A stretch of DNA of 64,000 nt, taken from Candidatus Rokuibacteriota bacterium. Its GTDB lineage: Bacteria > Methylomirabilota > Methylomirabilia > Rokubacteriales > DASRDR01. The position numbers and the translations under genes were made by a program. The first letter of the stretch is position 1. Each line of letters opens with the position of its first letter. The notes beneath the pieces were generated by a model. That model worked only from the letters and a program-made list of their open reading frames with translations. It was not told where the DNA came from and made no database searches. Location of the stretch: the NCBI GenBank assembly GCA_044866005.1, contig JBIOTN010000067.1, positions 1 through 64,000 on the forward strand, read 5' to 3'. Of the stretch, positions 1 through 64,000 are shown one piece after another.

Positions 1-44
1 CGATTCCTCCTCCTCGGAGGTGGCGCGGGCGAAGCCCGCGCTCG
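1..44 (+). repeat. Partial copy of structured intergenic repeat family A
   Basis: cgattcctcc...gcgcgggc-gaa-gcccgcgc-tcg matches 9172-9217. Confidence 0.6.
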
Positions 45-108
45 AAGCGGCTCCTCGGGCGGCGCGCGGCCGACTGAGGCAGTTGCCGCTCCAGCGGCCG
101 GGGGGGCA

Positions 109-136
109 TCGGGGGGGTCTTCCGAGACCCCCCCGA
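109..136. terminator. GC-rich hairpin just downstream of the FAH gene (terminator or REP-like)
   Basis: tcgggggggtct-tccg-agacccccccga, 12-bp stem. Confidence 0.55.
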
Positions 137-143
137 AAACAGC

Positions 144-1070
144 TCAGGCCTCGACGATGGGGTTCTCGATCCAGCCGAGCCCCGTGATCTCCATCCGCAC
201 GACGTCCCCGCCCTTCAGCAGCACCGGCGGCTTCCGCGTGAAGCCCACGCCATCCGGCGTGCCGGTGGCCACGAGGTCGCCCGGCATGAGCGTGAGGTGG
301 GCCGAGAGGTAGGCGACCAGGCCGTTGACGTCGACGATCAGGTCCTTGGTGTTCCCGTGCTGCAGCCGCTGGCCGTTGACCCAGGTGGAGAGCTGGAGCA
401 CGTGGGGGTCGGGAATCTCCTCGCGGTCGGCGATCCACGGTCCCATCGGCGCAAAGCTGTCGCAGATCTTCCCCGCCATCCACTGCGTCGTCACGAACTG
501 GAAGTCGCGCGCGCTCACGTCGTTGACGATCGTGTAGCCGAAGACGTAGTCGAGGGCTTTCTCGGCGGGGACGTCCTTGGCCCGGCGCCCGACCACGAAG
601 GCGAGCTCGACCTCGTAGTCCAGCTGATGGCAGCCGCGGGGACGGACGATCGGCGCGCGGGAGTCGATGATGGCCGTCGGGAACTTGGCGAAGAGCGGCG
701 GCTCCTTCGGCACGGGCGCGGTCGTCTCCTCGGCGTGGGAGAGGTAGTTCAGGCCGATGCAGATGAACTTGTCGGGATCGTGGAGCGGCGCGTGAAGGGT
801 GACCGCCGAGAGGGGGTGAGTCAGCCACTCGAGCCGCCCCGCCCGGACCGCCTCGTCCATGGCGGCCAGCGCGTCGCGCGCCGCGTCGCCGGCTTCGAGG
901 AAGGCGCGCGTGCTCGGCGGGAACAGCGTGTGCGCGAGCTCGCCGGCCCGGGCCACGCCCCGCGCCGCGAGGTAGCGATGGTACGTCTCGCCGAGGCACT
1001 GGACCTGGTGGCCGACCAGGTTGCCGAGCCGCGGGGCGGAGCCGGGGACCGAGTACCGGACGAGCTTCAT
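144..1070 (-). CDS. Fumarylacetoacetate (FAH) hydrolase family protein
   Basis: Motifs ICIGLNY, DYEVEL, NDVSARD, GKICD, TGTPDGVG; ATG at 1070 with GGAGGA RBS. Confidence 0.9.
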   Translation of the reverse strand: MKLVRYSVPGSAPRLGNLVGHQVQCLGETYHRYLAARGVARAGELAHTLFPPSTRAFLEAGDAARDALAAMDEAVRAGRLEWLTHPLSAVTLHAPLHDPDKFICIGLNYLSHAEETTAPVPKEPPLFAKFPTAIIDSRAPIVRPRGCHQLDYEVELAFVVGRRAKDVPAEKALDYVFGYTIVNDVSARDFQFVTTQWMAGKICDSFAPMGPWIADREEIPDPHVLQLSTWVNGQRLQHGNTKDLIVDVNGLVAYLSAHLTLMPGDLVATGTPDGVGFTRKPPVLLKGGDVVRMEITGLGWIENPIVEA

Positions 1071-1177
1071 GGGGTCCTCCCGCGCGTGCGTCCCGGACGT
1101 CGGGCCGGACAGCCCGCGCCCCAATTATCCGCGGCGACAGGGGCCTGTCAAGCGTCCGCCCGGCGGCGCGCTTCGGG

Positions 1178-1267
1178 ATGGCCAATGCGATCCTCGTCGA
1201 CCTCGGCTTCAACCTGGTGGGGGACGGCCTGCGCGACGCACTCGACCCTCGGCTTCGCGGCGCCTGA
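1178..1267 (+). pseudogene. C-terminal remnant of a peptide ABC transporter permease (DppC/OppC-like)
   Basis: Translates as MANAILVDLGFNLVGDGLRDALDPRLRGA*; FNLxGDGLRDALDPR is the typical DppC C-terminus. Confidence 0.7.
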
Positions 1268-1305
1268 GGCCGCGGGCCGCGCGGCCTGCGTGCTATCATC
1301 GGCTC

Positions 1306-1863
1306 ATGGCGGCCGCGCGGAACGTCATCCTCGTCGGCTTCATGGGCGCGGGGAAATCCACGGTGGGCCGGCTCCTCGCGCGCCGGCTCGGGCTCTGCTT
1401 CGTCGAGACCGACGACATGATCAGCGCGCAGGAGGGGCGATCGGTTCCCGAGATCTTCGCGCAGCACGGCGAGACCCACTTCCGGCAGCTCGAGGCCGGG
1501 GTGCTCGACGCCCTCGAGGCGAAGACGGGCCACGTGATCGCGACCGGCGGCGGGTTCCCTTGCCGGCCGGGCGCGATGGAGCGGCTCCGAACGCTCGGCA
1601 CGGTGGTCTGGCTGGCCGGCGACATCGACGCGCTCTACGATCGCGCGAGCCGGCTGGGGGGCCGACCGATGCTCGCCGGACGGGGCCGCGAAGAGGCGGC
1701 GGCGCTCTACGAGGCCCGCAAACCCTACTACAGCCAGGCCCACCTCGCGCTGGACGTCTCGCGCCTCGGGATCGACGCCGTGGCGGGCCGGATCGTCCGC
1801 CACCTCCGCGAGCGTCAGCGGACGAAAGCGGCCGCGGGCGCGCCGCAGGGTAGGGGGCGGTGA
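1306..1863 (+). CDS. aroK: Shikimate kinase
   Basis: NVILVGFMGAGKSTVGR P-loop, GETHFR, ATGGG, RPML; TG-C-TATCAT extended -10 ends 6 nt before the ATG (possibly leaderless). Confidence 0.92.
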   Translation: MAAARNVILVGFMGAGKSTVGRLLARRLGLCFVETDDMISAQEGRSVPEIFAQHGETHFRQLEAGVLDALEAKTGHVIATGGGFPCRPGAMERLRTLGTVVWLAGDIDALYDRASRLGGRPMLAGRGREEAAALYEARKPYYSQAHLALDVSRLGIDAVAGRIVRHLRERQRTKAAAGAPQGRGR

Positions 1864-3713
1864 GCCATCCGCTCCTCGACCGGCTGGCGGAGGGACCACT
1901 CCTCGCCGATGGCGCGATGGGCACCATGCTCTACGCGCGCGGCACGCCGCTCGACGCCTGCTTCGACGTCCTCAACCTCCACGACCGCAAGGTCGTCCAG
2001 GCGCTCCACGCCGAGTACCTGAGCGCCGGCGCCGACTGTATCGAGACGAACACCTTCGGCGCCAACCGCTTCAAGCTCGGCGTCCACGGGCTCGAGGGGC
2101 GCGTGCGCGAGATCAACCGGGAGGGGGTGCGGCTCGCGCGGGACGTGCGCGAGACGATGGGCCGGGACGTCTTCATCCTGGGCTCCATGGGGCCGCTCGG
2201 GAAGTACCTGACCCCGCTGGGCACCGTCACGGACGAGGAGGCGTTGACGGCCTTCCGCGAGCAGGCGGAGGGCCTCCTGGAAGGAGGCGTGGACGCGTTC
2301 GTGGTCGAGACCTTCTCGGACCTGCGGGAGATCCGCCTCGCCGTGGAGGCGATCCGCGGCCTCTCCGCCGACCTGCCGATCGTCACCCAGATGGCCTTCA
2401 GCGAGGAGCGCGTGACCTTCGTGGGCCACTCGCCGGCCGAGGTGGCGCGGGAGCTGTCGGCGTTGCCGGTTCAGGTCATCGGGGCGAACTGCTCGGTGGG
2501 CTCGAGCGTGCTCTACGACGTCCTGGTGCTGCTGCACCAGGCGGTGCCGCACCTGCCGCTTTCCATCCAGCCGAACGCGGGCCTTCCCAGCCGGCTGGGT
2601 GAGCGGCTGATCTACCTGTCGTCCCCGGCCTACATGGCGGACTACGCGAGCCGCATGCTCGACAGCGGCGCGCGGCTCGTCGGCGGCTGCTGCGGCACGA
2701 CACCCGCGCACGTCCGGGCCATGCGCGACGCCGTCGACCGGCACGTCCCGGACGCCGCCCGCGCCCGCCGTGGGGTCTTCATCGCGCCCGTCGTGGCCGA
2801 GGCCGCGCCGGCGCGAGCGGCGGTCGAGCCGACGCGGCTCCAGTCGCGCCTGAAGACCGGCGAGTTTCTCGTCACGGTCGAGCTCGACCCGCCGCGCGGC
2901 CACAACATCGAGAAGCTGGTCCAGGGCGCCAAGCTCCTGGCGGAGCGCGGCGTCGAGGTCGTCGACATCAACGACGGCTCGCTGGGGCGCGTGCGCATGG
3001 CCGTCCTGCCGACCGCGATGCTGGTGCGGGAGGCGACCGGCCTCGACATCAACATGCACTTCACCTGTCGCGACCGGAACCTCATGGGCATCCAGGCCGA
3101 CCTGCTCGGCGCCCATGCCCTCGGGATCCGGAACATCCTGGCCATGACCGGCGATCCGCCGCGCGCGGGCGACTACGTCAACACGACCGCCGTGTTCGAC
3201 GTGGACGCCGTCGGGCTCGTCCGCATCCTCACCGGGATGAACCGGGGTACGGACGCCACCGGCAACTCCATCGGCGAGCCGACGGCCTTCGCCATCGGCG
3301 TGGCGCTCGACCCGACGGCGAGCGACCGGCCCCGCGAGGTCGAGCGGCTGCTCGCGAAGGTCGAGGCCGGGGCGATCTGGGCGCAGACGCAGCCCATCTA
3401 CGACCTCGAGCAGCTCGACGCGTTCCTGGCGGCGGCGGGATCGCGCCTGCCGATCCCGATCGTCGTGGGGATCCTGCCGCTCCACTCGGCCCGCCACGCC
3501 GAGTTCCTGCACAACGAGGTGCCGGGGATCACCATCCCGGACGGGATCCGCGCGCGGCTGCGGGAGGCAGGCGACCATGCTCTGCGCGTCGGGATCGAGA
3601 CGGCGCAGACCATCCTCGCCGAGGTGCGGCGCCGGCGGTACGCGGGGGCCTATCTCATGCCCTCCTTCGGGCGCTTCGAGGTCGTGGCCGAGGTTCTCGA
3701 GGCGCTCCGCTGA
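1860..3713 (+). CDS. Bifunctional homocysteine S-methyltransferase / 5,10-methylenetetrahydrofolate reductase (YitJ-like)
   Basis: DGAMGT, ETNTF, GANC and GGCCGTTP, followed by an MTHFR-like domain (ELDPP, HFTCRDRN, TGDPP). Confidence 0.9.
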   Translation: MSHPLLDRLAEGPLLADGAMGTMLYARGTPLDACFDVLNLHDRKVVQALHAEYLSAGADCIETNTFGANRFKLGVHGLEGRVREINREGVRLARDVRETMGRDVFILGSMGPLGKYLTPLGTVTDEEALTAFREQAEGLLEGGVDAFVVETFSDLREIRLAVEAIRGLSADLPIVTQMAFSEERVTFVGHSPAEVARELSALPVQVIGANCSVGSSVLYDVLVLLHQAVPHLPLSIQPNAGLPSRLGERLIYLSSPAYMADYASRMLDSGARLVGGCCGTTPAHVRAMRDAVDRHVPDAARARRGVFIAPVVAEAAPARAAVEPTRLQSRLKTGEFLVTVELDPPRGHNIEKLVQGAKLLAERGVEVVDINDGSLGRVRMAVLPTAMLVREATGLDINMHFTCRDRNLMGIQADLLGAHALGIRNILAMTGDPPRAGDYVNTTAVFDVDAVGLVRILTGMNRGTDATGNSIGEPTAFAIGVALDPTASDRPREVERLLAKVEAGAIWAQTQPIYDLEQLDAFLAAAGSRLPIPIVVGILPLHSARHAEFLHNEVPGITIPDGIRARLREAGDHALRVGIETAQTILAEVRRRRYAGAYLMPSFGRFEVVAEVLEALR

Positions 3714-3833
3714 CCGCTCGCCCCGAACCGGCCGGGCCGGTTGACGCGTCCCAGGGGTGGGCGTCCGCCGGGTAGGCGGGCGCCCGGGGGCGTACACTAG
3801 ACAAACGACCGGGTCGCGGTCCGAGGAGGGCCC

Positions 3834-4799
3834 ATGCCGAGCCAGCGCGCGCCGAGGTTCCGGTGGTCCGAGGTGACCGATCGGAAGCTCTACCTGAGCC
3901 GCCGCGAGCTCATGGCCGGGGCCGCGGCCCTCGCCCTCGGCGCGGGTTGCGCGCCTCCCACCGTCGCCGCGCCTGCGGCGCCGCCCGGGCAGCCGCTCAA
4001 GGCGACGCGGAACCCCGCCTACGCGCTCGAGGACGCGCCGACCAAGTTCGAGAGCGTCACGACCTACAACAACTTCTACGAGTTCGGCGTCAACAAGGAC
4101 GACCCGGCACGACTCGCCCACCTGCTCCGGCCGCGCCCCTGGTCCGTCCAGGTGGACGGCCACGTCGCCAAGCCGCGGACCTTCGACATCGACGAGCTGA
4201 GCCGACTCGCCCCGCTGGAGGAGCGAGTGTACGCGCTCCGCTGCGTGGAGGGCTGGTCCATGGTCATTCCGTGGATCGGGTATCCGCTCGCCACGCTGCT
4301 CAAGCGCGTCGAGCCGACCGGCGCGGCCAAGTACGTGGAGTTCACGACGCTCCTGGACCCGGAGCAGTTCCCTGCCCAGCGGAAGGGGTTCTGGAGCTTC
4401 GGCTCGCTCGACTGGCCGTACGTGGAGGGGCTCCGCCTGGACGAGGCGCTCCATCCGCTGACGCTCCTGACCTTCGGCATGTACGGGCAGGTGCTGCCGA
4501 ACCAGGACGGGGCGCCGGTGCGGATCGTGGTGCCGTGGAAGTATGGCTTCAAGAGCGCGAAGTCCATCGTGCGGATCCGCCTCGTGACCGACGAGCCGAA
4601 GACGGCCTGGAACAAGGCGGCCCCGCAGGAGTACGGCTTCTACTCGAACGTGAACCCGAGCGTGGACCACCCGCGGTGGAGCCAGGCGACGGAGCGCCGG
4701 ATCGGCGAGTTCCGGCGGCGGAAGACGCTGCCGTTCAACGGATACGCGGATCAGGTGGCGCAGCTCTATGCGGGCATGGACCTGCGCAAGTCCTACTAG
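3834..4799 (+). CDS. msrP: Protein-methionine-sulfoxide reductase, molybdopterin catalytic subunit
   Basis: Tat-like [45 protein letters not shown]. Confidence 0.95.
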
Positions 4800-4800
4800 C

Positions 4801-4975
4801 GCCGTGCCGATACGCGTCGCATCCCGGCGTCCTGCATCACGGCCTGGACGCGCTCGGCCTGCGGCCTCGCGGCCGTCCGGGCCTCTGGTGGCCGCGCCCA
4901 TCCTCGACGTACAACCGCGTACGCCTGCGGTGGGCGCGGCCCTGCGTCCTGGGGCTGCTCGCGTCTCGGCCCGGC
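4801..4975 (+). repeat. Structured intergenic repeat family B, copy 1
   Basis: Shares gccgNgccgata..cgtcgcatc(t/c)cggcgtcc and ctgctcg..tctcggcccggc with 18457-18576 (minus) and 59511-59585. Confidence 0.8.
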
Positions 4976-5118
4976 GCGGCGACTAGCGCCGTGCCGCCCC
5001 CCTCCGACGGCCCTCCCGCCGAAGCCGGGCCGGTCGCTGGTCGGCGAACGGCTCGGGCTTGCCTCCTCCCCGTGCCGGGGCGCGCGCGGGTTGTGGCGGG
5101 CGTGGCCAGGCGCCGCCG

Positions 5119-5787
5119 TTGAGGCGACGAGCGCGCATCGCGCTGAAGCTCGGGGTCTGGGCGATCTGCCTGACGCCGCTCCTGACCCTCGTCTACCAGG
5201 TCTTCACCACCGACCTGGGCGCGAACCCGATCAGCTACGTCACGAACACGCTGGGGGACTGGACGTTCCGCCTGCTGCTCGCCAGCCTCGCGATGACGCC
5301 GCTCCGCATCCTCTTCGGGCTCTCGTGGCCGGTGACGCTGCGGCGGCTGCTGGGACTGTTCGCCTTCTCGTACGCCTGCCTCCACTTCGCGGTCTGGCTC
5401 GTGGTCGATCACTTCTTCGACTGGCCGGAGATGGCGACCGACATCGTCAAGCGCCCCTACATCACTGCCGGCATGGGGGCGCTCCTCATGCTGATCCCGC
5501 TGGCCATCACCTCGACCGGCGGCATGGTCAAGCGGCTCGGCGGCGCGGCCTGGCGACGACTCCACCGGCTCGTCTACCTCGCCGGGATCCTGGCCGCGCT
5601 CCACTTCCTGTGGCTCGCGAAGGTCGGGCGGGTGGAGCCCTACGTCTACGGGGCCATCCTGACCCTCCTGCTCGGGATCCGCCTCTGGGATGCGGCCCGG
5701 CGCTCGGCCCGCGCCCGTCGCCGCCGGGCGGCGGCCGGTCAGGCCGTGTCGGGCGGCCGTCCCTCGGCGCCCGCGGCCAGGATCTGA
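5119..5787 (+). CDS. msrQ: Protein-methionine-sulfoxide reductase, heme-binding membrane subunit
   Basis: LGANP, RRLLGL, KRPYITAG, WRRLHRLVY; follows msrP; start uncertain. Confidence 0.93.
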   Translation: MRRRARIALKLGVWAICLTPLLTLVYQVFTTDLGANPISYVTNTLGDWTFRLLLASLAMTPLRILFGLSWPVTLRRLLGLFAFSYACLHFAVWLVVDHFFDWPEMATDIVKRPYITAGMGALLMLIPLAITSTGGMVKRLGGAAWRRLHRLVYLAGILAALHFLWLAKVGRVEPYVYGAILTLLLGIRLWDAARRSARARRRRAAAGQAVSGGRPSAPAARI

Positions 5788-5927
5788 GCAGCCGGACCGG
5801 CCAGGCGGAGAGGATTTGACCAGCTTCCCGGGGATCGACCGAGCCGCCTGCGTGTAACCCCGCGCCGCCTCGACCCCGGCCCGGACCGCCCGCCGTGGCA
5901 CGGTCTGTGCTCGTCTCGCCCCCGCGT

Positions 5928-6299
5928 ATGCCGGAGACGCCTCGCTATCTCGTGATCGTGCGCCGGGGCGAGAAAACGCTCTTCGAGGCATTGCAGGCGC
6001 AATTCGGCCAGGGCGCCGCCGAGGTGATCTGGGACCGCCGGATCCGCGACCGGCGCGTGATCATCCAGGACGTCGAGGCGAGCACCGAGCGCCGCCGCGG
6101 CGAGCGGCGCGCTCCGCTCGACGCGACCATGTGGAACGACCGTGGCTTCATCGTGGCGCGCGCGGGCGCGTTGCGTAATGGTGGCGCAGGTGCGGGTCCG
6201 GGGCGCTGGGCGACGGCCTGGTCTCGCGTCGCGGGGGTGCCCGTCCGCGGGCACACGACGGGCCGACCCGCGACGGGCCGACCCGAGCTTCCTCTCTGA
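5928..6299 (+). CDS. Hypothetical protein with DRR...ERRRGERR motif
   Basis: ORF with typical codon usage; YLVIV...VIWDRRIRDRR...ERRRGERR; start uncertain. Confidence 0.5.
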   Translation: MPETPRYLVIVRRGEKTLFEALQAQFGQGAAEVIWDRRIRDRRVIIQDVEASTERRRGERRAPLDATMWNDRGFIVARAGALRNGGAGAGPGRWATAWSRVAGVPVRGHTTGRPATGRPELPL

Positions 6300-6352
6300 G
6301 CCGCCGCGCCCTCGCCGCTGCCGGCTCACGCCTCCGAGCCCCGACGCCGGCG

Positions 6353-6946
6353 TCAGGATAGCTCGCGCCAGCAGCAGAGCTCGATCCGGGTGACGGGGTG
6401 GACCTCCCAGGGGGTCGAGCGGCCGCCGTCGCCGTTGTGCGGCGAGTCGTAGAGAAGCCAGCCGGTGACGCGAATCTCCGTCTCGCTCCCGCAGAGCGCG
6501 CGAAGCGCGTCCAGGGTATACGCGGGCTTGCGGGCCCGGATGCCCGGGGTCAGCTCGGTGATCAGCTGATCGGTCGTGTCCTGGCCGAGGCAGCGGCCGA
6601 TGGCCGTCTCGGTGATCTGGACGTGATAGTCACCGTCGTCCTTGGGGAGGATCCGGGCCACGAAGCCCCTGACCTGGACGCCCCGGGCCTCCAGCCCGGC
6701 GATCTGCGCGAGATCGCCGCGTGAGTAGGCCCGCGGAATGGTCGGCAGGGCGATGATCTCGGACGCGCCCATCGGGACGACGCGGGGCGGGTCCTGGGTG
6801 CGATCCTTCTGCGACTGCAGATGCTCGGCTCGCTCCGCCGCCGGCACCGCGTCCGGCCCGGTGGGGCTCGAGCCGTGACCGCAGGCGGAGGCGGCGAGCG
6901 ACAGGGCGGCGGAGACGGCGCACCCGGCGAGCCGCCGCGCGATCAA
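6353..6946 (-). CDS. Putative lipoprotein of unknown function
   Basis: TTG start overlaps the upstream stop; lipobox-like AASAC; motifs DGDYHVQI and WEVHPV. Confidence 0.6.
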   Translation of the reverse strand: MIARRLAGCAVSAALSLAASACGHGSSPTGPDAVPAAERAEHLQSQKDRTQDPPRVVPMGASEIIALPTIPRAYSRGDLAQIAGLEARGVQVRGFVARILPKDDGDYHVQITETAIGRCLGQDTTDQLITELTPGIRARKPAYTLDALRALCGSETEIRVTGWLLYDSPHNGDGGRSTPWEVHPVTRIELCCWRELS

Positions 6947-8502
6947 CGGTCGGCCGCCGGCGAGGCCAGATCCTGGAGGATCGCGTGCGCCGCGTTGTGT
7001 CCGGGGGCGCCGGTCACCTCGCCGCCGGGGTGCGTGCCGGCGCCGCAGAGGTAGAGTCCTGGCAACGGTGTCCCGTAGCGCGCCCAGCCGGGGAGCGGGC
7101 GCCGGGCGAAGAGCTGTCCCGGCACGATGTCGAGGTGGCGGATGTTCCCGTCGGTGAGCCCGACGCGGGCTTCGAGGTCCGCGGGCGTGAAGAGCCTCCA
7201 GTCCACCAGCGCCCGCCGGAAGTTCGGCGCATAGGCGGTGAGGACGTCGATGAGGTGCTCGCCGACCCCCCGCCGCGCCGTCTCCCACGACCCCGCGGCG
7301 AGCCGCACCGGCGCCCAGAGCGCCCAGACGGACACGACGTGATGGCCGGGCGGGGCGAGCGTGGGATCGTAGACGGAGGGGATCTGCACCTCCATGAGCG
7401 GCGTCCGCGCGGGCCGGCCGGCCTGAGCGTCCTGCCAGGCCCCCAGGAAGGCCTCCACCGAGGGGCAGATCTTCACCTGGGCGAGGCAGCGCGGGTCGAA
7501 CGCCGGCCCCAGGTAGGCGGAGAAGTCGGGCAACTCGCGAAGCGCGGCGTGGAATTTCAGGTACGCGGCGCGCGTGCCCAGGCCCGCCACCCGCGCGCGG
7601 AAGTCGGCGGGGAGGGCGTCGGGGGGGACCAGGCGGAGGAAGGTGCGCTTGGGGTCCGCGTTCGAGACGGTGAGCGCGGCGTCCACGGTCTCGCCGTCGG
7701 CGAGGATCACGCCCGCGGCGCGCCCCGCCTCCACGCGGACCCGTGCGACGGGTGCGCCGGTCCGGATCTCGACCCCGGCCTCGCGGGCGGCGCGCGCCAT
7801 CGCCTGCGTGATCGCGCCCATGCCGCCCTTGACGATGCCGACGGTCCCGGGCGCCGAGCGGAGGTTCACCTTGATGTACGCGTAGCAGAGGGCACTGCCC
7901 GGCGCTCGCGGGTCGCCGATGTCCTGCGCGTTGAGCGCGTGGGCCCGCATCCAGGGAGACTCGAAGTGCTCGTGGGCGAGGTCCCACATCGGCCGCGTGA
8001 GGAGGGTTTCCCAGACCGCTTCGTCCTCGCTGCCGCGGACGCGGGCGGCGATCTCGGCATAGGTCGGCGCGGGCGCGAGAAAGTAGGGATGGAGGAGTCG
8101 CGCGGCCTGCTCCCAGAACTCCATCCAGCGGAGATAGGCGGCCGCGTCGTGCGCGGAGTACGGCTCGATCCCCGCGGCGGTCCGGGCGTGGTCGTCCCAC
8201 ACGAAGAGCGCGCGCCCGTCGGGGAAGGGATGGAACCGCGCCGGCTCGAGCGGGTAAACTTCGAACCCGTGCCGGCCGAGCTCGAGGTCGACGATGACCT
8301 TCTCCTGCAGGAGATGGCAGATGTAGGAGCAGGACGACAGCCGATAGCCGGGGAAGAGCTCCTCGGTGACGCACGCGCCGCCGACGAGCTCCCGGCGCTC
8401 GAGGACGAGCACCCGGAGCCCGCCGCGGGCCAGGTAGGTGGCGGCGACCAGGCCGTTGTGGCCGGCACCGATCACGATCGCGTCATAACGCTCGGCCATC
8501 AC
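6943..8502 (-). CDS. Phytoene dehydrogenase-like FAD-dependent oxidoreductase
   Basis: IGAGHNGLV Rossmann motif, GGACVTEE, KGGMG, LYLCGAGTHPGGEVTGAPGHNAA. Confidence 0.9.
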   Translation of the reverse strand: MMAERYDAIVIGAGHNGLVAATYLARGGLRVLVLERRELVGGACVTEELFPGYRLSSCSYICHLLQEKVIVDLELGRHGFEVYPLEPARFHPFPDGRALFVWDDHARTAAGIEPYSAHDAAAYLRWMEFWEQAARLLHPYFLAPAPTYAEIAARVRGSEDEAVWETLLTRPMWDLAHEHFESPWMRAHALNAQDIGDPRAPGSALCYAYIKVNLRSAPGTVGIVKGGMGAITQAMARAAREAGVEIRTGAPVARVRVEAGRAAGVILADGETVDAALTVSNADPKRTFLRLVPPDALPADFRARVAGLGTRAAYLKFHAALRELPDFSAYLGPAFDPRCLAQVKICPSVEAFLGAWQDAQAGRPARTPLMEVQIPSVYDPTLAPPGHHVVSVWALWAPVRLAAGSWETARRGVGEHLIDVLTAYAPNFRRALVDWRLFTPADLEARVGLTDGNIRHLDIVPGQLFARRPLPGWARYGTPLPGLYLCGAGTHPGGEVTGAPGHNAAHAILQDLASPAADR

Positions 8503-8679
8503 GCCTGCTCCCCGGCGTCCCGCCGCATGGTCGCGCCGGCGGCCGGCCCTGTCAACCGCCAGCTCCTCGGAGTTGGCCGCCGTGCGTAACTGCCCGCCGG
8601 GTCGAGGCCTCTGCCTCTCTCAAACGGGAGGACCGGAATCCTTGTCCCGCGGCGGCCGTTGCGCTATATAGAGGGAGCC

Positions 8680-9141
8680 GTGACGAAGCCGAGCTTCTCG
8701 GGGTTCCAATCCGTCATCGGGCTGCTGGCCGGGCTCATCTCGATCCTGGGCGGCACCTACTCGGCCGTGCAGCTCTTCGCCAGGCCGGCGCCGAGCTTCG
8801 GCGAGGTGGTGGCCATCGTGCGGGAGGCCCGGACCGAGAAACCGGTGCCCGACGCCACGGTCGAGATCTTCACCACGCAGGACGCGCTCGTCACGACCGT
8901 CACCGCGTACAGCGGCCGCGTCCGGCAACCGCTGAAAGAAGGCGCCTACCGCCTGCGGGTGAGCCACCCCAAGTTCGGACCCGACACGCGGCAGGTCCAG
9001 GTGGTCTCCGGTCAGACGGCGGAGGTGCGCTTCCAGCTGAGCCAGTCCCGCCTGGGGTCCTCGCCGGTCGGCACGGCCACGCGCGCGGTCAGCGAGGGCG
9101 TCGGCGCCGTCAAGCAGTTCATCCGCGGCCTGGGTCTATGA
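8680..9141 (+). CDS. Membrane-anchored carboxypeptidase-regulatory-like (beta-sandwich) domain protein
   Basis: N-terminal TM segment, PVPDATVEI, GAYRLRVSHPKF; GTG after GAGGGAG. Confidence 0.6.
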   Translation: MTKPSFSGFQSVIGLLAGLISILGGTYSAVQLFARPAPSFGEVVAIVREARTEKPVPDATVEIFTTQDALVTTVTAYSGRVRQPLKEGAYRLRVSHPKFGPDTRQVQVVSGQTAEVRFQLSQSRLGSSPVGTATRAVSEGVGAVKQFIRGLGL

Positions 9142-9145
9142 CGCT

Positions 9146-9217
9146 TCGGAGGGGGCCTCGACGGCCCCCTCCGATTCCTCCCCCCGGGAAGGTTGCGCCG
9201 GCAAAAGCCGGCGCTCG
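9146..9217 (+). repeat. Structured intergenic repeat family A (two hairpins)
   Basis: tcggagggggcc-tcgac-ggccccctccga, then ttcctccccc, then gcgccggc-aaaa-gccggcgc; similar to 1-44. Confidence 0.65.
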
Positions 9218-9434
9218 GGCGCTTCGGCCGCCGGGCCCGAACTCGCGAGCGGTCAGCGGCCCCTGCACGGCTCGTCGACTCCGGCCGGGATATACTGAGG
9301 GTGGTCTGCCGGTGCTGCGCCCGCCCGGGCGCCTCGATCTGGCCTCGCCTCCGACGGCTCTTCCGCGGCTCCGGGGCGTGATCCAAAGTTGCGGAAGGGC
9401 GCCCCCCTCCTCGGGGTCGAAAACGGAGGCCCTC

Positions 9435-9779
9435 ATGGCATCCAAGCTCTACGTCGGCGGTCTCGCCTACTCCACCACGTCGGAAAGCCTGCGCGAGTAC
9501 TTCGCGCAGTGCGGGACCGTGGAGTCCGCGACGGTGATCACCGACCGCTACTCCGGCCAGTCCCGTGGCTTCGGCTTCGTGGAGATGGCCACGGAGGCCG
9601 ACGCGCAGGCGGCGATCTCCAAGCTCAACGGGCAGTCCTTCGAAGGACGCCGCCTCACGGTGAGCGTCGCGAATTCCGCCGGGGCCGGGCGGCCGGGAGG
9701 CGGCGCCCGAGGCGGCGCCGGGTCGCGGCCAGGCGGCGGCGGCTTCGGCGGAGGGCCGCAGCGCACGCCCCGCTGGTGA
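9435..9779 (+). CDS. RRM RNA-binding protein with Gly-rich tail
   Basis: KLYVGGL (RNP2), RGFGFVEM (RNP1); GGAGG RBS; TATACT at 9291. Confidence 0.93.
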   Translation: MASKLYVGGLAYSTTSESLREYFAQCGTVESATVITDRYSGQSRGFGFVEMATEADAQAAISKLNGQSFEGRRLTVSVANSAGAGRPGGGARGGAGSRPGGGGFGGGPQRTPRW

Positions 9780-9817
9780 GCCCCGGACCGTCAGGGGCGT
9801 CGTTTTCGGGGACGCGG

Positions 9818-11809
9818 TCACCAGGGACGGGCGGCCGCCTGGTCGACGATCCGCTGAACGTCCTCCGAGAGGAGATAGCCGCGCTGCTCCAGGGCCGCGG
9901 CCGCCTGGCGGACCCCACCCACGTAGTCGTCCCGGTCCCGGTACCGCTCGGCGAGCGCCGGCCGCGGATCCCCCTTCGCCTCGCGCTCGGCTCGCGTGCG
10001 CGCGAACGGAATGAAGGAGCCGTCCAGGTAGCAGAGCTCGCCCGCCCCGCCGGCGTCGGGGGCGCGCACCGCCCAGCCGGTCGCCGTCCCGACCGGCACG
10101 GCGATGTCCGGGAGCCGGATGCCGGCGACTTCGTTTCCGTCTGCGTCGACCTTCGGCACCCGGACGCCGTACGCCTCGGCGCGCGGCTCGGGCAACACCC
10201 GGCCGATGATCCCCCGCTCGTACTCCGCCCCGTAGTCGAGCGGCATGCGGCGACTCGGCCCGGAGGGAAGCGTCACATCCGGGAGTCGGGGGAAGCCGAG
10301 GCCGTCCATCCCGACCAGCGAGCCGTCCGCGATGCGTGGATGCAGGCTGGGCGGCGGTGCGCTGCCGTCCTTCACCCACCGGTCCAGGGCCAGCGCGAGC
10401 GCGCGGAGTGCGGGACGGAGATCGACGGGATTGTGCGGCAGGGCGCAGACGTCCTTCGGCATGGTCGGGAACCCGACGTGCTGCGTGCTGGCCACGAGGT
10501 AGAGCCGAACCGAGTCCGGCGGCGTCCCGTCCCGCTGGCCCAGCGGGTCGGTCGTCGCCAGCGAGCCGCCCGATTGCCAGTGTTCGGTCGAGCTGAGGGT
10601 GTGGATGACCTTCGGGCAGTTGCCGCGCGCCGCGCACCGCGCGAGCAGCCCGTCGACCTTTCCGGTCAGCGGGTCGGTCTGGGTCTCGTACGCGAAGGGG
10701 AAGCTCACGTCCGGGTAGAACATGAAGCCGTGGGCGATGTGGGTCATCCGGTTGGGTTGGGCGAACCGGTGGTTGAGGAACAGCCGCGCCCCGGCGATGT
10801 GGGGATTGATCCCGTCGAAGACGATGCGGCCGCCCTCGTCTTCGTTGAAGCCGCGGTAGACGAAGTCACGCAGGTAGCGGCCGCTCTGCGAGGTCCCGTG
10901 GGCCAGCGCCCGCTGGATCGCCGGCGCCCCGGCCAGGGCCAGGGGGTTCGGCGCCCCCGCGTCGTCGGACGCCGCCCGACGCAGGAAGGAGACGAGGTCG
11001 CGCGTGGCGGCGAATCCGATGCCGGACACCGGCGGGTCGGCGGCGCGGTAGACGAGCTGGTAGATGGCGCCGATGCGGAACGGGGTGCCGGCGGGCAGCA
11101 GCCGAATCGACTGGGCATCCACGAATTCCCACTGGCTCGGCGCCAGGACGGTGGGGGACGCGGCGTTGCGGTCCCGCACGAGGAGGGTCGCCCGGGCGGG
11201 GTCGGTGCTCGTCGCCCGGAACGTCAGTCGGGCCTGCGTCTCGGTCCGGGTGTTGAAGAGGAACTCGTCCCACACGGTTTCCTCGACGCGCCCGGGCCCG
11301 GCGGTGGCCGCCGGTACGTCGAGCCGGAGGTTGTCGTTCGTCGCCGGCAGGCCCGGGATCCACCCGCTCCACACCACCGTGAAGCCGTGGCGCATCAGGA
11401 AACCGTTCCCCGCATGATCGGCGGTCGTCGGGTCGTTGACGCGCGGCGCGCTGTTGAGCTGTTGGAGGATGATCTTGTTGCCCCGGTTGTTCACGTCGTA
11501 GAAGAGCGCGCCGTTCCCGCGCGCGAGGTCCATCGGCTTGAGGATGTAGAAGTCGGCGGCGTACGCGACCCGTCCGCTCGCGTTCCGGGGCGCGCGGTCC
11601 AGGTCCACGATGTCGCGGTTCAGCGCGTGCGCCGGGTCCAGCTCGCCATGGAAGCGGCCGACGACCTTCTCGTAGGCGCCGGCCGCGCCGAAGACCTGGC
11701 CGGCCGCGAACGGCTCGCGCCGCGTGACCTCGAGTCGGGTCACGCGCGCGTCGGCCTCCATCGCGGCGAGGAGCGTCAGGGCGCAGGCCAGTATCGTGAT
11801 CCGTCTCAC
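9818..11809 (-). CDS. Secreted alpha/beta hydrolase-domain protein
   Basis: Signal peptide, GNGALFYDVNNRG, GTSQSG nucleophile elbow, VDADGNE. Confidence 0.8.
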   Translation of the reverse strand: MRRITILACALTLLAAMEADARVTRLEVTRREPFAAGQVFGAAGAYEKVVGRFHGELDPAHALNRDIVDLDRAPRNASGRVAYAADFYILKPMDLARGNGALFYDVNNRGNKIILQQLNSAPRVNDPTTADHAGNGFLMRHGFTVVWSGWIPGLPATNDNLRLDVPAATAGPGRVEETVWDEFLFNTRTETQARLTFRATSTDPARATLLVRDRNAASPTVLAPSQWEFVDAQSIRLLPAGTPFRIGAIYQLVYRAADPPVSGIGFAATRDLVSFLRRAASDDAGAPNPLALAGAPAIQRALAHGTSQSGRYLRDFVYRGFNEDEGGRIVFDGINPHIAGARLFLNHRFAQPNRMTHIAHGFMFYPDVSFPFAYETQTDPLTGKVDGLLARCAARGNCPKVIHTLSSTEHWQSGGSLATTDPLGQRDGTPPDSVRLYLVASTQHVGFPTMPKDVCALPHNPVDLRPALRALALALDRWVKDGSAPPPSLHPRIADGSLVGMDGLGFPRLPDVTLPSGPSRRMPLDYGAEYERGIIGRVLPEPRAEAYGVRVPKVDADGNEVAGIRLPDIAVPVGTATGWAVRAPDAGGAGELCYLDGSFIPFARTRAEREAKGDPRPALAERYRDRDDYVGGVRQAAAALEQRGYLLSEDVQRIVDQAAARPW

Positions 11810-11863
11810 GGTCCACCTCCCACTGCCTCGCGCGCCGCTGACTTCGTCGCGAGGACCGCCGTC

Positions 11864-12973
11864 TCAGGCCCCGAAGATGACGCGGGTCCCCGTCGACGGC
11901 ATGACGAGCTTCGCCGGCATCTCCCGGTGCACGGCGATGATGGTGTTCAGGCCGGTGCAGTGCATGGGGATGATGTAGTCGGGGTTGATGGCCTTGAACG
12001 CCGCGACGGTCTTGGCGACGATCTCGTCGGGCGCGGGCGCCAGGTGGAAGCCGCCGACCACGGCGTGGACCTTCTCGAGGCCGGTGACCTTCTGGACGTG
12101 GCGGACCGAGTTGATGACGCCGGCGTGGCCGCAGGACGTGATGACGACGAGGCCGCGGTCCTTCACGTGGTACGCGGTGGCGTGCTCGCCCTGAAAGGTG
12201 TCGGGAACCAGCTCGCCGGGCTTGGCCTCGACCTTCGTGGCGCCGAAATGGGTCGCCGAGCAGGCGCCGTCCATCGGCCCCGCGACGAGGCGAGCGGTGG
12301 CGGGGGGCTTCTCGAACTCCGAGATCCTCGGGATCTGCCCCGAGGTGATGGCGTGACCGGCCACGACCATCGGCTGCTTGGCCAGAACGACCTTGAGGCC
12401 GCGCGCCTCGAGCCCCTCGCGGTCGAGCTGCCCCTGGTCCACTGCCGTGCCGGCCGGCGTGACCACCGTGCGGTGGCAGAAGGTGTCCTCGCCACCCGCG
12501 TACAGGGTCAACCCCGGTTTCCACTTGCCTTGCGCCACGAGAGCGATATCGGGCAGCGCGCCGTAGTGGTCGAGGTGGCCGTGACTCAGGATGAGCGCGT
12601 CGGCATTCACGGGCTCCACCTTGAGTACCGCATAGTTGTGCGTGAGGGTCGGCATCCGGTACGCGAAGTCGAGCAGGACCTCGCGCCGCTCGGCGCCGCG
12701 GATCGATTCGAGATGGTAGGCGAGACCGTGCTCGGCCAGGAGCGGACGGCCACCCGGGGGAGGCGTGCGCTGGACGGTGATCGTGTCGAGCTTGCCGCCC
12801 CTGGCGAAGATGTCGTAGATGTTGTCCACGACGTTGGTCATGACGAGGCGGTCCACGATCGGCACGGCGCTCGTCTGCGCGACCGCGACCCCGCCGCGCC
12901 AGCGGCTGACGCCGCCGAGCGCGAGCGTCCCGCCGGCGACCGCGCCGAGCCTGAGGAGTTCCCGTCGAGTCAT
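11864..12973 (-). CDS. Tat-exported MBL-fold metallo-hydrolase
   Basis: MTRRELLRLG, AEHGL, SHGHLDH, SCGHAG, GGFHL, PMHCTG. Confidence 0.85.
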   Translation of the reverse strand: MTRRELLRLGAVAGGTLALGGVSRWRGGVAVAQTSAVPIVDRLVMTNVVDNIYDIFARGGKLDTITVQRTPPPGGRPLLAEHGLAYHLESIRGAERREVLLDFAYRMPTLTHNYAVLKVEPVNADALILSHGHLDHYGALPDIALVAQGKWKPGLTLYAGGEDTFCHRTVVTPAGTAVDQGQLDREGLEARGLKVVLAKQPMVVAGHAITSGQIPRISEFEKPPATARLVAGPMDGACSATHFGATKVEAKPGELVPDTFQGEHATAYHVKDRGLVVITSCGHAGVINSVRHVQKVTGLEKVHAVVGGFHLAPAPDEIVAKTVAAFKAINPDYIIPMHCTGLNTIIAVHREMPAKLVMPSTGTRVIFGA

Positions 12974-12994
12974 GGTCTTTCCTCCTTGCACGCG

Positions 12995-14572
12995 CTAGTT
13001 CGACCCCAGGAACGCCTTCGCCTCGCGGAGCGCCGGCCGCTCGGTGTCGGCCGCGCTCGCCAGGGCCGTGAGCTTCTCGTAGAACGCGCGGGCCGCTGTC
13101 CGGTCGCCGGCCAGCTCGGCGGCCTTCGCGGCGCCGGCCAGCGCGCCGAAGCGCTGAGGCGAGGCCCGGAGGGCGCTCTCGAACTCGCGGAGCGCCTGTG
13201 CCGGCTCGCCCTGCTCCAGGAGGAGCTCGCCGAGCAGCTCGCGCGCGGGGACGATGGGCCCCGGCGTGACCGGGTGCTTCTCCGTCGAGTCCTCGAGGTC
13301 GGCCGCGGCACGCATGAGCCGGCGCGCCTCGTCGTTCTTCCCCTCCGCGCGCGCGACCCACGCGACGGCCGCGAGGCGCTGGATCTCCACCTGCTCCGCC
13401 CAGTACGTCTGCTTGGCCTGCGTGAGGCCGTCGCGCAGCGACCCGAGCCGTTCCGCCGCGGCGCGGGCGCCCGGCAGGTCGCCCCCGCGCGCGGCGCCGA
13501 GCGCGCGCGCGAAGTGCGTGAGCGCCTCGGCGTAGGTGTAGCGACTCGGGGCGGGCGCGAGCGAGGCGGCCTCGCGCCACTGCCGCCGCTCGAGCGCGTA
13601 ACGGGCCGGGATGGCCGCTGCCGCATACGCGGTGGCGAAGGTTTCTTCCCGCTCGGAAACGCCGGCCCTGGAGACGTCGTCGACCAGGCGGGCCGCCGTC
13701 GCGTCCTGCGCCCGCTGGAGGTAGGCATAGGCCATGTAGTCGAGCGCGTGGAAGCGGCCCTGCCCGTCGCCGTGCTGCCGCGCGGCGGTCACGGAGTCGC
13801 GGTTCGTGTCGATCGTCTCCTGCCAGAGCCCGAGGCGGACGAAGATGTGCGAGGGCATGTGGAGGGCGTGAGGCGCCGAGGGCGCGATCCGGGCGTAGCG
13901 CCGCGCCGCGTCCAGGGCGCGCCCGCCGAGCGGCGGGTAATCGTAGCTGTGGATGATGTAGTGCGCGATCCCGGGGTGGTCGGGCTGCTCGGCGAAGACC
14001 CGCTCCAGCATCTCGCCGGCCTTCCGCTGCTTCTCGTAGCCCTTGTCGGTCGGGAGCACGGTCGCGTTCAGCGCGAGCGCGTAGAAGATGGTCGCCTCCC
14101 GATCAGACGAATAGCGGCGCGCCAGCGCCTCCATCGCGCTCTCGTAGGCGAGCGCGCGCGTCCGGTGGTCCAGCCGGTCCGCGTCGCGGTAGAAGGCCTC
14201 GATGGCGGCGATGTAGTCGCGCTCGCGGTCGTTCGTGCCGCCGAGCGCCTTCGCTTTCTCGACCGCGGCGCGCCCCGCGGCGAGCGCCGCGGTCGACGGG
14301 GGCGCCCAGAGCGGGTACCAGTGACTCATGGCGACGCCCCAGTACGCCATGGCGCAGCCGGGATCCTGCTCTGCCACGCCGGTGAAGGCGCGGACGGCGT
14401 CGCGGTACTCGAAGGAGTGGAGGAGCGCGACGGCGCGGTCGAAGGGCTGCTGAACGGCGGGGGCGCACCCGATGGGGAAGTGGACGCGGCCGAGCGTCTC
14501 CTGGGCGGAGACCGCGGCGCCACCGGCCAGCAGCAGCGCGACGAGAACGGATCCGAGCGTTCGTGACCTCAT
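12995..14572 (-). CDS. Secreted TPR-repeat protein
   Basis: Signal peptide, LLHSF, AMAYWG, HPGIAHYIIH, HALHMPSHIF; helical repeats. Confidence 0.8.
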   Translation of the reverse strand: MRSRTLGSVLVALLLAGGAAVSAQETLGRVHFPIGCAPAVQQPFDRAVALLHSFEYRDAVRAFTGVAEQDPGCAMAYWGVAMSHWYPLWAPPSTAALAAGRAAVEKAKALGGTNDRERDYIAAIEAFYRDADRLDHRTRALAYESAMEALARRYSSDREATIFYALALNATVLPTDKGYEKQRKAGEMLERVFAEQPDHPGIAHYIIHSYDYPPLGGRALDAARRYARIAPSAPHALHMPSHIFVRLGLWQETIDTNRDSVTAARQHGDGQGRFHALDYMAYAYLQRAQDATAARLVDDVSRAGVSEREETFATAYAAAAIPARYALERRQWREAASLAPAPSRYTYAEALTHFARALGAARGGDLPGARAAAERLGSLRDGLTQAKQTYWAEQVEIQRLAAVAWVARAEGKNDEARRLMRAAADLEDSTEKHPVTPGPIVPARELLGELLLEQGEPAQALREFESALRASPQRFGALAGAAKAAELAGDRTAARAFYEKLTALASAADTERPALREAKAFLGSN

Positions 14573-14811
14573 GACGCACCTCCCGGTCGGCTCGAGGGCG
14601 GGAAGAGGGACGGGAACGACTCTAGGCCCCGCGGCTCCGGCGTGTCAAGCGGCTCGGGGGGAAGCACGGCTGACTCGCCACCGGCTCGGCGCGGGAACCC
14701 GCCGGCGCCGTTTCTGCAACCCCTTCGCCCTTCCCCTGCGCCCTTGTTGACCCTGGCCGGCGCCGCGCCTAAGATGGGCCGACTTCGCGTTCCCGTCGCT
14801 GGAGCGCCGGC

Positions 14812-17800
14812 ATGCAGTGTGCCCGCTGTCACGTCGAAAACCGCGAGGGCCGCCGCTTCTGTGCCGAGTGCGGCGCGCCGCTTTCGCTCGCCTGCCCCGC
14901 GTGCGGCTTCACGAACGAAGCGGGCGAGAAGTTCTGTGGCGGCTGCGGCCAGCGCCTGGCCGCGCCCGCCGTCGGCGAGCCCACCGCCGCCCCGGGCCGC
15001 GCCGTTTCCCGCGACGACCACCAGCGGCGCATCACCTCCTACACGCCGAAGCACCTCGCCGAGAAGATCCTGAAGGCGCGCTCGGCCCTGGAAGGTGAAC
15101 GCCGCCACGTGAGCGTCCTGTTCGCCGACCTGGCGGGCTTCACGACGCTCGCGGAGCGGCTGGATCCGGAAGACGTACACCAGATCATCGACCGCTGCTT
15201 CGAGTCGATCACCGCGGAGGTGCACCGCTTCGAAGGGACGATCAACCAGTACACGGGGGACGGGGTGATGGCGCTCTTCGGCGCACCCATCGCCCACGAG
15301 GACGGCCCGCGGCGCGCGGTCCACGCGGCGCTGGCAATCCAGCGCGCCGTGCGGGAGGAGAGCCGGAAACTGCAGGCGGAGCGAGGGCTCACGCTCGACC
15401 TGCGCGTGGGAGTCCACACGGGGCCGGTGGTCGTCGGTCGCATCGGGGACGACCTGCGCATGGACTACACGGCGGTCGGCGACACGACCAACCTGGCCGC
15501 CCGGCTCCAACAACTCGCGCGCCCGGGAAGCGTGGTGGTGAGCGAGGCCACCCATCGGCTGGTCGGCGGCTTCTTCGAGACGCGGGACCTCGGCGACGTG
15601 GCGGTGAAGGGGCACGACCCGGTCCGCGCGTTCGAGGTCCTGCGGCCGCGGGGCCGGCGAACCCGACTCGACGTGGCCGTCGAGCGCGGCCTCACACCGC
15701 TCGTCGGCCGATCGCGCGAGCTGGCCATTCTCCTCGACCGGTTCGGGGAGGTCAAGGCGGGGCGGGGGCAGGTCGTCTTCGTCGCCGGCGAGGCCGGGAT
15801 CGGGAAGTCCAGACTCGTGCTGGAGTTCCGGCGGGCGCTGGCTCAAGCGGGAGCCGGCGTGACCTGGCTCGAAGGGCGGTGCGTCTCCTTCGGGCAGTCG
15901 ATCCCCTTTCTGCCCTTGATCGATCAGCTCCGCGAGAACTTCAGAATCGAAGAGTTCGACGGCGAGCCCGAGATCATCGCCAAGGTCGAGCACGGAATGC
16001 GCCGGATGGGCGAGCTGGAGGCGCACATCCCGTACGTGCGGTATCTGCTCGCGGTGGACCCGGGCGACCCGGCGATCTCCGCCATGGACGCCGCGGCGCG
16101 GCGGAAGAGGATGTTCGACGCCTGCCGTGCGCTCGCCATCCGTGGCGCGGCGCTCCGGCCCGTCGTCTTCGTCTTCGAGGACCTCCACTGGATCGACACG
16201 AGCACCGAGGAGTACCTCGGCTCGCTGATGGACTCGGTGGCGGGCGTCCCACTGCTGCTGATCCTCACCTATCGGGTCGGGTACACGCCGCCGTTCGGCG
16301 GCCGGAGCTTCCACACGCCCCTCACCCTCCACAGCCTCTCCGAGACCGAGAGCCTGACGTTGGCCGGGCGGGTCCTCGGCAGCGACGACTTCCCCGACGA
16401 GCTCAAGACCGCGCTGATGGAGAAGGCCGAAGGGGTGCCGCTCTTCGTCGAAGAGGTCACGAAGACACTCCTCGATCTCGGCGTGCTGCGTCGCGAGGAC
16501 GGCGAGTACCGCATGGTGAAGGGCGTATCCGAGGTGAGCGTTCCGGACACCATTCAGGGGATCATCATGGCCCGGTTGGATCGGCTCGGGGAGGACGGGA
16601 AACGGGCGGTCCAGCTCGCGTCGGTCATCGGGCGGCAGTTCCTGGTCCGGCTTCTGGAGCGGATCGCCGGCCTGAGCGGGCGGCTGGAGGGCCTGCTGGC
16701 GGAGCTCAAAGCGCTGGAGATCATCTACGAGCATGCGCTCTTCCCCGAGCCGGCGTACATCTTCAAGCACGCGGTGATCCAGGACGTCGCCTACAACAGC
16801 CTCCTGGTTCAGCGCCGCAAGGAACTCCACAAGGCCGTCGGGTACGCCATCGAGGAGCTGTACGCCGACCGCCTCGCCGAGCACCACGAGGAGCTGGCGC
16901 ACCACTTCGCCCAGGGGGAGGAGTGGCGGAAGGCGATGGAGTACAGCCTGGTGGCCGGGGACAGGGCCGCCCAGAAGTTCGCGAACGCGGAAGCGGCGAA
17001 GCACTACACCCGGACACTGCAGGCGGCCTATGCCGTCTCGCCGGTACCGGAGCCCGAGGTCCTGGCGGGGTTACACGTCAAACACGCGGCGGTGCGCACG
17101 CTCCTGGCCGACTACGAAGGGGCGGTATCGCAGTACGGCGCGGCCCGGGCCCTGATCCAGCAGACCGGCAACCGGAAGCAGGAAGTCGAGATCCTGATGG
17201 GGCTCGGCTTCGCCTACAGCTTTTATCACAAGCCGGAGCCGGCCTTGGAGGCCGTGGACGAGGCCCTCGCCATCGCGCGGGAGATCGACGACCGCAGCTC
17301 GCAGGCCGCCTGCCTCGTCACGCGTGCCGAGGCGGTCGCCTCCGGCTACGGGCGGGTCATCGAGGCGGCGTCGAACATCGAGGAAGCGGTCCGGCTGTCC
17401 GAAGAGATCCCGAACCCGCTCCTGCGGGCGCGGGTGCTCGTCTTCACGGGCCGGATCGTCCAGTGGCGGGGGGAATTCGACCGCGCGATCATGGTGCTGG
17501 AGGAAGGGACCGAGTTCGCGCGCCGCGAGCACTTGGGATTCCTCTTCGGGCTCGGTCTCTTCACGCTCGGACACGCCCACCTGGCGAAGGGCGATTTCGA
17601 AGCGGCCCTTCGGCGCTACCACGAGCTCCGCCACTATGCCGAGGGGGCCGGGGACAAGCTCTACATCGTGCGCGCCCCGAACTGTCTCGCGGGCGCCCAC
17701 CTGGAACTCTACGACCTGGACGAGGCGATCCGTCTGAACGAAGAGGGGGACGACGTGGCGAAGCGGCTCTGGCCCTGGCCGGAGCCGCGCGGCCACTCGC

Positions 17801-18366
17801 TGGTGAAGCTCGGACTGGCCCATCTCTGGCGAGGCGACCACGGCCGCGCGCAACAGGCGTTCCAGCAGGCGTGGGGACTGCTGGAGGACGATCCGTGGGC
17901 CCGCTGGCGCTGGCACGTCCCGCTCCTGGCGGCGCTCGGCGAGATGGCGCTCACCGAGCACCGGCTCGAGGAGGCCTGGGGGCATGCCACTCGTTCCCTG
18001 GAGCTGGCCACCGAGTCGGACTCGCGCAAGCACGTGACCCGGGCTCAGCGTCTTCGAGGCCAGATCCTGGCGGCGCAGGGACGGCTCGAGGACGGGGCAC
18101 GCGCGCTCGAGGTGTCGGTCACGCTGGCCGAAGCCCTGGGGACGCCGCGCGAGGTGTGGATGGGGAAAGCGGCGCTCGCGGACGTGCTGGCGCGACTGGG
18201 CCGGGACAGGGACGCCGAGCGGCTCCTCGCCCAGGCCGCCGGAACGATCGACTCGATCGCGGAAAAGCTCACCACGCCGGGCCTGCGCCGGAGCTTCCTC
18301 GGCGGCGGCCCGGTCCTGGACGTCTACCGAGCGCTGGGGCGCCGCCCGCCTCCGAACGCGCCATGA
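14812..18366 (+). CDS. Class III adenylate/guanylate cyclase with double zinc ribbon, AAA-type ATPase and TPR domains
   Basis: Four CxxC motifs, VLFADLAGFT, YTGDGVMALFG, GDTTNLAARL, GEAGIGKS, FEDLHW. Confidence 0.92.
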   Translation: MQCARCHVENREGRRFCAECGAPLSLACPACGFTNEAGEKFCGGCGQRLAAPAVGEPTAAPGRAVSRDDHQRRITSYTPKHLAEKILKARSALEGERRHVSVLFADLAGFTTLAERLDPEDVHQIIDRCFESITAEVHRFEGTINQYTGDGVMALFGAPIAHEDGPRRAVHAALAIQRAVREESRKLQAERGLTLDLRVGVHTGPVVVGRIGDDLRMDYTAVGDTTNLAARLQQLARPGSVVVSEATHRLVGGFFETRDLGDVAVKGHDPVRAFEVLRPRGRRTRLDVAVERGLTPLVGRSRELAILLDRFGEVKAGRGQVVFVAGEAGIGKSRLVLEFRRALAQAGAGVTWLEGRCVSFGQSIPFLPLIDQLRENFRIEEFDGEPEIIAKVEHGMRRMGELEAHIPYVRYLLAVDPGDPAISAMDAAARRKRMFDACRALAIRGAALRPVVFVFEDLHWIDTSTEEYLGSLMDSVAGVPLLLILTYRVGYTPPFGGRSFHTPLTLHSLSETESLTLAGRVLGSDDFPDELKTALMEKAEGVPLFVEEVTKTLLDLGVLRREDGEYRMVKGVSEVSVPDTIQGIIMARLDRLGEDGKRAVQLASVIGRQFLVRLLERIAGLSGRLEGLLAELKALEIIYEHALFPEPAYIFKHAVIQDVAYNSLLVQRRKELHKAVGYAIEELYADRLAEHHEELAHHFAQGEEWRKAMEYSLVAGDRAAQKFANAEAAKHYTRTLQAAYAVSPVPEPEVLAGLHVKHAAVRTLLADYEGAVSQYGAARALIQQTGNRKQEVEILMGLGFAYSFYHKPEPALEAVDEALAIAREIDDRSSQAACLVTRAEAVASGYGRVIEAASNIEEAVRLSEEIPNPLLRARVLVFTGRIVQWRGEFDRAIMVLEEGTEFARREHLGFLFGLGLFTLGHAHLAKGDFEAALRRYHELRHYAEGAGDKLYIVRAPNCLAGAHLELYDLDEAIRLNEEGDDVAKRLWPWPEPRGHSLVKLGLAHLWRGDHGRAQQAFQQAWGLLEDDPWARWRWHVPLLAALGEMALTEHRLEEAWGHATRSLELATESDSRKHVTRAQRLRGQILAAQGRLEDGARALEVSVTLAEALGTPREVWMGKAALADVLARLGRDRDAERLLAQAAGTIDSIAEKLTTPGLRRSFLGGGPVLDVYRALGRRPPPNAP

Positions 18367-18456
18367 TCCTCCCGCGGGGAGACCCAGAACAGATCGCCGG
18401 TCCGAGAAGCGAGCAGCCCCAGGCGAAAGGGAAGAGGCTCACCGCAGCGGGAGCGA

Positions 18457-18576
18457 GCCGGGCCGAGACCCGAGCAGATCAAGGACGCAGGACCGAGCGC
18501 GGCCGAGGCGTATGCCGCATACGTTGAGGCCGCGCGAAGGCCGAGGACGCCGAGATGCGACGGGTATCGGCCCGGC
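18457..18576 (-). repeat. Structured intergenic repeat family B, copy 2
   Basis: Reverse complement reads gccgggccgatacccgtcgcatctcggcgtcc...ctgctcgggtctcggcccggc. Confidence 0.8.
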
Positions 18577-18584
18577 TGGCCCGG

Positions 18585-20432
18585 CTACGCCATGAAGCGG
18601 TCGTAGCGGCCGTAGTCCCGCGCCGCATCCATGAACCACTGGACGATCTCGGGCCGGGAGCGCGGCGGGATCTCGCACGACGTCGACAGGATGAACGCGG
18701 AGTGGCGCGCGGCCGTGTCCACGCAGCGGCGCACCTCGGCCTCGATCTCGGCCCGGGTGGCGCGCTCGAAGAGCGTCGCGTCCACGTTGCCGATCGCCAC
18801 GACGCGCTTCTTCGCCACGTCCATGAACCGGGCGAGCTGGTCGACCTTGAGGGCGGGGTCCCCCTGCTGGTCGAGGTCGAAGGAGATCGTCGTGAAGCCG
18901 CACTGGATCAGGTCGTCGTAGATCGGGTACGTGGTGCCGCAGATGTGGGTCGTGAGCCCGACCTTCTTCGCCTTGAAGTGCTCGACCAGCTCCTTGTGGT
19001 ACGGGGCGATGAACTCGCGGTAGTTGTCCGGCGAGATCAGGCTGATGGAGGCGGTGGGCTCCGAGAACGAGAGCCCGATCTTGCTCTGCACGATCTCGTC
19101 GCCCCACCGCTTGCAGAACTCCGTGGTGAAGCGCATCAGCTCGTGGATGAAGCCCGGGTCCTCGAACGTGTCGAGGAGCATCACCTCCGGGTTCCGCATC
19201 AGCATGGCGATCGTCCACGGGCCGACCGCGACCGCCCCGACGGCCGTGGGGAGCTTCGCCGCCATCAGGCCCTCGCAGACCTCGAGGAAGGCCGGGAGGC
19301 GTCCGTCCCGCCGCGGGTCCGGGATCTCGAGCGTCGCCAGCTTCGCCTTGTCCTCCTGCAGCACGTGGGTCTCGATCGACGGCACGACGTAGTCGGAGTA
19401 CTTGACCCGGCAGCCGGTCGCCTCGGCCTCCTTGGCCAGGTCGTTGTAGGCGAGCACGACGTCGGGCTGGTGGCGCTCGTAGTAGTTGAGCATCGCCTGC
19501 ACGGCCTTGCCCGGCGTGGTGCAGAACTCTTCGATGGAGAGCCCGTCCAGCGTCCCCGCGTACGAGGCCACGATCGGGTAGACGGGCACGCGGTCGGCGA
19601 ACGAGCGCTTGTAGGCGGCGACGACCCGGTCGCGCCCCGTGTACTGCGCCTTGCCCTTCTCCACGTCCCAGAGCTTGTTGACCTCCATGTACTTCGGGGG
19701 AAGCTTCGCCTCGTACTCCATGAACTGGGTGATGGGATAGCGGATCCCGCCCTTGTGGGTGCCTTCCAGCCCCTCGACGATCTCGCCCATCTTCGCCCAC
19801 GGGATGGTGAAGGCCATCTCGTGGTCCTGCGTCTGCCCGAAGATCCGGTCGCCGGAGCAGGGGAGGATCACCTGCGGCTCGCCGGTCTGCATGGTCGTGA
19901 CGATGATGTCGGCGCAGACGATCCGGCCCTGGAACGACGAGGCGAGCCGGCCGCCGCGCTTCCACAGCGCCGCCTGCGTGAGCCGCATGACCTGGGCCGG
20001 GTTCGCGTAGACGACGACCAGGTCCGGCTCGAACGTCGTGCGGTCGAGCGGGCTGACGAGGAGACAGCTGTACTCGCCCGGCGCGAACTTGTCCACGGCC
20101 GCTTCGGACCGCGCGCCCGCCTCCTTCGTCTCCGTGTACATTCCCTCGCAGAGCGTGCCCGAGGTGTAGAGGTGGGTCGGTTTCTCGAAGCCGAGCGCGG
20201 TGATCCCGAGCGAGCAGATGTGGTCCTCGCGGGTCAGCGCGATCGTCCAGCCGTAGCGCCGCGCCATGTCGATGACCTGGCAGTTCATGGAGAGCTTGCC
20301 GAAGTCGCGGGCGGGTCGCTTCGCCTTCTCGGGGATCGGCTCGCCCGGGCGCAGCATCCGGACCGCGACCGGGAAGGTCTGCGGCCGGAGGTAGGTCTGC
20401 AGGGCCTGGTCGGCGCTCTTGGGGTCCACCAT
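18585..20432 (-). CDS. DUF169-like domain fused to a uroporphyrinogen decarboxylase / MtaA-CmuA-like domain
   Basis: N-terminal YLRPQTFPVAV, VVVYANPAQ, LPCSGDR; C-terminal DRVPVYP, GPWT, THICG, GNVD, FILSTSCEI. Confidence 0.75.
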   Translation of the reverse strand: MVDPKSADQALQTYLRPQTFPVAVRMLRPGEPIPEKAKRPARDFGKLSMNCQVIDMARRYGWTIALTREDHICSLGITALGFEKPTHLYTSGTLCEGMYTETKEAGARSEAAVDKFAPGEYSCLLVSPLDRTTFEPDLVVVYANPAQVMRLTQAALWKRGGRLASSFQGRIVCADIIVTTMQTGEPQVILPCSGDRIFGQTQDHEMAFTIPWAKMGEIVEGLEGTHKGGIRYPITQFMEYEAKLPPKYMEVNKLWDVEKGKAQYTGRDRVVAAYKRSFADRVPVYPIVASYAGTLDGLSIEEFCTTPGKAVQAMLNYYERHQPDVVLAYNDLAKEAEATGCRVKYSDYVVPSIETHVLQEDKAKLATLEIPDPRRDGRLPAFLEVCEGLMAAKLPTAVGAVAVGPWTIAMLMRNPEVMLLDTFEDPGFIHELMRFTTEFCKRWGDEIVQSKIGLSFSEPTASISLISPDNYREFIAPYHKELVEHFKAKKVGLTTHICGTTYPIYDDLIQCGFTTISFDLDQQGDPALKVDQLARFMDVAKKRVVAIGNVDATLFERATRAEIEAEVRRCVDTAARHSAFILSTSCEIPPRSRPEIVQWFMDAARDYGRYDRFMA

Positions 20433-20627
20433 CGACTCTCCTTCGCTTCGCCGCGGCGTCGTTCAAACGCGCGAAATTTCGACTCCGAGCGTACTCGTCG
20501 GCCTCTGCGGTGTCAACCGCGCGCCGCGCTCGAGGCCGCGCACCCGCGCCGGGGAGACCGGTATACTGGGGCGGGGGCGGCCAAGACATCCCGTGCCCGT
20601 TTGCGCGAGCCGGAGAGGAGGAGCGCG

Positions 20628-21095
20628 ATGGCCGAGCTGATCCACGTCTCCCGGGTCAGGATCGTGAAGGACAAGGGGCCGGTGCGGCGCGCCTACATCG
20701 AGCAGTTCCCGGACCCGGTGCGCTACGGCGTCCACGGCGGCATCAAAGACTTCTACGGGGTGGACCCGGTGGAGGAGCTGCCCACCACCCTCGACCACGT
20801 GATCGCGGCGGTCGCAGGGTGAATGACCGGGACGCTAGCCGGGGCGCTAGCGGCGCGGAAGATCCCGACCCAGCCCGATCGCCTCTCCTCCGAGGTCGAG
20901 GGATTCATCGAGAACGTGGACGGCAAGCCCTTGATCACCCGGATCAAGGTCCACTACAAGCTCCGGGTCCCTCCGGGCAAGCGCGCAGAAGCGCTGCGGG
21001 CGATCGAGGTGCATGAGCAGGGCTGCCCGGCGTCCCAATCAGTCAGGCGCGGCATCGCGATCGAGTGGGACGGCGACGTGCACGAGGAGGCTTGA
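20628..21095 (+). CDS. OsmC/Ohr-like protein, putative selenoprotein (U65)
   Basis: GGAGGAG RBS; frame open through one TGA at 20820 (AAVAG-U-MTGT), second Cys in GCPAS; hairpin at 20833-20852. Confidence 0.8.
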
Positions 21096-21212
21096 GCGCC
21101 ACTCGGCCCGTCGCCGGCTCGCGGCCGCGCGCGCAGTGTTATCATTGAAGCGTCGAGGAGGCGTCGGGCCGCGTCGCGGGCCCGCAAACCAGTGGTTGCC
21201 CGGAGGTCCGAG

Positions 21213-22094
21213 ATGGACATCGGCACGTTGCGGTTGAAGGTCGGCTTCGCGGAGATGTTGAAGGGCGGCGTCGTCATGGACGTGACGACCGCCGAGCAGG
21301 CCCGGATCGCGGAGGACGCCGGCGCCTGCGCGGTGATGGCGCTGGAGCGGGTCCCCGCCGACATCCGCCGGGAGGGCGGGGTCGCCCGGATGGCCAGCGT
21401 CCGGAAGGTCCGCGAGATCATCGACGCCGTCTCCATCCCCGTCATGGCGAAGTGCCGCATCGGGCACTTCGTCGAGGCCCAGATCCTCCAGGCGCTCGGC
21501 GTGGACTACATCGACGAGTCCGAGGTCCTGACCCCCGCGGACGAGCACTTCCACGTGGACAAGTTCGCCTTCACCGTGCCCTTCGTGTGCGGCGCGCGGG
21601 ACCTCGGCGAGGCCCTCCGCCGGATCGGGGAAGGGGCGGCGATGATCCGCACCAAGGGCGAGGCGGGCTCGGGGAACATCGTGGAGGCCGTGCGGCACAT
21701 CCGAAAGGTCATCGGCCACATCAAGCGGCTCACGACGCTGGGCCCGGAGGAGCTGATGGCCGAGGCCAAGGAGCTCGGGGCGCCCTACGAGCTCGTCCGG
21801 TGGGTCGCGCGCGAGGGCCGGCTGCCGGTGCCGAACTTCGCGGCGGGCGGCGTGGCGACCCCCGCCGACGCGGCGCTCATGATGCAGCTCGGCGCCGAGG
21901 CGATCTTCGTCGGCTCGGGCGTCTTCAAGTCCGCCGACCCCGCCGCGCGCGCCCGCGCCATCGTCCAGGCGACGACCCACTACCGCGACCCGGACGTCCT
22001 GGCGAAGGTCTCGGAGGCGCTCGGCGAGGCGATGCCGGGCATCGAGACCTCCAAGCTGCCGGCGTCCGAACGGCTCGAGACGCGCGGCTGGTGA
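21213..22094 (+). CDS. pdxS: Pyridoxal 5'-phosphate synthase, lyase subunit
   Basis: [37 protein letters not shown]. Confidence 0.97.
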
Positions 22095-22177
22095 CCCCGG
22101 GCGCGGGCCCCGCGGCCGACGTCCCGGTCGAGGTGGACCCGGCCGGCCGGCCGTCGCGGGCGCCGGGTCGAGAGGGG

Positions 22178-22765
22178 ATGCGGATCGGGGTCCTGGCGCT
22201 CCAGGGGGACTTCGCCGCGCACACGCGGGCGCTCGGTCGCCTGGGCATCGAGGCGCCGGAAGTCCGGAAACCCGCCGAGCTCGCGCGCCTCGACGGCCTC
22301 GTCCTCCCCGGCGGCGAGAGCACGACCCTGCTCACGCTGATGGGCGAGGAGTTCCCGCCGGCGCTCCGCGCCTTCCACGCGGCCGGCAAGCCGCTCTACG
22401 GGACCTGCGCGGGATTGATCGTGCTCGCCCGGGAGGTGCTCGGCCCGCGCCAGCCCTCCGTCGGGCTGATCGACCTCACGGTCGAGCGCAACGCGTACGG
22501 CCGCCAGCGCGAGTCCTTCGAAGCGGAGGGCGAGGCGCGGCTCGGCGGCGCGCCCGCGCCGCTGCGCATGGTCTTCATCCGCGCCCCGCGTATCGTCCGC
22601 GCGGGGCCCGGCGTGACGACGCTCGCCACGTGGAAGGACGAGCCCGTGCTGGTCCGGGAGGGGCCGGTCCTGGCGAGCACGTTCCACCCCGAGTTGACGG
22701 ACGAGCTCGCCATCCACCGGTACCTGGCGCAGATGGTCGTGGCGGCCGGCCGGCCGTCGGGCTGA
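22178..22765 (+). CDS. pdxT: Pyridoxal 5'-phosphate synthase, glutaminase subunit
   Basis: GVLALQG, PGGEST, GTCAG, RNAYGRQ, FIRAP, FHPE. Confidence 0.95.
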   Translation: MRIGVLALQGDFAAHTRALGRLGIEAPEVRKPAELARLDGLVLPGGESTTLLTLMGEEFPPALRAFHAAGKPLYGTCAGLIVLAREVLGPRQPSVGLIDLTVERNAYGRQRESFEAEGEARLGGAPAPLRMVFIRAPRIVRAGPGVTTLATWKDEPVLVREGPVLASTFHPELTDELAIHRYLAQMVVAAGRPSG

Positions 22766-22806
22766 CCGCCGCCACCTCGGTCCGTGCGAGGGCTCGGGAG
22801 GTGGCC

Positions 22807-24549
22807 GTGAGCCGATCGGGCAAGGCGGCGCGCGGGGCGCGGCGGCGACCGCGGGCGGCCCGGTCCCGGGCCGCGCGGCGGGGCAAGCCGCTCGAGCGGG
22901 GTCTCGCGCGGGGCGCGGCCAACTACGTCCCGCTCACGCCGATCTCGTTCCTCGCCCGCGCCGCCGGCATCTATCCGACCAAGGCGGCGGTGATCCACGG
23001 CGAGCGGACGTACAGCTATGCCGAGCTCTTCGCCCGCTGCCGCCGGCTCGCCTCGGCCCTCGTCCGGCGCGGCATCGGCCGGGGGGACACCGTCGCGATC
23101 ATGGCCCCGAACGTCCCGGCCATGCTCGAGGCGCACTACGGCGTGCCGATGGCCGGGGCGGTGCTGAACGCGCTGAACTACCGCCTCGACGCCCGATCCA
23201 TCGCCTTCATGCTCGAGCACGGCCGGGCCAGGCTCCTGATCACGGACACGGAGTTCTCGGCCACGATCGGCCCGGCGCTCGCCCTGGTGAAGCGTCCGCT
23301 GCCCGTCATCGACATCGACGACCCGCTCGGCGGCGAGGACCGGGCCGGGAAGTTGCTCGGGGAGACGGACTACGAGGCCTTCCTGCGGGAGGGCGATCCC
23401 GAGTTCGCCTGGCCGGCCCCCGCCGACGAGTGGCAGGCGATCTGCCTCCTCTACACCTCGGGGACGACGGGGGACCCCAAAGGCGTCGTCTACCACCATC
23501 GCGGCGCCTACCTGAACGCCCTCGGCAACGCGCTCGCGTTCGGCCTGTCGCCGCGCACCGTCTATCTCTGGACCCTGCCGATGTTCCACTGTAGCGGCTG
23601 GACCTACACCTGGGCCGTCACGGCGGTCGGCGGGACGCACGTCTGCCTCCGCCGCGTGGATCCGGCGCGGGTCTTCCAGGCGATCCAGGCCCACGGCGTC
23701 ACGCACATGTGCGGGGCCCCCGTCGTCATGACCATGCTCGTCCACGCGCCCGCCGAGGCGAAGGTGACATTCGACCACGTCGTGGAGATCGCGACCGGCG
23801 GCGCGGCCCCGCCGTCGGCCGTCATCCGGGCGATGGAGGCGATGGGCTTCCGGGTCACGCACCTCTACGGCCTCACCGAGACCTACGGGCCGGCCACGCT
23901 CTGCGCCTGGCAGGCGGGCTGGGACGGCCTCGGGCTCGCGGAGCGCGCCGCCCTCATGGCGCGCCAGGGGGTGGCCTACCCGACGCTCGGCGCGGTCACG
24001 GTCGCCGAGCCCCGGACGCTGCGCCCGGTGCCGCGCGACGGCCAGACGATCGGCGAGGTGATGATCCGCGGCAACACCGTGATGAAGGGCTACCTCGGGA
24101 ACCCGCGCGCCACGACCGAGGCGTTCCGGGGCGGGTGGTTCCACACCGGCGACCTGGCCGTCTGGCATCCCGACGGCTACATCGAGATCAAGGACCGGTC
24201 GAAGGACATCATCATCTCCGGCGGCGAGAACATCTCCTCGCTGGAGGTCGAGGAGGTCCTCTACCGCCATCCCGCGGTGATGGAGGCCGCCGTCGTCGCG
24301 AAGCCGGACGAGAAGTGGGGAGAGACGCCCTGCGCCTTCGTCACGCCGAAGCCCGGCGCCGGCGAGGTCACCGCCCGGGAGATCGTCGACTGGTGCCGCG
24401 CGAACCTGGCCCGGTTCAAGGTGCCGCGGCACGTCGTGTTCGGGCCGCTCCCCAAGACCTCGACCGGGAAGATCCAGAAGTTCGTCCTGCGCGAGCGGGC
24501 GAAGACGGGGCTCCCGTCGGAGAGCGGAGGCGGCGGGCGCGCGGAGTGA
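22807..24549 (+). CDS. Acyl-CoA synthetase (AMP-binding family)
   Basis: YTSGTTGDPKG, YGLTETYG, GWFHTGD, DRSKD, TSTGKIQK. Confidence 0.92.
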   Translation: MSRSGKAARGARRRPRAARSRAARRGKPLERGLARGAANYVPLTPISFLARAAGIYPTKAAVIHGERTYSYAELFARCRRLASALVRRGIGRGDTVAIMAPNVPAMLEAHYGVPMAGAVLNALNYRLDARSIAFMLEHGRARLLITDTEFSATIGPALALVKRPLPVIDIDDPLGGEDRAGKLLGETDYEAFLREGDPEFAWPAPADEWQAICLLYTSGTTGDPKGVVYHHRGAYLNALGNALAFGLSPRTVYLWTLPMFHCSGWTYTWAVTAVGGTHVCLRRVDPARVFQAIQAHGVTHMCGAPVVMTMLVHAPAEAKVTFDHVVEIATGGAAPPSAVIRAMEAMGFRVTHLYGLTETYGPATLCAWQAGWDGLGLAERAALMARQGVAYPTLGAVTVAEPRTLRPVPRDGQTIGEVMIRGNTVMKGYLGNPRATTEAFRGGWFHTGDLAVWHPDGYIEIKDRSKDIIISGGENISSLEVEEVLYRHPAVMEAAVVAKPDEKWGETPCAFVTPKPGAGEVTAREIVDWCRANLARFKVPRHVVFGPLPKTSTGKIQKFVLRERAKTGLPSESGGGGRAE

Positions 24550-24578
24550 TGCCGCGCCGGCCGGGGGAAGGCCGAGCG

Positions 24579-25448
24579 TCAGGACGGCAGCCCGAACAGC
24601 GAGCTGACCCGCTGCGCCTCGACCATCGCCGCCATCTCCGCGTCGGGAGGACGGCGGCGGACGCGGCTCGCGGCCTCCAGGACCCGGGGAAGCAAGGCCA
24701 GGTCTGCCGGCGTGTCGAGGAAGACATCGGGCAGGCCGAGCGCCCAGTGCACCGCCCGGTCGATGTCGGCCGGCTCCTCGAGCGGCTGGTACCAGGTGGT
24801 GCGCGTCCGGTCTGCCGTGGCCCAGGGCCCGCGCGCGATGGCCTTGATGACCTGGACCGCGACCTGCCGCTCGCGGCAGATGCTCAGCAGTGCCTCGACG
24901 TCCGCGCGGTAGCGCTCGCTCTGGGCCATCAAGAAGTTATACGGCAGCAGCACCGTGTCGAAGTCGAAGCGCGCGAGGCTGCGCTTGTGCATGGCGGGGA
25001 TCGTCCAGCCGTGACCGGTCACCCCGATAAAGCGCGCGAGCCCCTGCTCGCGGGCCTCGATCGCCGCCTCCAGGGCGCCGCCCGGTCCCATGGCCTGCTC
25101 CCACTCGTCGGGGTGGCCCAGCGAGTGCAGCTGGATCAGGTCGACGTGGTCCACCCGGAGCCGGTCGAGCGAGCGGTGAAGCTCCTCGCGGGCGCCGTCG
25201 CGGGTGCGCATGGCGGTCTTCGTCGCGAGGAAGAACTCCTTCCGGTGCCCGGCCATCCACGGGCCGATGCGGAGCTCGGAGTCCCCGTACCGCGCCGCGG
25301 TGTCGATGTGGTTGACGCCGTGCCGCAAGAGCAGGTCCAGGGCGCGGTCGGCCTCCGCCTGCGGGCACCGGGCGAGGGCGGCCGCCCCGAAGATGGTCAC
25401 CGTGCTGAGGTGACCGGTGCGTCCGAAGGGTCGCCGTTCGATCATCAC
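24579..25448 (-). CDS. Aldo/keto reductase
   Basis: [25 protein letters not shown]. Confidence 0.88.
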
Positions 25449-25464
25449 GCGGCTCCTCGCGGCC

Positions 25465-27912
25465 CTAGAGCGCCAGCTTCCGCAGGCGGAGGGCGTTGCC
25501 GACGACGGAGACGGAGCTGACGCTCATCGCCGCGCTGGCGACCACCGGGCTCAAGAGCAGACCGAAGACGGGGTAGAGGACGCCGGCGGCGAGCGGGACG
25601 CCGAGCGAGTTGTAGACGAAGGCGAAGAAGAGGTTCTGCCGGATGTTCCGCATCGTGGCCCGGCTCAGCCGGCGGGCCCGCACGATGCCCCGCAGGTCGC
25701 CCTTGACCAGGGTCACCGCGGCGCTCTCCATGGCGACGTCCGTCCCCGTCCCCATCGCGATCCCCACGTCGGCCTGGGCCAGCGCCGGCGCGTCGTTGAT
25801 GCCGTCACCCGCCATCGCCACCCGCCGGCCCTCGGCCTGGAGGCGCCGGACGACCTCGCCCTTCGCCGCCGGCAGGACCTCCGCCTCGACGCGGTCGATC
25901 CCGAGCGCGCGGGCGACGGCCTCGGCGGTCGTCCGGCTGTCGCCGGTGAGCATGACGACCTGGAGGCCCTCCTCGCGGAGCAGGCGGATCGCCTCGGCGC
26001 TGGACGGCTTGATGGGGTCGGCGACGCCGAGCAGGCCGGCCGCCCGGCCCTCCACGACGACGAACACGACGGTCTGCCCGTCCTGGCGGAGCTTCTCCGC
26101 CTGACCGGCCAGGACCCCGGGCGCGACGGCCAGCTCGTCCAGCAGCCGCGCGTTCCCGAGCGCCACCGCCCGGCCGTCCACGCGGCCCACCACGCCCTTG
26201 CCGGTGAGCGACCGGAACTCGGTCAGCTCGCCGAGCGCGAGGCCGCGCGCGGTGGCCCCCGCGACGATCGCCGCGGCGAGCGGGTGCTCGCTCCCCCGCT
26301 CGAGCGTCGCGCCGAGGCGCAGGAGCTCCCCGTCGGCGAGGGGCGGCAGGACCACGATGGAAGTCAGGCGCGGCTTGCCCTCCGTGAGGGTGCCGGTCTT
26401 GTCCACCACCACCGTGTCCACCCGCTCCATGATCTCCAGGGCCTCGGCGTGCTTGACGAGCACGCCCGCCGTCGCGCCCCGGCCCGTGGCGACCATGATG
26501 GACATCGGCGTGGCCAGGCCGAGCGCGCACGGGCAGGCGATGATCAGCACGGCCACCGCGTTCACGAGCGCGTAGGCCAGGCGCGGCTCGGGCCCGACGA
26601 GCGCCCACGCGGCGAAGGTCAGCCCCGCGATCGCCACGACCGCCGGCACGAAGTACGAGGAGACCACGTCGGCCAGACGCTGGATCGGCGCGCGCGTGCG
26701 CTGGGCTTCGCCGACCATGCGCACGATCTGGGCGAGGAGCGTGTCGCTGCCGACCCGCTCGGCCCGCATGACGAAGCTCCCCGTGCCGTTCACGGTTCCG
26801 CCGGTCACCCGGCTCCCCGGCGTCTTCTCCACGGGGACGGGCTCGCCCGTCAGCATGGACTCGTCGACGGCGCTCGCGCCCTCGAGCACGACGCCGTCCA
26901 CGGGGACGCGCTCGCCCGGGCGGACGCGGAGCCGGTCGCCGGGGGCCACCTGCTCGAGCGGCACGTCTTCCTCCGCCCCGGCCTCGCCGAGGCGTCGCGC
27001 CGTCTTCGGCGCCAGCCCCAGCAGCGCGCGGATCGCGCTGCTGGTCCGGCTGCGGGCGCGGAGCTCGAGGACCTGCCCCAGCAGCACCAGCACCGTGATG
27101 ATCGCCGCCGGCTCGAAGTAGACGGGAACCTCGCCGCCGTGGCCGCGGAAGGCGGGCGGGATGAGCCCGGGCGCGAGCGTCGCCGCGACGCTGTACCCGT
27201 ACGCCATGCCGATCCCGAGCGCGATGAGCGTGAACATGTTCAGGCTGCGGTTCACGATCGAGGCATAGCCGCGCTGGAAGAGCGGCCAGCCGCCCCAGAG
27301 GACCACCGGCGTGGCGAGGGCCAGCTCGAGCCAGGTCACCGCGCGCATCGACAGCGCGCGCTGGACCGGCTGCCCGGGCCACATGTCCGACATCGCGAGG
27401 ACCAGGATGGGGACGGAGAGGAGCAGGCTCACCCGGAAGCGGCGGGACATGTCCACGAGCTCCGGGCTCACCTCGGCCTCGGCCGTCACCGTCCGGGGCT
27501 CGAGCGCCATCCCGCAGATCGGGCAGAGGCCCGGCTCGGGCCGGACGATCTCCGGGTGCATCGGGCAGAAGTACTCGGTCCGGAATGCGGGTGCCGCGGC
27601 GACCGGCGGCTCGAGCGCCATCCCGCACTTCGGGCACGCGCCGGGTCGGGGCTCGCGGACCTCGGGGTCCATCGGGCACGTGTAGCCGCCGGCCGTCGCC
27701 TCCGCCGCCGCGGCGCTCCGGCGCTCGCCGGAGGGCGCCACGTAGCGCCCGGGGTCTGCGCGGAACCGCTCGAGGCAGGAGGGGTGACAGAAGAGGTACG
27801 TCCGGCCGCCGTAGGCGTGGCGTCCGGCGGCCTCGGCCGGCTCCACCGTCATCCCGCAGACGGGGTCCGTCGCCGCCTGTCCGATCGCCTGCGCCCGCTC
27901 GTCCCCTGTCAT
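25465..27912 (-). CDS. copA: Cu(I)-exporting P1B-1 ATPase with YHS and heavy-metal-binding domains
   Basis: DPVCGM, YTCPM and CPKCGM repeats, TGE, CPC, DKTGT, SEHP, GDGIND, YN, MSVSS. Confidence 0.93.
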
Positions 27913-28085
27913 GGCGTCACCTCTACAGAGGGTATACCCGGGCCCGGAGATGCGGGAGCCCCGCGCGGGGGCCGCGCCCGGCCGGCGGAGTGCAAGACGC
28001 TGCCGGCGCCGGGCGCCGGATGTAGAATGAGCGGGTCCGCGGCGACTGCTGTACTCCGCCTTCGGAGTCTTGGAGGACCACGCGC

Positions 28086-29534
28086 ATGACGACCGCACCC
28101 AGCGCCAGCTACAGCATGACGATGCGGCTCGAGATCCGGAACCGCCCGGGGATGCTCGGGAAGATCGCCTCCGCGATCGGGAAGGCGGGCGGGGACATCG
28201 GCGCCGTGGACCTGGTCCAGGTGGGCGCGGGCGTGCTCACGCGCGACATCACGTTCAACGCGCGGGACGAGGAGCACGGCCAGTCGGTCGTCGGGGCGGT
28301 GCGCCGGGTCGCCGGGGTTCGGGTCGTCGCGGTGTCGGACCGCACGTTCCTCATGCACCTGGGCGGCAAGATCGAGGTGCGGGGGAAGGTGCCGGTGAAG
28401 ACGCGCGACGACCTGTCGATGGCGTACACGCCGGGGGTGGCGCGCGTCTGCCTGGCCATCCGCGACGAGCCGCAGACGGCCTACGCGCTGACCATCAAGC
28501 AGAACACGGTCGCCGTCGTCACCGACGGCACCGCGGTGCTGGGGCTGGGCGACATCGGGCCGAAGGCCGCCATGCCCGTGATGGAAGGCAAGGCGCTCCT
28601 GTTCAAGGAGTTCGCCGGCGTGGATGCCTTCCCCCTCTGCCTGGCGACCAAGGACGTGGACGAGATCGTCGCGATCGTCCGCGCGGTGTCGCCGGTCTTC
28701 GGGGGCATCAACCTGGAGGACATCGCCGCCCCGCGCTGCTTCGAGATCGAGGAGCGGCTCCGCAAGGAGCTCGACATCCCGGTCTTCCACGACGACCAGC
28801 ACGGGACCGCGGTCGTGGTCCTGGCCGCGCTGATCAACGCGCTCAAGGTGGTCAAGAAGAGGCTCGCGGACGTGCGCGTCGTCTTCTCCGGCGCGGGCGC
28901 CTCGGGGATCGCGACGGCGAAGCTCCTCATGGCGGTCGGCTGCCGGCACATCATCGGCTGTGACCGCTCGGGCACGCTCTACCGGGGTCGCCGCGAGAAC
29001 ATGAATCCGGTCAAGGCGTGGTTCGCCGAGCACACGAACGAAAAGCGCGTGCGGGGCAGCTGCGGCGACGCCCTCCGCGGCGCCGATGTCTACATCGGGC
29101 TGTCCGGGCCCGGGGTGGTGACGCCGCGGGAGGTGCGGCGGATGGCGCGCCACGCGGTCGTCTTCGCCATGGCGAACCCGGTGCCCGAGATCATGCCGGA
29201 GGACGTCCAGGGGATGGTCCGCGTCATGGCCACGGGCCGGTCGGACTACGCGAACCAGATCAACAACGTGCTCTGCTTCCCGGGCTTCTTCCGCGGCCTG
29301 CTGGACGTGCGGGCGCGGCTGGTGAACGACGAGATGAAGATCGCGGCCGCCCGCGGCATCGCCTCCATCATCGCGGCGAGCGAGCTGGGCGAGGAGTACA
29401 TCATCCCCTCGGTCTTCGACAAGCGCGTGGTCGAGGCGGTGGCGGACGGGGTCGCCCGCGCCGCCGTGCAGACCGGGGTGGCGCGTCGCCGCCGTCGGCT
29501 CCCCGCGGGGGGCGCCGGCCGGAACGGCGCGTAG
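28086..29534 (+). CDS. Malic enzyme with N-terminal ACT domain
   Basis: [41 protein letters not shown]. Confidence 0.92.
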
Positions 29535-29577
29535 CCGCCCCCGCGGGCGGAGCCGGGCCGGCCGGCGAGGCCACGGG

Positions 29578-30150
29578 ATGCGCCGGCTCGCGGGACCGTC
29601 GATCGTGGCGCTCGCGCTCCTGGCCGGCGTCCCCCGGAGCGGGCCGGCCGCCCCACCGGGCCTCCCGCGACTCGGGGCCGCCCCGAACTTCGCCCTGACG
29701 ACCCACCTGAATGACCGCGTCTGGCTCACCCAGCTCCGCGGCCGCGCCGTCGTCCTCACGTTTACCTGCGCGACATGTGGAGCGTGTCCCACCGTCGTGC
29801 CGACCCTCGCCGAGGTGGCGCGCGGGCTGGGCGAGGCGGCGGGCGGACGGGTCTTCTTCGTCGCGGTGACGGTCGACCCGCGCCATGACAGCGCCGCCGT
29901 CCTCCGGGACTTCGCCCGGGCGCACGGTCTGAGCCCGCTGGCGTGGCTTCTCCTCACCGGGACGCCGGCCGAGGTGGAGGTGGTGGCCCGGCGCTTCGGC
30001 GTGGAGGCCCGGGCCGACGCCTTGTCCGAGGCCGCCTGCCCGGTGGTGCTGATCGACCGCACCGGCACGATCCGCGTGCGCTACCGGGGCCCGGAGCTCG
30101 GCCGCCTCCGCTTCGACCTGGTGCAGCTTCTCGCCGAGCCTGCCGGCTAG
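29578..30150 (+). CDS. SCO family protein
   Basis: APNFALT, FTCATCGACP, VTVDPRHD, LLTG, LIDRTG. Confidence 0.8.
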   Translation: MRRLAGPSIVALALLAGVPRSGPAAPPGLPRLGAAPNFALTTHLNDRVWLTQLRGRAVVLTFTCATCGACPTVVPTLAEVARGLGEAAGGRVFFVAVTVDPRHDSAAVLRDFARAHGLSPLAWLLLTGTPAEVEVVARRFGVEARADALSEAACPVVLIDRTGTIRVRYRGPELGRLRFDLVQLLAEPAG

Positions 30151-30173
30151 CCGGTCAAAAGACTTGACCTTCC
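30102..30173 (+). repeat. 72-bp direct repeat, copy 1 (3' end of the SCO gene plus TTGACC)
   Basis: 66/72 identical to 30892-30963. Confidence 0.9.
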
Positions 30174-30285
30174 GGTCCTCACAGCACAGAGCTCCAGCCT
30201 TCCTTGGCGCTTGCGGGCGCAAAAGGAAGGGACTGCCGCATGGCGGCGTGGTAGGATATTTCATCATACCCGGGAAGGTTGCCAC

Positions 30286-30528
30286 GTGCCGAAGACCAAG
30301 GTCGCCATCACGCTCGATGCCGAGCTGCTTGATCGGGTCGATGAACTGGTCGCCCGACGAGAGTTCCGCAATCGGAGCCAGGCCATCGAGGCCGCGCTCG
30401 CCGAGAAGCTGGCAAGGGCCCGACGGACGCGCCTGGCGCGGGAGTGCGCAAAGCTCGACCCCGAGGAGGAGAAAGCCCTCGCCGAGGAAGGCCTCGCCGG
30501 GAGCTCTGACTCGTGGCCCGAATACTGA
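30286..30528 (+). CDS. Ribbon-helix-helix (CopG/MetJ-type) antitoxin
   Basis: KVAITLD...NRSQAIE; overlaps the toxin start. Confidence 0.85.
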   Translation: MPKTKVAITLDAELLDRVDELVARREFRNRSQAIEAALAEKLARARRTRLARECAKLDPEEEKALAEEGLAGSSDSWPEY

Positions 30529-30848
30529 GGGGCGAGATCCGCTGGGCCGACCTCAATCCAGTTCGCGGCCGGGAACAGGCTGGGCTCCGACCCATTCTGG
30601 TCCTGAGCCATGACGTGTTCAATGAGCGCTCCGCGACGGTCATTGCCGTCGCCCTGACCAGTCGAGAGCCCCGCGCTGGGTTTCCGCTCACGCTCGAGAG
30701 TAACGCCCGGGGTTTGCCGAAGCGATCGTGGATCCGGATCAGCCAAGTCCGGACACTTTCCGTGGAGAGGATCGGGCGGCGTCTGGCGCGCGCCTCTGAG
30801 GAAGAGGTTGATCGCGTCGTGGAGGGCCTCAGCGAGATAATCGGCTGA
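30513..30848 (+). CDS. PemK/MazF family toxin
   Basis: RGEIRWADLNPVRGREQAGLRPILVLS, QVRTLS. Confidence 0.92.
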   Translation: MARILRGEIRWADLNPVRGREQAGLRPILVLSHDVFNERSATVIAVALTSREPRAGFPLTLESNARGLPKRSWIRISQVRTLSVERIGRRLARASEEEVDRVVEGLSEIIG

Positions 30849-30891
30849 CGGCGTGATCCACGGCGGTTCGCGTTGCCCGCACAGTCCGGGC

Positions 30892-30963
30892 CCGCCTCCG
30901 CTTCGACTTGATCCAGCTTCTCGCCGAGCTCGCCGGCTAGCGGGTCAAAAGACTTGACCTTCC
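30892..30963 (+). repeat. 72-bp direct repeat, copy 2
   Basis: 66/72 identical to 30102-30173. Confidence 0.9.
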
Positions 30964-30984
30964 CCTTCCTGGAAGCCGCACCGT
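30954..30984 (+). promoter_or_regulatory. CueR-like MerR-family promoter/operator
   Basis: TTGACC followed by CTTCC-N7-GGAAG dyad; weak -10 (caccgt) at 19-bp spacing. Confidence 0.65.
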
Positions 30985-31065
30985 GGCATCAATACGTCGG
31001 AGGAGAGGGTGGAGTACCGGGAAGAACACGAGACAGTGGAAACCGGGGGGGCGGAGGGATCGGCT

Positions 31066-31418
31066 ATGGCAGTGGCCAGCCGAGAGCTCATCGAGCGCTG
31101 TGTCGAAGAGTGTCTGAATTGCCTCAAGCTCGCGTCACGTTGCGTGGACTCGTGCCTGGCGGACGACCAGGCCAAGGCGATGGCGCGCTGCATCGGCTCT
31201 GCCTGGACTGCGCGGACCTCTGCCAGGCCTGTATCGCCACGCTCGGCCGGAACTCGGAACACGCGCGCGAGCTCTGCCGGGTGTTGGCGGACGTCTGCGA
31301 GGCGTGCGCGACGGAGTGCGAGAAGTTCGGCGACGGCATCATGCGCCAGTGCGCGGAAGCGTGCCGGCAGTGCGCCGAGGCCTGCCGCCAGGTGGCACGG
31401 GTGCGGGCCGCCGCCTGA
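31066..31418 (+). pseudogene. Four-helix-bundle Cys-rich copper storage protein (Csp/DUF326-like), frameshifted
   Basis: CxxxCxxC repeats in two frames; one missing base near 31194 breaks C-I-R-L-C-L-D-C. Confidence 0.8.
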
Positions 31419-31515
31419 GGCCGGCTCCGCGGGGCGGGGCGGTGCGGCGTGCCGTGCCGTCCCGCCGCGCGTTCAGCGCCGGCCGCGCGAAAGCCGACCG
31501 GCGCAAGGCCGGGGC

Positions 31516-31547
31516 TTGACATTCCAGTTAACTGGAAGGATTACCCT
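31516..31547 (+). promoter_or_regulatory. MerR-family promoter/operator
   Basis: TTGACA-20bp-TACCCT with the perfect palindrome TTCCAGTTAACTGGAA in the spacer. Confidence 0.85.
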
Positions 31548-31582
31548 GTCTGTGTGAGCGATTCGACCAGGGAGAGCCGAGA

Positions 31583-32020
31583 GTGAGCACGCCCCTGAAG
31601 ATCGGCGAGCTGGCCGCCAAGAGCGGGGTCGCGGCGAAGACCATCCGCTTCTATGAAGGGGCGGGCGTGCTTCCGGCCCCCAGCCGGGGGGCGAACGGCT
31701 ACCGCCTCTACGGCGCCGACGCCCTGGATCTCCTGCGCTTCGTTCGGCAGGCGCGAGGCCTCGGTCTCACCCTCGGGGAGATCAAGGAGCTGGTCGCGAT
31801 CCGCCGGCGCGGGGAGATCCCCTGCCGGCACGTCTATCGGCTGATCGAGGAGAAGGCCGCGGAGTTCGAGCGCAAGCTGAAGGACCTCGCCGAGCTTCGG
31901 GCGGTCCTTCGCCGGAGCCTCCGGTCGGCGCCGCGGCCGTTCCCCCGCGCCGCCGTCTGTCCCCATATCGAGGCTGGGAGCCAGGGGGCTTTCGCCGTCT
32001 CCCGCCCCCGGAAGGCGTAG
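31583..32020 (+). CDS. MerR-family metal-responsive regulator
   Basis: IGELA, TIRFYE, NGYRLY, LGLTLGEI, PCRHV, VCPHI. Confidence 0.92.
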   Translation: MSTPLKIGELAAKSGVAAKTIRFYEGAGVLPAPSRGANGYRLYGADALDLLRFVRQARGLGLTLGEIKELVAIRRRGEIPCRHVYRLIEEKAAEFERKLKDLAELRAVLRRSLRSAPRPFPRAAVCPHIEAGSQGAFAVSRPRKA

Positions 32021-34435
32021 ATGGCCCTGGCCAAGCTCCAGCTCAAGATTGGCGGGATGGCGTGCTCCTTCTGTGTCGAGACCATCAAGAAAGGCCTCGG
32101 CCGGATCGATGGGGTGGCCGAGGTCGACGTCAGCCTCGCCCACGAGGAGGCGCTGATCGCCTACGACCCCGCCCGGGTGCCGCCGACGCTCGTCCGCGAT
32201 ACGCTCCGCAGCCTCGGCTACACGGTTCGGGACCCCACCAAGGTCCGCACGTTCGAGGACGAAGAGGCCGAGCTGGCCCGTGAGCGGGACCGCCTCATCC
32301 TGGCGGGGGCGGCTGCATGGTCGGCGTTCATGGCCATGCTGCTCATGTGGGTGGGCCGGCACCACCCCGCGGTCCACTGGTTCATGGCCGCGCTCGGCGC
32401 GGGGATGGTCTTCGGGCCCGGCCTCTACATCCTGAAGATGGCGTGGGCCTCCGCTCGCCGGCGGATCCTCAACCAGCACGTCCTTATGGAGGTCTCGGCG
32501 TTCGGCGGCCTCGCCGGCGGGATCATGGGGCTCGTGAAGCCGGTGTTCCCGAGCTACGAGTTCTTCGGCGTCGCCGTCTTCGTCACGGCCTACCACATTC
32601 TCGGTGGTTACACCTCGCTGCTCGTTCGGACACGCGCCTCCCAGGCGGTGAAGAAGCTGCTCTCGCTCCAACCGCTGACCGCGCGGGTCGTGCGCGACGG
32701 CGCGGAGGTCGATGTCCCCATGGCCGAGGTCCGGAAGGGCGACCTCGTGCGGGTGCGGCCGGGCGAGCAGGTGCCAGTCGACGGGACCGTTGTGGAAGGC
32801 GCCTCGGCCGTGAACGAGAGCCTGGTCACTGGCGAGCCCCTGCCGCGCGAGAAGCTACCCGGCCAGGAGGTGATCGGCGGCTCGCTCAACACGTCGGGGA
32901 CGCTGCTCGTCCGCGTCACCCGGGTCGGCGAGGAGAGCTTCCTCGAGCAGGTGGCGCGCCACATTCAGGAGGCGCGCGCGCTGAAGCCGGGCATCCTGCT
33001 GCTGCTGGACCGGATCCTGAGGTATTTCGTCCCCGGCGTGCTCGCCGTCGGCCTGGCGGCGTTCGGCTTCTGGTCGCTCGGCGCCTGGACGCTCTGGGGC
33101 GCGCCCGACTGGGACCGTGCCGCGTTCGCGGCGCTGGCGGTGTTCGTGATGGGCTATCCCTGCGCGCTCGGGATGGCCATGCCCCTGGCGATGATCCGCG
33201 GGGGCGGCGAAGCCGCCCGCCAGGGGATCCTCATGCGGAGCGCGGCGTCGTTCCAGGCCTTCAAGGACGTCTCGGTCGTCGTGCTCGACAAGACGGGAAC
33301 CATCACGCATGGCCAGCCTCGCGTCGTGGACATCGTCCCGGCCGGCGGTTGGGAGCCGGACGGCGTACTCCGGCTGGCCGCGGCCGCCGAGCAGCCCTCC
33401 GAGCACCCGCTCGGCCAGGCGGTGGTGAAGGCCGCGGAGGCGCGCGGTCTCCAGGTTCCTCAGGCGGCGGACTTCCAGGCGGTGGCCGGCCACGGTGTCC
33501 GGGCCACGACCGACGGCAAGCGGCTCCTCCTCGGGACGCTCCGCTTTCTCGCCGAAGCCGGCGTCCGGACGGACGGACTTGCTGCCGCCGCCGAGGCCCA
33601 GGAGGCCGGAGCCCGGACCGTGATCGCCCTGGCCGCCGACGGCCACCTCGCCGGCCTCATCGCCCTGGCAGATACCGTCAAGCCGGACGCGGCCGAGGCA
33701 GTCGCCCGCTTCCGCGCGGCCGCGATCGAGCCGGTGATGATCACCGGCGACAACCCGCGGACCGCCCGAGCGGTGGCCGAGCAGGTCGGGATCCGGCAAG
33801 TGCTCGCCCAGGTGCTGCCGCAGGACAAGGCGGCCCGGGTTCGGGAGCTCCAGCGCCAGGGCAAGCGGGTGGCCATGGTCGGGGACGGCATCAACGACGC
33901 TCCGGCGCTCATGCAGGCCGACGTCGGGCTCGCGATCGGCGCCGGCACTGACATCGCCATCGAGTCGGCCGACGTGGTGCTGGTCGGCGAGCGGCTGACC
34001 GCGGCGGTCGATGCCTACCACGTCGCGCGCCGGACGTACCGGAAGACGGTCCAGAACCTGACCCTCGCCTTCTCCTTCAACGGGGTCGGCGTCCCGCTGG
34101 CGACTACCGGGCTGTTGGCCCCGGTCTGGGCGATGGCCGCCATGGCGGCGAGCGTGACGGTGGTCCTGCTCAACTCCTTCCTCGGCCGCCTCGTGCCGCA
34201 GTGGCGGAGGCGGCAGCCGGAGGTGCAGCAGTTCGCCTTGACGGTCCCGAGCATCCACTGCGACGGCTGCGTGACGATGATTCGCGAGGAGCTGGTCAAG
34301 CTGCCGATGGTCGTGTCCGTGGACGGCGACCCGGTGTCGAAGCAGGTCGTCGTCACGACGCGCGACGGTCAGGGGCAGCTCGCCGCGGTCGAGGAGGCGA
34401 TCGCGCGCCTCGGCCACGTGGTGGGGGAACGCTGA
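32021..34435 (+). CDS. Heavy-metal P1B ATPase with N- and C-terminal HMA domains and YPC motif
   Basis: GMACSFC, TGE, GYPCALG, DKTGT, SEHP, GDGIND, C-terminal IHCDGC. Confidence 0.92.
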   Translation: MALAKLQLKIGGMACSFCVETIKKGLGRIDGVAEVDVSLAHEEALIAYDPARVPPTLVRDTLRSLGYTVRDPTKVRTFEDEEAELARERDRLILAGAAAWSAFMAMLLMWVGRHHPAVHWFMAALGAGMVFGPGLYILKMAWASARRRILNQHVLMEVSAFGGLAGGIMGLVKPVFPSYEFFGVAVFVTAYHILGGYTSLLVRTRASQAVKKLLSLQPLTARVVRDGAEVDVPMAEVRKGDLVRVRPGEQVPVDGTVVEGASAVNESLVTGEPLPREKLPGQEVIGGSLNTSGTLLVRVTRVGEESFLEQVARHIQEARALKPGILLLLDRILRYFVPGVLAVGLAAFGFWSLGAWTLWGAPDWDRAAFAALAVFVMGYPCALGMAMPLAMIRGGGEAARQGILMRSAASFQAFKDVSVVVLDKTGTITHGQPRVVDIVPAGGWEPDGVLRLAAAAEQPSEHPLGQAVVKAAEARGLQVPQAADFQAVAGHGVRATTDGKRLLLGTLRFLAEAGVRTDGLAAAAEAQEAGARTVIALAADGHLAGLIALADTVKPDAAEAVARFRAAAIEPVMITGDNPRTARAVAEQVGIRQVLAQVLPQDKAARVRELQRQGKRVAMVGDGINDAPALMQADVGLAIGAGTDIAIESADVVLVGERLTAAVDAYHVARRTYRKTVQNLTLAFSFNGVGVPLATTGLLAPVWAMAAMAASVTVVLLNSFLGRLVPQWRRRQPEVQQFALTVPSIHCDGCVTMIREELVKLPMVVSVDGDPVSKQVVVTTRDGQGQLAAVEEAIARLGHVVGER

Positions 34436-34436
34436 G

Positions 34437-34943
34437 ATGCGGAAATGGGTATGGGTCGCGGTCCTCGCCGCGGCGCTCGTGACCGGGTACGCCGTCGGGT
34501 ACTTCTTCAACCCCGCCGGCGTCCCGCCGGTCAAGGGCTACCTGGACGGGCGCGAGGTCAAGTTCCTCCACACCGAGGCCTCGGACCCGAAGGTGGCCGC
34601 GCTCCTGACGGAGATGATGCGCTCGCCCGTCCTGGTCGTCCCGGCGCTCGCCCGGGCCCCCGAGGCCATGGTGGCGCCCGTCTACGTGTTCACGAACGGC
34701 GTGAGGAAGGGGGAGGGGCCGTTCAGGTATCAGTCCGACGTCTTCGAGCGGCCGCCGGGCCAGGATGGCTACAGCCCGCTGCGCGCGGTCCACCTCGTGA
34801 AGTGGAAGAACGAGGGCGCCGCCCGTGAGCTCCGATCGGCCGGGGAAGTGAAAGAGGCGGAGGCGAAGGGCGAGCTGACGATCGAGCGGCCGGGCGTCGT
34901 CGTCAACATGCCGTTCCTCACGTGGCCCGGCGGACGGCGGTGA
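34437..34943 (+). CDS. Membrane-anchored hypothetical protein
   Basis: N-terminal TM segment; HTEASD, YVFTNG, GYSPL, VVNMP; tightly packed in the operon. Confidence 0.7.
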   Translation: MRKWVWVAVLAAALVTGYAVGYFFNPAGVPPVKGYLDGREVKFLHTEASDPKVAALLTEMMRSPVLVVPALARAPEAMVAPVYVFTNGVRKGEGPFRYQSDVFERPPGQDGYSPLRAVHLVKWKNEGAARELRSAGEVKEAEAKGELTIERPGVVVNMPFLTWPGGRR

Positions 34944-34983
34944 CGATCAGGGGCGTGAACCGAAAGGAGCTTCACGGAGAGAG

Positions 34984-35190
34984 ATGACCACGGTGCGGTT
35001 GAGGGTCCCTACGATCAAGTGCGAAGGATGCGTCGAGAGGATCAGGAGCACGCTCGTCACGAGGGCGGGAGTCCACCGGGTCGAAGGCGACCCGGAGCGG
35101 AAGGAGCTCAGCGTGACGTTCAACCCTGAGCAGTTGAGCGATCAAGACATCCGAGCCGCGGTGTGGAATGCCGGGTTCATGGTCGGCTGA
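34984..35190 (+). CDS. CopZ-like HMA metallochaperone
   Basis: 68 aa, IKCEGC, NAGF. Confidence 0.88.
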   Translation: MTTVRLRVPTIKCEGCVERIRSTLVTRAGVHRVEGDPERKELSVTFNPEQLSDQDIRAAVWNAGFMVG

Positions 35191-35244
35191 GGCGCTGTCA
35201 CAGCTCATGACGGGCTCAACCGGACGCACGGAGACGGCCGTGGA

Positions 35245-36444
35245 ATGCCGATGGGCGCGATCCAGCGGGGCGTGAGGAATCCGTTCCGAAACGTGGCCAG
35301 GACCCTGGTCGCCGTCTGCCTCCTGGCCCTGGTCCTGGGACTCCTCGCGCTCATGGTCCAGGCGGCGCGGCTCAGCCGCGAGCAGCTCGGGAGGCTGGAG
35401 GCCCGGGTCCGGACGCTGATCGAGCTGCGGGAGGCGGGCGCGTTCGGCACCGGCGGCTTTGGCGGCGACAAGCCGGTGGGTGAGGCGGACTTCTCCGTCG
35501 ACACGCTGGACAAGGTCAGGCAGATCCCCCACGCCCGCCACATCGTCCGGATCGAGGAGTACATCTACACCCCTCACATCGATCCGAGCCGGGGCAACGC
35601 CTACGCCATGATCATCGGCCTCCCTCCCGGAGCGGCGATGCGCGCGATCGGGGAGGTCGATTACGAAAACGCCCGGCTCATCGCGGGGCGGCCGCTCGGG
35701 CCGGACGACACCGAGGCCCCGGTGGCCGTGGTCGGCAAGCTCTACGCGAAGGAGCGGCTGGCTCTGCCGACTCCGACCGAGGCCGCCCTGGCCGGCCGGG
35801 CGCTCGTCCTGAACGGCCGGCCGTTCCGGATCGCCGGCGTCTACACCACGGACAACGACTTCGGCGACAACCACGTCTTCGTCCCGCTCGAGGCGTTCCG
35901 GGCGACGTTTCGTCCCGGGAGAAAGCTCGGGAAGATCTTCGTCTCCGTAGACTCGGTGGCGAACGTCGATGCCGTCGTCCAGGACCTCAAGCGCATCCCG
36001 GAGACGGACGTGGTCACGACGCCCGAGGCCGTCTCGACCGCGCGCAGGACGCTCAGCGCGATGGCGGCGACGAGCGGGGTGGGCTCCATCGTGCTCTTCG
36101 CGGTCGGCGGTGTCCTGGTCGCCTTCGTCATGGTGCTCGTGACCAAGGAGCGGGTCCGAGAGATCGGGACCCTGAAGGCGATCGGCGCCGGCGACAGCGA
36201 GGTCCTCGGCCAGTTCCTGGCCGAGGTCTTTGCCCTCACGCTGATGGGAGCTCTCCTGGCCGTCCCGCTCGCCTACCTGGGCACGCCCGTGCTCCGCCAC
36301 GCCCTCGGCGTGACCCTCGAGGTCGACCGGACGGTCTTTCTCCTCATCCTGGCGGGCGGCTTGCTGTTCGGGGCGCTGGGCAGCCTGTACCCGATCGTGA
36401 AGGGCCTCCGACTGAGCCCGGTCGAGGCCACGACGAAGGCCTGA
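35245..36444 (+). CDS. MacB/FtsX-like ABC permease 1
   Basis: N-terminal TM, large periplasmic domain, ERVREIGTLKAIG, three C-terminal TMs. Confidence 0.88.
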   Translation: MPMGAIQRGVRNPFRNVARTLVAVCLLALVLGLLALMVQAARLSREQLGRLEARVRTLIELREAGAFGTGGFGGDKPVGEADFSVDTLDKVRQIPHARHIVRIEEYIYTPHIDPSRGNAYAMIIGLPPGAAMRAIGEVDYENARLIAGRPLGPDDTEAPVAVVGKLYAKERLALPTPTEAALAGRALVLNGRPFRIAGVYTTDNDFGDNHVFVPLEAFRATFRPGRKLGKIFVSVDSVANVDAVVQDLKRIPETDVVTTPEAVSTARRTLSAMAATSGVGSIVLFAVGGVLVAFVMVLVTKERVREIGTLKAIGAGDSEVLGQFLAEVFALTLMGALLAVPLAYLGTPVLRHALGVTLEVDRTVFLLILAGGLLFGALGSLYPIVKGLRLSPVEATTKA

Positions 36445-36455
36445 GGATACCCGGC

Positions 36456-37713
36456 ATGCGCATGGTCGTCCTCGGCGTCCGCAACCTCGGCCGGAACAAG
36501 CTCCGGCTGGCCCTCGGCGCCGGGCTGATCGGCGTGCCCGTCTTCCTGCTGCTCGTGTTCCAGGCGATGGGGGCGGCCGTGCGGGCGCAGACGGAGCTGC
36601 TCAAGCAGGGCGTCGACACGCACCTCCAGCTCCGGGCGAAAGGCTCGATGGGCCACGTGAACATGGTGGGCAGCTCCCGGCTGCTGCCCGGAGAGGCCCT
36701 CCAAAGGGCGCGCGGGATCGAGCGCGTGGCGAAGGTCGAGCCGTACCTGCTCGCCATGAATCCGACCGAGGGCCACAACTTCGCGATGCACGTCGGCCTG
36801 CAGGTCGGGGACGCCAAGCGGCTGGAGTCCCATGGGGAAGCCGGGAATCCCCGGATCGTTGCCGGGCGCGACCTGACGGCGGCCGACGCCGGCCGGGATG
36901 TCGCCCTGATCGGCCAGGGCTATGCCCGGTGGGCGGGCCTCACACCGGACCGGCTCCCCGCGCCGTTCGTGGTCGACCCCGCCCGGTCGAACCCCGTGAT
37001 CTTCCGCCTCGACCGGCCACGCCACGAGCTGACGGTCGTGGGCATCTACGCGAGCGGCTATGTCTTCGGGGATCTGCAGCTCTTCATGCCGATCGAGACC
37101 TTCCGCCGCATCTACGGCGCGGACCAGGGCTTCTCCTGGCTGTTCGTCACGGTCGAGTCGGTCGACCACGTGGCGGCCGTGGAACGGCGACTCCGCGAGG
37201 CGCTGGGGGGCGTGGCCGACATCATCGCGCCCACGGCAGCGGCCGCCTTCGCCAGCACGGCCACGCACGCCGTGGAGCGGGTGACTGGCGCGGTGACGCT
37301 GTTCGCGGCCGCGCTGATGGTCGTGGTCGTCTTCTTCGTCATGCTGGTGATCGTCCGCGAGCGCGCTCGCGAGATCGGGACGCTGAAAGCGATCGGCGCC
37401 TCCGACGGGGACCTCGTCCTCGAGTTCCTGTCCGAGGCCGTCGCGCTCACCGCGACGGGCGGTCTCCTCGGGCTCCTGCTCTTTCAGGCGCTCGGCGGGG
37501 TCCTGGCTGGGCGGCTGTTCGCCCTCGGTGTCGCCCCGTTCCTGCCGGCCCCGTACAGGGAGACGCTCTTCGACGCGCTGGGCGGCGTCGGCGCCGCCAT
37601 GACCCCCGCCACCGTCGGCCTCGTCGGGCTGATCGCCCTCGTCGTCGCGTCGGTGGGCAGCGGCTACGGCGTCTGGCAGGTCACGCGGCTCTCCCCCGTA
37701 GAGGCGATGCGCC

Positions 37714-37721
<8 letters not shown>
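36456..37721 (+). CDS. MacB/FtsX-like ABC permease 2
   Basis: RNKLR, ERAREIGTLKAIG, SPVEAMRHE. Confidence 0.88.
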
Positions 37722-38391
<670 letters not shown>

Positions 38392-38408
38392 CGATTGGGG
38401 GGCTTCCC

Positions 38409-39092
38409 GTGCTGAGAGGCCGAGCCTGCAGGCTCCTGCTCATCGCGGCCGTGGTCCTCGCGGGCCCGGCGCCCGGCGGGGGCCAGCCCATGCCGGCGTC
38501 CACCGCGCCCACGGAGGCGGTCATTTCCGTTCGGGCCGCGGCCGGCGGGACCCTGCCGCAAGTGACCCGCGACCGGATCCGCGCCGTGCCGAACATCACG
38601 GCCATCGAGCCGTTCCTCGAAGGCAAGACGGCCGACGGGGTGAGGGTGATCGGGGTGGAACCCGCGCCGGCCCTCCACCTCCGGTCGGGCACCGGCATAC
38701 GGCCCATCGGCATCGTCCAGGGCCGCGGCATCGAGGCCGGCGACGCGCCGGAGGCGATCGTCGTCGGGAGGACGTTTTCGCAGAAGAACAAGACGGCGCT
38801 GGGGCTGAGCATCCCGGCCATGCTGACGAAGGATCATTTTCCCCCGCTCCTCGTCGGCGGCCAGGGCTTCGCGATCATCGGGATCTACACGACCGGCGAC
38901 GCCGCGACCGACGACCAGGTGCTCGTGCTGCTGCCGACCGCCCAGAAGCTCCTCAACCAACCCGGCCGGCTGAGCGGGCTCTATGTCACGGTCACGCCGG
39001 CGTCGCCCCGCACGGTCGAAGACGTCGCCGGCAGGCTGCGCCGCGCGCTCGGGGGCTCCGCCGAGGTGGTGGCGCTGCCGGGCCCGCGCTGA
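38409..39092 (+). CDS. Secreted stand-alone MacB-like periplasmic-core protein
   Basis: Signal peptide, VQGR, IVVG, FAIIGIY, LPTAQKL; no C-terminal TMs. Confidence 0.6.
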   Translation: MLRGRACRLLLIAAVVLAGPAPGGGQPMPASTAPTEAVISVRAAAGGTLPQVTRDRIRAVPNITAIEPFLEGKTADGVRVIGVEPAPALHLRSGTGIRPIGIVQGRGIEAGDAPEAIVVGRTFSQKNKTALGLSIPAMLTKDHFPPLLVGGQGFAIIGIYTTGDAATDDQVLVLLPTAQKLLNQPGRLSGLYVTVTPASPRTVEDVAGRLRRALGGSAEVVALPGPR

Positions 39093-39117
39093 GCGACGTC
39101 ATGCACGGGAGCACGTC

Positions 39118-39981
39118 GTGAGGGACTCTCGAGGCGCGGCTCGGGAGGGACGCGTCGTCGAGGACGCGGCCGCGACGAAACCGGGCGGCACCCTCTCGCC
39201 CCTTCGCGGTCTGTGGGTGCCGAGCCTCGCCCTTCTCGGGGTCGCGCTCGTCGGCTGGACGGCCTGGACCTACGGCGCCTTGAGGGGCCTCGAGTCCGCT
39301 GGCTTCGATGCGCCGTGGGCGCTCGCGGGCCTCGGATTCCTCGCCGGGGTCGGCGCCTTCTTCGCCCCGTGCGCGTTCGCGCTGTTCCCAGCCTATGTCT
39401 CGTACTACCTGAGCCTATCCGGCGAAGGCCGCACCGTCGGCCGGTCGCTCGGCCTGGGGCTCGCCTGCGCCGCGGGCAGTGCGCTGTTCTTCGGGCTGGT
39501 GGGGGGCGTGATTGCGCTGGCCGGCGGGGCGATCTCCACCTACTTGATCGCCGCGAAGCCCTTCGTGGCCCTCGGGGTTGTCGTGCTCGGTGCCGTGCAG
39601 CTTGCTGACGTCCGGATGCCGTCCCTGGCCCTGCCTTTTCCCCTGGACACCGGAGGCGCTCGCTCGGCGGGGGTCGCCGTGTTCCTCTACGGCTTCGGGT
39701 ACGCGCTCGCGTCCACCGGCTGCACCTTGCCGATCTACGTCTCGATCACCGTCCTGCCGCTCACGACCGGCTTCTCCGGGTCGGCTCTCTTGACCTTTAC
39801 GGCCTTCGCCGTCGCGATGGCGAGCTTGATGCTCGTCACCACCGTCTTGGTGGGGCTCGCCAAGCGGAGGATCCTGGCCGCGCTTCAAGGGTCCACGGTC
39901 TGGATCAAGCGCGCTAGCGGCATCGTGCTCATCGCCGCGGGCCTCTACCTCGGCTACTACTACGTGAGAGCCGGAATGTGA
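39118..39981 (+). CDS. CcdA/DsbD-type transmembrane thiol-disulfide electron transporter
   Basis: FAPCAF and STGCTLP Cys pair in a multi-TM protein; start uncertain. Confidence 0.82.
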   Translation: MRDSRGAAREGRVVEDAAATKPGGTLSPLRGLWVPSLALLGVALVGWTAWTYGALRGLESAGFDAPWALAGLGFLAGVGAFFAPCAFALFPAYVSYYLSLSGEGRTVGRSLGLGLACAAGSALFFGLVGGVIALAGGAISTYLIAAKPFVALGVVVLGAVQLADVRMPSLALPFPLDTGGARSAGVAVFLYGFGYALASTGCTLPIYVSITVLPLTTGFSGSALLTFTAFAVAMASLMLVTTVLVGLAKRRILAALQGSTVWIKRASGIVLIAAGLYLGYYYVRAGM

Positions 39982-40004
39982 GCCGCCTCACAGGGAGACG
40001 ACGC

Positions 40005-40313
40005 ATGCGACGTGTCGCCGGACTCATGGCGGTGCTGCTTCTGATGGCGTGGCTCACCGTGCCTGTCACCGCCTTCGCGGCGACCAAGGTCGCCGTGATC
40101 GAGGTCAAGGGGATGGTCTGTCAGGCCTGACCCTTCTCGGTCAAGACAGCCTTGGAGAGGCTGCCGGGGGTGAGCCGAGCTGACGTGAGCCTCGAGAAGG
40201 CGGAGGCTCGGGTCGAGTTCGACGACGCGAAGATCTCGGCCGACAAGCTGGCCGCGGCCGTCGACCGGCTGGGCTTCCGCGCTCGGGTGCTCGCCGTCGA
40301 GCCAGGGGGGTAG
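40005..40313 (+). CDS. Periplasmic MerP-like HMA protein, putative selenoprotein (GMVCQAU, U42)
   Basis: Not in the ORF track; signal peptide, then VKGMVCQA-TGA(40128)-PFSVKTALERLPGVSRADVSLEKAEARVEFDD, colinear with MerP GMTCAACPITVKKAL. Confidence 0.85.
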
Positions 40314-40314
40314 C

Positions 40315-40581
40315 GTGCCGGTCGAGATCGAGCTCTTGACCGCGCCCGGCTGAGGGAAATGCGAGGCCGCCAAGGCGTTGGCGCTCGACGTGATCGACTC
40401 GGTCCGAGCGGAGTGCCATGATGTGTGGCTCACGGTCGTCGACGTCACGGAGCAGCCTGCCGTGGCGGTGAAGTACCGCGTGACGGCGACGCCCGCCATC
40501 GCGATCGACGGAGTCCTCGCCTTCCGCGGCGTCCCCCCAGCCCACGTCCTCCGCGACCGAATCTTGCAGGCGAAGGCGTGA
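40315..40581 (+). CDS. Small thioredoxin/glutaredoxin-like protein, putative selenoprotein (UGKC, U13)
   Basis: MPVEIELLTAPG-TGA(40351)-GKC...ATPAIAIDG; starts 1 nt after the previous stop. Confidence 0.85.
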
Positions 40582-40635
40582 CTCGGTCTCGAAGAGCGGA
40601 GCCACAGCCCCCCTTTGGCTTGGCCACGATTTCAC

Positions 40636-40667
40636 TTGACTCTCCTCCCAGGAGGAGGGTTTAGCCT
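40636..40667 (+). promoter_or_regulatory. MerR-family promoter/operator
   Basis: TTGACT-20bp-TAGCCT with CTCCTCC-ca-GGAGGAG dyad. Confidence 0.8.
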
Positions 40668-40685
40668 CGGGTCAGGACGGGACAC

Positions 40686-41147
40686 ATGAGCGAGTTGAAG
40701 ATCGGGGCGCTGGCCCGGCTCGCGGGCTGCACGGTCAAGGCCATTCGATTCTACGAGGCGAACGGCCTCCTTTTCGCCGCTGCGCGCAGCCCGGCCCGGT
40801 ACCGGCTCTATACCGAGCGCGACCTCAGACAACTCCAATTCATCCAGCGTGCGAAGCTGATCGGGCTCCCGCTCACCAAGATCAAGAGTCTGGTCGTTCA
40901 CGTGAGCGAGGAGCAGTGCGGGTGTCCCACGATCCGGCCTCAGCTGGAGCAGCTGATCCGCGAGCAGCTCAAGGAAGTGGGGGACAAGCTCGACCAGCTG
41001 GCGCTCCTCAAGCACGAGCTGGAGGGCTTGCTGGCAAAGATGCGTGGCGCCGTGCGACCACTTCCCCAAGAGCTCTGCGTGTGCGGCGCACAGCATCACT
41101 CGGGGTTTGTCGGACTCGTGAAGCTCAAGCAAGGAGGACGGCGATGA
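40686..41147 (+). CDS. MerR-family regulator
   Basis: IGALA, AIRFYE, YRLY, QCGCP, LCVC. Confidence 0.9.
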   Translation: MSELKIGALARLAGCTVKAIRFYEANGLLFAAARSPARYRLYTERDLRQLQFIQRAKLIGLPLTKIKSLVVHVSEEQCGCPTIRPQLEQLIREQLKEVGDKLDQLALLKHELEGLLAKMRGAVRPLPQELCVCGAQHHSGFVGLVKLKQGGRR

Positions 41148-41479
41148 ACAAGAGTCGGAAGTCACCGGGCCTGCCGGTCCTGCCCGCCCCGCGCACCGAC
41201 TGCGGGGACGGCAGCTGCGGCTGTGGCTGCGGGATTCCGCTGGCCACGCCCAAGCCCACAAAGACCGGCAAGCAACGTACACGCCCGACCGGGGAAGGAG
41301 GAGCGAACATGGAGCCGGTGAGAATGTCGCTGTGCCATGAAGGTGCGGAGTGTCCGGAGGTGGTCGTCGAGCGAGACGAGGTTCGCATCGGCGAAGCCGG
41401 CAACCTGGCCGTGCTCAAGAAGGACGAGTGGAACATCCTCGTCGAGCTGATCCGATCGGGACAGCTGACGCAGCTGTAG
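41144..41479 (+). CDS. Small Cys-rich protein, with possible internal start at 41309
   Basis: ATGA overlap with merR; DCGDGSCGCGCG; in-frame ATG 41309 has AAGGAGGAG RBS and gives MEPVRMSLCHEGAECPEV. Confidence 0.65.
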   Translation: MNKSRKSPGLPVLPAPRTDCGDGSCGCGCGIPLATPKPTKTGKQRTRPTGEGGANMEPVRMSLCHEGAECPEVVVERDEVRIGEAGNLAVLKKDEWNILVELIRSGQLTQL

Positions 41480-41501
41480 AGTCGCGCGACGGAGAGCTCT
41501 C

Positions 41502-41645
41502 ATGGCACTGAAGAAGGGAGAGCGCTACCGCTGCCCGGATCCGAAGTGCGGCTGCGAGATCGAGGTCACCAAGGGCGCCGCGCCGGGCCAGGGCGGCGAT
41601 CTGAACCCGCGTTGCTGCTGCGGCAAGGAGATGCAGCGCGTGTGA
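41502..41645 (+). CDS. 47-aa desulforedoxin/zinc-ribbon-like Cys-rich protein
   Basis: MALKKGERYRCPDPKCGCEIEVTKG...PRCCCGKEMQRV; GGAGAG RBS; below the ORF track cutoff. Confidence 0.8.
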   Translation: MALKKGERYRCPDPKCGCEIEVTKGAAPGQGGDLNPRCCCGKEMQRV

Positions 41646-41705
41646 CGGGACGGGGTGCGGGACAATGGCCCCGCCCCCCGGTGCTCCGGGCAGAGGGACG
41701 CAGCA

Positions 41706-43148
41706 TCAGCGTCGTACGCGCCTCGTAGGCAGCAGGGCCCGACTCAGGTGGCGATTCCAGCTCCCGTAGCGCTCTCGGATCGCGCCCCGGGGGAGCGCCA
41801 GGAGGATCACGGCGGCGCCGATGATCATGTCGTTCGACGTCGCACCGACATTCGAGCCGGCGAGCACCCAGGGCGCGACGACGAGCCAGGCCCCGACAAC
41901 GACGTTGACGAGGCGCAAGGGGCGGGCCACTTCCGCCGTCACGATGATGGCCAAAGTCAGGATCAACGCCCCTCCGATGTGGTCGCTGTCCGCAGCCGGG
42001 CCCTCGGCCTGGACCACGGCGGGCGCCGCCATCAGCCAGACGCCAAGCGCCGCGCTGACCAGGAGAGTCCAGGGAGCGCCGATCCCCCACAGCATGGCCG
42101 GGACGATCCGGGAGATCGGTGACCCGTAGCGCGGGGTTCGGAGATCCTTGCCCTCGCGCTCGGTCGTGCCGCCCACCCAGAACGTCCACCAGAAGGGCTT
42201 CCCCTCCCGGACACTCTGGGCGAGGAACTGTCCCATCGCGACGACCTCGTCGAGCGTCAGGGGAATCATCAACAACATGAGGAAGGCCGCCGCCAGACAG
42301 AGGGTGCACCACTGACCGACGATGACGGGCTGGAGAATGACCAGCACGATGTGGGTGATGCCGAGCGGGACGACGAGGATCCCGAAGAACGTCACCATCC
42401 ATGGCATCGTGCGCCACCGAGTCTGGCCGCCCATGTAGCCCATGAGGGCTTCGAACGTATAGGCCGCCGCGCCCAGCCCCGCGTCCGAGATCGGCCAGGC
42501 ACGCGAGACCTCCGAGTGGAGGACGCGCATGGTGCCTTCACCGAAGAACGGTTCCCAGGCGACGTCGACATAGCCGAGCTGGACGGCGGCCAGATAGCGG
42601 GAGATGAACCAGCCGGCGAAGGCGAGCGCGATGATGGGCGTCCGCTGGAGCCAGGAAGACGGATTGTACGTCCATCCGGGCGGGATCTCCGGGCCGGGCT
42701 TCATCATGACCAGATGATGGGCCGCGCCCGGCATCATGGGCACGAGCACCGAGAAGGTGATTGCCAGCGCCCCGACCAGGGTATCGTTGACGTAGGCGAC
42801 CGGGCGTGGCGCCCAGAAGAGGAGCGGCGCAAACTGCAGCCACACGCCGACGAGACACACCGCCCAGCGCCCCGCGAAATCCAGGCGCGGCAAGAGCGAC
42901 AGCGCGCCGAAGCACGCGAGCAGCGCCCCGCTGATCGTGTCGCTCCACGCGGTCGCCGCGCTTTCGTAGCCGAACGTGGCGGGACTACCGATCAGCCATA
43001 CGCCCAGCACCGCGTTCGTCACGTTGGTCCAGAGCCATTTCGCGCGCTGCTGCCGGATCATCTCCAGATGGTCTCGAGCGTGTTCCTGCACCCCGTCCCG
43101 CGGGAGTGGCGCGGCAGGGGCGGCGTGCTCGGGACCTCGCCGGCTCAT
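41706..43148 (-). CDS. VKOR-family membrane protein with SPW-type repeats
   Basis: PISDAGLG, QWCTLC, repeated GxWLxxxPW TM hairpins. Confidence 0.85.
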   Translation of the reverse strand: MSRRGPEHAAPAAPLPRDGVQEHARDHLEMIRQQRAKWLWTNVTNAVLGVWLIGSPATFGYESAATAWSDTISGALLACFGALSLLPRLDFAGRWAVCLVGVWLQFAPLLFWAPRPVAYVNDTLVGALAITFSVLVPMMPGAAHHLVMMKPGPEIPPGWTYNPSSWLQRTPIIALAFAGWFISRYLAAVQLGYVDVAWEPFFGEGTMRVLHSEVSRAWPISDAGLGAAAYTFEALMGYMGGQTRWRTMPWMVTFFGILVVPLGITHIVLVILQPVIVGQWCTLCLAAAFLMLLMIPLTLDEVVAMGQFLAQSVREGKPFWWTFWVGGTTEREGKDLRTPRYGSPISRIVPAMLWGIGAPWTLLVSAALGVWLMAAPAVVQAEGPAADSDHIGGALILTLAIIVTAEVARPLRLVNVVVGAWLVVAPWVLAGSNVGATSNDMIIGAAVILLALPRGAIRERYGSWNRHLSRALLPTRRVRR

Positions 43149-43163
43149 CGGGCTCTCGCGGCT

Positions 43164-44243
43164 CTAAGCGGCCGTCCGGTCGAGCGATGACGGCGGCTCG
43201 AGCTTGTTCGCGCGATACCAGCCGAGGGGGTCGGCCTCGAGCGCGGCGATCATCTTGGGGAGCGTGCCTCCGAGCGAACGCTTCGGCTCCCAGCCGAGCA
43301 GGGTGCGCGCCCGGGTGATGTCGAGGGCGTAATGGTCGTCGGCGAGGTCGATCATCCACGGCTTGATGAACGGCTCGTCGCCCAGGGGCATCTGATCCTG
43401 GACCCAGGCGCCGGCCTTGGCCAGGGCCTTCGGGATCTCGCGCGTCTCCCACTCTTCCCCGTGGATCAGCCGACCGAGCGTGTGTTGCAGCTCGTCGTAG
43501 CTGAGCGTCGCCGGCTCTCCCACGAGCAGCGGCAGCTCCGGCGGCAGCTCGGCCCGGCGCTCGACGACCCTGAGGAAGGCCTCCACCAGATCCTCGAGGT
43601 GGACGAACGCCTGTCCGTGCGAGATGGCGCCGGGAAAGACGCGACTCGTGACCCGGCGCTCGTAGATCCGCTGAATCTGGCGCGCGAGCGGGATCGAGTG
43701 GCACCGGTCATCGTAGACGCCGGCGATCCGCAGGAGCACCGCGGGGATGTCACCGCGCTCGGCGCGGATGAGTCGCTCGGTCGTGACTTTCGACTCGGGG
43801 TAGTCCCACTTGGGCTCGAGCGGCCAATCTTCGTTGATGCGCTGACCGGGTGCGCAAGGCGCATGGACGAGCATGGTGCTGGAGAACACGAACTGCTCGA
43901 CCTGGAAGCGCTTGACGGCCCGAAGCAGCCGCTCGGTTCCTCGGATCGTAATCTCCTCGTATTTCGGGCTCGGCTCGCCGGAGAAGTCGTAGTACGCGGC
44001 GAGGTGGATGATCGAGGCGACGCGCTCGCCGTGGCGGGCGCGGACGCCGGCGAGGGCGCGGTCGACGCTCTCGTCCGAGGTGAGGTCGACGCGCACGCAG
44101 CCGGCGGTAGGTGGCGGCTCGGGCGGGTCGTCACGGTCGAAGCCCACGGTCGTGACGCGTTCGGTGAGCCTCTTGGCCGCCGCATAGCCGATGAGTCCGC
44201 TGCTCCCCGTGACGATCACGACCCCCGGCGATCGCGAGTCCAT
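43164..44243 (-). CDS. NAD-dependent epimerase/dehydratase family protein
   Basis: TGSSGLIG, HLAAYYD, YPESK. Confidence 0.88.
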   Translation of the reverse strand: MDSRSPGVVIVTGSSGLIGYAAAKRLTERVTTVGFDRDDPPEPPPTAGCVRVDLTSDESVDRALAGVRARHGERVASIIHLAAYYDFSGEPSPKYEEITIRGTERLLRAVKRFQVEQFVFSSTMLVHAPCAPGQRINEDWPLEPKWDYPESKVTTERLIRAERGDIPAVLLRIAGVYDDRCHSIPLARQIQRIYERRVTSRVFPGAISHGQAFVHLEDLVEAFLRVVERRAELPPELPLLVGEPATLSYDELQHTLGRLIHGEEWETREIPKALAKAGAWVQDQMPLGDEPFIKPWMIDLADDHYALDITRARTLLGWEPKRSLGGTLPKMIAALEADPLGWYRANKLEPPSSLDRTAA

Positions 44244-44268
44244 GTGGCCTCCACCCGCTGACGGATGG

Positions 44269-44610
44269 CTACGGTTTGGGCGGCTGCTTGCCCGGGCTCA
44301 TCATTCCGCCCGTCATGCCCCCCGAGCCCATGCGGCCCATCATCTCCATCATCCGGGTCATGCCGGCCATGACGTCGCCGTTTCCCATCTGGCGGGCCAT
44401 GCGCATCATCCCGTCCATCAGCTTGGCCGCGCGGCCGGACTGCAAGAGGTCCTGCATGGCGCGCCGGCCTTCCTCGCTCATGCCCCCGCCCTGCATCATC
44501 TCGACGCAGGCCGCCTGGGGGTCGGCCGGCGCCTGTTGAGCGCGAGCGGTGGGGACGGCGAGCAGGGCCAGGAGCGCGGGTCCCAGGATCGTCACTGTCC
44601 GCAGTGTCAT
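44269..44610 (-). CDS. Secreted methionine-rich protein
   Basis: Signal peptide ending ARA; about 19 Met in the ~90-aa mature part; GGAGGA RBS. Confidence 0.75.
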   Translation of the reverse strand: MTLRTVTILGPALLALLAVPTARAQQAPADPQAACVEMMQGGGMSEEGRRAMQDLLQSGRAAKLMDGMMRMARQMGNGDVMAGMTRMMEMMGRMGSGGMTGGMMSPGKQPPKP

Positions 44611-44724
44611 GGTCGATCCTCCTGTCGACGCCGGTGCGTGCGGTCCGTAACCCTGCAAAGCGGGTACCGCCGATCGCCCGGTTTGCGTGCGCCGGGACGC
44701 GAAGGATGGTAAGCTACCGGCCAG

Positions 44725-45054
44725 ATGGGGAAGCGGAGTCACCCCGCCGTTCCGATGACCCCGGCTCTCGCCGCCGTGCTGGCGGTCGTGGTCGCCGGCT
44801 TCTGCCTCGCCATCGAGGCCGGGACGGCCCACGCCGCAGGCGACGGGTGTCCGGCCTCGGAGTCCTCGCCCCGGTTCTGCGCGCAGGCCGGTCCCGGCGA
44901 TCAGGCGGTTCCGGGGCTGACCGTGGCGGCACTGGTGCCGCCGCCGGGGCCCGAGCTGGGCGACTGGCTGCCCGTCTCGGCCGCGCCGCCGCCGGCCGTC
45001 CGCTTCCACGCGGACGTCTCCCGCCCCCGCGCGCCCCCGCTCCTTCCCGCCTAG
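44725..45054 (+). CDS. Small exported protein ending in RAPP (candidate arrest peptide)
   Basis: Hydrophobic N-terminus, two Cys after the signal, Pro-rich linker, C-terminal PRAPPLLPA. Confidence 0.6.
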   Translation: MGKRSHPAVPMTPALAAVLAVVVAGFCLAIEAGTAHAAGDGCPASESSPRFCAQAGPGDQAVPGLTVAALVPPPGPELGDWLPVSAAPPPAVRFHADVSRPRAPPLLPA

Positions 45055-45169
45055 TCGCTCGATCTCGCTCGTTGGGATACCGGCCGCCGCGGACGGCGGC
45101 CAGGCTCGAGACTCGTCGCTCGACGTCATCGGACGACGTGTCCGTGGGCGCGTGGCGGAGGCGTGAACT

Positions 45170-45718
45170 GTGCGCGTGCAGCGGATTGCAGGCGGTCGGC
45201 CACACGTGGGGCTCGTCCTCGCGTTGCTCGTCTCCGTCTCGCCCGCGACGGTGTCGGATGCGACCGACGTCCGGCCGGCCGTCGGGCATCGCGCGCCCGA
45301 TTTCGTCCTCCGCGATCCGGACGGCCAGCCGGTCGAGCTCTCCCGGATCCTCGGCGAGCACGCCGTCCTCCTCAACTTCTGGGCGACCTGGTGTCCGCCG
45401 TGCCGCGAGGAGATGCCGACGATGGAGCGGGCGTACCGCGACTACAAGGCGCGCGGGCTCACGGTCCTGGCCGTGAGCATCGACGCCGGCAGTGAAGCAT
45501 CCGTCAGGGCGAAAGTGAAGGCGTTCATGAAGGAGCTGAAGCTCACGTTCCCGGCCGTGCTGGACGTCGAGGGCGAGGTCGTGCGCCGCTACCGGCTGCG
45601 CGGCCTCCCCACGACGTTCCTGATCGACCGGACGGGCATGATTCGATCGGAGGAGCTCGGGTTCCGGGACTGGAGCGATGCCGCGGCGCGAAGGAAGCTG
45701 GACGCCCTGCTGAAATGA
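45170..45718 (+). CDS. TlpA/ResA-like thiol-disulfide oxidoreductase
   Basis: NFWATWCPPCREEMP, LPTTFLID. Confidence 0.92.
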   Translation: MRVQRIAGGRPHVGLVLALLVSVSPATVSDATDVRPAVGHRAPDFVLRDPDGQPVELSRILGEHAVLLNFWATWCPPCREEMPTMERAYRDYKARGLTVLAVSIDAGSEASVRAKVKAFMKELKLTFPAVLDVEGEVVRRYRLRGLPTTFLIDRTGMIRSEELGFRDWSDAAARRKLDALLK

Positions 45719-45728
45719 GTCCCCGCCC

Positions 45729-46496
45729 ATGGCGCTGATTCACGAGCTGATGCGGAGCTGGTACCTGGTGCTGAGCCGGTTGAGCGCCGCGCTCACCGTC
45801 CCGGTGAGCGACCTCGCCGACCGGATCGAGCTCCCGCTCCTCACGGTGCTGCTCTTCGGCGTGGTCGGCGCGATGGCGCCCTGTCAGCTCACGACGAACC
45901 TCTCGGCGATGGCCTACGTCGGGAGCCGCGCCGGCGAGGGCCGGCCCTGGCGCGAGACGCTCGCCTACCTCGCGGGGAAGGCCCTCGTCTACACGCTGGT
46001 CGGCGCCGCCGTCTTCGCGGTCGGCCGGGAGCTCCAGGCGGCGGCCATTCCCGTGGCCATGGCGGCGCGAAAGGCGCTCGGGCCCCTCATGATCCTCATC
46101 GGCCTGGGGCTGCTGGGGCTCTACCGGCTGCGCGGCTCGCTCGGCGGTCGGCTCTCCGCCTGGCTGCGGACCCGGGCACCGCAGCGCGGCGCGTGGGGCG
46201 CCTTCCTGCTCGGCGTGGCCTTTGCCGGGAGCTTCTGTCCCACGCTCTTCTGGCTCTTCTTCGGCCTGACGATCCCGCTGGCCCTGCGGAGCGCGGCCGG
46301 GTGGAGCTTCCCGGCGGTCTTCGCGGCCGGCACCACGCTGCCCCTCGTCGCGTTCGCCGGGCTGCTCGCGCTGGGGCGCGAGGCCGGCGGGCTGGTCGAG
46401 CGCCTCCAGCGCTCCCACGGGCTCGTGCACCGGATGGCGGGGGTGGTGATCATCCTGGCGGGGATCAACGACACGCTGACGTACTGGGCGCTCTGA
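45729..46496 (+). CDS. CcdA/DsbD_2-like multi-TM protein
   Basis: APCQLTTN and SFCP Cys pair, about six TMs. Confidence 0.75.
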   Translation: MALIHELMRSWYLVLSRLSAALTVPVSDLADRIELPLLTVLLFGVVGAMAPCQLTTNLSAMAYVGSRAGEGRPWRETLAYLAGKALVYTLVGAAVFAVGRELQAAAIPVAMAARKALGPLMILIGLGLLGLYRLRGSLGGRLSAWLRTRAPQRGAWGAFLLGVAFAGSFCPTLFWLFFGLTIPLALRSAAGWSFPAVFAAGTTLPLVAFAGLLALGREAGGLVERLQRSHGLVHRMAGVVIILAGINDTLTYWAL

Positions 46497-46526
46497 GACA
46501 CGGCACGCTGAAACGGAGGATCTGAC

Positions 46527-47030
46527 ATGTCGAGGATCGAGCGAGAGCGAATCGGGGCGGCGGGCGGGGAGAACGGCGCGGGGACGGCCGGCCCGGGTGG
46601 CGGCGCGCGCTACTGTGCCGTGTGCGGGACGGCGGTGGGCGGCGAGAGTCCCCCGATCGAGCGCTTCGGCGAGCCGTTCTGCTCCGAGGCGCACGCGGCG
46701 GAGTTCGTCGACCGGGTGCGGGGCGCCCGGGTCCAGGCCGCGGCGAGGCCGCCGGCCGCGGGCAGCGCGTGTGCCATGGGTGCAGGCGACGCCGCCGCGC
46801 CGGGACAGCGCGGGAAGGCGACCCTCGGGCGGGCGCTCTGCTGGGGCGCGCCGCTCCTGGTCCTCGGCGTGCTGCTGGTCGGCGGCACCGGCGCGCTGGC
46901 GGGGGCGGCCGGCGCCCTCCTGCCCGCGCTCGCGATCCTGGCCTGCCCGCTCGGGATGTACCTGATGATGCGCTCGATGTCGAAGATGGGCCACCAGGAC
47001 GACCGCGGCGACACGGATGGCCGGAAGTAG
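46527..47030 (+). CDS. TRASH/YHS-like metal-binding domain plus DUF2933-like TM region
   Basis: CAVCG...FCSEAH; LACPLGMYLMMRSM. Confidence 0.7.
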   Translation: MSRIERERIGAAGGENGAGTAGPGGGARYCAVCGTAVGGESPPIERFGEPFCSEAHAAEFVDRVRGARVQAAARPPAAGSACAMGAGDAAAPGQRGKATLGRALCWGAPLLVLGVLLVGGTGALAGAAGALLPALAILACPLGMYLMMRSMSKMGHQDDRGDTDGRK

Positions 47031-47097
47031 CGCCGGCCGTGCGCCGGGCGCGAGCGCTCGCCCTGACGGCACGGTCGAGTAAAAAGGGGCGCGACGC

Positions 47098-47718
47098 GTG
47101 AAGCTCTACGAGCGGTACGTGTTGCCGTGGCTGATCCACCTGGCCATGCAGACCCGCGTGCACACCGCGGAGCGGGCGCGGTTCGTCCCCATCGCCACCG
47201 GGCTGGTCCTCGAGGTCGGGGTCGGCTCGGGGCTCAACCTGCCCTTCTATGGCCCGAAGGTCGCGCGGCTCTACGCGCTCGACCCCTCACGAGAGCTCTG
47301 GCGGCTGGCGCGCCGGCGGCTGCGAGCGGTCGCGTTCCCGGTCGACTATCTCGCGGCCTCGGCGGAGCAGATTCCCCTGGACGACGGGAGCGTGGACTCC
47401 GTCGTGAGCACGTGGACCCTCTGCACGATCCCGGATCCCGCCAGCGCGCTCGGCGAGATCAAGCGCGTCCTGAAGCCGGACGGGCGCTTCGTCTTCGTCG
47501 AGCACGGACGGGCGCCCGAGCCGGGCGTGCGCCGCTGGCAGCAGCGGCTCGACCGGGTCTGGCCGCGGATCGCGGGGGGCTGCCACCTCGGCCGCCAGAT
47601 CGACGACGTGATCGCCGGAGCCGGGTTCCGCGTGGCGCAGATCGAGCGCGGGTACACGCCGGGCTTGCCCCGGCCGTTCGGATACCGGTTCAAGGGGCTC
47701 GCCCAGCGCCCCGACTGA
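47098..47718 (+). CDS. Class I SAM-dependent methyltransferase
   Basis: VLEVGVGSG, TWTLCTIPD, FVEHG, GGCH. Confidence 0.9.
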   Translation: MKLYERYVLPWLIHLAMQTRVHTAERARFVPIATGLVLEVGVGSGLNLPFYGPKVARLYALDPSRELWRLARRRLRAVAFPVDYLAASAEQIPLDDGSVDSVVSTWTLCTIPDPASALGEIKRVLKPDGRFVFVEHGRAPEPGVRRWQQRLDRVWPRIAGGCHLGRQIDDVIAGAGFRVAQIERGYTPGLPRPFGYRFKGLAQRPD

Positions 47719-47734
47719 CCAACGGGAGGAAGAC

Positions 47735-48637
47735 GTGCGAAGACGCATACTGAGCTGGTTTCGGGTCGTAGGAGCGGGGGCGGCGCTGCTCGGGGCGACA
47801 GGGCTTGCGTCCGCCGCCTCGCAGCATCCTGGCACGGCGAGCTCGACGTTCGAGCATGTCCACGCCCTGGCGATGGACGCCGAGGGCCGGACGCTCTGGC
47901 TCGGGACTCACGCCGGGCTCTTCCGGACCGAAGGCGGGGGACGGTCGTGGGAGCCGGTGGCGCTGCCTGTGCCGGCGGGCCACGCCGACATCATGACGGT
48001 GACCACCGACCCGGGCGATTCCCGGGTGCTCTACGCCGCCACGCACGATGCCGGGGTCTTCAAGAGCGTGGACGGCGGGGCGACGTGGAAAGCCGTGAAC
48101 GCCGGCCTCGGCGGGCTGGACGTCCACGGGCTCGCCGTCGACCCGAACACGCCGTCGAAGCTCCACGCCGCCGTGCGGGACAAGGGCGAGGGGATCTATC
48201 GGAGCACCGATGGCGGCGGCAAGTGGACGCGCGTGGACGATGGACCCGGCGGCGAGGTCAAGGTCCTGGCCTCGGTCAACATGCCGACGGGGATGGGCGG
48301 CATCTGGCTGTACGCGGGCACGGCCGAGGGGCTTCAGCGGAACCCCGACTGTTTCTGAGGGTGGAAGCTCATGGCGGGCGGTCTGCCCGCCGGAAAGACG
48401 GTGAACGGCTTCGCGGTGGATCCCACCAATCCGCGCCTGATGTACGTCGCGATGCGGGACGGCCTCTTCCGCAGCACGGATGGCGGCGAGAGCTGGAAGC
48501 CGGTAGGTAAGGGGCTCCGGGACATGGCGGTCGTGGTCGTGAACCCGAAGCGGCCGGCCGAGGTCTACGCGGCGACGACCGATGGGATGATCTACCGGAG
48601 CGCCGACGGAGGAACCACGTGGGAACGCCGGAAGTGA
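47735..48637 (+). CDS. Secreted BNR/Asp-box beta-propeller protein, putative selenoprotein (CFU, U208)
   Basis: HVHAL/DVHGL and SxDGGxxW repeats continue in frame on both sides of one TGA at 48356 (NPDCF-U-GWK). Confidence 0.8.
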
Positions 48638-50163
48638 CGACGCTGTCGCGGCGGGACTTCCTCCGCCTGTCGGGCGGGGCCGGGGTCGGCGCCGTGGCCT
48701 TCTCGCTCGGCGGCGGCGTGCTCTCCCGCGCGGGCGCCGCGCCGGCCGGCGGGCGGGGCGTCCGGGAGATCCGGCTCGAGGCGAGCGACCTCACGTGGGA
48801 GCTCGCACCGGGGAAGCGCGTCAAGGCCATGGCCTACGGCGGCCAGGTCCCGGGGCCGGAGCTGCGGGTCAAGGAAGGCGAGCGCGTGCGCGTCATCCTG
48901 ACGAACCGCCTCGCCGAGCCGACGACGATCCACTGGCACGGGGTGGACGTCCCGAACGCCATGGATGGCGTGCCGGCGGTCACGCAGAAGCCGGTGCCGC
49001 CCGGCGAGAGCTTCGTCTACGAGTTCGAGGCGCGGCCCGCCGGGACGCGCTGGTACCACACGCACGCCGACGAGCATCGGCAGCTGGACCTCGGTCTCGC
49101 GGCGCCGTTGATCATCGAGCCGGCGACCGCCGAGCCCTTCCCCTTCGACCGCGAGTACACGCTCGTCCTCGACGACTGGGCGACCGGGACGGGTCCGGCA
49201 TTGCCGCCGACGCGCGAGGGGATCGCCGGCGCGCGCGGCGGCATGGGCGGGATGATGGGCCGAATGGGCGGCGGCATGGGCCGCATGATGGAAGGGATGA
49301 TGGGCCGGGGCGGCATGGGCGGGATGATGGGCGGCCAGATGTCGGGACGCGGGCACGAGCCGGCCTACGACACGATGACGATCAACGGCAAGGCCTACCC
49401 GGCGACGACCCCGCTCACCGTGCGGAAGGGCGAGCGGGTCCGCCTGCGGCTGATCAACGCCAGCGCCGACCACACGCACGTGATCCGGCTCGCCGGCCAC
49501 CGCCTCCGGGTCACCCACACCGACGGCAATCCGCTCGTCCAGCCGGTCGAGGTGGACGCGATCCCGATCGCGCCCAGCGAGCGCTACGACGTCCTGTTCG
49601 TGGCCGATCGGCCGGGCGCGTGGTTCCTCCACTGTGTGCAGACCGGTCACCCGGGCGCGGGCGAGCAGGTCGCCGTGGTGTACGAGGGGCACGAGGGCGA
49701 GAGACCCGACCCGCCGGCCGGGGGCGTGGCCGGGCTCGACCTCTGGCAGTACGGGCTCGGCCGGGGCCGGGACGTGCTGCCGCGCGCGTGGGGGGGCGAG
49801 CGCGCGTTCGACCTCCTGCTGAGCGGCGGCATGATGGGCTCGGACGCCTGGACGATCAACGGCAAGCAGTACCCGCGCACGGATCCACTGCGCGTCCGGA
49901 AGGGCGACCGGGTCCGCGTCCGGTTCGAGAACCACAGCATGGAGGCGCACCCGATGCACCTCCACGGGCAGTCGTTCAAGGTCCTCGCCGTCAACGGCGC
50001 CCGGTACGCGGCCCCCATCGTGAAGGACAGCGTGGACGTGGACGCTCACATGGGCTCGGTCGTCGTCGAGTTCACCGCCCACAACCCCGGCGACTGGTTC
50101 CTCCACTGCCACAAGCCCATGCACATGGAGGGCGGCATGATCACCCTCGCCCAGATCGCCTGA
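48634..50163 (+). CDS. Tat-exported multicopper oxidase with Met/Gly-rich loop
   Basis: SRRDFL, IHWHG, WYHTH, HPMHLHG, HCHKPMHMEGGM; start may be 48619. Confidence 0.93.
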   Translation: MTTLSRRDFLRLSGGAGVGAVAFSLGGGVLSRAGAAPAGGRGVREIRLEASDLTWELAPGKRVKAMAYGGQVPGPELRVKEGERVRVILTNRLAEPTTIHWHGVDVPNAMDGVPAVTQKPVPPGESFVYEFEARPAGTRWYHTHADEHRQLDLGLAAPLIIEPATAEPFPFDREYTLVLDDWATGTGPALPPTREGIAGARGGMGGMMGRMGGGMGRMMEGMMGRGGMGGMMGGQMSGRGHEPAYDTMTINGKAYPATTPLTVRKGERVRLRLINASADHTHVIRLAGHRLRVTHTDGNPLVQPVEVDAIPIAPSERYDVLFVADRPGAWFLHCVQTGHPGAGEQVAVVYEGHEGERPDPPAGGVAGLDLWQYGLGRGRDVLPRAWGGERAFDLLLSGGMMGSDAWTINGKQYPRTDPLRVRKGDRVRVRFENHSMEAHPMHLHGQSFKVLAVNGARYAAPIVKDSVDVDAHMGSVVVEFTAHNPGDWFLHCHKPMHMEGGMITLAQIA

Positions 50164-50236
50164 CGATGTCGGACGGACGGCGAGGAGGCGAGGGCGGGAA
50201 GTCGCCGCATGGGCCGCTCGGGAGGAGGCCGACACC

Positions 50237-50812
50237 GTGAACCTGTCACGCTGGGGTTGGGGTTCCCGCGCCTCCCGGCTCGGATTGTTGGTGCTGGTGG
50301 GCCTGGCGGCGCCGGCGCTCGCGGCCTCGGGGCCCGGCGACGCGCCCAGGGACCCCTTCGACACCATGGGCGTGCACCGTCCGGCGGAGCCGGCGCCGGC
50401 TCCGGATCTGGCCTTCCGGTCGCTGGACGGTCGCGAGGCGCGCCTGCGCGACCTCCGGGGCAAGGTGGTCCTCCTCGGTTTGTTCCGGACCGACTGACCC
50501 AACTGCCGGCGGGAGGCTCCCGCCAAGGCGGCGCTGTATCGGGCGTTCCGGGCAAAGGGACTGGAAGTCGTGGGACTCGACCTGGGGGAATCGGCGGAGA
50601 TGGTCCGAGCCTTCGCGAGAGAGTTCCAGGTGACGTTCCCCATGTGGCTCGACCCCGCGGGCCAGAGTCCGGCGGCCCTCGGCGTCTACGGGCATCCCAA
50701 CACGATCGTCATCGACCGCGAGGGCCGCATCGTCGGCCGCGTCCGGGGCGAGCGTGACTGGGGCACCGACGACGCCCGACGTCTGGTCGAGGTCCTGTTG
50801 AGCCGCCGATGA
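50237..50812 (+). CDS. TlpA-like redoxin, putative selenoprotein (UPNC, U87)
   Basis: LRGKVVLLGLFRTD-TGA(50495)-PNCRREAP...HPNTIVIDREG; two track ORFs are the two halves of one frame. Confidence 0.87.
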
Positions 50813-51549
50813 CCCGGAAAACGGGGCTGGCCAGAATGCCGCGAGCGGCGTGGCTCGCCGGCCTCGTCGTCCTGCACGCCGCCGTCGCCGCCGTGGCGAC
50901 GTGGATGGCGGTCACCGGGCAATGGCCCCGCGCGCTGGGGCTCGGAGCGGCCGGCGAGTCCACGCCGGCGACCCTGGAGACGCTCGGCCGGTACGGCGAA
51001 CTGCCGGACTTCCGGCTGACCGAGCGGAGCGGCGACAGTGTGAGCCGGGCCGACCTGCTCGGGAAGGTCTGGGTGGCGAACTTCGTCTACACGCAGTGCA
51101 CCGAGACGTGCCCGCTGCAGACGGCCGAGATCGCGCGACTCCAGGCCGAGTTCGTGGGGGAGGCGGACTTCCGGCTCGTCTCGATCACCGTGGACCCCGA
51201 GCGGGATGACACGGCGGCCCTGTCGCGCTACGCGGAGCGCTACGGAGCGGACAGGCAGCGCTGGCTGTTCCTCACCGGGGACAAACGCGCGATCTACCGC
51301 CTCGCCAAGGACGGCTTCCGCCTGGGCGTCGTCGATCCCGACGACCCCGGAGCGAGCCAGACGAGCCTTCTCCACTCCTTCTCACCGGCCGCGGCGTGGG
51401 CGACCCACGGCTCCCAGGGCCTGATCATGCACAGCTCCCGGTTGGTGGTCGTGGACCGGACCGCGACGATCCGCGCCTATCACCTCCCCGACGACCCGCA
51501 ATCGCTCGCTCGTCTCCGGCGGAACGTGCGGAGCGTGCTCCACCCGTGA
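50809..51549 (+). CDS. SCO family copper chaperone
   Basis: FVYTQCTETCP, ITVDPERD, WLFLTG, MHSSR. Confidence 0.9.
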   Translation: MTRKTGLARMPRAAWLAGLVVLHAAVAAVATWMAVTGQWPRALGLGAAGESTPATLETLGRYGELPDFRLTERSGDSVSRADLLGKVWVANFVYTQCTETCPLQTAEIARLQAEFVGEADFRLVSITVDPERDDTAALSRYAERYGADRQRWLFLTGDKRAIYRLAKDGFRLGVVDPDDPGASQTSLLHSFSPAAAWATHGSQGLIMHSSRLVVVDRTATIRAYHLPDDPQSLARLRRNVRSVLHP

Positions 51550-51686
51550 ACCAGCTCTGGAGGCTCGGCCGCTGGGCGGCCGCTGGCCTGGTCGTCGCCG
51601 TCGTGGCCAAGGTCAGCCTGGAGATCATGCGCGGCGGCCCGGGCCGCCACAACGTCGAGGCGGTGCGCGACGCGCGCGGCGGATGA
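51546..51686 (+). CDS. Small single-TM peptide
   Basis: 46 aa; start and stop overlap both neighbours (GTGA and ATGA). Confidence 0.45.
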   Translation: MNQLWRLGRWAAAGLVVAVVAKVSLEIMRGGPGRHNVEAVRDARGG

Positions 51687-52267
51687 GGTCGCCGATGCCT
51701 CGCCTCGGAAAGTACGCCATGGTGCTCGTCCCGGCCGTCGGCCTGATCGGGCTCCTCGCCTATGGCTTTAGCCGGGACCCCCGCGACATCCGCTCGCCGC
51801 TCCTCGGGCGCCCCGCCCCGCCGCTGTCGCTGACGCTCTTCGACGGCAGCCGGTTCGTCCTGGCCCAGCAGGCGGACAAGGTCGTCGTCGTGAACTTCTG
51901 GGCGTCCTGGTGCCTGCCGTGCCGGGACGAGGCGCCGCTCCTCGAGGCCGCCTGGGTCGCCTACCGGGAGCGCGGGGTCGTCGTGGTCGGGGTAAACTTT
52001 CAGGACGCGGAGCCCGCCGCGCGCGCCTTCCTCGGTGAGTTCGGCCTGACGTACCCGAACGGGCCCGACGCCGGTGGGCGGATCGCGATCGGCTACGGCG
52101 TCTACGGGATCCCCGAGCTGTTCGTCATCGGGCGGGACGGGCGGATCGCGTACAAGCACATCGGCGCGATCGGGGGGACTGTGCTCGTGGCGAAGGTCGA
52201 AGAGGCCCTCCGCGGCACGGTCAGCGCGAGCGAGGGGCGGAGCGGGCGCTATCAACCGATCCGGTGA
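51683..52267 (+). CDS. TlpA/DsbE (CcmG-like) thiol-disulfide oxidoreductase
   Basis: NFWASWCLPCRDEAP, YGVYGIPE. Confidence 0.9.
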   Translation: MRSPMPRLGKYAMVLVPAVGLIGLLAYGFSRDPRDIRSPLLGRPAPPLSLTLFDGSRFVLAQQADKVVVVNFWASWCLPCRDEAPLLEAAWVAYRERGVVVVGVNFQDAEPAARAFLGEFGLTYPNGPDAGGRIAIGYGVYGIPELFVIGRDGRIAYKHIGAIGGTVLVAKVEEALRGTVSASEGRSGRYQPIR

Positions 52268-52284
52268 CCGAAAGGAGCCACTCG

Positions 52285-52773
52285 GTGTCGCAGGACGATC
52301 GGAACGTCGAGCGATCGCGCATCACGCTGCTGGCCGGAGGCCTCGCCCTGGCGCTCACCCTGGCGACCCGGCGGGAATCTCGCGCGGCGCCAACGCCCTT
52401 TCCCGAGGTCATGGTCTACAAGACCCCGACCTGACGCTGCTGCGACGCGTGGGTGGGGCACCTGCGCCAGCACGGGTTTTCGGTGACGGTCGAGAATCGC
52501 ACGGACCTCCGGCCGATCAAGGCGAAGCACGCGGTGCCGGCCGAGCTCCAGACCTGTCACACGGCGCTCGTCGGCGGCTACGTCGTGGAAGGGCACGTGC
52601 CGGCCGACCTGATCGTCCGCCTGCTCCGCGAGCGGTCGCCGGTGGCCGGCCTCGCCGTCCCCGGGATGCCGGTCGGGTCGCCCGGGATGGAAGTGCCGGG
52701 GAGCCCGGCGGCCAAATATCAGGTCTTCAGCTTCGACCGGAGCGGCAAGACGACGGTGTTCGCGAGCCGGTGA
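52285..52773 (+). CDS. DUF411/CopG-like periplasmic copper protein, putative selenoprotein (URCC, U50)
   Basis: AAAGGAG RBS; VYKTPT-TGA(52432)-RCCDAWVGHL...TCHTA...EGHVP...PGMPVGSPGME. Confidence 0.87.
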
Positions 52774-52779
52774 GACGGC

Positions 52780-53133
52780 ATGGCGGGAGCCGGTCGCCGC
52801 GGCGTGCTGGTCGGTTTCGGTCTCGCGGCCCAGGTCCTGGGCGCGGTGGGCCCCGCCGGGGCGACGCCGCTCCAGAACCTGGCCGACGACCAGGTCGTCC
52901 GGACGATCCGCTACTGCCGCGGCGAGTACCGGCTCACCATGGCGAGCGGCGCGCGCCGGCGCTTCCCCGAGTTCAACCTGCGCTTCAAGACCGATGGCAG
53001 CCGGGAAGGCCCGGAGCGCGGCCGGCCGGTGTTACTGCCGGCCGGGATGCAAGGGGACCGCGGGCAGGTGATCTTCAGCGGCCCGGAGGAGCTCAGGCGC
53101 TTCCTCGTCGAGGGGTGTGACGGCACGCCGTAG
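52780..53133 (+). CDS. Exported hypothetical protein
   Basis: Signal-like N-terminus; IRYC, FPEFNLRFKTD, AGMQGDR; operonic spacing. Confidence 0.6.
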   Translation: MAGAGRRGVLVGFGLAAQVLGAVGPAGATPLQNLADDQVVRTIRYCRGEYRLTMASGARRRFPEFNLRFKTDGSREGPERGRPVLLPAGMQGDRGQVIFSGPEELRRFLVEGCDGTP

Positions 53134-54025
53134 CGGGGGTGCCGCGGCCCTTCTCATCCTTCTGCTGGCCTCCGCGCCGCCGGCGCCGTCCCACGAACTG
53201 CCGACCTTCCCGCGGGTCCGCCTCCTCTCGGCCTCGCCGCATCGGTGGGACCCTGGGATTCGCATCGTGACCGTCGAGGTGCGCGACCCGAGCGGGCGCG
53301 AGCCGGTGGCGGGCGCGGAGGTGGTCGTCTCGGGGCTCGAGCGGGAGCGTGGCTCGGCCGTCCGCCTGCGCGACCACTGGCTCGCGCCGACCCCGCAGGC
53401 CGGCGTCTACCAGGGAGCCGTGGAGTTCCCGGGACCCGGCCTGTGGGACTTGACGGTCACCGTGAAAGGTCGCTACGTCGGCGAGGCGCACTTCACGCTC
53501 GAGGTCACCGGCGCCGGGCCGCGGGCGGCCTCGCGAGGCGGTCAGCCGGAGCTTGCCTTCGGCTGGCAGGGCTGGCGGTTGCTCGTGCTGAACTGGGGCC
53601 ACCTCCTCGGCTTTGGTCTCTGGCTCGGCATCACGGCGCTCGCGCTCGCGCGGCGGGACCCCGCGCCCCGGGCGACGGTGCGCCTGACCTGGCTTGCGCT
53701 CGCCATCGGCGTCGCCACCGGCTTCAACAAGATGGAATACGGGACTCCGTTTCCCCGCGGCCTGCGCCTCCTCGACTGGGACGTGCCGCGGATCTTCTTC
53801 GGCCGGGAGTACCTCTACACCCTGACGGCGAAGCATCTCTTGATCGTCGCGGCCTTCGCCGTGACGGCCTGGATGACGCGCCTCGTCTGGCGCGCCGAGC
53901 CGAGCGCCGCGGGTGGCCGGCGGTTCCGGCAGCTCCTCCTCGTGAACCTGCTGCTCGCCCTGGCCATCGGCGGCGCAGCCGCGATCCTCGGACTGCTCCA
54001 CGCGATCGTTCTCCACTTCGCCTGA
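53117..54025 (+). CDS. YtkA/FixH-like Ig domain fused to a CopD-like four-TM domain
   Basis: GVYQGAVEFPGPGLWDLTVTV; TM helices with His (WGHLL, AKHLL, LLHAIVLH). Confidence 0.6.
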   Translation: MTARRSGGAAALLILLLASAPPAPSHELPTFPRVRLLSASPHRWDPGIRIVTVEVRDPSGREPVAGAEVVVSGLERERGSAVRLRDHWLAPTPQAGVYQGAVEFPGPGLWDLTVTVKGRYVGEAHFTLEVTGAGPRAASRGGQPELAFGWQGWRLLVLNWGHLLGFGLWLGITALALARRDPAPRATVRLTWLALAIGVATGFNKMEYGTPFPRGLRLLDWDVPRIFFGREYLYTLTAKHLLIVAAFAVTAWMTRLVWRAEPSAAGGRRFRQLLLVNLLLALAIGGAAAILGLLHAIVLHFA

Positions 54026-54053
54026 GCCGGCCGGCACGGCGGAATGAATCCTC

Positions 54054-54095
54054 TTGACAGGAGTAGACTGGCAGTCTTTTAATGACCCGAAGTCA
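54054..54095 (+). promoter_or_regulatory. Sigma70-like promoter with TetR-type operator
   Basis: TTGACA-18bp-TTTAAT; AGACTG-g-CAGTCT and TGAC-N5-GTCA dyads; TGAC-N5-GTCA recurs at 54743-54755. Confidence 0.65.
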
Positions 54096-54725
54096 GTGGG
54101 TACGAGAGAGCGCCGGGCCCGTGAGAGAATCGCCCGTCGAGAGACGATCCTCGACGCGGCCCGGGCGATCTTCGCCGATCGGGGCTTGCTGGCGAGCACG
54201 ATCGACGAGATCGCCGAGCGCGCGGAAGTCGCCAAGGGGACGATCTACCTCTACTTCAAGTCCAAGGAGGAGATGCTGATGGCTCTCCTCGAGGAGGCCG
54301 CCACACTGCTCGCCCATCGGATGACGAAGGCCACCGACCTCGCCCGTCCCGCCGACGAGAATCTGCGGCGGATCGCCGAGGTCTACTGCCGCTTTGCCCG
54401 TGAGGAGCCCCAGTACTTCAAGCTCGTCGCTCTCTTCTGCCAGAGCGAGATCAAAGCGAAGGTCGGCGGCGGAGCCATGGCTCCAGGCGGAACGTGCCTC
54501 GAGGGGCTCGCATCGCTCATCGAGAAGGGCATCCACGAAGGGACCTTCGCTCCGTCGACCGATCCCTGGAAAGCCGCCGCCGTGGGATGGGCCTCCACGA
54601 ATGGGATCCTGCTGCTCTTCGAGCAGCATCCCGAGCAAGGCGAGAGGCTACCGGTTGCCGTCGATGATCTCCTGCGGGAGTCGACCGAGCTCTTCATCCG
54701 CGGGTTGAAGGCGGGCAAAGTCTAA
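54096..54725 (+). CDS. TetR/AcrR family regulator
   Basis: ILDAA, TIDEIA, AKGTIYLYFKSKEE. Confidence 0.92.
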   Translation: MGTRERRARERIARRETILDAARAIFADRGLLASTIDEIAERAEVAKGTIYLYFKSKEEMLMALLEEAATLLAHRMTKATDLARPADENLRRIAEVYCRFAREEPQYFKLVALFCQSEIKAKVGGGAMAPGGTCLEGLASLIEKGIHEGTFAPSTDPWKAAAVGWASTNGILLLFEQHPEQGERLPVAVDDLLRESTELFIRGLKAGKV

Positions 54726-54791
54726 ATTTTTTTCCAAGTCGCTGACCGCCGGTCATCGAATGACGAACGGGCCACCGGGGGAGGACGGCGC

Positions 54792-55354
54792 ATGCGACAG
54801 CTGACCTTCATCAGGCCGGGCACGCTCGAGTGGCGCGAGGTCGCCGAGCCTGGACTGGAGGGGCCTCAGGAGGCGATCGTGCGGCCGATCGCGGTCGGGC
54901 GCTGCGACCTGGATGGTGCGATCGTCGGAGGACGCGCCCCCTTCGAGGGCCCCTTTGCAATCGGTCACGAGTTTGTGGCCGAGATCGTCGCGCTCGGAGA
55001 GGGCGTCGCTGGCTTCCAGCCCGGCCAGCGCGTCATCGTCCCGTACCACATTTGCTGCGGGCGCTGCCCGCGCTTCGCTCGCTGGAGCCGGGCGGCGTCT
55101 GCACGAGCGTCGGGATCTACTTCGGTCGCCACGTACGGGTTCCGCTCCTCGAGATGTACGACACCGGGGTGACCTTCAAGACCGGTCGTGCCCACGCGCG
55201 CACGATCGTTCCTCGGGTCCTGGATCTGGTCAGGAGCCGGCGCCTGCAGCCCGACCGTCTGGTGACGCGATGGGCGAGCTGGGACGACGCCCCTGAGGCC
55301 CTCGGCGACCCTTCCGCGAAAGTCGTCGTCCTCGCATCGGAGCCTGACGCATGA
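54792..55354 (+). pseudogene. Zinc-dependent alcohol dehydrogenase with internal deletion
   Basis: CDLD, GHE, ICCGRCPR, then jumps out of frame to the C-terminal LRSLEPGGVCTSVG; Rossmann core absent. Confidence 0.8.
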
Positions 55355-55968
55355 GCCTCTACGCGCGCTACGTCCTGCCCCGCCTCACCGACCTCGTCAT
55401 GCGGAACCGGGCCGACGCGGAGGAGCGGGCCAAGCTGCTGCCGCTCGCCACCGGCGTCGTCGTCGAGGTGGGAATCGGCTCCGCGCTCAACCTTCCCTGC
55501 TACGGGCCGGCCGTCGAGGCGCTCTACGGGGTCGACCCGTCGGTCGCGCTCTGGCGGATCGGGCGGCGCCGGGTGGCGGCCGCGCGGTTCCCCGTCCAGT
55601 TCGTGGCCGGCTCGGCGGAGCGTATCCCGCTCCCGGCGGCGCTCGCCGACACGGTGGTCAGCACGTGGACCTTGTGCACCATTCCCGACCCGCGCGCGGC
55701 GCTGGCGGAGATGCGGCGGGTCCTGAAGCCGGACGGACGCCTGCTCTTCATCGAGCACGGCCGCGCGCCCGACCCCGGCGTCCGGGCCTGGCAGGATCGT
55801 CTCACGCCGGTCTGGAAGCGGGTGGCGGGGGGCTGCCACATGAATCGGCCGATCGACGCGCTGATCGGCGGCGCCGGCTTCGAGTTCGCGAAGATCGAGG
55901 TCGGCTACGCGAGCGGGCCGAAGGTGCTGGCCTATCTCTACCGGGGCGTGGCATGGCGCACGGCATGA
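55351..55968 (+). CDS. Class I SAM-dependent methyltransferase (paralog of 47098-47718)
   Basis: VVEVGIGS, TWTLCTIPD, FIEHG, GGCH. Confidence 0.9.
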   Translation: MSLYARYVLPRLTDLVMRNRADAEERAKLLPLATGVVVEVGIGSALNLPCYGPAVEALYGVDPSVALWRIGRRRVAAARFPVQFVAGSAERIPLPAALADTVVSTWTLCTIPDPRAALAEMRRVLKPDGRLLFIEHGRAPDPGVRAWQDRLTPVWKRVAGGCHMNRPIDALIGGAGFEFAKIEVGYASGPKVLAYLYRGVAWRTA

Positions 55969-55984
55969 GGAGGAGGAGGGGGCC

Positions 55985-57088
55985 ATGACTGTCGCGACGG
56001 CTGTCGAGACCCCGAGAGACCGGGCGCTGACCGCGAGCCGACTCCTGTGGCTGACCCTCGGGCTCGCCCTGATGTCGGACATCGGCGCGCACGTGGACGC
56101 CTGGTACCACGTGCGTTGGGGGTTCGCGGTCGAGTCGTTCTTCACGTGGCCGCACGCGCTCTTCTATGCCGGGCGACTCGGCTTCGGGCTCGCCGCCGCG
56201 CTCGCCTTCGCCGAGGGTCGCCGAGCCGGCGTCCCCACTCGACGCACGCTGTTCGGCGGCTATGGCCTCGTCCTGGGCGGCTCGGTCCTCTTCCTCCTGG
56301 GAGGCATGTTCGACTTCGCGTGGCATGACTGGTTCGGGTTCGAGGCCAACCTGGAGGCGCTCCTGAGCCCCTCGCACCTGTGGCTCGTGACGGCGGATCT
56401 CGTCTCGTACGTGGGGTTGCTCCAGGTTGCCGCGGAGCATCGTGCGCTCGATTCGCCGCGCTACCGGCTCCGCGGAAGCGACCTGCCCGTTCTCCTCGCG
56501 TTCAGCCTCCTCCTCCGTCTGGCGCTGTGGAGCCTTGCCTACGCCGATCCGCTCGCCGTCGATTACGCCTCCCGCGGGATCACGGTCAGCCGGCTCGCCA
56601 GCGGCGCGGGTGCCGCCTGGCCGAGCGCGGCGACGGAGGTGGCCGGGACGACGGGCATCGTCCTGCACGCGGTCCTCCTGGCTCTCTTCCTCGTCGGCCC
56701 GCTTCGACAGCTACGCCTGCCGGTGGGCGCGGTGGCGGGCATGATGCTGTGGAACGCCTGGCTCACGGCCGCCGTCAGCGGCATGTGGCTCTACCTCCCC
56801 GCCGCGGTGAGCGGCGCGGCCGTGGGCGAGCTGCTCTGGCTGTCGCTGTGGCGGGGCGGTCTGGGCGGCCTGAACGCGGAGCGGGGCTACTGGATGCTCG
56901 CTGCCGTCGTGCCCCTCGTGCAGTTCGCCGTGTATTTCGGCCTCATGGCGGCCTTCGGCGGCGGCATCGCCTGGACGACCCACCTCTGGGCCGGGGCGCC
57001 GATCATGGCCGGGTTCTTCGGCCTGATCACGGGGCTGCTCGCCGTGCCGCCGCGGTTCTGCCGGGCGCCCGTCGGCGCGGCGCGATGA
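55985..57088 (+). CDS. Multi-TM hypothetical membrane protein
   Basis: Repeated D-x-W-x-H and P-x-H motifs (DAWYH...TWPH; DFAWH...SPSH). Confidence 0.7.
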   Translation: MTVATAVETPRDRALTASRLLWLTLGLALMSDIGAHVDAWYHVRWGFAVESFFTWPHALFYAGRLGFGLAAALAFAEGRRAGVPTRRTLFGGYGLVLGGSVLFLLGGMFDFAWHDWFGFEANLEALLSPSHLWLVTADLVSYVGLLQVAAEHRALDSPRYRLRGSDLPVLLAFSLLLRLALWSLAYADPLAVDYASRGITVSRLASGAGAAWPSAATEVAGTTGIVLHAVLLALFLVGPLRQLRLPVGAVAGMMLWNAWLTAAVSGMWLYLPAAVSGAAVGELLWLSLWRGGLGGLNAERGYWMLAAVVPLVQFAVYFGLMAAFGGGIAWTTHLWAGAPIMAGFFGLITGLLAVPPRFCRAPVGAAR

Positions 57089-57190
57089 CGCGGCGTGAAC
57101 GCGCCTCATCCCCGCGTCACCGCCACGGTCACGTCGGCGCCGTCGGCCTCGCGGGCAGGTCGGCGGCGCGCGATTCCCTGGCAGACGCGC

Positions 57191-57480
57191 TCAGACCAGC
57201 TCGCGCACCTTGTCGCCGAGGACCGTGAGCGCGATCTGCCCGCGGTTCGGCTCGCCCCGGGCCAGCGATTCGGCGAACTTCGCGCTCTGGCTCAGCGTGA
57301 CCTTCGGCGGCATGGGCGGGGTGAACGGGTCCACGACCGCCTCCACCACGACGGGGCCCGGGGTGGCCAGCGCCTCGTCGAGGACGCGGCCGCCGTGGCG
57401 AACTCGGCCATGAGCATGGAGAAGCCGCCGTCGCCGACGAACGCCACGCACTGGCGGTCGGGGTAGGCGATCTGCGCGCC
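57191..57480 (-). pseudogene. Remnant of a ThDP-dependent pyruvate oxidase/dehydrogenase-like gene
   Basis: GAQIAYPDRQCVAFVGDGGFSMLMAEF joined out of frame to GPVVVEAVVDP...ARGEP; N-terminus missing. Confidence 0.8.
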
Positions 57481-57499
57481 GTCGCTCCTTCGTCTCCGC

Positions 57500-58486
57500 T
57501 CACGCGGCGCGCGCCGCCGGCGTGGCCGGGTCGCGGAACTTCGGAATGATCTCCCGCTCGTAGAACCGAAAGAAGCCGTCCTGATCGGGCCCCACCTGGT
57601 GGATCCAGACGTGGTCGTACCCGGCGTCGGCGTACCGGCGGATGGCGGCGAGGTGCCGCTCGGGGTCCGGCCCGCAGGCCACGGCCTGCGCGACGTCCTC
57701 TTCGCCGACCATCCGGCCGGCCTGCTCGAAGTGCGCCGGGAGGCGGAGCTCGGCGGGCAGCTCGCCCGGCATCGCCGCGAGCGACCACCACTCGTGCGCG
57801 GTCCGCCGCGCCTCCGCCTCGCTCGCCGCCCAGCAGACCGTCGCCTCGCCGTAGCACGGCTTTCCCGCCCCCCCGGCGATCTGGAACGCCCGCACGAGCC
57901 CGGCATCCGGCGTCACGCCGATCAGCCCGTCCCCGATCCGGCCGGCGAGCTCGGCGGCACGGCGCCCGCTCGCCGCCACCAGGATCGGCGGCAACGCCTC
58001 CGGCAGCGTGTAGATGCGCGCCTTCTCCACCGTGTAGTGCCGGCCGCGGTGGCTGTGAACCCCGCCCCGCCAGAGCAGCCGGATGACCGCGATCGCCTCC
58101 TCGAGCATCTCCCGCCGCACCTCGGCGGGCGGCCAGTGCTGCCCCAGGATGTGCTCGTTCAGGTTCTCGCCCGCGCCCACTCCGAAGAGGAACCGCCCCG
58201 GCAACATGGCCGCCGCCGTGGCCGCGGCCTGGGCCGCGAGGGCCGGGTGGAGCCGCATCGTCGGGCAGGTCACCCCGGTGCCGATGCCGAGGCGCCGCGT
58301 GGCCTGGGCCACCGCGCCGATCACGGGCCACACGAACGGACTGTGGCCCTGCCGGTCCACCCAGGGATGGTAGTGGTCGGAGACCATCGCGAAGGCGAAG
58401 CCGACCTCTTCGGCCCGCTGCGCGTGGCGGACCAGGTCGGTCGGGCCGTGCTCTTCGCTCGAGAGCTTGTAGCCGAGCGCGATCAT
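57500..58486 (-). CDS. F420-dependent LLM-class oxidoreductase
   Basis: GYKLSSEEH, SDHYHPW, GVTCP, GAGENLNEH. Confidence 0.88.
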   Translation of the reverse strand: MIALGYKLSSEEHGPTDLVRHAQRAEEVGFAFAMVSDHYHPWVDRQGHSPFVWPVIGAVAQATRRLGIGTGVTCPTMRLHPALAAQAAATAAAMLPGRFLFGVGAGENLNEHILGQHWPPAEVRREMLEEAIAVIRLLWRGGVHSHRGRHYTVEKARIYTLPEALPPILVAASGRRAAELAGRIGDGLIGVTPDAGLVRAFQIAGGAGKPCYGEATVCWAASEAEARRTAHEWWSLAAMPGELPAELRLPAHFEQAGRMVGEEDVAQAVACGPDPERHLAAIRRYADAGYDHVWIHQVGPDQDGFFRFYEREIIPKFRDPATPAARAA

Positions 58487-58662
58487 CAGAAAGACGAAAG
58501 ACCACGCGGTCTTCCCGGGCCCGGGGGTGCAAGGTGGATGCCGGACCCTCGCAGGCGCGAGACGGAGCGCGCTCACCGCGGCCGGGGGAGCGGGGCCGGG
58601 CGGCGGGAGCCGTCGGCTGGGCGGCGGCACGATTGCATGCCCCGAGCGGCAGGAGGTGGACC

Positions 58663-59508
58663 ATGCGACAGAGCGCACACGGCCTCTTGAGCTACACGAT
58701 CGGCGCCACCGACGGCGACATCGGCGGCGTCTACGACCTCTACTTCGACGATCAGCGGTGGACGATCCGCTACCTCGTGGTCGACACCGGCACCTGGCTG
58801 CCGGGACGCCGCGTGCTGATCTCACCGATGGCCGTGCGCGAGCCGAGCTGGAGTGCGCAGCGGCTCGCCGTCGCGCTGACGAAGGCGCAGGTCGAGGGGA
58901 GCCCGTCCTTCGACGCGGCGAAGCCCGTCTCGCGGCAGCACGAGATCGAGTTCGCCGGCTACTACGGCTATCCGCTCTACTGGGCCGGCCCGTACCTCTG
59001 GGGCCCGGTGCCTTACCCGATGCCGGTCGCGGGCCGCGAGGTCGAGCCGGAGACCGCCGAGGCGCTCCGCCGCGAAGGCTGGGCGCAGGTCGGCCCGGAA
59101 CACCGGGAGCGCGGCTCCCTGGCCTCGGGGCGGGTCGAGCGGGAGGAGGGCGACCCGCACCTCCGGAGCGTCCGCGAGGTCCTGGGCTACGCCATCCAGG
59201 CGGCGGACGGCGAGATCGGCCACGTGGAGGACTTCATCCTCGACGACGAGACCTGGACCGTCCGCTATCTGGTCGTGGACACGCGGAACTGGTGGCCGGG
59301 GAAGAAGGTGCTCGTCTCACCCGAGTGGATCGACTACGTGAGCTGGGCCGACTCGAAGGTCCACGTGAACCTCACGCGCCACGAGATCCGGGACGCGCCC
59401 GAGTACGACCCGGCCCGGCCCATCGAGCGGGCGGACGAGAGCCGGCTCTACGAGCATTACCAGCGGCCGAAGTACTGGGAGGCCGGAGACCGCGACCGCG
59501 CCGCCTGA
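58663..59508 (+). CDS. Tandem PRC-barrel domain protein
   Basis: Two copies of DG(D/E)IG...W(T)(I/V)RYLVVDT..W.PG..VL.SP. Confidence 0.88.
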   Translation: MRQSAHGLLSYTIGATDGDIGGVYDLYFDDQRWTIRYLVVDTGTWLPGRRVLISPMAVREPSWSAQRLAVALTKAQVEGSPSFDAAKPVSRQHEIEFAGYYGYPLYWAGPYLWGPVPYPMPVAGREVEPETAEALRREGWAQVGPEHRERGSLASGRVEREEGDPHLRSVREVLGYAIQAADGEIGHVEDFILDDETWTVRYLVVDTRNWWPGKKVLVSPEWIDYVSWADSKVHVNLTRHEIRDAPEYDPARPIERADESRLYEHYQRPKYWEAGDRDRAA

Positions 59509-59510
59509 CT

Positions 59511-59585
59511 GCCGGGCCGATAAGCGTCGCATCTCGGCGTCCGGCATCACGGCCAGGACGCGATCTGCTCGCTTCTCGGCCCGGC
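59511..59585 (+). repeat. Structured intergenic repeat family B, copy 3 (short)
   Basis: gccgggccgataagcgtcgcatctcggcgtcc...ctgctcgcttctcggcccggc. Confidence 0.8.
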
Positions 59586-59615
59586 CAAGCGGCGAGATCG
59601 GCCTGCGACGGGCGC

Positions 59616-60266
59616 TCAGGCTGCGGGGCGGACCGCGGCCTCTTCGTGGAGCCGCCGCTCCACCATCTGCCAGTCGATGTTCCGGAAGAACGCCTGGATG
59701 TACTTGCCGCGCTCCGTCGCCTTGTAGTCCCGCATGAACGCGTGCTCCCAGACGTCCATGACGAGGATCGGCTTGAACCCGGCCGGCACCCCGTCCTGGT
59801 GGAGCGTGATCCAGTGGTCGGTGAGCCGGTCGGTGGCGGGGTCCTGGAAGAGGATCACCCAGCCGACACCGCGCATCTCGCCGATGGCCTGGAAATCCGC
59901 CTTCCACTGCTCCACGGAGGCGAAGGACTGGGTGAGGGCCTGCGCGAGTCCGGACCCCGACGGGGGCTGCGGCTCCGCGGCCGAGCGGAGGTTTTCGAAG
60001 TAGTACTCGTGCAGGATCATCCCGTTGTACTCGAAGCCGAGCCGGCGCGTGAGCTCGGCGAACTCCGGGCTCTTGCCGGAGGCCTGGCCCCGGCCTATTA
60101 GCCCCGCCAGCTCCTCGTTGAGCAGGTTGACCTGCTTCACGTACCCCGCGTAGAGGGCGAGGTGCTCCGCGATCTGTGGGTCGGAGATGCCGTCGAGTTC
60201 CTTCAGGTCGAACTCTTGCGCCTTGTAGCTCTTCGGCTTGTAGGACTTCGCCTGGTACGTCGCCAC
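59616..60266 (-). CDS. Fe/Mn superoxide dismutase family protein
   Basis: EHLALYAGYV, LHEYYFENL, MDVWEHAF. Confidence 0.88.
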   Translation of the reverse strand: MATYQAKSYKPKSYKAQEFDLKELDGISDPQIAEHLALYAGYVKQVNLLNEELAGLIGRGQASGKSPEFAELTRRLGFEYNGMILHEYYFENLRSAAEPQPPSGSGLAQALTQSFASVEQWKADFQAIGEMRGVGWVILFQDPATDRLTDHWITLHQDGVPAGFKPILVMDVWEHAFMRDYKATERGKYIQAFFRNIDWQMVERRLHEEAAVRPAA

Positions 60267-60445
60267 GGCGGAGACTCCTTTCTGCCCTCCTCTCCTCAGT
60301 GTATCCCAATCTCGGTCGGCGGACGCCGTCCGCCGAGCGCGCGGTTGAAAATCGGTCGGGCCGAGCCCATAATAGCGCTCGCTGCGCGCCCCGCGGCGCG
60401 CGCCCGCAACGCGACGTCCCCCCCGAGCGACGAGGAGCACGCAGG

Positions 60446-61564
60446 ATGGCCGAGTCGGCGACGCCCAGTCTGAAGCGGACGCCCCTCTACGCCGCGCACG
60501 TGCGGCGGGGGGCGCGGCTGATCGGGTTCGGGGGCTGGGAGATGCCGGTGCAGTACACGGGGATCGTGGAGGAGCACCGAACCGTGCGCTCGGCCGTCGG
60601 CTGCTTCGACGTGAGCCACATGGGCGAGTTCGAGTTCCGCGGCCGTGACGCGACCCGCGCGCTCCAGCGGCTGACCACCAACGACGTCGCCGCGCTCGAG
60701 GTCGGCCAGGTCCAGTACTCGCTGCTCTGCTACGAGGACGGCGGGATCGTCGACGACCTCACCCTCTACCGGCTCGGCGACGACCACTACATGATGACCG
60801 TGAACGCCGCCAACATCGACAAGGACTGGGCGTGGGTCACGCAGCACCTGGACGGCCAGGTCGAGGCGAAGAACGCGAGCGCGGAGACCGGGCTCATCGC
60901 CGTGCAAGGGCCGCGGGCCGAGGCCCTCGTGGGCCGACTCGCGGACGTCGACGTGACAGGCATCGCCTACTACCGATGTGTGCGCGGGCGCGTGGCAGGC
61001 CGGCGCGCGCTGATCTCCCGGACGGGGTACACGGGGGAGGACGGCTTCGAGCTCTACCTGGCAGCGGGCGACACCGAGGCGGTGTGGGAGGCGCTCCTCG
61101 CCGAGGGCACGCGGGAGGGCGCCGCGCCGATCGGGCTCGGCGCGCGCGATACCCTGCGGCTGGAGATGAAGTACGCGCTCTACGGCAACGACATCGACCA
61201 GAGCACGAACCCCCTCGAGGCGGGGCTGGGGTGGGTGGTGAAGCCCGGCAAGGGGGAGTTCATCGGAAAGCCGGCCGTCGAGCGCGTCAAGGCCGAGGGC
61301 GCCAGGCGCCGGCTGATCGGCTTCGAGATGGTGGACCGGGCGGTGGCGCGCCACGGCTACCGGGTGCTCCACGGGGGCCGGGTCGTGGGCCAGGTGACGT
61401 CGGGCTCGTACGGCCCCTCCGTCGATCGGTACATCGGGATGGCCTACGTGGAGGCGCCGCTCGCCGGCGTCGGCTCCGAGATCGACGTGGACGTGCGGGA
61501 GCGACCCCAGCGGGCGCGGGTCGTCAAGACGCCCTTTCAGCCGCCGCGGGTGAAAAAGTCCTAG
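60446..61564 (+). CDS. gcvT: Glycine cleavage system aminomethyltransferase
   Basis: FGGWEMPVQY, FDVSHMG, RTGYTGEDGFE, GARDTLRLE. Confidence 0.96.
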   Translation: MAESATPSLKRTPLYAAHVRRGARLIGFGGWEMPVQYTGIVEEHRTVRSAVGCFDVSHMGEFEFRGRDATRALQRLTTNDVAALEVGQVQYSLLCYEDGGIVDDLTLYRLGDDHYMMTVNAANIDKDWAWVTQHLDGQVEAKNASAETGLIAVQGPRAEALVGRLADVDVTGIAYYRCVRGRVAGRRALISRTGYTGEDGFELYLAAGDTEAVWEALLAEGTREGAAPIGLGARDTLRLEMKYALYGNDIDQSTNPLEAGLGWVVKPGKGEFIGKPAVERVKAEGARRRLIGFEMVDRAVARHGYRVLHGGRVVGQVTSGSYGPSVDRYIGMAYVEAPLAGVGSEIDVDVRERPQRARVVKTPFQPPRVKKS

Positions 61565-61575
61565 GGGCTGCGAGG

Positions 61576-61634
61576 GAGGCGCTCTCGAGCGCGGCGGAAT
61601 TCGAGGCGTATCTGAAGACGACGGAGGCGACTGA
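61576..61634 (+). pseudogene. Possible C-terminal remnant of the glycine cleavage H protein
   Basis: EALSSAAEFEAYLK lies where gcvH normally sits; no lipoyl domain present. Confidence 0.5.
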
Positions 61635-61653
61635 CGTGCAGCCCGTGGGACCG

Positions 61654-62997
61654 ATGCGGTACCTGCCGACGACCCCGGCGCAGCGGGCGGCGATGCTCGA
61701 GACGATCGGGGTGGGGGAGCTGGAGGCGCTGCTCACAGGGATTCCGGCGAAGGCGCGGCTGGACCGGGGGCTCGAGCTGCCGTCGGCGTTGGCGGAGGCC
61801 GAGCTGGTGGCGGCGCTCCGATCGCTCGCGGCCGAGAACGCCCACGCGGCCGACTACGTCTCGTTTCTCGGCGCCGGGGCCTACGACCGCTACATCCCGA
61901 GCGTGATCAATCATCTCCTCCTGCGCGCGGAGTTCTTCACGGCGTATACCCCGTATCAGCCGGAGGCGAGCCAGGGGACGCTGCGGACGATCTACGAGTA
62001 CCAGACGATGCTGTGCGAGCTGACGGGGATGGACGTCGCGAACGCCTCGCTCTACGACGGGGGCTCGGCGCTGGCGGAGGCGGCCCTGATGGCGCATGGG
62101 GTGACGGACCGGGAGGAGGTCGTCATCTCGGGGGCGGTGTCGCCGCTGGGGCGGCGGGTCGTCGCGACGTACTGCGCGGGGCCCCGGCTGCCGCTCAAGG
62201 CGGTGCCGTGGGTGGACGGGGTGACGGATCTCGAGGCCCTCCGGAAGGCCGTCACCGACAAGACGGCGGCGGTCATGGTCCAGTACCCGAACTTCTTCGG
62301 CTGCCTGGAGGACCTCGAGGCGGTGGCGGCGATCGCGCACGGGCGGGGGGCGCTGCTGGTGGTGTCCGTGGACCCGGTCGCGCTCGGACTCCTGCGGCCG
62401 CCCGGGGAGGCGGGGGCGGACATCGTGGTGGGCGAGGGGCAGGGGCTCGGGAACCCGCTGAATGGGGGGGGGCCGTACCTGGGCCTGTTCGCGTGCCGGC
62501 AGGCCCTGGTGCGTCGGATGCCGGGGCGGCTGGTGGGGGCGACCCTCGACACCAAGGGCCGCCGCGGGTTTGTCCTCACCCTGCAGACGCGGGAGCAGCA
62601 CATTCGGCGGGAGAAGGCGACCTCGAACATCTGCACGAACGTGGCACTGGTAGCGCTGGGGGCGACGATGTACCTGGCGCTGATGGGGCCGGAGGGGTTG
62701 CGGCGAGTGGCGAGCCTGTCCACCGCGAAGGCCCACTACGCAGCGGAGGTGCTCGGCCGGGTCCCCGGGGTCAGCCGCCGCTTCGCGGCGCCGTTTTTCC
62801 ACGAGTTCGTCCTCCGGCTGCCGAAGTCACCGGAGCGCGTCCTCCGGGCGCTGCGGAAGCGCCGGATCCTGGGCGGCGTCGCGCTGGGCGGGTTCGACCG
62901 CGCTCTCAAGGACTGCGTCATGGTGGCGGTGACAGAGCGGCGGACGCGGGCGGAGATCGACGGCTACGCCGCGGCGCTGGCGGCGGTGGTGGCATGA
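61654..62997 (+). CDS. gcvPA: Glycine dehydrogenase subunit 1
   Basis: MRYLP, YTPYQPEASQG, NASLYDG, REQHIRREKATSNICT. Confidence 0.96.
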   Translation: MRYLPTTPAQRAAMLETIGVGELEALLTGIPAKARLDRGLELPSALAEAELVAALRSLAAENAHAADYVSFLGAGAYDRYIPSVINHLLLRAEFFTAYTPYQPEASQGTLRTIYEYQTMLCELTGMDVANASLYDGGSALAEAALMAHGVTDREEVVISGAVSPLGRRVVATYCAGPRLPLKAVPWVDGVTDLEALRKAVTDKTAAVMVQYPNFFGCLEDLEAVAAIAHGRGALLVVSVDPVALGLLRPPGEAGADIVVGEGQGLGNPLNGGGPYLGLFACRQALVRRMPGRLVGATLDTKGRRGFVLTLQTREQHIRREKATSNICTNVALVALGATMYLALMGPEGLRRVASLSTAKAHYAAEVLGRVPGVSRRFAAPFFHEFVLRLPKSPERVLRALRKRRILGGVALGGFDRALKDCVMVAVTERRTRAEIDGYAAALAAVVA

Positions 62998-63007
62998 GAG
63001 GCCGGGC

Positions 63008-64000
63008 ATGCACGACTACGACCAGCTGATCTTCGAGCTATCCGTACCGGGGCGGGTGGGCTATTCGCTGGCGGAGCCGGACGTCCCCGAGGCGGACCCC
63101 GGGCGACTCTTGCCGGCGCCGCACCTGCGGCGGCGGCCCCCGGCGCTGCCGGAGGTCAGCGAGTTCGACGTGGTGCGCCACTACACGCGCCTCTCCCGGA
63201 TGAACTACGCGGTGGACACGCACTTCTATCCGCTTGGCTCGTGCACGATGAAGTACAACCCCAAGATCAACGAGGACATGGCGCGGCTGCCGGGCTTTGC
63301 CCACCTCCACCCCCTGACGCCGGACGAGGCGATGCCCGGGCTGCTGAAGCTGATGGTCCGGCTCGGGGAGGCGCTCGCCGAGATCGTGGGGATGGACGCG
63401 GTCTCGCTCCAGCCCGCGGCGGGGGCACAGGGGGAGCTGGCAGGGATCCTGATGATCCGGGCGTACCACCTCGACCGGGAGGGGCGGGCACGCACGAAGG
63501 TGCTGGTGCCCGATTCGGCCCACGGGACGAACCCGGCGTCGACGACGATCGCGGGGTACCAGACGATCCAGCTGAAGTCGGACGCGCAGGGGGAGGTGGA
63601 CCTGCTCGACCTCGAGCGCCACCTCGACGAGGACGTCGCGGCCTTCATGATCACGGTGCCGAACACGCTGGGGCTCTTCGAGTCGAAGATTCTCGAGATC
63701 ACGGAGATGTGCCACGCCAAAGGGGTGCAGGTGTACATGGACGGGGCGAACCTGAACGCCCTGCTGGGGCTCACCCGGCCGGGCGACCTGGGGTTCGACG
63801 TGGTGCACATGAACCTGCACAAGACCTTCACGACGCCACACGGGGGCGGGGGCCCGGGGGCGGGGCCGGTGGCGGTGAAGGCGCACCTGGCGCCCTTCCT
63901 GCCGGTGCCCCTGCCCGTGCGGGAGGCTGACCGGTATCGCCTGGACTGGAAGCGGCCCAAGTCGATCGGGAAGCTGCAGGCGTTCTGGGGGAACGTCGGG
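63008..64000 (+). CDS. gcvPB: Glycine dehydrogenase subunit 2 (partial, runs off the window)
   Basis: LIFELS, YPLGSCTMKYNP, SAHGTNPAS, NLHKTFTTPHGGGGPG. Confidence 0.95.
   Translation, partial: MHDYDQLIFELSVPGRVGYSLAEPDVPEADPGRLLPAPHLRRRPPALPEVSEFDVVRHYTRLSRMNYAVDTHFYPLGSCTMKYNPKINEDMARLPGFAHLHPLTPDEAMPGLLKLMVRLGEALAEIVGMDAVSLQPAAGAQGELAGILMIRAYHLDREGRARTKVLVPDSAHGTNPASTTIAGYQTIQLKSDAQGEVDLLDLERHLDEDVAAFMITVPNTLGLFESKILEITEMCHAKGVQVYMDGANLNALLGLTRPGDLGFDVVHMNLHKTFTTPHGGGGPGAGPVAVKAHLAPFLPVPLPVREADRYRLDWKRPKSIGKLQAFWGNVG

Follow-up and report, generated by a model that had tools for sequence, protein, structure and literature searches.

SECIS-like hairpins follow six in-frame TGA codons in a 64-kb segment of a Candidatus Rokuibacteriota genome

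The 64,000-nucleotide stretch of DNA analysed here (the window) contains six genes with an in-frame TGA, each followed at a similar distance by a small stem-loop (Table 1). These hairpins are very probably canonical bacterial SECIS elements (bSECIS) lying within the reading frames of six true selenoprotein genes; the signal is real, yet it is of the known bacterial kind. We read the hairpins as SECIS because the genome encodes a selenocysteine (Sec) machinery, because within families hairpins accompany TGA rather than Cys codons, because rare codons are found in the stems, and because some covariation is seen among orthologs.

Table 1. Selenoprotein genes, Sec codons and hairpins in the window
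Feature	Coordinates	Strand	Details
OsmC-like selenoprotein gene	20628..21095	+	Sec at residue 65, motif AG-U-MTG
Sec-UGA, OsmC gene	20820..20822	+	
SECIS hairpin, OsmC	20833..20852	+	cgctagc-cggggc-gctagcg; 7 bp; TGA-to-loop spacing 17 nt
Periplasmic HMA (MerP/CopZ-like) selenoprotein gene	40005..40313	+	motif GMVCQA-U
Sec-UGA, HMA gene	40128..40130	+	
SECIS hairpin, HMA	40147..40163	+	cagcct-tggag-aggctg; TGA-to-loop spacing 22 nt
Small thioredoxin-fold (Thioredoxin_3/MJ0307-like; Trx_3) selenoprotein gene	40315..40581	+	motif PG-U-GKC
Sec-UGA, Trx_3 gene	40351..40353	+	
SECIS hairpin, Trx_3	40368..40383	+	cgccaa-ggcg-ttggcg; TGA-to-loop spacing 20 nt
BNR/Ycf48-like beta-propeller selenoprotein gene	47735..48637	+	motif PDCF-U-GW
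Sec-UGA, BNR gene	48356..48358	+	
SECIS hairpin, BNR	48373..48391	+	ggcgggc-ggtct-gcccgcc; TGA-to-loop spacing 21 nt
TlpA/ResA-like redoxin selenoprotein gene	50237..50812	+	motif D-U-PNC
Sec-UGA, TlpA-like gene	50495..50497	+	
SECIS hairpin, TlpA-like	50508..50524	+	ggcggga-ggc-tcccgcc; TGA-to-loop spacing 17 nt
DUF411 (CopG-like) selenoprotein gene	52285..52773	+	motif TPT-U-RCC; Pfam DUF411
Sec-UGA, DUF411 gene	52432..52434	+	
SECIS hairpin, DUF411	52447..52467	+	gcgtgggtg-ggg-cacctgcgc; 9 bp including 2 G.U; TGA-to-loop spacing 21 nt

The selenoprotein genes and the Sec machinery

The Pfam OsmC match (residues 52–147) spans the TGA of the OsmC gene, and a TGA occupies the Sec site in 29/29 public homologous loci. 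The HMA gene starts at an in-frame ATG at 40005 and encodes a signal peptide, with residues 31–91 matching Pfam HMA; it scores 85.6 bits against NF041115 (UxxU_metal_bind), below the 95-bit cut-off. Residues 4–77 of the Trx_3 product match Pfam Thioredoxin_3, and the TGA is present in all five matches found among 61 relatives. The BNR gene is matched by Pfam BNR/PSII_BNR and scores below the cut-off of NF045728; the alignment of its orthologs runs through the TGA (residues 1–300), which is present in 13/13 relatives' loci and in 13/13 public-collection loci. No Cys homolog of BNR was found, the paralogs having R, S, T, K, H, D, A or E at the Sec site, and this gene therefore stands outside the usual Sec/Cys-pair criterion. 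In the TlpA-like gene a Pfam AhpC-TSA match (residues 54–166) spans the TGA, and the product matches NCBIfam ResA/TlpA. The DUF411 gene probably starts with the GTG at 52285, just after gaaaggag, and its Sec site is TGA in 16 public homologs and TGC in nine. A lenient coding-potential scan of the window yielded no further credible in-frame TGA; of its two other listed TGAs, that at 12192 lies opposite a gene and that at 52771 is the DUF411 stop.

The genome, a metagenome-assembled genome (MAG; 94% complete, 4.6% contamination), encodes a tRNA-Sec (selC; contig C79, 3620–3717) that adjoins selA and selB, and its SelB contains SelB-wing_2 and SelB-wing_3 domains. The selD gene has one in-frame TGA of its own, and 20 nt further on comes a GGA loop closed by an 8-bp stem. 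On the E. coli and Moorella model, SelB-GTP with Sec-tRNA(Sec) would bind the apical loop via its C-terminal winged-helix domain, with the conserved loop G, then a G or U, as the likely main contact; with the ribosome at a UGA that precedes the loop by about 16–23 nt, the tethered complex would deliver Sec at each of the six sites, and termination by release factor 2 would be avoided.

Structure and rarity of the hairpins

All six hairpins fold as originally predicted and at the predicted positions. A mechanical enumerator reproduced the loop offsets (stem/offset/loop lengths of 7/17/6, 6/22/5 and 6/20/4 for OsmC, HMA and Trx_3, and 8/21/5, 7/17/3 and 9/21/3 for BNR, TlpA-like and DUF411), and GG does begin at the first or second loop base throughout. 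In the same order, the energies of the isolated hairpins are -10.4, -8.4, -7.6, -14.9, -12.2 and -12.3 kcal/mol. When the 60 nt downstream of each TGA are folded, as proposed for a check, total folding energy is unexceptional against dinucleotide shuffles at all six sites (z of +0.38, +0.44, -0.11, -1.33, -0.65 and +0.54), and the hairpin is part of the 60-nt minimum free energy (MFE) structure at only three of them, with the centroid adding one. It is missing from the MFE structures of Trx_3 and DUF411, and the MFE values of OsmC and Trx_3 are no different from those of synonymous resamples.

The shared geometry, defined post hoc as a contiguous Watson-Crick/GU stem of 6 bp or more, a loop of 3–6 nt starting 17–22 nt after the TGA, and GG beginning at the first or second loop base, is rare even in this 72% GC genome. 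It follows 1.9% of in-frame codons (22124/1147702), 1.9% of in-frame Cys codons (172/9154), 1.8% of out-of-frame TGAs within coding sequences (420/23607) and 2.7% of TAG/TAA stops (33/1218). In the comparison with ordinary stop TGAs, proposed with the original prediction, the geometry follows 62 of 2695 (2.3%) as against 6/6 here. Given these rates the six are not a chance occurrence (about 5e-11 at 1.9%, or about 4e-7 with GG removed from the definition, where the base rate is 8.5%). Genome-wide, the geometry is found at 28 of 302 TGAs with two-sided coding potential, where 5.7 are expected; 22 of the 28 are outside the window, and in 18 of these 22 the TGA is spanned by a Pfam domain that belongs to a known type of selenoprotein. 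Enrichment of GG loops was found only at loop starts of 16–21 nt. As controls within the window, five CxxC sites of Cys paralogs or metal proteins were scored with a relaxed rule (stem of at least 6 bp, G[G/U] loop starting 15–33 nt downstream; satisfied by 11.7% of random codons), and none had a hairpin.

Codon cost, conservation and covariation

A hairpin in this position would have to be encoded in codons, at a price of rare synonymous codons and of specific amino acids at some sites. The oddity claimed for the two CTA Leu codons in the OsmC stem is genuine, CTA accounting for 189 of the approximately 73,000 Leu codons that long genes contain (relative usage 0.3%). Other rare stem codons are ACA (1.1%), TTG (2%) and AGG (2.3%) in HMA, TTG (2%) in Trx_3 and GCT (1.6%) in the TlpA-like gene, and the BNR loop uses GGT (4%). 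In OsmC and HMA the coding score falls to about 0 over the first 20 codons downstream of the TGA. Synonymous resampling, the other control proposed with the prediction, separates the sites into two groups: the geometry arises in 0/5000 resamples for HMA, 21/5000 for Trx_3 and 11/5000 for TlpA-like, but in 14% for OsmC, 32% for BNR and 28% for DUF411. The DUF411 figure shows that the peptide W-V-G-H-L in part dictates this hairpin.

Among TGA-bearing public loci the hairpin is retained, by the relaxed rule, in 95 of 97 (OsmC 29/29, HMA 15/16, Trx_3 4/5, BNR 13/13, TlpA-like 18/18 and DUF411 16/16), as would be expected from the original prediction, and the strict geometry is present in 14/16 HMA and 13/16 DUF411 homologs. 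After Cys codons it is seen in 0/11 TlpA-like, 2/9 DUF411 and 2/6 HMA homologs; in both HMA exceptions the other Cys position is a TGA, so that the all-Cys HMA homologs score 0/4. Cys-type DUF411 orthologs do have a shorter hairpin of 5–7 bp at the same place, with similar MFE. Because of this partial hairpin, and because the OsmC, BNR and DUF411 peptides alone often give the geometry, selection on the RNA is harder to tell apart from protein constraint in these three genes.

Some of the covariation that had been suggested as a test is also seen, in small samples of related sequences: both sides have changed in 3/7 BNR pairs (one pair being UA in 11, UG in 8 and CG in 3 sequences) and in 3/9 Trx_3 pairs (five orthologs). 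In the BNR stem 94.8% of cells are paired, compared to 37–56% when the partners are slid, and the loop is GGUCU in 19 of 22 aligned orthologs and GGGCU in the other three. In OsmC, 12 close orthologs retain the hairpin, G.U variants included, and one ortholog has a compensated alternative stem formed by CTC and a rare AGA codon.

Alternative explanations

That the TGAs are not Sec codons at all, being instead real stops, pseudogenes, assembly errors or products of genome-wide TGA reassignment, is extremely improbable: nothing specific speaks for it beyond the errors that a MAG may contain, whereas TGA ends 2724 of 3976 predicted genes, which argues against global reassignment, the six TGAs are conserved at the same codon across dozens of genomes and align with catalytic or metal-binding Cys residues, domains run on through them, and the genome has the full Sec machinery. 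It is also very unlikely that GC-rich coding sequence and conserved peptide motifs produce the hairpins as mere by-products that have no function in the RNA. The ordinary 60-nt folding energies, the resampling values for OsmC, BNR and DUF411, the partial hairpin of Cys-type DUF411 genes and the permissiveness of the relaxed rule are what such by-products would give; however, they do not account for six of six sites at so low a base rate, for rare codons placed exactly in the stems, for the 0–0.4% of resamples with the geometry at HMA, Trx_3 and TlpA-like, or for the distribution of TlpA-like hairpins between TGA and Cys homologs. Furthermore, subfamilies build the hairpin with different codons and at different offsets, and the genome-wide search with the geometry recovers known selenoprotein families.

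The original prediction had gone further and proposed a lineage-specific SECIS with a GG loop start, a fixed 17–22 nt spacing and a lineage-adapted SelB, which we consider improbable. The GG geometry is found at all six window sites and at 25 of the 44 validated Sec sites of the genome, the loop starts are tightly clustered (38 of 42 hairpins at 16–23 nt), the GG enrichment is confined to a narrow range of spacings, and GGC, GGG, GGA and GGCG loops have no U after the G. But the remaining validated sites do not fit: about 15 validated Sec genes of this same genome, in the Grx, UGSC, TlpA-like, MoeB, rhodanese and OsmC families, have G-U loops without GG (AGUUG, CGUGC, GUU and others), by which the proposal is largely refuted, and two of the 44 have no simple hairpin. 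Family surveys made independently of the hairpin find the GG geometry at only 14/22 Sec sites. TlpA-like selenoproteins of the same order have either GGC or AGUUG loops, OsmC subfamilies have the loop at 17–18 or at 25–26 nt, and HMA proteins with U at the first Cys position have a spacing of 31–32 nt. In BNR orthologs from MAGs labelled as other phyla (Acidiferrales and Deltaproteobacteria in their titles), the TGA has the very same GGUCU hairpin after it, and the pan-bacterial consensus, as given in PMC13188914, already has G[G|U] at 16–37 nt.

Comparison with known systems

The general model of bSECISearch (Zhang & Gladyshev 2005), as outlined in section 5 and Fig. 2A of PMC13188914, has a loop of 3–9 nt, an upper stem of 4–16 bp, a G at the first or second loop base with G or U next to it, a spacing of 16–37 nt, an energy of -7.5 kcal/mol or lower, and a hairpin within the ORF, placed just 3′ of an in-frame UGA. 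Every term of this model describes all six hairpins, which show no categorical difference from it and occupy a narrow corner (6–9 bp, loops of 3–6 nt, 17–22 nt, GG). A simplified form of the model is satisfied at 18.7% of random in-frame codons, so that fit alone is weak evidence, and the GG corner, at 1.9%, is about ten times more specific. Table 1 of PMC13188914 includes OsmC-like, TlpA/redoxin, PF13192 thioredoxin-like and HMA metal-binding selenoproteins; DUF411 (PF04214) and a BNR/Ycf48-like propeller were not seen among the entries of that table in section 7, parts 1 and 2. The window HMA differs from the UxxU proteins of NF041115 in being CxxU with a single Sec.

The SECIS elements of E. 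coli fdhF and Moorella thermoacetica fdhA likewise lie directly after the UGA and are bound by the winged-helix domain of SelB, and the SelB of the present genome has SelB-wing domains. The two differ from the window hairpins in that the U after the G is missing in five of the six window loops (GGC, GGG, GGCG, CGGGGC and UGGAG), and no bulged U is evident in the window stems. The exception is BNR, whose GGUCU loop carries the loop motif of fdhF (GGUC with G23/U24), as do the FdhA of this genome and its MerB-like and Pyr_redox_2 genes (GGUC). Intrinsic terminators and attenuators are GC-rich stem-loops, as are the window hairpins, but the latter are located inside continuing ORFs, have no U-tract, and combine a fixed distance from an in-frame UGA with a conserved G-rich loop.

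Six selenoprotein genes in the window

With a GC content of 72%, the window covers contig C67 from its start to 64 kb, in a genome of 4.67 Mb and 247 contigs. The open reading frames of six genes run on for 60–112 codons beyond an in-frame TGA (see the table below), and in the HMA gene an ATG and the signal peptide after it share the reading frame of the domain. Because each of these genes is split by standard gene callers, the six TGAs should be annotated as selenocysteine (Sec; U in motifs) and not as stops. A scan of the window with a lenient coding-potential filter gave no further credible in-frame TGA beyond these six.

In-frame TGA codons of the window and the hairpins that follow them (loop nucleotides as RNA, GG in capitals; spacing is from the UGA to the loop; energies are for the isolated hairpin)
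Gene product and motif	TGA	Other coordinates	Continuity across the TGA	Loop	Loop (nt)	Stem (bp)	Spacing (nt)	Energy (kcal/mol)
OsmC-like protein	20820		Read-through product; Pfam match	cGGggc	6	7	17	-10.4
HMA (MerP/CopZ-like), with signal peptide, GMVCQA-U	40128	ATG 40005	Pfam match	uGGag	5	6	22	-8.4
Small Thioredoxin_3 (Trx_3) protein, PG-U-GKC	40351		Pfam match	GGcg	4	6	20	-7.6
BNR/Ycf48-like beta-propeller, PDCF-U-GW	48356	47735-48637	End-to-end ortholog alignment	GGucu	5	8	21	-14.9
TlpA/ResA-like redoxin, D-U-PNC	50495		Pfam match	GGc	3	7	17	-12.2
DUF411 (CopG-like), TPT-U-RCC	52432	52285-52773	End-to-end ortholog alignment	GGg	3	9	21	-12.3

The Sec position of DUF411 is TGC in nine homologs, that of the TlpA-like protein is Cys in 11, and the HMA site is also Cys in homologs. 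Among the genomes searched no Cys form was seen for OsmC (29/29 TGA) or Trx_3 (5/5 TGA), nor for BNR in 13 + 13 orthologous loci, all of which have TGA; BNR paralogs are non-Cys at the site. The P-D-C-F-U-G-W motif occupies one Asp-box position of the BNR propeller, and the stop codon of this gene overlaps the start of the multicopper oxidase gene (48634–50160). Neither DUF411 (PF04214) nor the BNR/Ycf48-like propeller is among the Table 1 families in the accessible text of PMC13188914, and no NCBIfam model matches the DUF411 protein. Literature searches returned no paper pairing a selenoprotein with DUF411, and nothing relevant on selenocysteine with BNR repeats, Ycf48 or F510_1955 or on selenoproteins in Rokubacteria. 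The DUF411 protein may represent an uncatalogued selenoprotein family.

Five of the six genes are located within a copper-type metal-homeostasis island (25468–53133) containing two P-type ATPases, two SCO1/SenC proteins, two MerR proteins, a MacB-type ABC system, two CcdA/DsbD-like proteins, VKOR, Cys-type TlpA paralogs and the multicopper oxidase; segments of this cluster co-occur on individual contigs in relatives. For Sec decoding, the genome encodes tRNA-Sec, SelA, SelB with SECIS-binding winged helices, and SelD. The tRNA-Sec gene (contig C79, 3620–3717) adjoins selA and selB, the SelB protein carries SelB-wing_2 and SelB-wing_3 domains, and selD has an in-frame TGA of its own, with an 8-bp stem and a GGA loop 20 nt downstream. 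TGA is the stop codon of 2724 of the 3976 predicted genes, so there is no global reassignment of TGA.

Agreement with the bacterial SECIS model

A hairpin follows each TGA where the original prediction had placed it and folds as proposed, with isolated energies of -7.6 to -14.9 kcal/mol; a mechanical enumerator reproduced the predicted loop offsets and placed GG at the first or second loop nucleotide of every hairpin. The hairpins begin 10–16 nt past the TGA, inside the coding region. As given in the accessible text of PMC13188914, the consensus for the bacterial element (bSECIS) has a loop of 3–9 nt, a stem of 4–16 bp, an MFE of -7.5 kcal/mol or below, a G as first or second loop nucleotide, with G or U often coming next, and a spacing of 16–37 nt from the UGA. 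All six hairpins satisfy every term, with Trx_3 borderline in energy. At the gathering threshold, Rfam has no match anywhere in the window, and so none over the hairpins; according to the portion of PMC13326102 available to us, 87.4% of BSepDB entries have a canonical SECIS element. The assignment of the six hairpins as SECIS elements is supported, and we infer SelB binding and Sec insertion at all six sites.

Position and loop content carry the signal

Background rates were taken from a home-made gene set (3976 genes, 85% of the genome), using contiguous Watson-Crick/G.U stems and a GG geometry that was defined post hoc (stem of at least 6 bp, loop of 3–6 nt starting 17–22 nt after the codon, GG beginning with the first or second loop nucleotide). 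This geometry follows 1.9% of in-frame codons (22124/1147702), 1.9% of Cys codons (172/9154), 1.8% of out-of-frame TGAs (420/23607), 2.3% of stop TGAs (62/2695) and 2.7% of other stops (33/1218). Its presence at 6/6 sites is far above background, even allowing for the post-hoc definition, and the possibility raised with the original prediction, that such hairpins are equally common after ordinary stops, does not hold (2.3% of stop TGAs against 6/6).

The 60 nt after each TGA were folded and compared with dinucleotide shuffles and also with synonymous resamples; the z scores against the shuffles (+0.38, +0.44, -0.11, -1.33, -0.65 and +0.54 in site order) are unexceptional. The claimed hairpin is part of the MFE structure at three of the six sites and of the centroid at one more. 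Global folding energy, with z about 0, does not discriminate in this genome and was dropped as a criterion, and the result is not counted as evidence against the hairpins. The signal is thus one of position and loop content, not of energy. A simplified general bSECIS model is satisfied at 18.7% of random in-frame codons here, compared with 1.9% for the narrow GG geometry, which makes the narrower rule the better predictor; in GC-rich DNA neither global energy nor a loose consensus discriminates, and a position-specific rule does.

Conservation in orthologs and covariation

Sixty-one related genomes were searched with each of the six proteins and the public loci analyzed, leaving out eight loci from the unpublished genomes G038 and G055, on which no conclusion depends, although the raw search tallies count them. 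A relaxed rule (stem of at least 6 bp, G[G/U] loop starting 15–33 nt downstream) has a background of 11.7%, and is satisfied at 95 of the 97 public TGA-bearing loci, in agreement with the expected conservation of the hairpins, although the genomes are related and the counts are not independent trials.

Hairpins at TGA-bearing loci of related genomes, and recovery of the GG geometry at the window sites in synonymous resamples
Family	GG geometry (strict)	Relaxed rule	Resamples with GG geometry
OsmC	11/29	29/29	14%
HMA	14/16	15/16	0%
Trx_3	3/5	4/5	0.4%
BNR	13/13	13/13	32%
TlpA-like	4/18	18/18	0.2%
DUF411	13/16	16/16	28%

At Cys-bearing loci the relaxed hairpin is found in 0/11 TlpA, 2/9 DUF411 and 2/6 HMA cases, and because both HMA exceptions carry a TGA at the other Cys position, the all-Cys HMA figure is 0/4. 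Within the window, none of five CxxC sites of Cys paralogs and metal proteins has one. Among these related genomes the hairpin is therefore kept in TGA orthologs and dispensable in Cys orthologs. In one relative, which also has a TGA-bearing copy (L062), a second DUF411 copy (locus L083) carries TGC yet retains a hairpin of the Sec type (loop GGGGC, 7-bp stem), which has the appearance of a fossil SECIS left by a recent Sec-to-Cys change.

The OsmC stem of the window uses two CTA codons, which the original prediction rightly regarded as unusual, since CTA accounts for only 0.3% of Leu codons in the genome. Both are kept in close orthologs, with variants that bring in G.U pairs; one ortholog has a different stem, made from CTC and the rare AGA codon, and distant OsmC subfamilies have a GG-loop hairpin at 25–26 nt built from other codons. 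The TlpA-like Sec proteins fall into two classes, one with a GGC loop and the peptide RREAPA, the other with an AGUUG loop, the peptide R[KE]ELPS and the rare codons TTG and CCT; the Cys forms have REEMPA and no hairpin. Covariation is modest but present, with 3/7 pairs changing on both sides in BNR (22 sequences, 94.8% of cells paired, variation including UA:11/UG:8/CG:3) and 3/9 in Trx_3 (five sequences).

Codon cost and peptide constraint

When synonymous codons were resampled by genome usage 5000 times per site, the GG geometry was recovered at two quite different levels (see the second table). Rates of 0–0.4% show that the HMA, TlpA and Trx_3 hairpins depend on rare codons, and rates of 14–32% that those of OsmC, DUF411 and BNR are largely dictated by the peptide. 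In Cys-type DUF411 orthologs the W-V-x-H-L motif still gives a hairpin, but a shorter one whose loop is GCC or GCG; what is specific to the Sec form of DUF411 is the Gly (GGN) loop together with the extended outer stem. Over the 20 codons after Sec, the codon-usage score is -0.01 per codon for OsmC (20823–20882) and -0.11 for HMA (40131–40190), that is about 0 against a typical value of about 0.5, a drop in which the coding cost of the embedded hairpin can be measured. Sec and Cys orthologs offer a clean natural control, in which the hairpin constrains both the downstream codons and the amino acids.

A large selenoproteome

A stringent coding-potential filter recovered only one of the six known sites, and a lenient filter was used instead, giving 302 of the 82365 TGA trinucleotides in the genome with coding potential on both sides. 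The GG geometry is present at 28 of these compared to 5.7 expected, the window sites being six of the 28, and the enrichment of GG loops is about 4-fold and restricted to loop starts of 16–21 nt. Of the 22 candidates outside the window, 18 have a Pfam domain that extends across the TGA: DsrE, rhodanese, five CMD/AhpD-like, YedE-like, four peroxiredoxins (Prx), FdhA, two OsmC, MerB-like, a pyridine-nucleotide disulfide oxidoreductase and UGSC. The other four are adjacent genes or have no domain, and widening the geometry (start 15–23 nt, loop up to 7 nt) added three candidates, none with a Pfam domain. Loops with G-U occur at 19/302 candidates compared to 3.4 expected; five were already validated by family surveys, ten more are Pfam-confirmed (MoeB/ThiF, Trx_3, three UGSC, four glutaredoxins and a rhodanese), three are false and one is uncertain. 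The family surveys, which were blind to hairpins, found TGA in 5/6 CMD, 12/28 AhpC-TSA and 4/5 OsmC matches.

Together, the position-specific rule, the G-U scan and the surveys, with Pfam confirmation, give at least 44 validated Sec-UGA sites, a count in which non-canonical sites are under-sampled because the 274 lenient candidates lacking a GG-geometry hairpin were outside the Pfam check. The selenoproteome is very large, and in line with the 63 selenoprotein genes predicted for a Methylomirabilota MAG in the accessible text of PMC13188914. Family totals are four UGSC, four glutaredoxins, five CMD, about 12 AhpC/TlpA-like and one YedE-like, and the sites include the MerB-like (C172:18123) and MoeB/ThiF (C8:27073) proteins and, at C175:68540, the disulfide oxidoreductase with a C-x4-U motif. 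Two Prx genes (C57:61876 and C110:6248; TPG-U and TGP-U), with TGA at the peroxidatic position, lack a simple hairpin whose loop begins with G at 14–37 nt, and their SECIS may be non-canonical, interrupted by internal mismatches. An NMT1-like periplasmic binding protein (C178:6688, locus L206) has an in-frame TGA 10 residues before its Pfam domain, with a 9-bp hairpin and a GUA/UGUAG loop 21–22 nt downstream; its status as a selenoprotein is uncertain.

Two UGAs with one hairpin

Nine HMA loci of relatives (L157, L158, L159, L161, L163, L169, L170, L172 and L173) have two in-frame TGAs 9 nt apart (G-M-T-U-G-x-U) and a single downstream hairpin, 22–23 nt after the second TGA and 31–32 nt after the first. 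An HMA paralog in the genome itself (C82:2979, L168) and the locus L156 carry U at the first of the two positions alone, and their loop lies 31–32 nt further on. One SECIS may thus serve two UGAs in UxxU HMA proteins, and this double-U family is listed as NF041115 (UxxU) in Table 1 of PMC13188914, as far as the available text goes.

We consider it possible, but unlikely, that Sec decoding in this selenoprotein-rich lineage is tuned beyond the general model. Such tuning may comprise a preferred window (6–10 bp stem, 3–6 nt loop, loop start 16–23 nt), two kinds of loop used interchangeably (GG with no U, and A/C-G-U), and a positional tolerance that allows one hairpin for two UGAs 9 nt apart or for a UGA 31–32 nt upstream. 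The narrow rule would then predict selenoproteins in GC-rich genomes with roughly ten-fold higher specificity, and the natural GG/GU and spacing variants would be a ready series for dissecting SelB recognition.

The GG loop and the pan-bacterial consensus

The original prediction interpreted the hairpins as a lineage-specific GG-loop SECIS, and this interpretation is not supported on either count, GG being neither universal in the lineage nor confined to it. Automatic classification by longest stem was abandoned, as it selected alternative registers (for example a GUC triloop closed by G.U in BNR) and chose a CGC hairpin further downstream for Trx_3 and one at 36 nt for FdhA; the GG/GU split is register-dependent, and counts are therefore given by explicit rules. 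By these, the GG geometry is present at 25/44 validated sites, with about 15 G-U loops without GG and two sites with neither, and loops start at 16–23 nt in 38/42 validated hairpins. At the 22 sites from the hairpin-blind surveys (CMD, AhpC-TSA and OsmC, with SelD), 14 have the GG geometry; in five TlpA/AhpC-like genes the loop is AGUUG, AGUUA, AGUUU or AGUUAC, 16 nt from the TGA, or AGUU, 25 nt from it, and the remainder are one OsmC with a UGUAC loop and the two Prx genes without a simple hairpin. Among relatives, the strict geometry is found at only 4/18 TlpA-like and 11/29 OsmC loci with TGA. Conversely, all 13 BNR loci of the public collection have a TGA followed by a GGUCU or GGGCU hairpin, even at 53–57% GC, and only six are titled Candidatus Rokuibacteriota, the others being uncultured bacterium (three), Acidiferrales (one) and Deltaproteobacteria (three).

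Because the hairpins satisfy the consensus and GG is neither universal nor exclusive, they are ordinary bSECIS elements, new instances of a known element. As a SECIS finding this is confirmatory, with the published bacterial model holding in a 72% GC genome, probably of Rokuibacteriota/Methylomirabilota type, and the pan-bacterial consensus, as described in the accessible text of PMC13188914, already includes GG at the start of the loop, as in the loops of the window.

Follow-up and report, generated by a model that had tools for sequence, protein, structure and literature searches.

Five genes lying within 12.8 kb of the genome of a Methylomirabilota/Rokubacteria-type soil bacterium each carry an in-frame TGA, and these codons are very probably selenocysteine (Sec) codons, read by the organism's own SelA, SelB, SelD and tRNA-Sec with downstream hairpins, in a cluster for copper or soft-metal homeostasis. 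The window (the whole stretch analyzed, 64,000 nt) and its relevant features are summarized in Table 1. The original prediction of one internal in-frame TGA per gene was exact at 40128, 40351, 48356, 50495, and 52432; by Pfam the genes belong, respectively, to the HMA, Thioredoxin_3 (Trx), BNR/Asp-box propeller, TlpA-like redoxin, and DUF411/CopG families, with the codon embedded in the motifs GMVCQAU, PGUGKC, PDCFUGW, DUPNC, and TURCC. Each frame continues to a normal end, as had been proposed, the HMA frame closing with TAG and the other four with a further TGA, which serves as the actual stop. The previously chosen HMA start, ATG at 40005, is probably correct, being favored over GTG at 39978 as the conserved start. 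Pfam likewise bears out the neighbors named at that time: DsbD/CcdA-like, TlpA-like, SCO1, VKOR, multicopper oxidase, and P1B-ATPase genes, and two MerR genes.

Table 1. Features of the window, with the predicted Sec codons and the candidate SECIS hairpins.
Feature	Position	Strand	Characteristics	Basis
MerR-type promoter 5′ of merR1 and P1B-ATPase	31516..31547	+		read from sequence
merR1	about 31583-32020	+		Pfam MerR_1/MerR-DNA-bind
P1B-type heavy-metal ATPase	32021-34435	+	N-terminal HMA domain	Pfam E1-E2_ATPase, Hydrolase, HMA; translation
CcdA1, CcdA/DsbD-like membrane protein	38983..39981	+		Pfam DsbD_TM, 27.4 bits
Predicted HMA (MerP/CopZ-like) selenoprotein	40005..40313	+	leader peptide; GMVCQAU; Sec codon 40128-40130	
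Candidate SECIS, HMA gene	40147..40163	+	7-bp stem, apical loop GGA, 19 nt after TGA	
Predicted Thioredoxin_3-type selenoprotein	40315..40581	+	88 aa, no leader; PGUGKC; Sec codon 40351-40353	
Candidate SECIS, Trx gene	40362..40387	+	consensus 8-bp stem	
Second MerR-type promoter	40636-40666	+	TTGACT and 7-bp inverted repeat	
merR2	40686-41147	+		Pfam
TlpA-like redoxin	45170-45718	+	WCPPC	Pfam
Second CcdA/DsbD_2 membrane protein	45729-46496	+		Pfam
Cys/Met-rich membrane protein	46527-47030	+		
Predicted secreted BNR/Asp-box beta-propeller selenoprotein	47735..48637	+	PDCFUGW; Sec codon 48356-48358	
Candidate SECIS, propeller gene	48373..48391	+	G+C-rich stem, apical loop GGUCU	
Multicopper oxidase	48619..50163	+	twin-arginine leader, Met-rich insert	Pfam Cu-oxidase, Cu-oxidase_2, Cu-oxidase_3; translation
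Predicted TlpA/ResA-like redoxin selenoprotein	50237..50812	+	DUPNC; Sec codon 50495-50497	
Candidate SECIS, TlpA-like gene	50504..50530	+	apical loop GGC; retained in 4/4 sequences	
SCO1/SenC copper chaperone	50809-51549	+		Pfam
Second redoxin	51683-52267	+	WCLPC	Pfam
Predicted DUF411/CopG selenoprotein	52264..52773	+	TURCC, Sec as first Cys of CxCC; Sec codon 52432-52434	
Candidate SECIS, CopG gene	52447..52467	+	8-bp stem, 5-nt loop beginning with G; 11 Sec forms	

The genome carries the Sec machinery: selA (595 bits) and selB (382 bits) both adjoin the tRNA-Sec gene (76.2 bits; called SeC (tca) by ARAGORN), and selD (391.6 bits) itself contains one in-frame TGA. Each of the five TGAs recurs in orthologues from other genera, and in homologues the aligned column holds either Cys or a TGA. 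All five had been described as Cys-equivalent sites; this stands for four families, which have Cys homologues at the column, but not for the propeller, where no Cys was found among the homologues recovered. Exchange of Sec and Cys at one column is a classical selenoprotein signature. With selection downstream of the codons, synteny, and independent contigs added to the machinery, the recurrent TGAs, and the Cys columns, the Sec reading proposed in the original prediction is strongly supported by sequence comparison.

It is scarcely credible that the TGAs are genuine stops, whether in pseudogenes, through assembly errors, or between separately translated fragments. Gene callers and public databases do list the genes that way, and broken annotation had been forecast: public propeller entries are pieces of ~205 aa ending just 5′ of the TGA, and CopG entries are C-terminal pieces of 106 aa. 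The hairpins described below also have folding energies unremarkable for this genome. Against this, the identical codon stands at the identical column across genera, orders, and phyla in an organism with Sec machinery, and termination would leave the Trx gene with a 12-residue N-terminal piece, while the folds require both halves. A check for relaxed selection 3′ of the TGAs found purifying selection instead, with downstream amino-acid identities of 0.55-0.72 across the five families and third-position differences about twice those at the first or second position in four of them (~1.7-1.9-fold in the propeller). Assembly error is ruled out by independent metagenome contigs, which retain all five codons: those of run X4, from a different study, span 39900-42621, 47357-48941, and 51895-52623 with no change listed at 40128, 40351, 48356, or 52432, and one of run X5 spans 50378-51131, including 50495, with 0 other letters. 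Five independent nonsense mutations all falling in Cys motifs had been judged implausible, and the TGAs are also more clustered than chance would give. An approximate search of the whole genome for TGAs that are flanked by coding-like sequence and lie ≤3 residues from a Cys, at thresholds that missed the cluster's two short genes, returned 39 candidates, three of them inside the 12.8 kb (0.27% of 4.67 Mb) where ~0.1 would be expected.

A hairpin lies 3′ of each TGA at a conserved position, and in three of the sets (propeller, Trx, and TlpA) some base pairs are compensatory. Folding energies do not rise above the background of a genome of 72% G+C, represented by 3000 control stretches after Cys codons: the fractions of controls folding as well as the five hairpins are 0.54, 0.36, 0.08, 0.27, and 0.08, and the z-scores of single sequences lie between -1.15 and +0.37. 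For CopG, folding is only slightly weaker in Cys genes than in Sec genes (mean z 0.23 vs. -0.17, p = 0.06). At the HMA hairpin a 26-nt stretch is identical in 5/5 Sec forms, synonymous sites included, and the Cys form L108 differs at 4 positions. The propeller stem is retained in 12/12 sequences, with one covarying pair (UA in 6, CG in 3, UG in 3) and another that is CG in 11 and GC in 1; in the Trx hairpin one pair is compensatory, being CG in two and GC in two of the sequences, and the TlpA-like hairpin shows a single compensatory change, in genome G038. This comparative character of the SECIS support, like the propeller's want of Cys homologues, would fit read-through that is not, or not only, as Sec, through near-cognate Trp or Cys or through condition-dependent termination that, under selenium shortage, yields shortened regulatory products. 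We regard such read-through as improbable, given that the column is Cys in homologues of the other four families and that the genome has a dedicated tRNA-Sec/selA/selB locus and ~39 similar candidates. A general reassignment of TGA does not apply, because TGA also terminates four of these five genes. On the Sec reading, the organism's SelA, SelB, SelD, and tRNA-Sec would decode all five TGAs, aided by the hairpins directly 3′.

The genes fall into three modules with conserved gene orders in relatives (G004, G024, and the propeller loci), so that the synteny sought there was recovered. Module A comprises merR and P1B-ATPase genes and, further downstream, genes for a CcdA-like protein, a secreted HMA protein (CxxU), and a leaderless thioredoxin (UxxC). 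CcdA1, whose true start is probably downstream of 38983, has a stop codon that shares bases with the HMA frame's upstream GTG. In G004 the CcdA1 orthologue (78% identical) adjoins the HMA and Trx genes; CcdA1 adjoins HMA(U) in both G004 and G024, with Trx(U) directly next in the former and ~460 bases beyond CcdA1 in the latter. Among relatives, the HMA protein has CxxU in 5/19 rows, the window's own included, and one close homologue has CxxC; other forms show CxxC, UxxU, and UxxC. It shares the HMA fold and GMxCxxC metal-binding loop with NF041115 (UxxU metal-binding (seleno)protein), MerP, and CopZ, and the secreted leader with MerP, but carries a single Sec, in second place (CxxU), where NF041115 has UxxU. 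Selenium HMA proteins are already catalogued; the form in the window sits in a fixed arrangement of CcdA-like, HMA(U), and Trx(U) genes. The Trx protein belongs to the same Pfam family as MJ0307/MTH895-type Thioredoxin_3 proteins (Pfam 41.7 bits; TIGR00411 46.5 against a cut-off of 92.75). Whereas the catalogued PF13192 selenoproteins are Sec.1 (CxU) and Sec.2 (UxC), its motif is UxxC; this type occurs in only 4 places among 41 related genomes, TGA is present in 4/4 places in relatives, and Cys homologues read SPGCGKC. Module A would relay reductant or metal from cytoplasm to periplasm around a MerP-like metal scavenger. The cluster had been called largely periplasmic, which N-terminal hydrophobic or twin-arginine-like leaders in the translations suggest for most of these proteins, but the Thioredoxin_3 protein, without a leader, is probably cytoplasmic.

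Module B consists of the Cys/Met-rich membrane protein, the propeller (CxU), and the multicopper oxidase. The first lies directly 5′ of the propeller gene in 7/8 relative loci that have a propeller, and the propeller gene overlaps the oxidase start; in the same 8 relative loci the oxidase gene is adjacent in 5 and separated by one gene in 2. The propeller TGA is found in 43/43 places in the phylum (E ≤ 1e-50; 40/251 genomes), down to 40% identity. Five full-length relatives have Leu at the Sec column or have lost the entire CxU motif, and three paralogues without TGA have ordinary Asp-box residues there. The structural model (pLDDT 86.6) matches GH74 propellers, 3b7f, Ycf48, and DAIP in Foldseek, and the NCBIfam F510_1955 score is 129.2, below the cut-off of 175. 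As modeled, the protein resembles Ycf48 (a photosystem II assembly factor), 3b7f (“putative glycosyl hydrolase with BNR repeats”), and F510_1955 in fold and Asp-box repeats; it differs in that one Asp-box is rebuilt as D-C-F-U-G-W, in the TGA kept by all orthologues found, and in a gene beside a multicopper oxidase. The analogies of Ycf48-type propellers and of cutF/cutG next to cutO suggest that it is a partner of the oxidase, perhaps acting in assembly or copper delivery.

Module C contains a TlpA-like redoxin (UxxC), SCO1, a second redoxin, and CopG (UxCC); all four are grouped in G004. TlpA-type UxxC proteins are a long-known kind of selenoprotein (PMC13188914, Table 1), and the redoxin shares the fold and the UxxC position with Prx-like thiol:disulfide oxidoreductase/Redoxin/TlpA-type selenoproteins (PF00578, PF08534, cd02966). 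It differs from them in being coupled to SCO1 by an overlapping stop and start, and its motif is T/D-U-P-x-C rather than the W-A-T-W-U-P-D-C of commoner paralogues; 3 orthologues have TGA, and many paralogues read WATWUPDC or WATWCxPC. CopG (Pfam DUF411, 86.6 bits) aligns with PDB 6WIS (E 1.8e-29), U57 falling on the first Cys of CxCC. This position is U in 11/20 and C in 9/20 translated places in relatives, and 19 U and 61 C among the 80 nearest loci of species representatives; TGA is present in 58/74 places in the phylum (57 with one, 1 with two). U forms also occur under the labels Chloroflexota-type (7), delta proteobacterium (3), Deferrimicrobiaceae, Terriglobia, and Verrucomicrobiia. CopG of Pseudomonas aeruginosa (6WIS/6WJE) and CutG of Rhodobacter capsulatus cutFOG share the family, the CxCC position, the two-Met motif, and secretion, as well as a gene near multicopper oxidase and copper ATPase genes; the window's protein differs in having Sec at the first Cys, as do most copies in its order and some in several other phyla. 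Published work describes a tetranuclear Cu cluster bound by CopG through CxCC and two Met and a link to multicopper oxidases (PMC7558416, PMC8456105). In Rhodobacter CutG, oxidase activity was not reduced when the CxCC motif and the Met motif were mutated (PMC8456105). Even the Cys form of CopG thus has no established role in oxidase maturation. The Sec-redoxin would hold SCO1 and CopG in the reduced state, and CopG would bind or redox-cycle copper, its copper cluster having one ligand supplied by Sec.

Regulation by MerR had also been proposed, and two MerR-type promoters were found, but neither lies directly upstream of a selenoprotein gene. The one before merR1 has TTGACA and a perfect 16-nt palindrome (31522-31537) within a 19-20-nt spacer; the second is the sole match in the window, where 0 are expected. 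No MerR-type site was seen 5′ of the gene row 45170-54025, and modules B and C have no assigned promoter. As to the metal, it is rather unlikely, though deserving of weight, that the recoding is real and the cluster serves something other than copper: general extracytoplasmic thiol/selenol redox with cytochrome or cuproenzyme maturation, or, for module A at least, defense against mercury or another soft metal. CcdA, TlpA, SCO1, and VKOR are maturation and redox families, the HMA protein's best models are “metal-binding (seleno)protein” (85.3 bits, cut-off 95) and MerP (71.5), both scores below cut-off, and the metal-binding Cys pattern of merR2, as we read it, is not that of a textbook copper sensor. 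Copper is indicated instead by the oxidase with its Met-rich insert, SCO1, CopG, the Met-rich secreted protein, and the P1B-ATPase, and by the merR1 operator, which we take to resemble CueR-type or other copper-type MerR operators; no merA or merB was noticed in the window. Within the copper/soft-metal cluster that we favor, module A could handle mercury, silver, or another soft metal instead of copper.

TlpA-type, HMA-type, and Trx-type selenoproteins were already known. A literature search found no paper joining “selenoprotein” and “DUF411,” and neither CopG (UxCC) nor the propeller (CxU) is among the 119 families of the 2026 selenoprotein catalogue, which lists nothing of the propeller or glycosyl-hydrolase-like kind. 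In the cluster as a whole, selenols would stand in for thiols at metal-binding or redox-active positions.

Selenocysteine (Sec, U) as the reading of one in-frame TGA codon in each of five clustered genes is supported by the presence of the Sec machinery, by conservation of the TGA in relatives, by Cys-containing homologues in four of the five families, by the pattern of selection after the codon, and by independent contigs. The window lies on contig C67 of a 4.67 Mb genome (94% complete, 71.6% G+C), and translation with TGA kept open finds exactly one internal TGA per gene, each within a Cys-containing motif, at the positions originally predicted (see table). By Pfam the five encoded proteins are HMA, Thioredoxin_3 (Trx), BNR/Sortilin-type propeller, AhpC-TSA/Redoxin (TlpA-like) and DUF411 (CopG) proteins. 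The machinery on which the original prediction depended was found in the genome: selA (595 bits) and selB (382 bits) lie on contig C79 together with tRNA-Sec (76.2 bits; called SeC with anticodon tca by ARAGORN), and selD (391.6 bits), which has one in-frame TGA of its own, lies on contig C1, all four scoring above their curated cut-offs. A change of genetic code, with TGA read as Trp or Gly, was rejected because TGA also terminates four of the five genes.

Past the UGA, the frame reaches a conserved C-terminus in all five genes, and third-position G+C after each TGA (0.85-0.93) is that of coding sequence in this genome. Protein identity to TGA-carrying orthologues after the codon is 55-72% (0.55-0.72), and third-position differences outnumber first- or second-position ones about twofold in four families and about 1.7-1.9-fold in the propeller; with this identity and third-position excess, relaxed selection downstream, which would have argued against Sec, is not seen. 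As a check on the reality of the codons, for which read mapping had been proposed, public soil-metagenome contigs were compared with positions 39900-52800. Contig pieces from run X4, whose study differs from that of the possible source samples, cover 39900-42621, 47357-48941 and 51895-52623 with two, one and no other letters, respectively, and among the differences listed none falls at a Sec codon; a piece from run X5 covers 50378-51131 with no other letters. The TGAs are kept in these independent contigs, which give good, if not exhaustive, support for their being genuine.

Genes and other features of the window discussed in the text (neighbours without coordinates assigned from Pfam and translation)
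Feature	Coordinates	Strand	In-frame TGA	Motif or remark
OsmC-like gene, sixth candidate selenoprotein	20628-21095	+	20820	...VAGUMTG..., coding-like flanks
merR1	about 31583-32020
P1B-ATPase gene	32021-34435	+
CcdA1, first CcdA/DsbD-like membrane protein	38983-39981
HMA gene	40005-40313	+	40128	GMVCQAU
Thioredoxin_3 (Trx) gene	40315-40581	+	40351	PGUGKC
merR2	40686-41147
Two small Cys-rich ORFs	41162-41645	+		directly after merR2
SPW-VKOR fusion gene, 480 aa	41706-43148	-		SPW repeats and VKOR domain
Secreted Met-rich protein gene, 113 aa	44272-44610	-
Propeller gene	47735-48637	+	48356	PDCFUGW
TlpA-like (AhpC-TSA/Redoxin) gene	50237-50812	+	50495	DUPNC
DUF411/CopG gene	52264-52773	+	52432	TURCC
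MacB-type ABC system
SCO1
Second CcdA/DsbD-like membrane protein
Two further TlpA-like redoxins				ordinary CxxC
Multicopper oxidase				twin-arginine leader, Met-rich insert

The expectation that homologues would carry Cys at the aligned column held for the CopG, HMA, TlpA-like and Trx proteins and failed for the propeller, where none was found. The CopG protein matches DUF411 (PF04214) with 86.6 bits (cut-off 27), and NCBIfam holds no model matching it. Its residues 50-167 match PDB 6WIS (E 1.8e-29) with U57 aligned to the first Cys of CxCC, so that UxCC occupies the CxCC column, and a Met-x6-Met motif is present (G-M-P-V-G-S-P-G-M). Two reports describe CopG as a periplasmic protein with a tetranuclear Cu cluster held by CxCC and two Met residues; it has a part in copper resistance, its gene often accompanies those of multicopper oxidases, and it has been proposed to oxidize Cu(I) and transfer copper onward (PMC7558416; PMC8456105), with CxCC and Met-x6-Met as the cluster-binding motifs (PMC8456105). 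Sec in the CxCC motif would place a selenolate in this cluster, where it would replace a thiolate ligand and create a protein-bound copper-selenium centre. CopG(U), the TGA-containing form, is widespread in Methylomirabilota, and other soil lineages have it too, Chloroflexota and Desulfobacterota-type ones among them. A survey of the window's genome and 40 relatives gave 21 places, of which 20 were translated (the excluded one is a partial row); TGA was found in 11/20 and Cys in 9/20, in every case at the position of the first CxCC Cys. Of 251 genomes in the phylum, 65 had a total of 74 places, which carried one TGA (57), two TGAs (1) or none (16, at least two of which stop short of the motif). 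Among the best 80 loci in contigs representing one genome per species, 19 were U and 61 C forms, the former including records labelled Methylomirabilota-type (5), Chloroflexota-type (7) and delta proteobacterium (3), together with Deferrimicrobiaceae, Terriglobia and Verrucomicrobiia records.

The propeller is recognized by Pfam as Sortilin-Vps10 (57 bits) and BNR (41 bits; BNR/Asp-box), and with 129.2 bits against a curated cut-off of 175 it is not a member of the F510_1955 family glycosylhydrolases (NF045728). Its structure model is confident (pLDDT 86.6, pTM 0.82) and resembles GH74 propellers, BNR protein 3b7f, Ycf48 and DAIP; a Foldseek search of the PDB with this model returned generic propellers only and no metalloprotein. 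PDCFU is found in 11/11 close copies, and within the phylum TGA is present in 43/43 places at E<=1e-50 (40/251 genomes, identity 40-73%). None of five full-length Sec-less relatives has Cys at the Sec column (Leu, or motif lost), and a profile search of 1.8 billion representatives, dominated by giant multi-propeller proteins, gave no usable Cys homologues. The CxU lies within a rebuilt Asp-box, at the place where three TGA-less paralogues keep the usual S/T-x-D-x-G-x-x-W. Four of the five Sec-less relatives also lack three further residues (the motif Cys, the T-G-M-G-G Met and the initial H-V-H His), and this joint loss hints that Cys/Sec, Met and His make up one functional site; H41, H43, M184, C206 and U208 are proposed as a putative metal site. 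The propeller would be a secreted, obligately Sec-containing protein that handles copper at its rebuilt Asp-box (D-C-F-U-G-W), perhaps jointly with the co-varying His and Met residues, and it may help to assemble the adjacent multicopper oxidase or deliver copper to it.

Some propeller sequences vary at this motif. P0002, a full-length NCBI-sourced homologue (63% identical), has Leu at the Sec column and keeps the Cys, H-V-H and T-G-M-G-G; this may be a natural replacement of Sec by Leu, or an error. In the related genome G001, a paralogue (46% identical) at locus L213 (contig C182, 704-1483, + strand), just upstream of the propeller(U) gene, carries a second in-frame TGA within this Asp-box (P-D-U-F-U-G-F) and would be a double-Sec form. 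A propeller row with two TGAs is also found in G082.

The other three proteins are known kinds of selenoprotein. The HMA protein scores above the cut-off of the HMA profile (PF00403; 48.5 bits vs. 24.8) and belongs to neither of two equivalogs, since its scores against NF041115, the UxxU metal-binding (seleno)protein (85.3 vs. 95), and MerP (71.5 vs. 92.55) are both under cut-off. Its 19 rows in relatives comprise CxxU (5), CxxC (3), UxxU (7), UxxC (2) and partial or motif-less (2) forms. The Trx protein is above cut-off for PF13192 (41.7 bits vs. 24.8) and below it for the MJ0307 family TIGR00411 (46.5 vs. 92.75); relatives have U in 4/4 places, and three database homologues read SPGCGKC, with Cys at the Sec column. 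For the TlpA-like protein, Pfam AhpC-TSA (77.8 bits) and Redoxin (64.1 bits) are both above cut-off, whereas NCBIfam ResA (85.9 vs. 170) and TlpA (71.8 vs. 230) are both under it. Its UPNC sits at the CxxC column; three orthologues read T-U-P-x-C or W-U-P-Q-C, and the 17 sequences listed divide into U (10), C (6) and partial (1). The TlpA(U) orthologue of G004 (locus L206, contig C200, 16027-16577, - strand) was matched as two pieces abutting at 16305, which points to a frameshift or assembly error there. The totals are independent of the comparative rows contributed by G038, G113 and G244, three genomes marked as unpublished.

Table 1 of a 2026 review counts 119 selenoprotein families and lists the PF00578, PF08534 and cd02966 UxxC redoxins, the NF041115 UxxU metal-binding protein, MerT-type and P-type ATPase selenoproteins, and CxU and UxC forms of PF13192 (PMC13188914). 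DUF411 (PF04214) and propeller or glycosyl-hydrolase-like families were absent from the text of that review (PMC13188914), and the corresponding terms were likewise absent from BSepDB, deep-Sep and a 2022 review; among the entries listed in the BSepDB supplement, a shortened genome list, there was no DUF411, CopG, BNR or Ycf48 term. Literature searches found no paper containing both "selenoprotein" and "DUF411", and nothing relevant on selenocysteine with CopG and copper, with Rokubacteria, or with multicopper oxidase and propeller. Two of the five, CopG(UxCC) and the propeller(CxU) linked to the oxidase, appear to represent new families of selenoprotein.

In bacteria, the SECIS element is located immediately downstream of the UGA. 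A hairpin follows the TGA in all five genes, starting 9 to 19 nt past it, and its position is conserved. In the propeller the stem is kept in 12/12 sequences, with the loop GGUCU in 11 and pairs that vary as UA (6), CG (3) or UG (3) and as CG (11) or GC (1). Eleven Sec forms of CopG share the 8-bp stem, with a single compensatory change; one pair of the Trx hairpin is CG in two sequences and GC in two, and one of the TlpA-like hairpin is GC in three and UA in one, the UA coming from the unpublished genome G038. In HMA, a 26-nt stretch is identical in 5/5 Sec forms, including synonymous sites, and differs at four positions in the Cys form. Folding energy was rejected as evidence for SECIS elements: single-sequence z-scores showed no excess over background, and among 3000 control stretches taken downstream of ordinary Cys codons in the same genome, the fractions folding at least as well as the five hairpins (0.54, 0.36, 0.08, 0.27 and 0.08) were within background. 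Comparison of Sec and Cys forms of CopG gave a weak trend only, the Cys genes folding nearly as well. The hairpins are therefore compatible with SECIS elements and partly backed by covariation, and they are not counted as independent proof because their energies lie within background and the Cys CopG genes also fold. Where genomic G+C is very high, SECIS prediction calls for caution: folding energy alone did not separate the sites from background here.

Synteny, one of the checks originally proposed, proved conserved when cluster proteins were compared by tblastn with ten contigs of eight related genomes, in which three modules recur. In module A, merR, P1B-ATPase, CcdA1, HMA(U) and Trx(U) form an unbroken run in G004, and in G024 CcdA1 adjoins HMA(U), with Trx(U) and merR nearby. 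In module B, a Cys/Met-rich membrane protein of the type encoded at 46527 is directly upstream of propeller(U) in 7/8 relative loci with a propeller; the oxidase gene adjoins the propeller in 5/8 and is one gene off in two more, with SCO1 usually next. In module C, SCO1, TlpA(U), a redoxin, a 52780-type protein and CopG(U) are found together in G004. Within the window, the TlpA(U) stop overlaps the SCO1 start, and the propeller end overlaps the oxidase start.

Two MerR-type promoters bear on the description of the island as MerR-regulated, one upstream of merR1 and the ATPase (TTGACA followed by a perfect 16-nt palindrome within a 19-20 nt spacer) and one upstream of merR2 (TTGACT with a 7-bp inverted repeat, unique in the window); no such site was seen immediately upstream of a selenoprotein gene or ahead of the gene row starting at 45170, and a sigma-70 consensus scan found no promoter-like sites in 38000-54200. 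Co-transcription of 31583-40581 is possible. Because the MerR-type sites precede merR1/ATPase and merR2 and none precedes the 45170 row, MerR control of selenoprotein genes is plausible for module A only, via a long transcript.

Other genes of the region have features of their own. The P1B-ATPase has the membrane motif Y-P-C, where copper pumps usually have C-P-C, and a second, C-terminal HMA-like segment with C-D-G-C. The small ORFs behind the MerR-type promoter of merR2 contain the motifs C-G-D-G-S-C-G-C-G-C-G and C-P-D-P-K-C-G-C ... C-C-C-G, have no family matches, and are possibly metallothionein-like. The SPW-VKOR fusion, encoded mid-cluster on the opposite strand, is a possible quinone-linked oxidant for periplasmic thiol/selenol proteins. 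Homologues of the secreted Met-rich protein lie near propeller(U) in G029, G006 and G039.

A rough, unfiltered scan of the genome for TGA with coding-like flanks and Cys within three residues returned about 39 places, three of them inside the cluster and some surely gene junctions. Many show familiar selenoprotein motifs (SelD, redoxin, AhpD-like, rhodanese-like, GMTUGSC), and from this list, gene junctions included, the organism looks selenoprotein-rich. The places include four D-U-G-S-C proteins, several CxxU AhpD-like proteins, three WATWUPxC redoxins, two rhodanese-like proteins and a GMTUGSC HMA protein on contig C82.

Overall, the cluster is a copper-homeostasis locus of a selenium-rich kind. 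Its functional model, comprising a relay, chaperoning and copper as the metal, is one that we infer. That two uncatalogued Sec families, a copper-selenium CopG and a copper-handling propeller, would form, together with the Sec-containing HMA, Trx and TlpA-like proteins, a copper-homeostasis pathway in which selenium chemistry takes the place of sulfur chemistry is a tentative proposal, to which we give rather less than even weight. As the original prediction anticipated, public entries for these genes are split or truncated, so that copper-resistance and selenoproteome surveys of soil metagenomes undercount them. The list of bacterial selenoproteins gains two candidate families, one of them very widespread. 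CopG offers a concrete place to test the role of a selenolate in a copper cluster, and the uncharacterised propeller, always Sec-encoded beside a copper oxidase, gains a first functional handle. On this reading, rebuilding with selenium can extend from single redox enzymes to whole metal-homeostasis pathways.
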